This document shows positions 1 to 20,540 of a stretch of 20,540 bases of DNA, piece by piece (within the stretch, counting starts at the first letter, position 1; the number at the start of each line of letters is the position of its first letter). The notes beneath the pieces are model-generated. The model saw only the letters and a list, made by a program, of their open reading frames with translations. It had not been told where the DNA came from and made no database searches. This DNA is from Candidatus Iainarchaeum sp. (lineage in GTDB: Archaea > Iainarchaeota > Iainarchaeia > Iainarchaeales > Iainarchaeaceae), in assembly GCA_043812975.1 (NCBI GenBank), contig JBDRLP010000005.1, positions 1-20,540 on the forward strand, given 5' to 3'. The translations under genes were made by a program, and so were the position numbers.

Positions 1-3000
1 CAACTGCTCCTTCTATTTTATCTTTGGCTTTTTTACTTGCATCTTCCAAATCCCCTTGTGCATCATCAAGATCATCAGCTTTGGACACAACATTTGATGC
101 GTCTGTAACTTCCTTTTCACCTGCCTTCACAGCTTCTTCTGCCTGTCTTTCTGAATTAGTTAATGACTCTCCGGTTTCTTTTGATATTTGACTGGCTGAT
201 GCTTTTACTGTGTCTAATGCTGGTTTTACTCCTAATAATCCTAATGCTGCTACGCCGAGTCCTGTGCTTTCTATGTCAAACCAGTTGCTCTCTGCTTGGT
301 TGGAAGCAGTTTTCCAGTCACACGCACTTGCATCTACAGTAATAGTTTCACTCAAAAACCTGTTTGTTAATGTAGCCGTATCTTTGGTTCCAATCTCGAT
401 TAAATCGAAATTATATCTGCTTAGTGTAAATGGTTCTTCGCTGTTAGTGTAACTTCCGGCTTCATTAAACAAATTTGGAATGTAACCTCCTCCGATATTG
501 TAAGGATTGATATAAGTAGAGTCATCTATTATTGGATCGAGTGTTATTAGAACTTCTCCTATTCTTTTCCAGGAGCCTCCTTCTGGCCTTACTTCTACTT
601 TTATTCCGTAAATTCCGGGGATGTTTTCTCTTACAACGGTTATTTCCTGAATTGCGTTTCCTGGTTTTAATGTGAAGTTACGAGGGTTAACAGTAATCCC
701 GCCTTCGGTTGAGCCTCCTTTGCAGCCTGTGTCTTCGTGGCATAATCTTACATCAACACGAAGGTTTCCGCATGCATTTGAATTAAGAGTAAATATTTCA
801 GCAGTCCCTTGTCCCAGTTCGAGTATTTGTTCTCCGCCAAAACCATAATCTGATTTGATGCATTCTTCTAAATGAACTATTAGTATTTCTGAGTCGATTG
901 AATTATTAGCTTCAATAAATTGCCAGCTTAAATCAGTTTGTAGTTGTCCGTCAATATTAACCGTGAATTTTGCTTTTTTGCCAAGTGTGTTTGGTTTTGA
1001 AACAAAGCTAAGTTTTCCAATGTAAGTTACTTCTGGTTCTACGTTTGAAATTAAATTGCTCCATAATCCTGGTTGTAATAATTCGCTTACTGATTCTCCT
1101 GTTGCAGGATTCATCAGGGTTAGTTCTACATTTCCGATTATGCTTTCTTCTTCCCAGTCTATTGTTGAAACAAGCCTGTCAATGTTCAATAGTTCCCCGT
1201 TATTGTTTACACAATTGTTTGTAAGTTCAAATTCAATAGTTGATTGTCCTGTTATGGTTGAGTCTTCCCATTTGTTTATTGAAAGGACTAAACATGAATT
1301 ATTTTCAGGAAGTGCTCCCAAGTTAATTTCTGTTTTTGTTGGTATTTCATAAACCCATGAAGTTCCTGCATCAAAATTTGATTTAAACTCGATAACAATT
1401 GAACCTTCAACCACTTGCGGTTCTTCCAAGAAATTGGCTTCTTCTCCGAATACAGAAAGGTATTCTATTCCTGAACTTTTCTGGCCTTCAATGGTTGTTC
1501 CTACAAAACCTGCTAAGAAATTATCCATTCTTGCTTCATTAAGAAGCCCAAAAAAGGAACCCGAAGCCCTCAGCTTGTTAATGTAAATCATTTCCCCTAT
1601 TAAATTTTCAATGCTGATAAAAGTAACATCCTGTTCTTTTGTATTTCTTGTTAGAGAATGGATTATTTCTTTAGGATTAAATTTCGCGATTTCGCTACTT
1701 ATTTTTATTTCGATTGTTTTTGGATTCAAACCTGGTTTTTCTGCTTTTATAGAAATCTTGGTTCCGAGAGAAGAAGCAGGAATGCTTATTTCAGCAATAC
1801 CTTCTCCGTTTGTTGTTCCTGTGAATGTTTGTTCGCTTTGATCTGGGGCGATTTTTTTAACAACAATTAAAGCGTCTTGAATACCGAAACCTTCTAGTTC
1901 TCCGGTTGCCTGAGTAACAATAATTTTAAGATTTGTAGGAACAAAAGCATCTATTTCTTTTGGGTCAGTAGTTATATCCATTTCTTCATTTCCTGCTGTG
2001 TTGAATAATACGTGGTTGTTCATTATTTTGTTCTGGTTGGAAATAATTTCAAATTCAAGCGAAGCAGGAATATTGCTTTTAGGTTCGATGCTTAACAAGC
2101 CTGAAATTGTTTTGTTAAACCTGAAATCCCCAAGATTTAAAGATTCAATTTCGAAAGTTGGTGTTTCGGAATTAACTTTTTTAGAATCAGCGTCTGTGAA
2201 TGAATAAGAATTAATTATCAAATCCTCACTAACTGTTGCTCCGTCTTGGGTGCTTTTGATGCTTAACTCAGCATTATCATGAATTCCTTCTGTGTTGTTT
2301 GTAATACTGAATTCTAAAGTGTATGGTGAGAAGCTTTTGAGGTTGTAAGGTTCCTGTTCATAAATGCCGGTTGTTTCATTTAGTAATCTGTGTCCAAAAC
2401 AAAAGTTTTCAGAGCAAATAGAATCAATTCCCTCGAATAATGGTTTTTCATAAGACTCGGCGTATAATGCTGTTTTTTCATTTGTTTCTTCTGCTTCTCC
2501 GAGTTCTGTATCCAAAGGATCTCTCAAATATTTTGAACCTTTTATTCCCCAGGTTCTGTAATAAACAGGCAAAAAGGTTCTGGAAGTTATTTCTTTAGTT
2601 GTTTCAAATTCAATTGTTATTTTGTATTTTCCTTCTTTTGGTTCTTTCCAAACAGCAGTAACCCATTTTGCATTGCCATTAGTAATTATCGTGTTTCCAT
2701 TTTTGGGCTTGTAATCTTTTCCTTTTATGCTTTTAGCCCCAGGAGCATTAACTTTAGTTATGTAGATGTTGTCTTGTTCTATGTGTTCTTTTTCGCCTGT
2801 TCTGAAAAATACTCCGACTTCATCAAAATTCTTCGGAACTGTTAACAATAATCTTGCTTCGTATTTTTTTCCAGGTGCTACTTCTGAAACCCATACGCCA
2901 GCGTCGTTGTAAATTCCGTCAAGTTCTATGGTTGGTTTGTTTCCGCGTATTTCATCCTCAAGGAGTACATTGAAGAAAATAAATTTGTCCTTAATAATCT

Positions 3001-4681
3001 GCTGTGCTGTTGTTGTATAACCTAAGTAACCTTCTTTGCTTATAACTGCGTAAACTTTTTTGTCTGCTTTCACGTTTTCCAAAAAACCCGTTCCTTCAGA
3101 ATCAAGTGAAATGATTCCCAGGCTTTTTCCGTAATCAGTGAACAATTCTGCTTCGGCGAAACTTATTCTCTTGCCAAATGAATCTTCTGCAGTAATACTG
3201 ATGGTTCCTGTTCCGATTTCAAGGACGACTTCTGCAAAGTTTTCTTTTAATGGTTCAACAGTTATTTCGGAAGATGTTCCTTCTGCGGGGTACTTTTGAA
3301 CTAAAATTTTGTAAGCTTTTTCTGGGTCTAAATTCAAAAACGGGTCTGTGTTTCCATTATAATCTGTTATTTTTGAGCCATAACTTGTTTGGATAAATCC
3401 ATCTGCGTCAAGAATCATTACTTTAGCGTTTTCAGCAACCAAACCTTCGTCATCAATAACTCTGACTACTAATGCTCCGCAGTTTGTTGGGGTGCATTTT
3501 TCTAAATCGATTTTAAAATTTTGTTCTGAGGCTTTAGGATAATCATCTGTATCAAAACTCCCTGAATCTGCAGGTCGATAATTTTCTTTTGAAACAATGT
3601 ATGTGTAGATTCCTCTTTCCATTAAGGCAAAGCTGGCTTTTCCACTTGAATCTGTTTCCTGTTCTCCAACAATAAAGCCATCAGGATTATACACTGCAAC
3701 TTTAGCGCCCTGAACAGGAATCCTGTCTCTTTTGTCAGTTATTTCAATAGTTGCTGTTAATTGCAAATCTTTTGTAATCAAAATATCTTTGCGGGTTCTT
3801 TGGTTTGGATTAATTCCGATAGTAATGCTTTTGCTTCCGTACTCAAGTTCAGGGTCCTCTGTAATAGCTGTATAATTTCCAATTTCAACATTCTCAAAGC
3901 TTATTTCTCCGAAAGAAGTATATCCTTGAAACCCTGTTACCAATCCTGATTCATCAACAAGTTTTACGCTTATGCCGTCCAAAAATCTGTTGTTTTGACC
4001 GTCTTTTACTGTTATTTCCACACTGCCGCTTGGGATTTTTATGGTTTGGAGCTCTATTAGTTGTTCTTTCCCAAGTATGCTGCCCCTTGAAGTTTCAAGT
4101 CCTGATCCATTAATAGTGTATGTAATTGCGTTGCATCCATTCGGTGGTTCTACTGTTAGTTCTCCGGAATTTGTTGTATATTCACTTAAATCAAAGATTC
4201 CGCTTCCTGTGCATCCAAGTGTGATTCCTAATTCTTTTCCAACCAATTTTTTATTATCGGTTCCGACAAAAGTAATTGTAACATATTTAGAATCAAACAA
4301 AGGCTTTGATAGTTTCAGGTTGATAATAAGTTCTTTAGTAACTGTAACTTTTCTTGTTTTTTCCTCATACCCCTCTTTTGAAGCAGTTATTTCTATTTCT
4401 TTATCAAGTTCAGCATCAAAAGAGGCTCTTCCATTTTTGTCAGTCTTTAGTTTCAGAATACTGTCCAGTCCGCTTATTTCTAAATCTGCTGCCTTTAATG
4501 GAATCCCTGATTGGGTAGAAACCTCAATAGTAACAAGAGTAGTGTTGCTTTCTCCTGAATCTAAAAATAAAAATGCAATTCCTATAATTACAAGAATTAT
4601 TATTCCGACAATTACTCCTTTGATAAGAACACGCTGATTAATACCTTCCGGTTCTTCGGTGTAATCTTCTTCATATGTCAT
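1..4681 (-). CDS. Giant membrane-anchored surface protein, gene C (3'-partial, at least 1560 aa); close paralog of gene B
   Basis: Manually translated. ATG at 4681-4679 gives MTYEEDYTEEPEGINQRVLIKGVIVGIIILVIIGIAFLFLDSGESNTTLVTIEVS..., with a TM segment at about aa 22-40. The same frame reads ...LTNRFLSETITVDASACDWK...GLGVAALGLLGVKPALD...KIEGAV at the left edge. It is colinear with gene B at in-frame offsets of 7743 and 7737 nt. The ORF track lists no terminated minus-strand ORF here, consistent with an open frame leaving the window. Confidence 0.95.
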   Translation of the reverse strand, partial: MTYEEDYTEEPEGINQRVLIKGVIVGIIILVIIGIAFLFLDSGESNTTLVTIEVSTQSGIPLKAADLEISGLDSILKLKTDKNGRASFDAELDKEIEITASKEGYEEKTRKVTVTKELIINLKLSKPLFDSKYVTITFVGTDNKKLVGKELGITLGCTGSGIFDLSEYTTNSGELTVEPPNGCNAITYTINGSGLETSRGSILGKEQLIELQTIKIPSGSVEITVKDGQNNRFLDGISVKLVDESGLVTGFQGYTSFGEISFENVEIGNYTAITEDPELEYGSKSITIGINPNQRTRKDILITKDLQLTATIEITDKRDRIPVQGAKVAVYNPDGFIVGEQETDSSGKASFALMERGIYTYIVSKENYRPADSGSFDTDDYPKASEQNFKIDLEKCTPTNCGALVVRVIDDEGLVAENAKVMILDADGFIQTSYGSKITDYNGNTDPFLNLDPEKAYKILVQKYPAEGTSSEITVEPLKENFAEVVLEIGTGTISITAEDSFGKRISFAEAELFTDYGKSLGIISLDSEGTGFLENVKADKKVYAVISKEGYLGYTTTAQQIIKDKFIFFNVLLEDEIRGNKPTIELDGIYNDAGVWVSEVAPGKKYEARLLLTVPKNFDEVGVFFRTGEKEHIEQDNIYITKVNAPGAKSIKGKDYKPKNGNTIITNGNAKWVTAVWKEPKEGKYKITIEFETTKEITSRTFLPVYYRTWGIKGSKYLRDPLDTELGEAEETNEKTALYAESYEKPLFEGIDSICSENFCFGHRLLNETTGIYEQEPYNLKSFSPYTLEFSITNNTEGIHDNAELSIKSTQDGATVSEDLIINSYSFTDADSKKVNSETPTFEIESLNLGDFRFNKTISGLLSIEPKSNIPASLEFEIISNQNKIMNNHVLFNTAGNEEMDITTDPKEIDAFVPTNLKIIVTQATGELEGFGIQDALIVVKKIAPDQSEQTFTGTTNGEGIAEISIPASSLGTKISIKAEKPGLNPKTIEIKISSEIAKFNPKEIIHSLTRNTKEQDVTFISIENLIGEMIYINKLRASGSFFGLLNEARMDNFLAGFVGTTIEGQKSSGIEYLSVFGEEANFLEEPQVVEGSIVIEFKSNFDAGTSWVYEIPTKTEINLGALPENNSCLVLSINKWEDSTITGQSTIEFELTNNCVNNNGELLNIDRLVSTIDWEEESIIGNVELTLMNPATGESVSELLQPGLWSNLISNVEPEVTYIGKLSFVSKPNTLGKKAKFTVNIDGQLQTDLSWQFIEANNSIDSEILIVHLEECIKSDYGFGGEQILELGQGTAEIFTLNSNACGNLRVDVRLCHEDTGCKGGSTEGGITVNPRNFTLKPGNAIQEITVVRENIPGIYGIKVEVRPEGGSWKRIGEVLITLDPIIDDSTYINPYNIGGGYIPNLFNEAGSYTNSEEPFTLSRYNFDLIEIGTKDTATLTNRFLSETITVDASACDWKTASNQAESNWFDIESTGLGVAALGLLGVKPALDTVKASASQISKETGESLTNSERQAEEAVKAGEKEVTDASNVVSKADDLDDAQGDLEDASKKAKDKIEGAV
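330..4590. repeat. Copy 1 of a ~4.3 kb high-identity direct repeat (gene C stalk region)
   Basis: Aligns by eye with ~8067-12330. In a sample block, 3841-4027 versus 11584-11770, I counted 14 mismatches in 187 nt. Shadow ORF pairs also recur at an exact 7743-nt offset (1998/9741 and 3761/11504). Confidence 0.95.
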
Positions 4682-4682
4682 T

Positions 4683-4689
4683 AAAAAAA
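4683..4689 (-). terminator. Possible oligo-T archaeal terminator for gene B
   Basis: A T7 tract on the minus strand ~60 nt after the gene B stop, immediately before the gene C ATG. It could equally be part of the gene C leader. Confidence 0.2.
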
Positions 4690-4714
4690 GCCCAAATACT
4701 AAGAGTTTTAGCTA

Positions 4715-4728
4715 TTAATAAATATTGC
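4715..4728 (-). promoter_or_regulatory. Putative archaeal TATA box (TTTATTAA) upstream of gene C
   Basis: The minus strand reads GCAATATTTATTAATAGC. TTTATTAA at 4722-4715 ends ~34 nt before the ATG. The BRE is poor and the region is AT-rich, so support is weak. Confidence 0.4.
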
Positions 4729-4750
4729 TTAATCCTGTAAACTTATTTCT

Positions 4751-7700
4751 TTATCCAATGCAAGTACTTCCTGCTTCAAGATTATTTGTCATATCAGAAA
4801 TGTTTCTCTGAGATCCTTGTGAGTCATAAATAACTTTAGGGTTCCACCAAAACTTTGTGGAATTGCTGCTATTAGTAACACAAACCATTCCCGCATCAAC
4901 CAAATCAAATATCTCACTAATTGAACCAATAGAACCAGCAGTGCCTCCAATGTTGCTGTTATAAGGCATTGAGGAAACTCCGTCTAAGCGAACCTTGCTT
5001 CCTGATTCGTCTGCGGAATAAAACTTTAATCCATCAGGACTCTTAACCGAACTGAGTATTGTTTCTTTAAGCGGGTCAGAATAATAAATTGTCCTCAGAT
5101 AAGTATTTCCTGTAATATTTGCATTAGGCCAGTCAACTGCATATTTGTTTTCCCAGTCTAATAAATCATCTTTCCCGACAGTAGCTCTGTCTGGTTTTTC
5201 GTAAAAACTCTGAGCTGCGGGTTCTCCTGTAAAATCATAACAGTTTCCTGCTCCGTCCCAGAAAGTTGAACTTGTTCCAATGTTAAGAGGAACATCATTT
5301 TCAATTATTTCATAGACCGCACTGAAAGGTTCATCAGTTTTATTATTTTGACCTACTTCCATTATTACAGGTGTTGCATGTGCAGGCTGGAAGTTAATAT
5401 TTTTTCTTATTCCTGTCGGATTATTAATTTCAAGAATCATTCCTCTTGTGCTTGGAGAAGCATTCAAAGAATAAAGATCTCTGCTAATTTTTACACTTGC
5501 ATTTGCAACAGGGTTGCTTCCTTCTCCTGGATAACTTATTGCCGGGGTTGTAGAATTATCAATATTCAGTAATTCTCCGTCATTTTCATATACTGTTCCG
5601 TAACCCTGCCTGTCATAAATTTCACCGTCTTCAATTCCTACGAGTCCGTCAAACGGAACCCTGTATAATGCATTATCAATCTTTGGTTCATCAATAAGGC
5701 TTAGCTCTATTTTTATGTCAGCAAGTAAATTATCGTTTGAGTCAAAGAAACCCCATCCCTCATCAAAATCTATTTTTATGTGTGCTCTGTATTTTCCAGG
5801 AGAGGATAATTTTACTGCAGTTTCATCATATCTCTTGTAGAACTTTATTTTTCCCTGCCTGTAATATTCATCTATGCCGTAAGTTTCACCGGAATTTTTC
5901 AGTCTTAACCTGTTAAAGAATTCCGGAGCCTGGAAAAATTTCTTAGTATTATTAAAGTTTTCAAAGTCACTTAACATATCTTCGCTATATCCATCCTGTA
6001 TCAAATAGGTGTTGAAAGTTATCAAATCCATTAAATCTTGTCTGTTGTTTATTCCGTATTCAGGAAGCCACCTGATTCTTGAGAGATTCTCTTCCACATA
6101 GAAATCCAAAGCAGGTCTGCCTTCAATTAATGTTGTTGTTCTCGGCATCCAGCATTCAAGACTTGGGGCAGGGGCTTCATAGAAACCGAGATTAGCTAAT
6201 TCCGCGGTAAGTTCATCCAATATTACTTGCGCAGGGTTTACAGGGCATGATAAAATATCATGGTTTACTTCTATGAATTCTCTTAATGCGTTTATTTTGT
6301 AGTTTGTTTCCATGTTAAACTGAACAGCGTCACAGTAAACATAGTCAGGATTACTTTCATCACAAATATATTCTTTGAAATCTGCCCAATCCCAGTTAAG
6401 TTTTATTCTAGGTTTCATTTCAGGTCCTGTGTAACCAATTCTGTTTCCAACATCGCAGGATTGTGCATCAAATTCAGTATTAGTTAGTTGTCTTTGTTCT
6501 TCTCCGGTTTTGAACCTTAAATGGAATTTTTGGTTAATGGATTGAGTCGAGCTGTCCGGAACATTAAATTGCCCAAAGAATGCTAGTCCTCCCATAACTT
6601 TTGTTGGATCAGCATGAATGTGTTTTGTTGCTTTGAAATTAACTGTAGAATAAACATATTTTTCTTCTTCTTCAAGAGCAGTATTTTCAAATATTATTCC
6701 TGCTGTTTGCTGAGCAAACTGGCCAATCGATTTCATGTCTTCAGTATTCCAGTTGGCTTTCAAACCAGGGTGGCCTGAATCTATTGGCATAGAATCTTCT
6801 GATAAATTAATTACCCAATCCTGCAAGTCCTCTGTAACTGTGTTATCGCGCATATTTCCTCCTTCTTCATCATCATCGTCATCATCTCCAAATAACCCTC
6901 CTGCAAGTCCCCCTCCAAGGAACCCAAGACCCATATACGAACCAAGTACTCCACCAAAGGTTCCCCACTTGAAACCGTTTGCTGCTTCAGTTGCTGCTGC
7001 TGCAGAATCTAAATTATCGCATTTAGCAATTGCCCCAGTATCTTCATCATTAATAGAATTAACAGCGTTTGTACCTTGGTCAGTTGTCGCATTTGCAGTA
7101 TCTCCTGCAGTACCTGCTGCAGTTCCCACAGTTCTATTTAATTTCTCTGTCTCTTCTGTCTTTTTCGCAACTTCAGCCACTTCTGTTGTCTCAACTCCTT
7201 CTACAGCTCCTTCAGCACTACCTTGTGCAGCGGCGCATGCTGCCTCTCCATAAACAGTATCTGATGATGAAGATGCAATTGCGGTTTTTGTAAGAACAGT
7301 TTTTGTTTTTGTTTCTGCTTGTTTTTTACCAACATTTTTAAGACTCTCTCCGACTTTGCTAATAAGTTTCGGTAATCCTCCGGTAAGGATATTCGCAAGA
7401 TTACTAACAGTACTAATTCCTTTATTCCCTTGTTCTGTTGCAGTACCAAGCGATCCTTTGGCATCTTCACCGCATCCCAGCTTTCCTCCGCCAGTTGGTG
7501 CTGCCTGCTGTGCTGATGTATCAACTGAAGTTGCTGAAGCGGAAAGTTGTTCACTTCCTTCTTTTGCAGTCTGAACTCCATTATCAGTCTCTTCGACAAC
7601 AGCATCCACCTCTTCAGTAGCATCACCTGTAGCATCACTCAAAGTATCGGATGCAGTTGCTGCTGCACTAGCAGTAGAGTTTGCATTTGAATTATCACAT

Positions 7701-10700
7701 GCTCCTTCAACCGTAGCTGCTGAAGCTTTGACTGTTGTATTTATTGCCTTATCTGCAACTTCAGTTGTCTTTTCTAATGTCTCCTGCCCTTCCTTAAGTT
7801 CCTGAGCTTTATCTGCAACAGCTTGTGTGTCTTCAACTGATTGTTCAGCTTGTTCTGCAGCCAGCTGAGCCTCTTCCTTTGACTTACTCATTGCCTCACC
7901 AGCTTCTTTTGATGCTTCACTGGCTGATCCTTTTGCTGCATCTAATGCGGGTTTTGCCCCTAATAATCCGCCTACGGCTGCACCGAGTCCTGCGTTTCCT
8001 ATGTCGAAACTGCTGTCATCATCATCATTTGATTTGTCAAAAGCATTACCCCAATCAGTTGCACTTGCTTCCACAGTAACGGTTTCACTCAAAAACCTGT
8101 TTGTTAATGTGGCGGTGTCTTTAGCACCGGTTCCTATTAAATCGAAATTATACCTGCTTAGTGTAAATGGTTCTCCGTTATTAGTGTAACCTCCCGCTCC
8201 GCTAAACAAACCTGCTGAATAACCTCCTCCTGTACCTGCATAAGGATTTGTAAAGCCACCGCCTGTTCCCGCTGGATCGAGTGTTATGAGAACTTCGCCT
8301 ATTCTTCTCCAGGAGCCTCCTTCAGGTTTTACTTCTACTTTGATTCCGTAAATTCCGGGAATGTTTTCTCTTGCAACAGTTATTTCCTGGGTTGAGTTTC
8401 CTGATTTTAATGTAAAGTTACGAGGATTAACAGTGATTCCTCCTTCTGTTGAGCCTCCTTTGCATCCTGTGTCTTCGTGGCATAATCTTACCTCAATAGG
8501 GAGCTTTCCGCATGAGCTTGAATCAAGAGTAAATGTTCCTGTATCTTCCTGTCCCAGTTCAAGCATTTGTTCTCCGCCAAAACCATAATCTGATTTGATG
8601 CATTCATTTAGATGAACTATTAGTATTTCTGAGTCAATTGAATTATTAGCTCCGATAAACTGCCAGCCTGAATTAGTTTTTATCTGACCATCAATATTAA
8701 CTGTGAATTTTGCTTTTTTGCCGATTGTGTTTGATTTTGAAACAAAATTAAGTCTTCCAATGTAAGTTACTTCTGGTTCTACATTTGAAAGTAAATTACT
8801 CCACAATGTTGGTTGTAATACTTCGCTTATAGATTCTCCAGTAGTTGGATTCAGCAAAGTTAATTCTACATTTCCGATTATTCCCTCGTCTCCTTCCCAG
8901 TCTATTGTTGAAACAAGCCTGTCGATGTTCAATAGTTCCCCGTTATTGTTTATACAATTGTTTATGAGATCGAATTCAATAGTTGATTGTCCTGTTATGG
9001 TTGAGTCTTCCCATTTGTTTATTGAAATAATTAAACACGAATCATTTTCAGGAAGTGCTCCTAAGTTAATTTTTGTTTTTGTTGGTATTTCATAAACCCA
9101 AGAAGTTGATGCATCAAAATTTGACATAAACTCGATAACAATTGAACCTTCAACCACTTGCGATTCTTCCAAGAATTTGGCTTCTTCTCCGAAAACAGAA
9201 AGGTATTCTATTCCTGAACTTCCCTGGCCTTCAATAGTTGTTCCTACAAAACCTGCAAGGAAATTATCCATTCTTGCTTCATCGAGAAGCCCAAAAAAGG
9301 AACCTGAAGCCCTCAGCTTGTTAATGTAAATTGTTTCCCCTATCAAGTTTTCAATACTGATAAAAGTAATGTCTTGTTCTTCTGCATTTCTTGTTACAGA
9401 ATGGTTTATTTCTTCAGGATCAAACTTTACAATCTCGTTGTTTATTTCTATTTCGATTGTTTTTGGATTCAAACCGGGTTTTTCTGCTTTTATAAAAATT
9501 TTGGTTCCGGGAGAAGAAGCAGGGATACTTATTTCAGAAATGCCCTCTTTGTTGGTTGTTCCTGTGAACATTTGTTCACTTTGATCAGGCGCGATTTTTT
9601 TGACGACAATTAAAGCGTCTTGAACCCCAAAACCTTCCAGTTCTCCGGTTGCCTGAGTAACAATAATTTTTAGATTTGTCGGAACAAAAGCACCTATTTC
9701 TTCAGGCTCGATAATTATATCAATTTCTTCATTTCCAAAGGTGTTGAATAATACCTGGTTGTTCATTATTTCATTCTGGTTGGAAATAATATCAAATTCA
9801 AGCGAAGAAGAAAATTCGCTTTTAGGTTCGATGCTTAACAAGCCTGAAATTGTTTTATTAAACCTGAAATTTCCAAGGGATAAAGACGCAATTTCAAAGG
9901 TTGGTGTTTCGGAACTAACTTCTCGCGAATCAGCATCTGTGAAGGAATAAGAATTAATCACCAAATCTTCACTAACCGATACTCCATCCTGAGTACTTTT
10001 GATGCTTAACTCAGCATTATCATGAATCACTTCTGTGTTATTTGTAATGCTGAATTCCAAAGAATATGGTGAAAAGCTTTTGAGGTTGTAAGGTTCCTGT
10101 TCATAAATGCCAGTGGTTTCATTCAATAATCTGTGTCCAAAACAAAAGTTCTCATAACAAATCGAATCAAGTCCCTCGAATAATGGTTTTTCATAGGATT
10201 CAGCGTATAATGCAGTTTTTTCATTTGTTTCCTCTGCTTCCCCGAGTTCTGAATCCAAAGGATCTCTCAAATACTTTGAACCGTTTTCTCCCCAGCTTCT
10301 GTAATAAACAGGCAAAAAGGTTCCTGGGGTTATTCCTTTATCTGTTTCAAATTCAAATGCTATTTCATATTTTCCCTCTTTTGGTTCGTCCCAAACAACA
10401 GAAACCCATTTTGCATTACCATTAGTAATTATTGTGTTTCCATTCGGAGGCTTGTAATCTTTTCCTTTTATCTGGCTGGTTCCTGGAACATTAACTTTAG
10501 TTATGTAGATGTTGTCTTGTTCTATGTGTTCTTTTTCTCCTGTTCTGAAAAATACTCCTGTTTCATCAAAACTCCTTGGAACTGTTAACAAAAATCTTGC
10601 TTCGTATCTTTTTCCAGGGGCCAATTGTGAAACCCATGCTCCTGTATTGTTGTAAATCCCATCAAGTTCTATGGTTGGTTTATCTCCACTTATTTCTTCT

Positions 10701-12412
10701 TCAAGAATTGCGTTGAAGAAAATGAATTTGTCCTTAACAACCTGCTGTGCTGTTGTTGTATAACTGGAATAACCTTCTTTGCTTATAACTGCGTAAACTT
10801 TTTTATCAGCTTTCAGGTTTTCCAAAAAACCTGTTCCTTCAGAATCAACAGAAATGATTCCCAAGCTTTCTCCATAATCAGTGAACAATTCTGCTTCAGC
10901 AAAATCAATTGGAGTTGATAGTTTGTCTTTTACAGTAATGCTTACGGTTCCGGTTCCGATTTCAAGAACAACTTCGAAAAAGTTTTCTTTTAATGGTTCA
11001 ACAGTTACTTCAGGAGAGATTCCTTCTGCGGGGTATTTTTGCACTAAAACTTTGTAAACTTTTTCTGGGTCTAAATTCAAAAAGGGCGTGGTATTTCCAT
11101 TGTAATCGGTTATTTTTGAACCAAAGCTTGTTTGAATAAAACCATCTGCGTCAAGAATCATTACTTTAGCGTTTTCAACAACCAAATGTTCATCATCAAT
11201 AACTCTGACTACTAATGCTCCGCAGGTTGTTGGAGTGCATTTTTCCAAATCAACTTCAAAATTTTGTTCTGAGGCTTTAGGATAATCATCTGTATCAAAA
11301 CTCCCTGAATCCATAGGCAGATAATTTTCTTTTGAAACAATGTAGATGTAGAGGCCTCTTTCCAATAAAGCAAAATTAGCTTTTCCACTTGAATTTGTTT
11401 TTTGTTCTCCAACAATAAAACCGCCAGGATCGTATATTGCGATTGTAGCTCCCTGAACAGGAATCCTGTCTCTTTTGTCAGTTACTTCAATAGTTGCTGT
11501 TAATTGCAAATCTTTTGTAATCATTATGTCTTTGCGGGTTCTTTGGTCCGGATTAACTCCGATAGTAATGCTTTTGTTTCCGTATTCAAGTTCAGGATCT
11601 TCTGTAATAGCCGTATAATTGCCAATTTCGACATTCTCAAAGCTTATTTCTCCGAAAGAAGTGTATCCTTGAAACCCGGTTACCAAGCCTGATTCTTCGA
11701 CAAGTTTTACGTTTATACCGTCTAAAAATCTGTTGTTTTGACCGTCTTTTACTGTTATTTCCACACTGCCTTTTGGTGTTTTTATGGTTTGGAGCTCTAT
11801 TAGTTGTTCTTTCCCAAGTATACTACCCCTTGAAGTTTCAAACCCTGATCCATTAATCGTATAAGTAATTGTACCACAACCAAGAGGAGGTTCTACTGTT
11901 AATTCTCCGGAATTCGTTGTATATTCGCTTGGTTCAAAGACTCCGCTTCCTGTGCATCCAAGTGTAATTTCTAATTTTTTTCCAATTAATTTTTTATTAT
12001 CTGGTCCGACAAAAGTAATTGTAACTTCTTTGGAATCAAACAAAGGTTTTGACAATTTTAGATTGATAATAAGTTCTTTAGTAACTGTAACATTTCTTGT
12101 TTTTTCTTCATAATCTTCTTTTGAAGCAGTTATTTCAATTTCTTTATCGAGTTCAGCTTCAAAAGAGGCTCTTCCATTTTTATCAGTTTTTAGTTTCAGA
12201 ATACTATCCAGCCCGCTTATTTCTAAATCTATTCCTCTTAGCGGAACTCCTACTTGGTTGGAAACCTCAATAGTAACAAGAGTAGTGTTGCTTTCTCCTC
12301 CTAAAAATAGAAAAGCAATTCCTGTAATTATTATAAGAATTAGTATGCCAAGAACTACTGGAAAAAAAGGTATGCTTTCATTTAGGGTTTCATAAAGGTC
12401 CTGTAAACTCAT
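4751..12412 (-). CDS. Giant membrane-anchored surface protein, gene B (2553 aa): N-terminal TM, carboxypeptidase-regulatory-like/Ig-like repeats, central helical insert flanked by Gly-rich hydrophobic segments, Cys-rich C-terminal module
   Basis: 7.66 kb ORF. Hydrophobic FFPVVLGILILIIITGIAFLFLG at the N-terminus. Repeated 'V.V.D...P(I/V)..A.(V/I).(L/I)...T...G.A.F...G.Y....K..Y' motifs over about aa 40-575. Acidic, with more than 25 N-x-S/T sequons by manual count. Colinear with gene A. Confidence 0.93.
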   Translation of the reverse strand: MSLQDLYETLNESIPFFPVVLGILILIIITGIAFLFLGGESNTTLVTIEVSNQVGVPLRGIDLEISGLDSILKLKTDKNGRASFEAELDKEIEITASKEDYEEKTRNVTVTKELIINLKLSKPLFDSKEVTITFVGPDNKKLIGKKLEITLGCTGSGVFEPSEYTTNSGELTVEPPLGCGTITYTINGSGFETSRGSILGKEQLIELQTIKTPKGSVEITVKDGQNNRFLDGINVKLVEESGLVTGFQGYTSFGEISFENVEIGNYTAITEDPELEYGNKSITIGVNPDQRTRKDIMITKDLQLTATIEVTDKRDRIPVQGATIAIYDPGGFIVGEQKTNSSGKANFALLERGLYIYIVSKENYLPMDSGSFDTDDYPKASEQNFEVDLEKCTPTTCGALVVRVIDDEHLVVENAKVMILDADGFIQTSFGSKITDYNGNTTPFLNLDPEKVYKVLVQKYPAEGISPEVTVEPLKENFFEVVLEIGTGTVSITVKDKLSTPIDFAEAELFTDYGESLGIISVDSEGTGFLENLKADKKVYAVISKEGYSSYTTTAQQVVKDKFIFFNAILEEEISGDKPTIELDGIYNNTGAWVSQLAPGKRYEARFLLTVPRSFDETGVFFRTGEKEHIEQDNIYITKVNVPGTSQIKGKDYKPPNGNTIITNGNAKWVSVVWDEPKEGKYEIAFEFETDKGITPGTFLPVYYRSWGENGSKYLRDPLDSELGEAEETNEKTALYAESYEKPLFEGLDSICYENFCFGHRLLNETTGIYEQEPYNLKSFSPYSLEFSITNNTEVIHDNAELSIKSTQDGVSVSEDLVINSYSFTDADSREVSSETPTFEIASLSLGNFRFNKTISGLLSIEPKSEFSSSLEFDIISNQNEIMNNQVLFNTFGNEEIDIIIEPEEIGAFVPTNLKIIVTQATGELEGFGVQDALIVVKKIAPDQSEQMFTGTTNKEGISEISIPASSPGTKIFIKAEKPGLNPKTIEIEINNEIVKFDPEEINHSVTRNAEEQDITFISIENLIGETIYINKLRASGSFFGLLDEARMDNFLAGFVGTTIEGQGSSGIEYLSVFGEEAKFLEESQVVEGSIVIEFMSNFDASTSWVYEIPTKTKINLGALPENDSCLIISINKWEDSTITGQSTIEFDLINNCINNNGELLNIDRLVSTIDWEGDEGIIGNVELTLLNPTTGESISEVLQPTLWSNLLSNVEPEVTYIGRLNFVSKSNTIGKKAKFTVNIDGQIKTNSGWQFIGANNSIDSEILIVHLNECIKSDYGFGGEQMLELGQEDTGTFTLDSSSCGKLPIEVRLCHEDTGCKGGSTEGGITVNPRNFTLKSGNSTQEITVARENIPGIYGIKVEVKPEGGSWRRIGEVLITLDPAGTGGGFTNPYAGTGGGYSAGLFSGAGGYTNNGEPFTLSRYNFDLIGTGAKDTATLTNRFLSETVTVEASATDWGNAFDKSNDDDDSSFDIGNAGLGAAVGGLLGAKPALDAAKGSASEASKEAGEAMSKSKEEAQLAAEQAEQSVEDTQAVADKAQELKEGQETLEKTTEVADKAINTTVKASAATVEGACDNSNANSTASAAATASDTLSDATGDATEEVDAVVEETDNGVQTAKEGSEQLSASATSVDTSAQQAAPTGGGKLGCGEDAKGSLGTATEQGNKGISTVSNLANILTGGLPKLISKVGESLKNVGKKQAETKTKTVLTKTAIASSSSDTVYGEAACAAAQGSAEGAVEGVETTEVAEVAKKTEETEKLNRTVGTAAGTAGDTANATTDQGTNAVNSINDEDTGAIAKCDNLDSAAAATEAANGFKWGTFGGVLGSYMGLGFLGGGLAGGLFGDDDDDDEEGGNMRDNTVTEDLQDWVINLSEDSMPIDSGHPGLKANWNTEDMKSIGQFAQQTAGIIFENTALEEEEKYVYSTVNFKATKHIHADPTKVMGGLAFFGQFNVPDSSTQSINQKFHLRFKTGEEQRQLTNTEFDAQSCDVGNRIGYTGPEMKPRIKLNWDWADFKEYICDESNPDYVYCDAVQFNMETNYKINALREFIEVNHDILSCPVNPAQVILDELTAELANLGFYEAPAPSLECWMPRTTTLIEGRPALDFYVEENLSRIRWLPEYGINNRQDLMDLITFNTYLIQDGYSEDMLSDFENFNNTKKFFQAPEFFNRLRLKNSGETYGIDEYYRQGKIKFYKRYDETAVKLSSPGKYRAHIKIDFDEGWGFFDSNDNLLADIKIELSLIDEPKIDNALYRVPFDGLVGIEDGEIYDRQGYGTVYENDGELLNIDNSTTPAISYPGEGSNPVANASVKISRDLYSLNASPSTRGMILEINNPTGIRKNINFQPAHATPVIMEVGQNNKTDEPFSAVYEIIENDVPLNIGTSSTFWDGAGNCYDFTGEPAAQSFYEKPDRATVGKDDLLDWENKYAVDWPNANITGNTYLRTIYYSDPLKETILSSVKSPDGLKFYSADESGSKVRLDGVSSMPYNSNIGGTAGSIGSISEIFDLVDAGMVCVTNSSNSTKFWWNPKVIYDSQGSQRNISDMTNNLEAGSTCIG
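6869..6886 (-). repeat. Poly-Asp tract (D6, followed by EE) directly after the second Gly-rich hydrophobic segment of gene B
   Basis: Plus strand reads atc atc atc gtc atc atc; protein context GGLFG-DDDDDD-EEGG. Confidence 0.85.
8067..12330. repeat. Copy 2 of the ~4.3 kb direct repeat (gene B stalk region)
   Basis: See copy 1. Only in-frame indels were seen: DWEGDEGIIG versus DWEEESIIG, and one codon in the Gly-rich linker. Confidence 0.95.
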
Positions 12413-12435
12413 TCACTAAAAGTAAGCTATTGTGA

Positions 12436-12448
12436 TTATTAAGCTTTT
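12436..12448 (-). promoter_or_regulatory. Putative BRE+TATA (AAAAG-CTTAATAA) for a leaderless gene B transcript
   Basis: Lies in the 36-nt A-B gap. The TATA-like octamer ends 24 nt before the ATG at 12412, the spacing expected for a leaderless archaeal mRNA. No properly spaced SD is present. Confidence 0.5.
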
Positions 12449-15400
12449 TTATGAGGAAATGCAGGCATCTATGGCTGCATCTTTCTTGTTCTGGATTGTC
12501 TCTAATACTGTCTTAGGATTCCAGAAGAATTCAGTATTAATATTTGTGTTGCTTAAACACACATATCCTTCTTTTACTAACTCAAACACATCTTCCATGC
12601 TTGAAATATTACTTGTAGTACCATTACCATTCAGGCGTACTAATTTGCCTGTTTCTGAAGAACCGATTAAAGTAGCTTCATCTGATGATGCATCAACCAA
12701 TTGTAAGTAACTATCTGAATCCTGCGGAGTGTAGAATACTGTTTCATAGAAAACTGAACCAAAGTTAATTGGATCCTGGCAGAACTCTAAAGTATACTTG
12801 CTTCTTTCATTCTGACCAACTAAAGCACATCTTGCACTTATCCCGTGTGTATCAGGAACAAATTGTTGTTGTGACATTACTCGGTCATCAAAGCCTCTGC
12901 ATGTTGCGCCAATTCCATTCCACAAAGTCATTGTGGTTCCTACATCAACGGCGTCTCCGTCTATTCCTGCTTGGTAAATAGCATAAGCATCTCCTTCAGT
13001 CTGTTTATCAATTTGTAAGATTACTGGTGTTGCGTTGCTTGGCTGGAAAATCAGTGTTGGGTTTCCTAAAGCTCTTGAAAGCTTTGCAATAACTCCTCTT
13101 TCACTGCCAATCTGCATTTTGTTAAAGTTATCATTCATTGTAACTTCTAATTCTCCGTTAGTTATCGGGCTTGATCCTGCTATTTCAACAGTCCTTATTG
13201 GGGATGGTGCATTATCAATTAAAATACTGTCTCCGGCATAATTAACTCCGTAACCTGTTCTTCCACTATCTGTTCCTACAAGACCATCAAATGGAGTATA
13301 ATAGAATGGGCTGTCTGGTTCTGCTCCTTTAAGTTTCTCCATTCTAATGTTAATTTTGGCGTTAGGGTTTCCTTCTGAATCAAACAATTTCCATGTGTTA
13401 TCAGCATATTCAGCATCAACTACAATTGCGTAAGTTCCAGGACCTGGTAATGAATAATCAGGTTGACTGTAAGCATCAAAGCCGAATAAGCTTGGGTCGC
13501 TGAAATAGATTCCCAAACCATCAGTCTGGTTCAAGTAATAATCCGGTGCATCGAAGAATCCTTTGTTTTGTGCAACATCAAAGTCCTTTTGGAAGTCTGA
13601 TGAATAACCATCTGCCATTAGTGTAACATTAAACTTGGTTAGAGCAGTCAGGTTTTCTGCTTGAGTTCCTGTTATTCCCGAAGCCTGTAAGAAAAGATCA
13701 AGTCTTGATGTTGAGTAAGGTTCACAAGCCTGTAATCCTGTGTCTCCCGCATAAAATGTTCTTGTCAGAGTGTTTGTAGCAATTATATCTTCACAATTTT
13801 CACAGTTAATGCTTGGAACCAGGTCAGCTGCTGCTTCATAGAATCCTTCGGTTAAATTACTGAATGTACACCTTACTGTTTCTTGACCGCCTGCTGCAAC
13901 AGTTAGTTCTTGTGCTCCGTCAGCACATTCAATAGAATCTCCTCCTAGTGGAACTACTTTTAATGTTACATCCGCATTAACAATTCCCGGATTTGTGTTT
14001 TTAATTTGTGCAATAACATCTACTTCGGTTCCGCTTTTTGCATTTGTTAAGCTAGCTACTCCGATGTCATAGCTTCCGATTTCATTGGTTGATGCTTCAT
14101 CTTCTCTTGGTGAAGGGCAGGTAAAGTCTGCTCCGTTTTGTTCAACATAATCTGTTAATTTTTTGATTTTTTGCAGTAATGCTATACTGAATTGTGTTCC
14201 GTCACAATAAATACCGTTTTCATTATCTTCGTTACATGTATCTTCCTGTATTTCTTTCCAGTTCCATGCAAACTCTACTTTAGGCAGGGCATCGAATCCT
14301 GTCGATCCTGTTTTGGTTCCTGCCTGACAATTGAGTAATGAAAATGTTTCTGTTGTTTCAAGCATTGGAGGTACACTATTAAACTCCAGATTAAATCTTT
14401 GTTCTAAATCCTGTGGTGAATCTTCATCTAATTCTGTTTTGGATTTATCAAGAACATCTTCATCATAGAATCCTAAGAATCCTCCTTCTTCATCAATGAA
14501 ATCTTCCTTATCATAAGTTTTATCAGTGTACTTGTGCCTTACTCCTTTAACTTTTAACTGAGTGTATTTTGGTCTTTGTTCTTCTGTGATAAATCCTGAT
14601 GCGTTTGTAAATATTGTTCTGAAAGTTTCAATTCCCTGTGAAAGTAAATCAGGATTATTAACCAGAGGTTGTGGAACTACTGGCGTTGAATCTCTTCCTC
14701 CTAATCCTTCAACTTCTAATGAAATATCAGAATCTTTTTGTTCTAAGCTTCCTGCTCCCAAAACAAGAGTAACATCTTTTATTTCTGCATCTTTTTGTAA
14801 CAAAGTGAATGAAATTTCGTCTTCCTGACTATTGTATGATTGTAGTGTTCCAACTACGGTTCCTAGTATTAATGCTGACCAAGGGCTGGTTCCAAGAACA
14901 CCCTGCACAAGACCGCCTGCTCCTCCAAGTAAGCCTCCAGCACCGCCAGTGCTGCTTCTTCCACTAGAATATCCACCTTGATTGTATCCGGGTTGATTGT
15001 AGCCTGGTTGATTATAACCGGGTTGATTGTATCCAGGTTGATTTCCATACTGTGAAATTAATCCTTGGATTGGTGGCAAACCAAGAATATTCGGGGCTGC
15101 TGCTGTTTTGGCTGTTGTTGGTATGGTTACTGTTTTATCCTTAGGAACAGCCATTATTCCTTCTAATTCTTCTCCGGAGTAGCGGCGCTCCATGTCTTGT
15201 TTCCACATCATTTCTAAATAACCGGTTTTTTCAGCATCTGTTATGGATCCGTCTGGTCCCCTCCAGACTCCTGCCCATTTCCCTGTATTTTCATAAGTGT
15301 ACTTTCCAGAAGCAAGCCCAACACTAACGGCAGTGATAACTTCCCCTCCTCCTGCTGCACCGCCGGTATTTCCACCTGTTGCACTGCTGACACTTCCAAC

Positions 15401-18400
15401 AGTTGCAGTTGTTCCAGGAGTATTTCCATTTTGTCTTGTAAGTTCATTTTGAACAGCATTGCCTACTTTTTTATCGTTAGAATCACGCCAGTTACCTTTA
15501 TCATCGACTGTATAAGTTCCCGAGTCCACTATGTTATCTTCATCAGGTCCATTATTATTGTTATTATTATTCTGAGGCTGACCAACATCGTCTTCCTTAG
15601 GGTTTCCGAAAATTGTTACATCTGGATCTGACCAGTTAGATAGCATTACTGCTGCCATTGCAGCAAGACCCCATAGTGCGCCGTCATGTAAAGCGTCCAT
15701 AAAGTCTTTGGTTTTTACACGAACCTCGACTGGTTTTTCAACACAGCCATTGGTTAGGCTAGCTACATCAAAACCATCAAACTCATAGTCTGGATCATCA
15801 TAAACATCAAACTCGTACTTGGATAATTGCCAGCACCCAGGTGCATTAATTATTACTTTCAGGTTCTTGACTAATTGATCTCTTCGGTCAGAACTGAATT
15901 GTGGTGAAATGTAAACCGCGTATTGTCCTGGGTAATTATCTTCTGCAAAAATTTCAAGGGTCTGGCTTTCTCCGGGTTGTAAAGTGAATCCTTGGGTTGG
16001 TGAACTAACCAAGACAGATTCTACTTCAAACTCTACTGGTTCGCCGCAGCTTTCATCAGCTGTTATTGTAAAAGCACCGCTTTCCATTTTGTTAATCACA
16101 ATTCTTTCCTTGTCATAGTTCACGCATTGTGCAAGGTTCACGGAAGTTATGGTTGTTTTAATCATGTTTTGTAATATTTGGTCTTCTCCATCAAGCGGAT
16201 TACTTGCCTGAATAATTATATCAGCTTCTCCAACACCATTAACTCCGCCGAATGGAGTGAATGTAAGAATTGCGGTGAGGGTTTGTTCTGGTTTTAATGT
16301 TCCAAGCATTAACCTAAAATAACCAGGTCTCAAAATAACTTCATCTGCTCCAAAGTTGAGTGTGTATTCTCCTAACTGGTTAGTGTTCCATTTAACCATT
16401 GCTTCTAAATCCTGTAAAGCAACCGGTGTTCCTCCGACAGTACAATTGTTCTGTATCTGGAACTCTGTTCTTTTTGGCGATCCGGAAGTAGTTGTAGTCC
16501 ATTCGCTTCTTGTTATTACTAAACAGGTTGGATCATCAACTTCGTTTCCTAAACCGATTGCAATTTTTACCGGTACTTTAAAGACCCATTCCTGACCGAA
16601 GTTACCAACAATTATTACAAGTTCTCCGTCTAAATCAGTTCTTTCTCCAAGGTTCTGTGCATCTTCTGTTAATGCTGTTTTTAGTATAAGTTCTTGTTTT
16701 TCTTCAGAACCAATTGTTAATCCTTTGTAAGAATTTTCAAGCCAGTTTCTTACAACAACTTTGTCAATTAAATTTCTGAAATTCCCCTGCAGTTTAATGT
16801 CTTTAATGGTTAATGCATAAGGAGCAAGATTTCTTACTTCAAATTTGTTATCTGAAGTCATTTTGTTCTTAGTATTCAGACTAACCCCTATTTGTGCAGG
16901 TTTTATTTCAAGTAAATCAGCACTTACTGTTAATTTTACTTCTTTGAAATTATAATTTGGTTTTTCAACCTCAACTATAAGAGTTTCTCCGGGTGCCTGT
17001 GCAGGCAATGTTAGTTTTGCAATCCCTTCTTTGTCTGTTACATCCCAGTCGAGAATATTATTATGCCTGTCTCTTAGTCTTACAATTGCATGTTCTAATT
17101 CAAGTCTTGTTGCTTTATCAATAACTGTTACTGTAATGTCGTTTTGTACTCCTGATAAGTAAAGCTTTGGTTCCACATCAACTTCAAGTTCTTTTGGAGC
17201 TCCAATCATAATCGTCAGGTTTTTCTCAAATACAATTGCCTGATCAGAAACAAGCTGGATGGTTATAATTCCGTTGATTGCATTTTGTGGCGTGAAATCA
17301 GTTTCAAGCCTCACTGATTGTTTTTGCCTTAAGTTTCCAACAGGCTGTCTTTCAAATTCAAAGCCGTTAACTACTCCTTGTGTCTGGGCAGACTCGGCAT
17401 TAGTAAGTGTATACTCAAAGAACTTCAGGCTTTCATCAGGATTCTTAATCCTTAAGTTAGCGTTGTTGTGAATTCTTGTTTCAGAGTTATTTGCAATAAT
17501 GAAATTTAATTTGTATTGGTTGAATACTCTTGCTGAATAAGAATCAGTAACTGAGTCAATCAAATCTTCTTCCTTATCTGTTATTGTTGCTGTAAAGCAG
17601 AAGTCATTATCACAAAGAGTTATGATTCCAATTTGGAAAATTTCCTGTTTGGTATTTGAATAAAGTTCTCTTGAAACACTGTCATCCTGTGGGAATCTTT
17701 CTCTTCCGTTTGCGTCTCCCCATGCTCTGTAATACAAGAACAATTTGTCTGAAATTGCTGCTGATTCTTTTATGAAAATACGTGCTTCAACCTCATAAAC
17801 TCCTGGGAGTATTGCTCCTGGTGCTGAATCATCCCAGTGAAGATTTACCCATTTAGCATCATCAACTGTAAAGTCATAATCATCCTCATCCATGTTGCTT
17901 TCTTCAGGTTCAAACCTTGTTGCTCTTACCTGTGAAGTTCTTGGCGCATTAACTTCTCTTATCAGAAGCTTGTCTTTTTCCATTAAAACGTCTTTGCCTG
18001 TTCTTAAGTGAACTCCCAGTTCATCATAATCCTTGTCCTCAGGTACAAATAATTTGAATTTAGCCTTGTAAGTTTCTCCTGCTTTAACATTCTTTGCTCT
18101 TTGTCCATTAACAAATAATCCTTGGAATTCTAATTCAACAGTATTTCTCAGGATTGGTTTTTCAAGTATAACATCAAATTTCTGAACTGTAGAAATAATA
18201 ACTGGTTTTTTAGCAGTAATGTACTTTGCATACACATCTTCATCTTCTTTACTTACAATCAGATAAATTTTCTTGTTTGCTTTTAGTGTAAATTCTTTTG
18301 AACCGTTAGCGTCGGTAAAATCAGTTCCTATAAGTTCATTAGTTCTTGCGTCAAACAAGCCTATTGTTGCAAATGGAATTTCTCTTCCGAGTTTGTCCTT

Positions 18401-19993
18401 AACATTAACTCTTACAATTCCTTCTCCTATTTCCATTGTAACTGTAAGGTGTGGTTCATCGCTTTCTGTTCCGGAACTGTTGAAGTAAGAAACATCGCTT
18501 CTTCCTGAAAAGCCTTCTTTAAACGCAAATGCATAATAGTTTCCTGAACTAACTCCAAAGAATTCTGCTACTCCGTTAATATCGCTTGTCTTTGTTTTAA
18601 CATCTGCTACAAAGTTTGTTGAAGCATCATACAAGGCAACTGTTGCATTTTTTACAGGATTATTATCCTGGTCAACAACTTTTATTTTAAGGCTTCCGCA
18701 AGTACTTGGAGTACATCTTTCTAATTCAATTGTATTGAATGTTTCACTTATTTTCAGCCTGCTTACTTTTTCAATCTGATAAGAGTCTGCTGAAACAAGT
18801 GCATTGTATTCAACATCTCTGCTGATGTTAAATTTTATTTCTCCATTTTCAGGAGTTTCAAGTGTTGTTAATTCTTCGCTGCCTGTAGCAAAGAAAAGTT
18901 TTACTTTTGCTCCTTCAATTGGTTCATCGCTTGTTTTGTCAACAATTTTAAGTTTAATCTGTCCTCTGATTTCTTCTCTCAGGTTAAGTGCTACTGATTT
19001 TGTTTCGCCTGCTCCGACCGAAATTACGTTAGATGTTTGTTCTCCGTAAGAACCGGTTTCATCATAACTTTTAACAACATAATTTCCCGGAGCCATTGTA
19101 AAGCTTGCCTGTCCTGAGAAAGTATAATCCAGAGTTATTGGACCTACATTAGGGTTTGATAATAATTCTGAGTTCTTGTAAATATCAACTCTTATTCCAT
19201 CAACAGGGTTTCCTTCAGGATCATAAACATTAGTGATTATTGTTCCGTTTTCTGTTCTCGGAGATGATAAGTAAATAGAGTGATCATCACTCAGGATTCT
19301 TTCCCCATTAATCTCGACAAATGTATTTGAGTTTGTAACATCAACACTTAAACCATCGCAGGTGTTTGGAACACTAATAACTGCAACTCCGTTGTCTGCA
19401 GGAGATAAAGTTACTTGAGGTATCGTTGGAGCATAAGGATTATCACACCTGAATCTTAATGTGAAATTATCACTCACAGGCTGACCAAGATCATCCAGCA
19501 ACCTTATTGTTTTGAATGTAAAAGCCTCGCTTTCTTTCTGCATGAAAACGTCTTCGGCCTGAGGCAGTTCAAAAATTATGAATGTGTTTGTATAAGTCAG
19601 ATAATTATTTTTTTCAATTATTACTTCTATTGAGTCGCCTTCATTTATTCCTGTTATTCTTGCAATTCCAAGTTCATCTGTTTGTGTTGTAAGCAGAACA
19701 TCTCCATTACTCAGGAATATTACTTCTGCCTCATCCACGGGTCCTAGTGTATCTCTCACTGATAATGCAAGAGAATTATTACTGGTCACAAACACTATGC
19801 TGAATAATCCGAGAATAATAGCAAGAATAAGTATGGCTCCTAAAGTCAGGAGTAAAGCAAAACTTGGAACAATTTTATCAATAGGATCTATAATGCTGTA
19901 TACTGGAATAGATTCGTCAATTTTGTCCAGAAAGCTGTAATATTTTTCTTCCATTTGGAGGTAGAACTCTTTGAGTCCGTCTAGAATGCCCAA
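12449..19993 (-). CDS. Giant membrane-anchored surface protein, gene A (2514 aa): same chassis as B/C, low-complexity central insert, extra CARDB-like Ig domain near the C-terminus
   Basis: 7.5 kb ORF with a TTG start supported by a GGTGAT SD. TM segment FALLLTLGAILILAIILGLFSIVFV at about aa 45-69. Carboxypeptidase-regulatory-like repeats, e.g. GSLKIKVVDQDNNPVKNATVALYD...TSDINGVAEFFGVSSGNYYAFAFKEGF. Motifs shared with B include CTP(S/T)TCG, YCD..QF, DGYS.D, PFDGLVG, GYG..Y and F(F/W)WNPK. Confidence 0.93.
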   Translation of the reverse strand: MGILDGLKEFYLQMEEKYYSFLDKIDESIPVYSIIDPIDKIVPSFALLLTLGAILILAIILGLFSIVFVTSNNSLALSVRDTLGPVDEAEVIFLSNGDVLLTTQTDELGIARITGINEGDSIEVIIEKNNYLTYTNTFIIFELPQAEDVFMQKESEAFTFKTIRLLDDLGQPVSDNFTLRFRCDNPYAPTIPQVTLSPADNGVAVISVPNTCDGLSVDVTNSNTFVEINGERILSDDHSIYLSSPRTENGTIITNVYDPEGNPVDGIRVDIYKNSELLSNPNVGPITLDYTFSGQASFTMAPGNYVVKSYDETGSYGEQTSNVISVGAGETKSVALNLREEIRGQIKLKIVDKTSDEPIEGAKVKLFFATGSEELTTLETPENGEIKFNISRDVEYNALVSADSYQIEKVSRLKISETFNTIELERCTPSTCGSLKIKVVDQDNNPVKNATVALYDASTNFVADVKTKTSDINGVAEFFGVSSGNYYAFAFKEGFSGRSDVSYFNSSGTESDEPHLTVTMEIGEGIVRVNVKDKLGREIPFATIGLFDARTNELIGTDFTDANGSKEFTLKANKKIYLIVSKEDEDVYAKYITAKKPVIISTVQKFDVILEKPILRNTVELEFQGLFVNGQRAKNVKAGETYKAKFKLFVPEDKDYDELGVHLRTGKDVLMEKDKLLIREVNAPRTSQVRATRFEPEESNMDEDDYDFTVDDAKWVNLHWDDSAPGAILPGVYEVEARIFIKESAAISDKLFLYYRAWGDANGRERFPQDDSVSRELYSNTKQEIFQIGIITLCDNDFCFTATITDKEEDLIDSVTDSYSARVFNQYKLNFIIANNSETRIHNNANLRIKNPDESLKFFEYTLTNAESAQTQGVVNGFEFERQPVGNLRQKQSVRLETDFTPQNAINGIITIQLVSDQAIVFEKNLTIMIGAPKELEVDVEPKLYLSGVQNDITVTVIDKATRLELEHAIVRLRDRHNNILDWDVTDKEGIAKLTLPAQAPGETLIVEVEKPNYNFKEVKLTVSADLLEIKPAQIGVSLNTKNKMTSDNKFEVRNLAPYALTIKDIKLQGNFRNLIDKVVVRNWLENSYKGLTIGSEEKQELILKTALTEDAQNLGERTDLDGELVIIVGNFGQEWVFKVPVKIAIGLGNEVDDPTCLVITRSEWTTTTSGSPKRTEFQIQNNCTVGGTPVALQDLEAMVKWNTNQLGEYTLNFGADEVILRPGYFRLMLGTLKPEQTLTAILTFTPFGGVNGVGEADIIIQASNPLDGEDQILQNMIKTTITSVNLAQCVNYDKERIVINKMESGAFTITADESCGEPVEFEVESVLVSSPTQGFTLQPGESQTLEIFAEDNYPGQYAVYISPQFSSDRRDQLVKNLKVIINAPGCWQLSKYEFDVYDDPDYEFDGFDVASLTNGCVEKPVEVRVKTKDFMDALHDGALWGLAAMAAVMLSNWSDPDVTIFGNPKEDDVGQPQNNNNNNNGPDEDNIVDSGTYTVDDKGNWRDSNDKKVGNAVQNELTRQNGNTPGTTATVGSVSSATGGNTGGAAGGGEVITAVSVGLASGKYTYENTGKWAGVWRGPDGSITDAEKTGYLEMMWKQDMERRYSGEELEGIMAVPKDKTVTIPTTAKTAAAPNILGLPPIQGLISQYGNQPGYNQPGYNQPGYNQPGYNQGGYSSGRSSTGGAGGLLGGAGGLVQGVLGTSPWSALILGTVVGTLQSYNSQEDEISFTLLQKDAEIKDVTLVLGAGSLEQKDSDISLEVEGLGGRDSTPVVPQPLVNNPDLLSQGIETFRTIFTNASGFITEEQRPKYTQLKVKGVRHKYTDKTYDKEDFIDEEGGFLGFYDEDVLDKSKTELDEDSPQDLEQRFNLEFNSVPPMLETTETFSLLNCQAGTKTGSTGFDALPKVEFAWNWKEIQEDTCNEDNENGIYCDGTQFSIALLQKIKKLTDYVEQNGADFTCPSPREDEASTNEIGSYDIGVASLTNAKSGTEVDVIAQIKNTNPGIVNADVTLKVVPLGGDSIECADGAQELTVAAGGQETVRCTFSNLTEGFYEAAADLVPSINCENCEDIIATNTLTRTFYAGDTGLQACEPYSTSRLDLFLQASGITGTQAENLTALTKFNVTLMADGYSSDFQKDFDVAQNKGFFDAPDYYLNQTDGLGIYFSDPSLFGFDAYSQPDYSLPGPGTYAIVVDAEYADNTWKLFDSEGNPNAKINIRMEKLKGAEPDSPFYYTPFDGLVGTDSGRTGYGVNYAGDSILIDNAPSPIRTVEIAGSSPITNGELEVTMNDNFNKMQIGSERGVIAKLSRALGNPTLIFQPSNATPVILQIDKQTEGDAYAIYQAGIDGDAVDVGTTMTLWNGIGATCRGFDDRVMSQQQFVPDTHGISARCALVGQNERSKYTLEFCQDPINFGSVFYETVFYTPQDSDSYLQLVDASSDEATLIGSSETGKLVRLNGNGTTSNISSMEDVFELVKEGYVCLSNTNINTEFFWNPKTVLETIQNKKDAAIDACISS
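14978..15043 (-). repeat. 15-bp tandem repeat, 4 full units plus a partial, encoding (NQPGY)4-NQ
   Basis: Plus-strand units: ttgattgtatccggg / ttgattgtagcctgg / ttgattataaccggg / ttgattgtatccagg / ttgatt. The differences are synonymous. Confidence 0.95.
15551..15571 (-). repeat. Poly-Asn (N7) trinucleotide tract in the gene A insert
   Basis: Plus strand reads att att att gtt att att att; protein context QPQ-NNNNNNN-GPDED. Confidence 0.9.
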
Positions 19994-19998
19994 TAAAA

Positions 19999-20004
19999 AT
20001 CACC
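19999..20004 (-). promoter_or_regulatory. Archaeal-type Shine-Dalgarno (GGTGAT) for gene A
   Basis: The minus strand reads GGTGAT-TTTTA-TTG. GGTGAT is complementary to AUCACC near the 16S 3' end, with a 5-nt spacer. Confidence 0.8.
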
Positions 20005-20017
20005 AATTAACTGAAGT

Positions 20018-20033
20018 CCAATAATATTATTGG
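20018..20033. promoter_or_regulatory. Perfect 16-bp palindrome CCAATAATATTATTGG; candidate operator over the predicted gene A transcription start
   Basis: Exactly self-complementary, and lies 11-26 nt downstream of the TATA box. Confidence 0.55.
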
Positions 20034-20043
20034 CTTGTAGAGA

Positions 20044-20058
20044 TTATATAACTTTCTA
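20044..20058 (-). promoter_or_regulatory. BRE+TATA promoter (TAGAAAG-TTATATAA) of gene A
   Basis: A purine-rich BRE-like element directly 5' of TTATATAA. The predicted TSS at ~20020 leaves a short leader that contains the SD. Confidence 0.7.
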
Positions 20059-20079
20059 CTGCTTAATAAGCTTTATTAT

Positions 20080-20529
20080 TCACAATAAGCCATCTAAAGC
20101 AGTTATTGAGTCAAATCCAAACAAGAAACCAATAACCAAAGAAGTCACAATTATTATTGCCAGATAAGCAAATATTGATTCAGTTTCATCAAAGAAATTT
20201 TTCTTTCCTTTAAGATCAAGTTTTGCAAGTTGCCCCATAGATGTTCCGCCAATAAGTCCGAATAGAAGTGGCAATAACGCAAGAATTGCAAATAAGGGTC
20301 TTTCTGAAAAAGAACCTCCTATGAATGTCCCTGCAAAGAACATTAACAAAAAACTTAATCTTCCATAAAAGAGCGCTGAAAGGAAAAAAATTCCCAATGA
20401 AATTATTATCAGTTCAACTGCAGGGTGAAAAAAGAACTCTGTTTTGAGTTCTTCAAAAAACACGTTTACAGATATTGCTCCAAGTACATAGAAAATTATT
20501 CCCAGGATTATTGTAAGGCCTTTTGACAT
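20080..20529 (-). CDS. Small polytopic membrane protein (149 aa, ~4-5 TM), unknown function; faint SpoIIM/DUF95-like layout
   Basis: Very hydrophobic ORF with an ATG start and a weak upstream GTGAG. The family resemblance rests only on the helix and Gly pattern; the PHG..E motif is absent. Confidence 0.8.
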   Translation of the reverse strand: MSKGLTIILGIIFYVLGAISVNVFFEELKTEFFFHPAVELIIISLGIFFLSALFYGRLSFLLMFFAGTFIGGSFSERPLFAILALLPLLFGLIGGTSMGQLAKLDLKGKKNFFDETESIFAYLAIIIVTSLVIGFLFGFDSITALDGLL

Positions 20530-20540
20530 TAGCTCACGTT

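What the first reader, a model, noticed from the sequence alone, without database searches (positions are those of the whole stretch)
1..19993. Tandem array of giant 'conserved chassis + swappable payload' surface proteins: candidate host-attachment or membrane-penetration system
Seen: at least three co-oriented paralogs, two complete at ~2500 aa, occupy about 20 kb. A and B are colinear over the TM anchor, beta-sandwich stalk and C-terminal module. Their 300-400 aa inserts sit at the same site (after Y.FD..D.A.LTN....V.V....D) but are non-homologous, and each is bounded by two Gly-rich hydrophobic segments. C starts a B-like but diverged insert at the same site. Established: DPANN archaea are mostly host-dependent and encode very large, poorly characterised surface proteins. 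Inference: the stalk projects a variable, membrane-active cassette towards another cell, with paralogs giving different specificities or forming a hetero-oligomer. Unlike classical polymorphic toxins, the variable part is internal rather than C-terminal, and no immunity ORFs lie between the genes.
Basis: partly seen in the sequence, partly recalled or inferred. Interest (0 to 1): 0.85.

Follow-up and report, generated by a model that had tools for sequence, protein, structure and literature searches.

The report
Pilus-linked giant proteins with swappable cassettes
These giant surface proteins of a tiny uncultured archaeon are part of a gene cluster kept by almost its whole order next to a pilus-building motor, and each carries a fast-changing middle cassette between two greasy helices that seems to sit outside the cell, which makes the cluster a testable candidate for how these archaea grip or plug into a partner cell's membrane.

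Summary
A (2514 aa), B (2553 aa) and partial C share a chassis, and the A and B inserts are unrelated. The window is the tail of a conserved Iainarchaeota locus of about 60 kb: a type IV filament ATPase, a TadC-like gene, pilin-like genes and four to six giants. The C-terminal module occurs in 192 of 196 genomes of the order. The cassette ranges from 0 to 1007 aa, and window B and C look like mosaics. The payload looks extracytoplasmic: even cysteine counts in 34 of 38, some PKD/fn3 domains, no toxin domain. That argues against a plain own-membrane hairpin with a cytosolic loop, the reading of several earlier scan notes on other Iainarchaeota genomes, which found this feature before. Best reading (0.4): a pilus-linked contact apparatus whose helices insert into a partner's membrane, VirB10-antenna style. 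Own-membrane anchoring (0.27) and a non-membrane display hub (0.18) remain open. It is not a polymorphic toxin and not shown to be symbiont-restricted. Membrane insertion is inferred, not shown.

The parts
12449..19993 (-). Giant protein A (2514 aa): N-terminal anchor, Ig/MG/PapD-like stalk, cassette, conserved C-terminal module; A-type ortholog group
19787..19843 (-). A N-terminal transmembrane anchor (residues 51-69, KD19 3.03)
15638..15694 (-). A helix H1 (residues 1434-1452), Gly/Ala-rich, KD19 1.31
14900..15637 (-). A payload, 246 aa, low complexity, no cysteine, no Pfam match; includes a 15-bp tandem repeat at 14978-15043
14843..14899 (-). A helix H2 (residues 1699-1717), KD19 1.41
12452..14338 (-). 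A C-terminal module (about residues 1886-2514)
4751..12412 (-). Giant protein B (2553 aa); stalk groups with short-hairpin orthologs, cassette and the next 230 aa group with the long-payload clade
12302..12358 (-). B N-terminal transmembrane anchor (residues 19-37, KD19 3.17)
7955..8011 (-). B helix H1 (residues 1468-1486), glycine-zipper-like, running into the first long payload helix in the model
6950..7954 (-). B payload, 335 aa, Ala-rich, predicted four long helices, 4 cysteines
6893..6949 (-). B helix H2 (residues 1822-1840), KD19 1.28; low model confidence
4754..6460 (-). B C-terminal module (residues 1985-2553); confidently modelled, no PDB sequence match, no Foldseek match at E<=0.001
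2..4681 (-). Giant protein C, 5' part (1560 aa, runs off the contig); recent duplicate of B; its probable 3' part is on contig C23
227..283 (-). C helix H1 region (about residues 1467-1485) at the start of its B-like cassette
   Evidence: alignment
20080..20529 (-). 149-aa small membrane protein; orthologs lie between giants E and A in most mapped loci, so it belongs to the locus

Best explanation
A, B and C are subunits of a lineage-wide surface apparatus built around a type IV filament machine (ATPase, TadC-like platform, pilin-like genes, and giants F, E, A, B1-3). Each giant is held in the cell's own membrane by its N-terminal helix and extends about 1400 residues of Ig-like domains. It then presents, between two adjacent beta-strands and often clamped by a cysteine pair, a cassette of two Gly/Ala-rich helices with a variable payload between them. 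The payload is extracytoplasmic. The most likely role of the helix pairs is to insert, probably together as a ring or bundle, into a second membrane belonging to a partner cell brought close by the pilus, in the way the VirB10 antenna helices cross a second membrane. Paralogs divide the work: strong bare hairpins, aromatic amphipathic loops, long disulfide-stapled helical bundles and hypervariable adhesin-like payloads. Shown by computation: locus, distribution, cassette variation, mosaic ancestry of B and C, extracytoplasmic signature of payloads. Inferred: physical link to the pilus, oligomer, membrane insertion, and that the membrane is a partner's.
For: Locus: the ATPase (PF00437, E 1e-18) and the TadC-like gene (PF00482 in 4 of 4 orthologs, 1 over cut-off) lie on the same contig within about 60 kb of A in 16 of 20 genomes for which I had maps or coordinates. 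Payload side: even cysteine counts in 15 of 16 A and 19 of 22 long-B payloads with cysteines among 50%-identity representatives, against 55 of 59 secreted and 139 of 311 cytosolic proteins of this genome. A composition classifier (cross-validated AUC 0.96) of 34 A and 32 of 33 long-B payloads extracellular. PKD and fn3 domains occur inside two A payloads. H1/H2 of A and long B are marginally hydrophobic (median KD19 1.2-1.4, none with crude insertion energy below 0, against about 3.0 for anchors), so they should pass the translocon. Short-B hairpin turns carry Lys/Arg in 6 of 49 cases against 334 of 526 loops in this genome's polytopic proteins, unlike a cytosol-facing turn. Clamp cysteines are both present in 57, both absent in 11, discordant in 7 of 75. 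VirB10 precedent: passages of PMC9371333. Sec-secreted hairpin toxins exist: passages of PMC3639968.
Against: Short-B H2 is a strong transmembrane-like helix (median KD19 2.46; 37 of 57 with crude insertion energy below 0), which by default would stop in the cell's own membrane. N-x-S/T sequons are not enriched in payloads (ratios 1.01 and 0.77 against 1.26-1.27 in stalks; no clear excess). Window A's own payload has no cysteine, so its placement rests on composition and on orthologs, and the classifier was trained on mostly folded proteins. Moving a folded, disulfide-rich payload of up to 1000 aa across a foreign membrane is hard to picture. In family f9 (3 of the 20 genomes) the giants are unlinked from the ATPase. 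No host is known, and the family is near-universal in an order that includes a possibly independent species. E, G and one G214 giant have no hairpin at the site. Related genomes are not independent samples.
Confidence: 0.4

Rival explanations
1. Second anchor in the cell's own membrane. The stalk arches back; short-B hairpins are ordinary translocon-inserted helix pairs, while the weaker A and long-B helices lie on or dip into the outer leaflet, leaving the payload outside. The giants form a basket or scaffold around the pilus base.
For: Short-B H2 is strongly hydrophobic (54 of 57 at KD19>=1.6) and is followed by acidic residues. The hairpin can be lost without changing topology (8 of 98 B-types have 0-54 aa). 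Several earlier scan notes reached this reading (unchecked leads, not support).
Against: If the helices fully cross the own membrane the payload is cytosolic, which conflicts with cysteine parity, PKD/fn3 domains and composition. Short-B turns lack the expected Lys/Arg. The re-entrant version needs homologous helices to take different topologies in different paralogs.
Confidence: 0.27
2. No bilayer at all. The Gly/Ala helices of several paralogs pack against each other as the hydrophobic core of a tip or hub, and the cassette is simply a display site for variable adhesin or decoy domains under virus or host pressure.
For: Payloads look like adhesin material. Paralog G carries a 681-aa insert without hydrophobic helices at the same site, with a weak VWA match (E 0.008). 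The B payload gives weak matches to trypanosome surface receptors (Z 11.0).
Against: Uncharged runs of median 46 residues in short-B inserts (29 of 57 at 45 or more, against 24 of 145 polytopic proteins) are very long for a soluble core, and the Trp/Phe-rich tiny loops look like membrane-interface elements.
Confidence: 0.18
3. Iainarchaeales have two membranes. The giants span a periplasm and the helix pairs cross the cell's own outer membrane, displaying payloads on the surface and forming the pilus exit channel.
For: This fits all topology data at once: chassis and payload both extracytoplasmic yet separated by membrane helices. It is the VirB10 arrangement. The DPANN lineage Altiarchaeota has two membranes with a periplasm of about 32 nm, and its hami resemble S-layer proteins (PMC4460559, title and passages).
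Against: S-layer family PF05124 matches 75 of 89 phylum genomes including this one, which points to a one-membrane, S-layer envelope. I found no image of an Iainarchaeota envelope in my searches.
Confidence: 0.08
4. Contact-dependent toxin or effector delivery: the helices translocate an internal toxic payload, or form a lytic pore like tripartite alpha-pore-forming toxins.
For: The B payload model aligns to the AhlB pore (Z 13.1, rmsd 4.5, 243 aligned), HblL1 and AhlC (Z 11.8). Several hairpin-bearing paralogs share one operon.
Against: Generic bundles score as high (designed Maquette-3 Z 14.5, talin 13.1, TTYH3 12.9). The hydrophobic helices lie at the two ends of the bundle, not mid-bundle. 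No enzyme or toxin domain in 66 payloads. No room for immunity genes between A, B and C.
Confidence: 0.05

Closest known systems
Archaeal type IV pilus loci with large adhesin or S-layer-like accessory proteins (Makarova et al. 2016, PMC4858521; passages read)
   Same: ATPase, TadC-like gene, several pilin-like genes and large secreted or anchored proteins in one conserved locus.
   Different: Four to six paralogous 2,200-3,300 aa N-anchored giants with an internal helix-pair cassette; no DUF2341 match in the Pfam scans; my term search of that paper found no mention of Diapherotrites or DPANN.
VirB10/TrbI antenna of type IV secretion systems (PMC9371333; passages read)
   Same: N-terminal anchor in the first membrane, long linker, and a two-helix insertion whose loop lies beyond a second membrane; size-variable relatives such as CagY.
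   Different: No PF03743 match in the genome; Ig-like stalk; linked to a type IV filament ATPase; several paralogs; no outer membrane known. It may work like VirB10 but is not one.
Omnitrophota giant proteins next to T2SS/pilin loci (10.1101/2023.11.21.568195; passages read)
   Same: Giant genes beside a conserved secretion/pilin locus in small, host-associated cells.
   Different: Those exceed 10,000-30,000 aa and carry enzyme domains; these are about 2,500 aa with no enzyme domain found. That paper has no mention of DPANN or Diapherotrites.
ClyA-family tripartite alpha-pore-forming toxins (Ahl, Hbl/Nhe, Mak)
   Same: Long helical bundle, Gly/Ala-rich hydrophobic helices, several components in one operon, Sec export.
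   Different: Membrane-tethered on a 1400-aa stalk; helices flank the bundle; fold scores tie with generic bundles; most B-types have no bundle.
Nanobdellota attachment organelle (PMC11420986 and 10.64898/2026.06.04.730037; passages read)
   Same: Large envelope machine with a filament that contacts the host; its proteins are stated to be unknown.
   Different: Seen in another DPANN phylum; I could not test those genomes, so no link is shown.
Polymorphic toxin systems (CdiA, Rhs; features recalled, not from a call)
   Same: Conserved delivery chassis, variable cargo, recombination between paralogs.
   Different: Variable part is internal, the C-terminus is conserved, no toxin domain was found and no immunity gene lies between the window genes.

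Membership tests
Type IV filament system (locus level) | PilB/VirB11-type ATPase | tested here: met
   PF00437, 67 bits, cut-off 24.9; N-terminal part found in 180 of 204 phylum genomes
Type IV filament system (locus level) | TadC/PilC platform protein | tested here: met
   PF00482 in 4 of 4 orthologs, 1 over cut-off; no match in the truncated 610-aa piece from this genome
Type IV filament system (locus level) | Pilins with class III signal peptides | tested here: inconclusive
   A loose N-terminal pattern matches 6 of 7 small genes; one weak ComGF match, E 0.0005; no Pfam pilin match
Type IV filament system (locus level) | Giants physically part of the machine | not testable with these tools
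   Only gene linkage: 16 of 20 genomes linked, 3 unlinked, 1 undetermined
VirB10/TrbI | TrbI domain PF03743 | tested here: not met
   0 matches in this genome; control rang in 2 of 14 genomes
VirB10/TrbI | N-anchor, linker and two-helix insertion between beta-strands | tested here: met
   Hydropathy and model secondary structure
VirB10/TrbI | Shared C-terminal fold | tested here: inconclusive
   The flanking domain was not folded alone; whole-model searches were filled by other domains
VirB10/TrbI | Ring of helix pairs crossing a second membrane | not testable with these tools
   Needs structure or imaging
ClyA-family alpha-pore-forming toxins | Long helical bundle fold | tested here: inconclusive
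   Z 13.1 to AhlB, tied with talin and below a designed bundle
ClyA-family alpha-pore-forming toxins | Soluble secreted subunit with a mid-bundle hydrophobic hairpin (recalled) | tested here: not met
   Anchored 2,500-aa protein; hydrophobic helices at both ends of the bundle
Polymorphic toxin systems | Variable C-terminal toxin domain | tested here: not met
   C-terminal module is the conserved part; 0 toxin or enzyme matches in 66 payloads
Polymorphic toxin systems | Adjacent cognate immunity gene | tested here: not met
   Gaps of 36 and 69 bp between A, B and C; the small membrane genes flanking the array were not tested for immunity
Archaeal S-layer proteins (PF05123/PF05124) | S_layer_N or S_layer_C domains | tested here: not met
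   None in A, B or C; PF05124 matches other genes of this genome
Omnitrophota archaeovorins | [quoted passage not shown] | tested here: not met
   About 2,500 aa; Pfam shows Ig-like domains only

The most novel reading that the evidence does not exclude
The locus encodes an undescribed archaeal envelope-spanning machine: a type IV filament motor surrounded by a mixed ring of giant paralogs whose glycine-rich helix pairs cross a second membrane, either a partner cell's or an unrecognised outer membrane of Iainarchaeales, with swappable payloads placed on the far side. It would be a genetic candidate for a DPANN attachment or conduit organelle and an archaeal counterpart of the VirB10 principle, evolved independently.
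Probability: 0.35. Interest if true: 0.92.

Novelty: new variant of a known kind. Interest (0 to 1): 0.72.

Why it matters
The proteins that build DPANN attachment structures are stated to be unknown (PMC11420986). Here a whole order keeps a locus of about 60 kb, roughly a twentieth of a 1.2-Mb genome, that joins a pilus motor to giant proteins with a membrane-like helix pair and a swappable, outward-looking payload. It yields concrete tests: which side of the membrane the payload lies on, whether the cassette enters liposomes, and whether these cells have a second membrane. The C-terminal module has no Pfam, PDB-sequence or clear fold match and is a structural target in its own right. If the helices only anchor to the cell's own membrane, it remains an undescribed pilus-associated scaffold with antigen-like variation.

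Tried and rejected
Complex prediction of the A and B C-terminal modules gave no answer, score 0.00, neither support nor evidence against. Sequencing-run search listed no RNA holder and only small DNA shares; I did not lay reads. PDB sequence search with the C-module profile found 0 matches at E<=1. Foldseek found no match at E<=0.001 in PDB or BFVD for the B model (best viral rows were tape-measure-like helices); the C-module was not folded alone, so a new fold is not shown. VirB10 structures were not among the listed rows of any fold search. ESM Atlas gave no usable hit for the C-module and only sub-0.8 leads, one named glycine zipper, for the short-hairpin domain. The D-x-N motif, a lead from an earlier scan note, is depleted in payloads and C-modules, not enriched; I do not rest on it. 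I first read F's Cys-free loop (13 of 15 without cysteine) as cytosolic, but the classifier is split, 9 of 15 extracellular, so I dropped that. A VWA domain in G was seen by eye; Pfam and PDB searches did not confirm it and NCBIfam is weak. 'Absent outside the order' was rejected as a statement about the system: the C-module is not found in 19 of 19 such genomes, but G214 keeps the locus with diverged giants and G200, G204 and G205 have shorter relatives beside the ATPase. Free shuffling of payloads was rejected: long versus not-long changes only 6 times on a 93-row stalk tree. The architecture of the f9 genes was not examined, and other DPANN phyla were not searched by genome. Literature: nine searches, six of them naming this lineage, listed no paper on this locus; subscription papers and preprint supplements were not visible and may bear on this.
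Full report
OBSERVATION. The window is the whole of contig C5 of a 1.24-Mb, 94%-complete genome. It holds three minus-strand giants, A (2514 aa), B (2553 aa) and C (1560 aa, open), and a 149-aa membrane protein upstream. Pfam sees only Ig-like domains in the N-terminal part. A and B align over stalk and C-terminal module but not over their inserts (score 29 against 28.5 +/- 9.8 shuffled). Each insert is bounded by two Gly/Ala-rich segments much weaker than the N-terminal anchor.

MORE COPIES AND THE LOCUS. The genome holds the probable rest of C and a gene D on C23, E and F on C14 (E continuing on C61), and a stand-alone G on C13. Gene maps of well-assembled relatives show one recurring order: a 1,500-aa secreted protein, pilin-like genes, a TadC-like gene and an ATPase on one side; an exosortase/archaeosortase-family gene, F, a long pilin-like gene, E, the 149-aa gene, A and one to three B genes on the other (part's output was cut). 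The ATPase matches PF00437, the platform gene PF00482 in 4 of 4 orthologs, and the sortase-like gene TIGR04178. The pilin label rests on a loose N-terminal pattern in 6 of 7 genes and one weak ComGF match. ATPase and A lie on one contig within about 60 kb in 16 of 20 genomes with maps or coordinates, are unlinked in 3 (family f9) and undetermined in 1. I chose these genomes for long contigs.

DISTRIBUTION. B's C-terminal part matched 185 of 215 phylum genomes. A profile recovered 7 of the 30 misses, giving 192 of 196 within the order and 0 of 19 outside it. Outside the order the locus persists with diverged giants in G214 and shorter relatives in G200, G204 and G205; none was seen beside the ATPase in G208. 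Named records are mostly Ca. Iainarchaeum, Diapherotrites or unnamed archaea, with a few carrying other submitter labels that I did not resolve. The profile finds 855 proteins among 1.84 billion representatives. One named carrier is Ca. Iainarchaeum andersonii, which a review lists as possibly independent (PMC6349945, passages). The family is therefore core to the order and not shown to track symbiosis.

THE CASSETTE. Of 40 A-type and 103 B-type ORFs, both flanks were found in 36 and 98; the other 9 were dropped. A inserts span 105-1007 aa, with two marginal helices around a payload; 31 of 35 payloads have no BLAST relative in the set, even where chassis identity is 63-66%. B inserts fall into three classes: 57 short hydrophobic hairpins, 33 long Ala-rich inserts and 8 tiny loops, several rich in Trp and Phe. 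Among 100 of 150 library representatives with both flanks, both helices reach KD19 0.9 in 19 of 25 A, 15 of 25 long-B and 36 of 43 short-B proteins (this set overlaps the first). The flanking cysteines are gained and lost together (57 both, 11 neither, 7 discordant); window B lacks both.

IS IT SWAPPED? On a 93-row stalk tree the three classes need 12 changes, and long versus not-long needs 6, so inheritance is mostly vertical with repeated switches. Window B and C are one such case. Their stalks group with the short-hairpin ortholog of the same genus, and grouping with the long clade is rejected (AU p 0.0026). The 230 aa after the insert group with the long clade (support 99; AU p 0.047 against the short clade), and the last 450 aa return to the short clade (96) without rejecting the alternative (p 0.495). 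This fits replacement of the cassette and its neighbouring domain from a long-type paralog. The trees were quick searches without a mixture model, and B and C have a long stem and an unusual composition.

STRUCTURE. The model of B residues 1356-2553 (mean pLDDT 83) places the insert between two beta-strands, as four long helices with H1 running into the first; H2 has low confidence; the C-module is confident. The model of a short-hairpin ortholog shows a chain of beta-sandwiches and a low-confidence hairpin. Stalk domains resemble macroglobulin, PapD/ASH and adhesin Ig domains. The helical payload ties between designed bundles, talin, TTYH3 and tripartite pore-forming toxins, which is a common arrangement and no assignment. 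I could not read coordinates, so the position of the hairpin relative to the anchor is unknown.

WHICH SIDE IS THE PAYLOAD ON? Five earlier scan notes concern this or a neighbouring feature in other genomes; most favoured a hairpin in the cell's own membrane. That predicts a cytosolic payload, which I tested. Payload cysteine counts are even in 15 of 16 A and 19 of 22 long-B representatives (12 of 14 and 24 of 33 in the locus set), like this genome's secreted proteins (55 of 59) and unlike its cytosolic ones (139 of 311). Lys+Arg is about 7-8% in payloads, 8% in secreted and 16% in cytosolic proteins, and a composition classifier of 67 payloads extracellular. Two payloads contain PKD or fn3 domains and none of 66 an enzyme or toxin domain. 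Short-hairpin turns rarely carry Lys/Arg (6 of 49 against 334 of 526 control loops). Against this: sequons are not enriched in payloads, window A's payload has no cysteine, low-complexity cytosolic loops could fool the classifier, and short-B H2 is hydrophobic enough to stop in the translocon (crude scale, values recalled).

MECHANISM. Chassis and payload both look extracytoplasmic, yet membrane-like helices separate them. Either the helices cross a second membrane, or they do not cross one at all. VirB10 shows the first design: two-helix bundles form a ring in the outer membrane and a tag between the helices is extracellular (PMC9371333, passages). Sec-exported toxins with hydrophobic tongues show that such segments can escape the producer's membrane (PMC3639968, passages). 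An own outer membrane would fit best topologically, but S-layer-family genes in 75 of 89 genomes argue for a one-membrane envelope, with the caveat that hami of the two-membrane Altiarchaeum resemble S-layer proteins (PMC4460559, title and passages). I therefore put a partner's membrane first (0.4), then own-membrane anchoring with the payload left outside (0.27), a non-membrane display hub (0.18), an own outer membrane (0.08) and toxin delivery (0.05). The link to the pilus is genetic only.

KNOWN SYSTEMS AND NOVELTY. At locus level this is a type IV filament system with large accessory proteins, a known kind (PMC4858521, passages). The giants fail the tested features of VirB10, ClyA-family toxins, polymorphic toxins, S-layer proteins and Omnitrophota giants (10.1101/2023.11.21.568195, passages). 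Imaged DPANN contact structures lack identified proteins (PMC11420986; PMC11329633; 10.64898/2026.06.04.730037; passages only). I also read passages of 10.1101/2024.05.28.596244 on DPANN S-layers. Nine literature searches, seen as listings with abstract starts, showed no description of this locus.

VERDICT. New variant of a known kind, interest 0.72; 0.92 if the helices are shown to cross a second membrane.

Noticed in passing
L002:6398-14797 (G000 C14, giant F): F has its own hydrophobic helices near the C-terminus, with a cysteine pair followed by a roughly 370-aa loop that lacks cysteine in 13 of 15 aligned rows and has 11-14% Lys+Arg, unlike A and B payloads; its side of the membrane is unresolved.
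   Followed up: partly
L003:5551-12705 (G000 C13, paralog G): Stand-alone paralog with a 681-aa insert at the cassette site, no hydrophobic helices and a weak VWA-like match; similar genes occur in many relatives.
   Followed up: partly
L004:6948-11468 (G000 C14): 1507-aa secreted protein at the pilin end of the locus with a central Gly/Ala-rich hydrophobic pair; orthologs also occur in other orders of the class.
   Followed up: partly
L002:15232-15795 (G000 C14): Exosortase/archaeosortase-family gene between the ATPase and F in many genomes; its substrate is unknown.
   Followed up: partly
L001:9851-11700 (G000 C23): Five small membrane-protein genes follow D; similar genes follow the last B gene in relatives. 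They could be scaffold, chaperone or immunity proteins.
   Followed up: no
short-hairpin B orthologs, e.g. L046:1911-8729: 17 of 57 short hairpins carry a Cys-x-x-Cys motif inside the insert, often near the turn.
   Followed up: no
L102:9685-18657, L090:3043-10752, L098:9725-17230: A-type payloads made of cysteine-rich repeats (74, 26 and 14 cysteines) with no Pfam match.
   Followed up: partly
L216-L219 (G027) and L250-L253 (G031): In family f9 the ATPase sits next to the S-layer-family gene and far from the giants, so the locus has been split.
   Followed up: partly
L002:1-5139 (giant E), about residues 1290-1420; window 8180-8270 in B: A Tyr/Gly/Asn-rich low-complexity loop in E and a small Gly-rich loop in B and C just before the cassette mark further insertion-tolerant sites.
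   Followed up: no
G000 C44:38828-41932 and C21 near 13630-13947: A 1035-aa and a 322-aa ORF match S-layer family PF05124; whether they form a lattice or a hami-like filament was not tested.
   Followed up: no
L220-L223 (G214): A genome of another order keeps the locus order with giants of 2765 and 2079 aa that lack the C-terminal module match; the longer one has F-like hydrophobic helices, the shorter none.
   Followed up: partly
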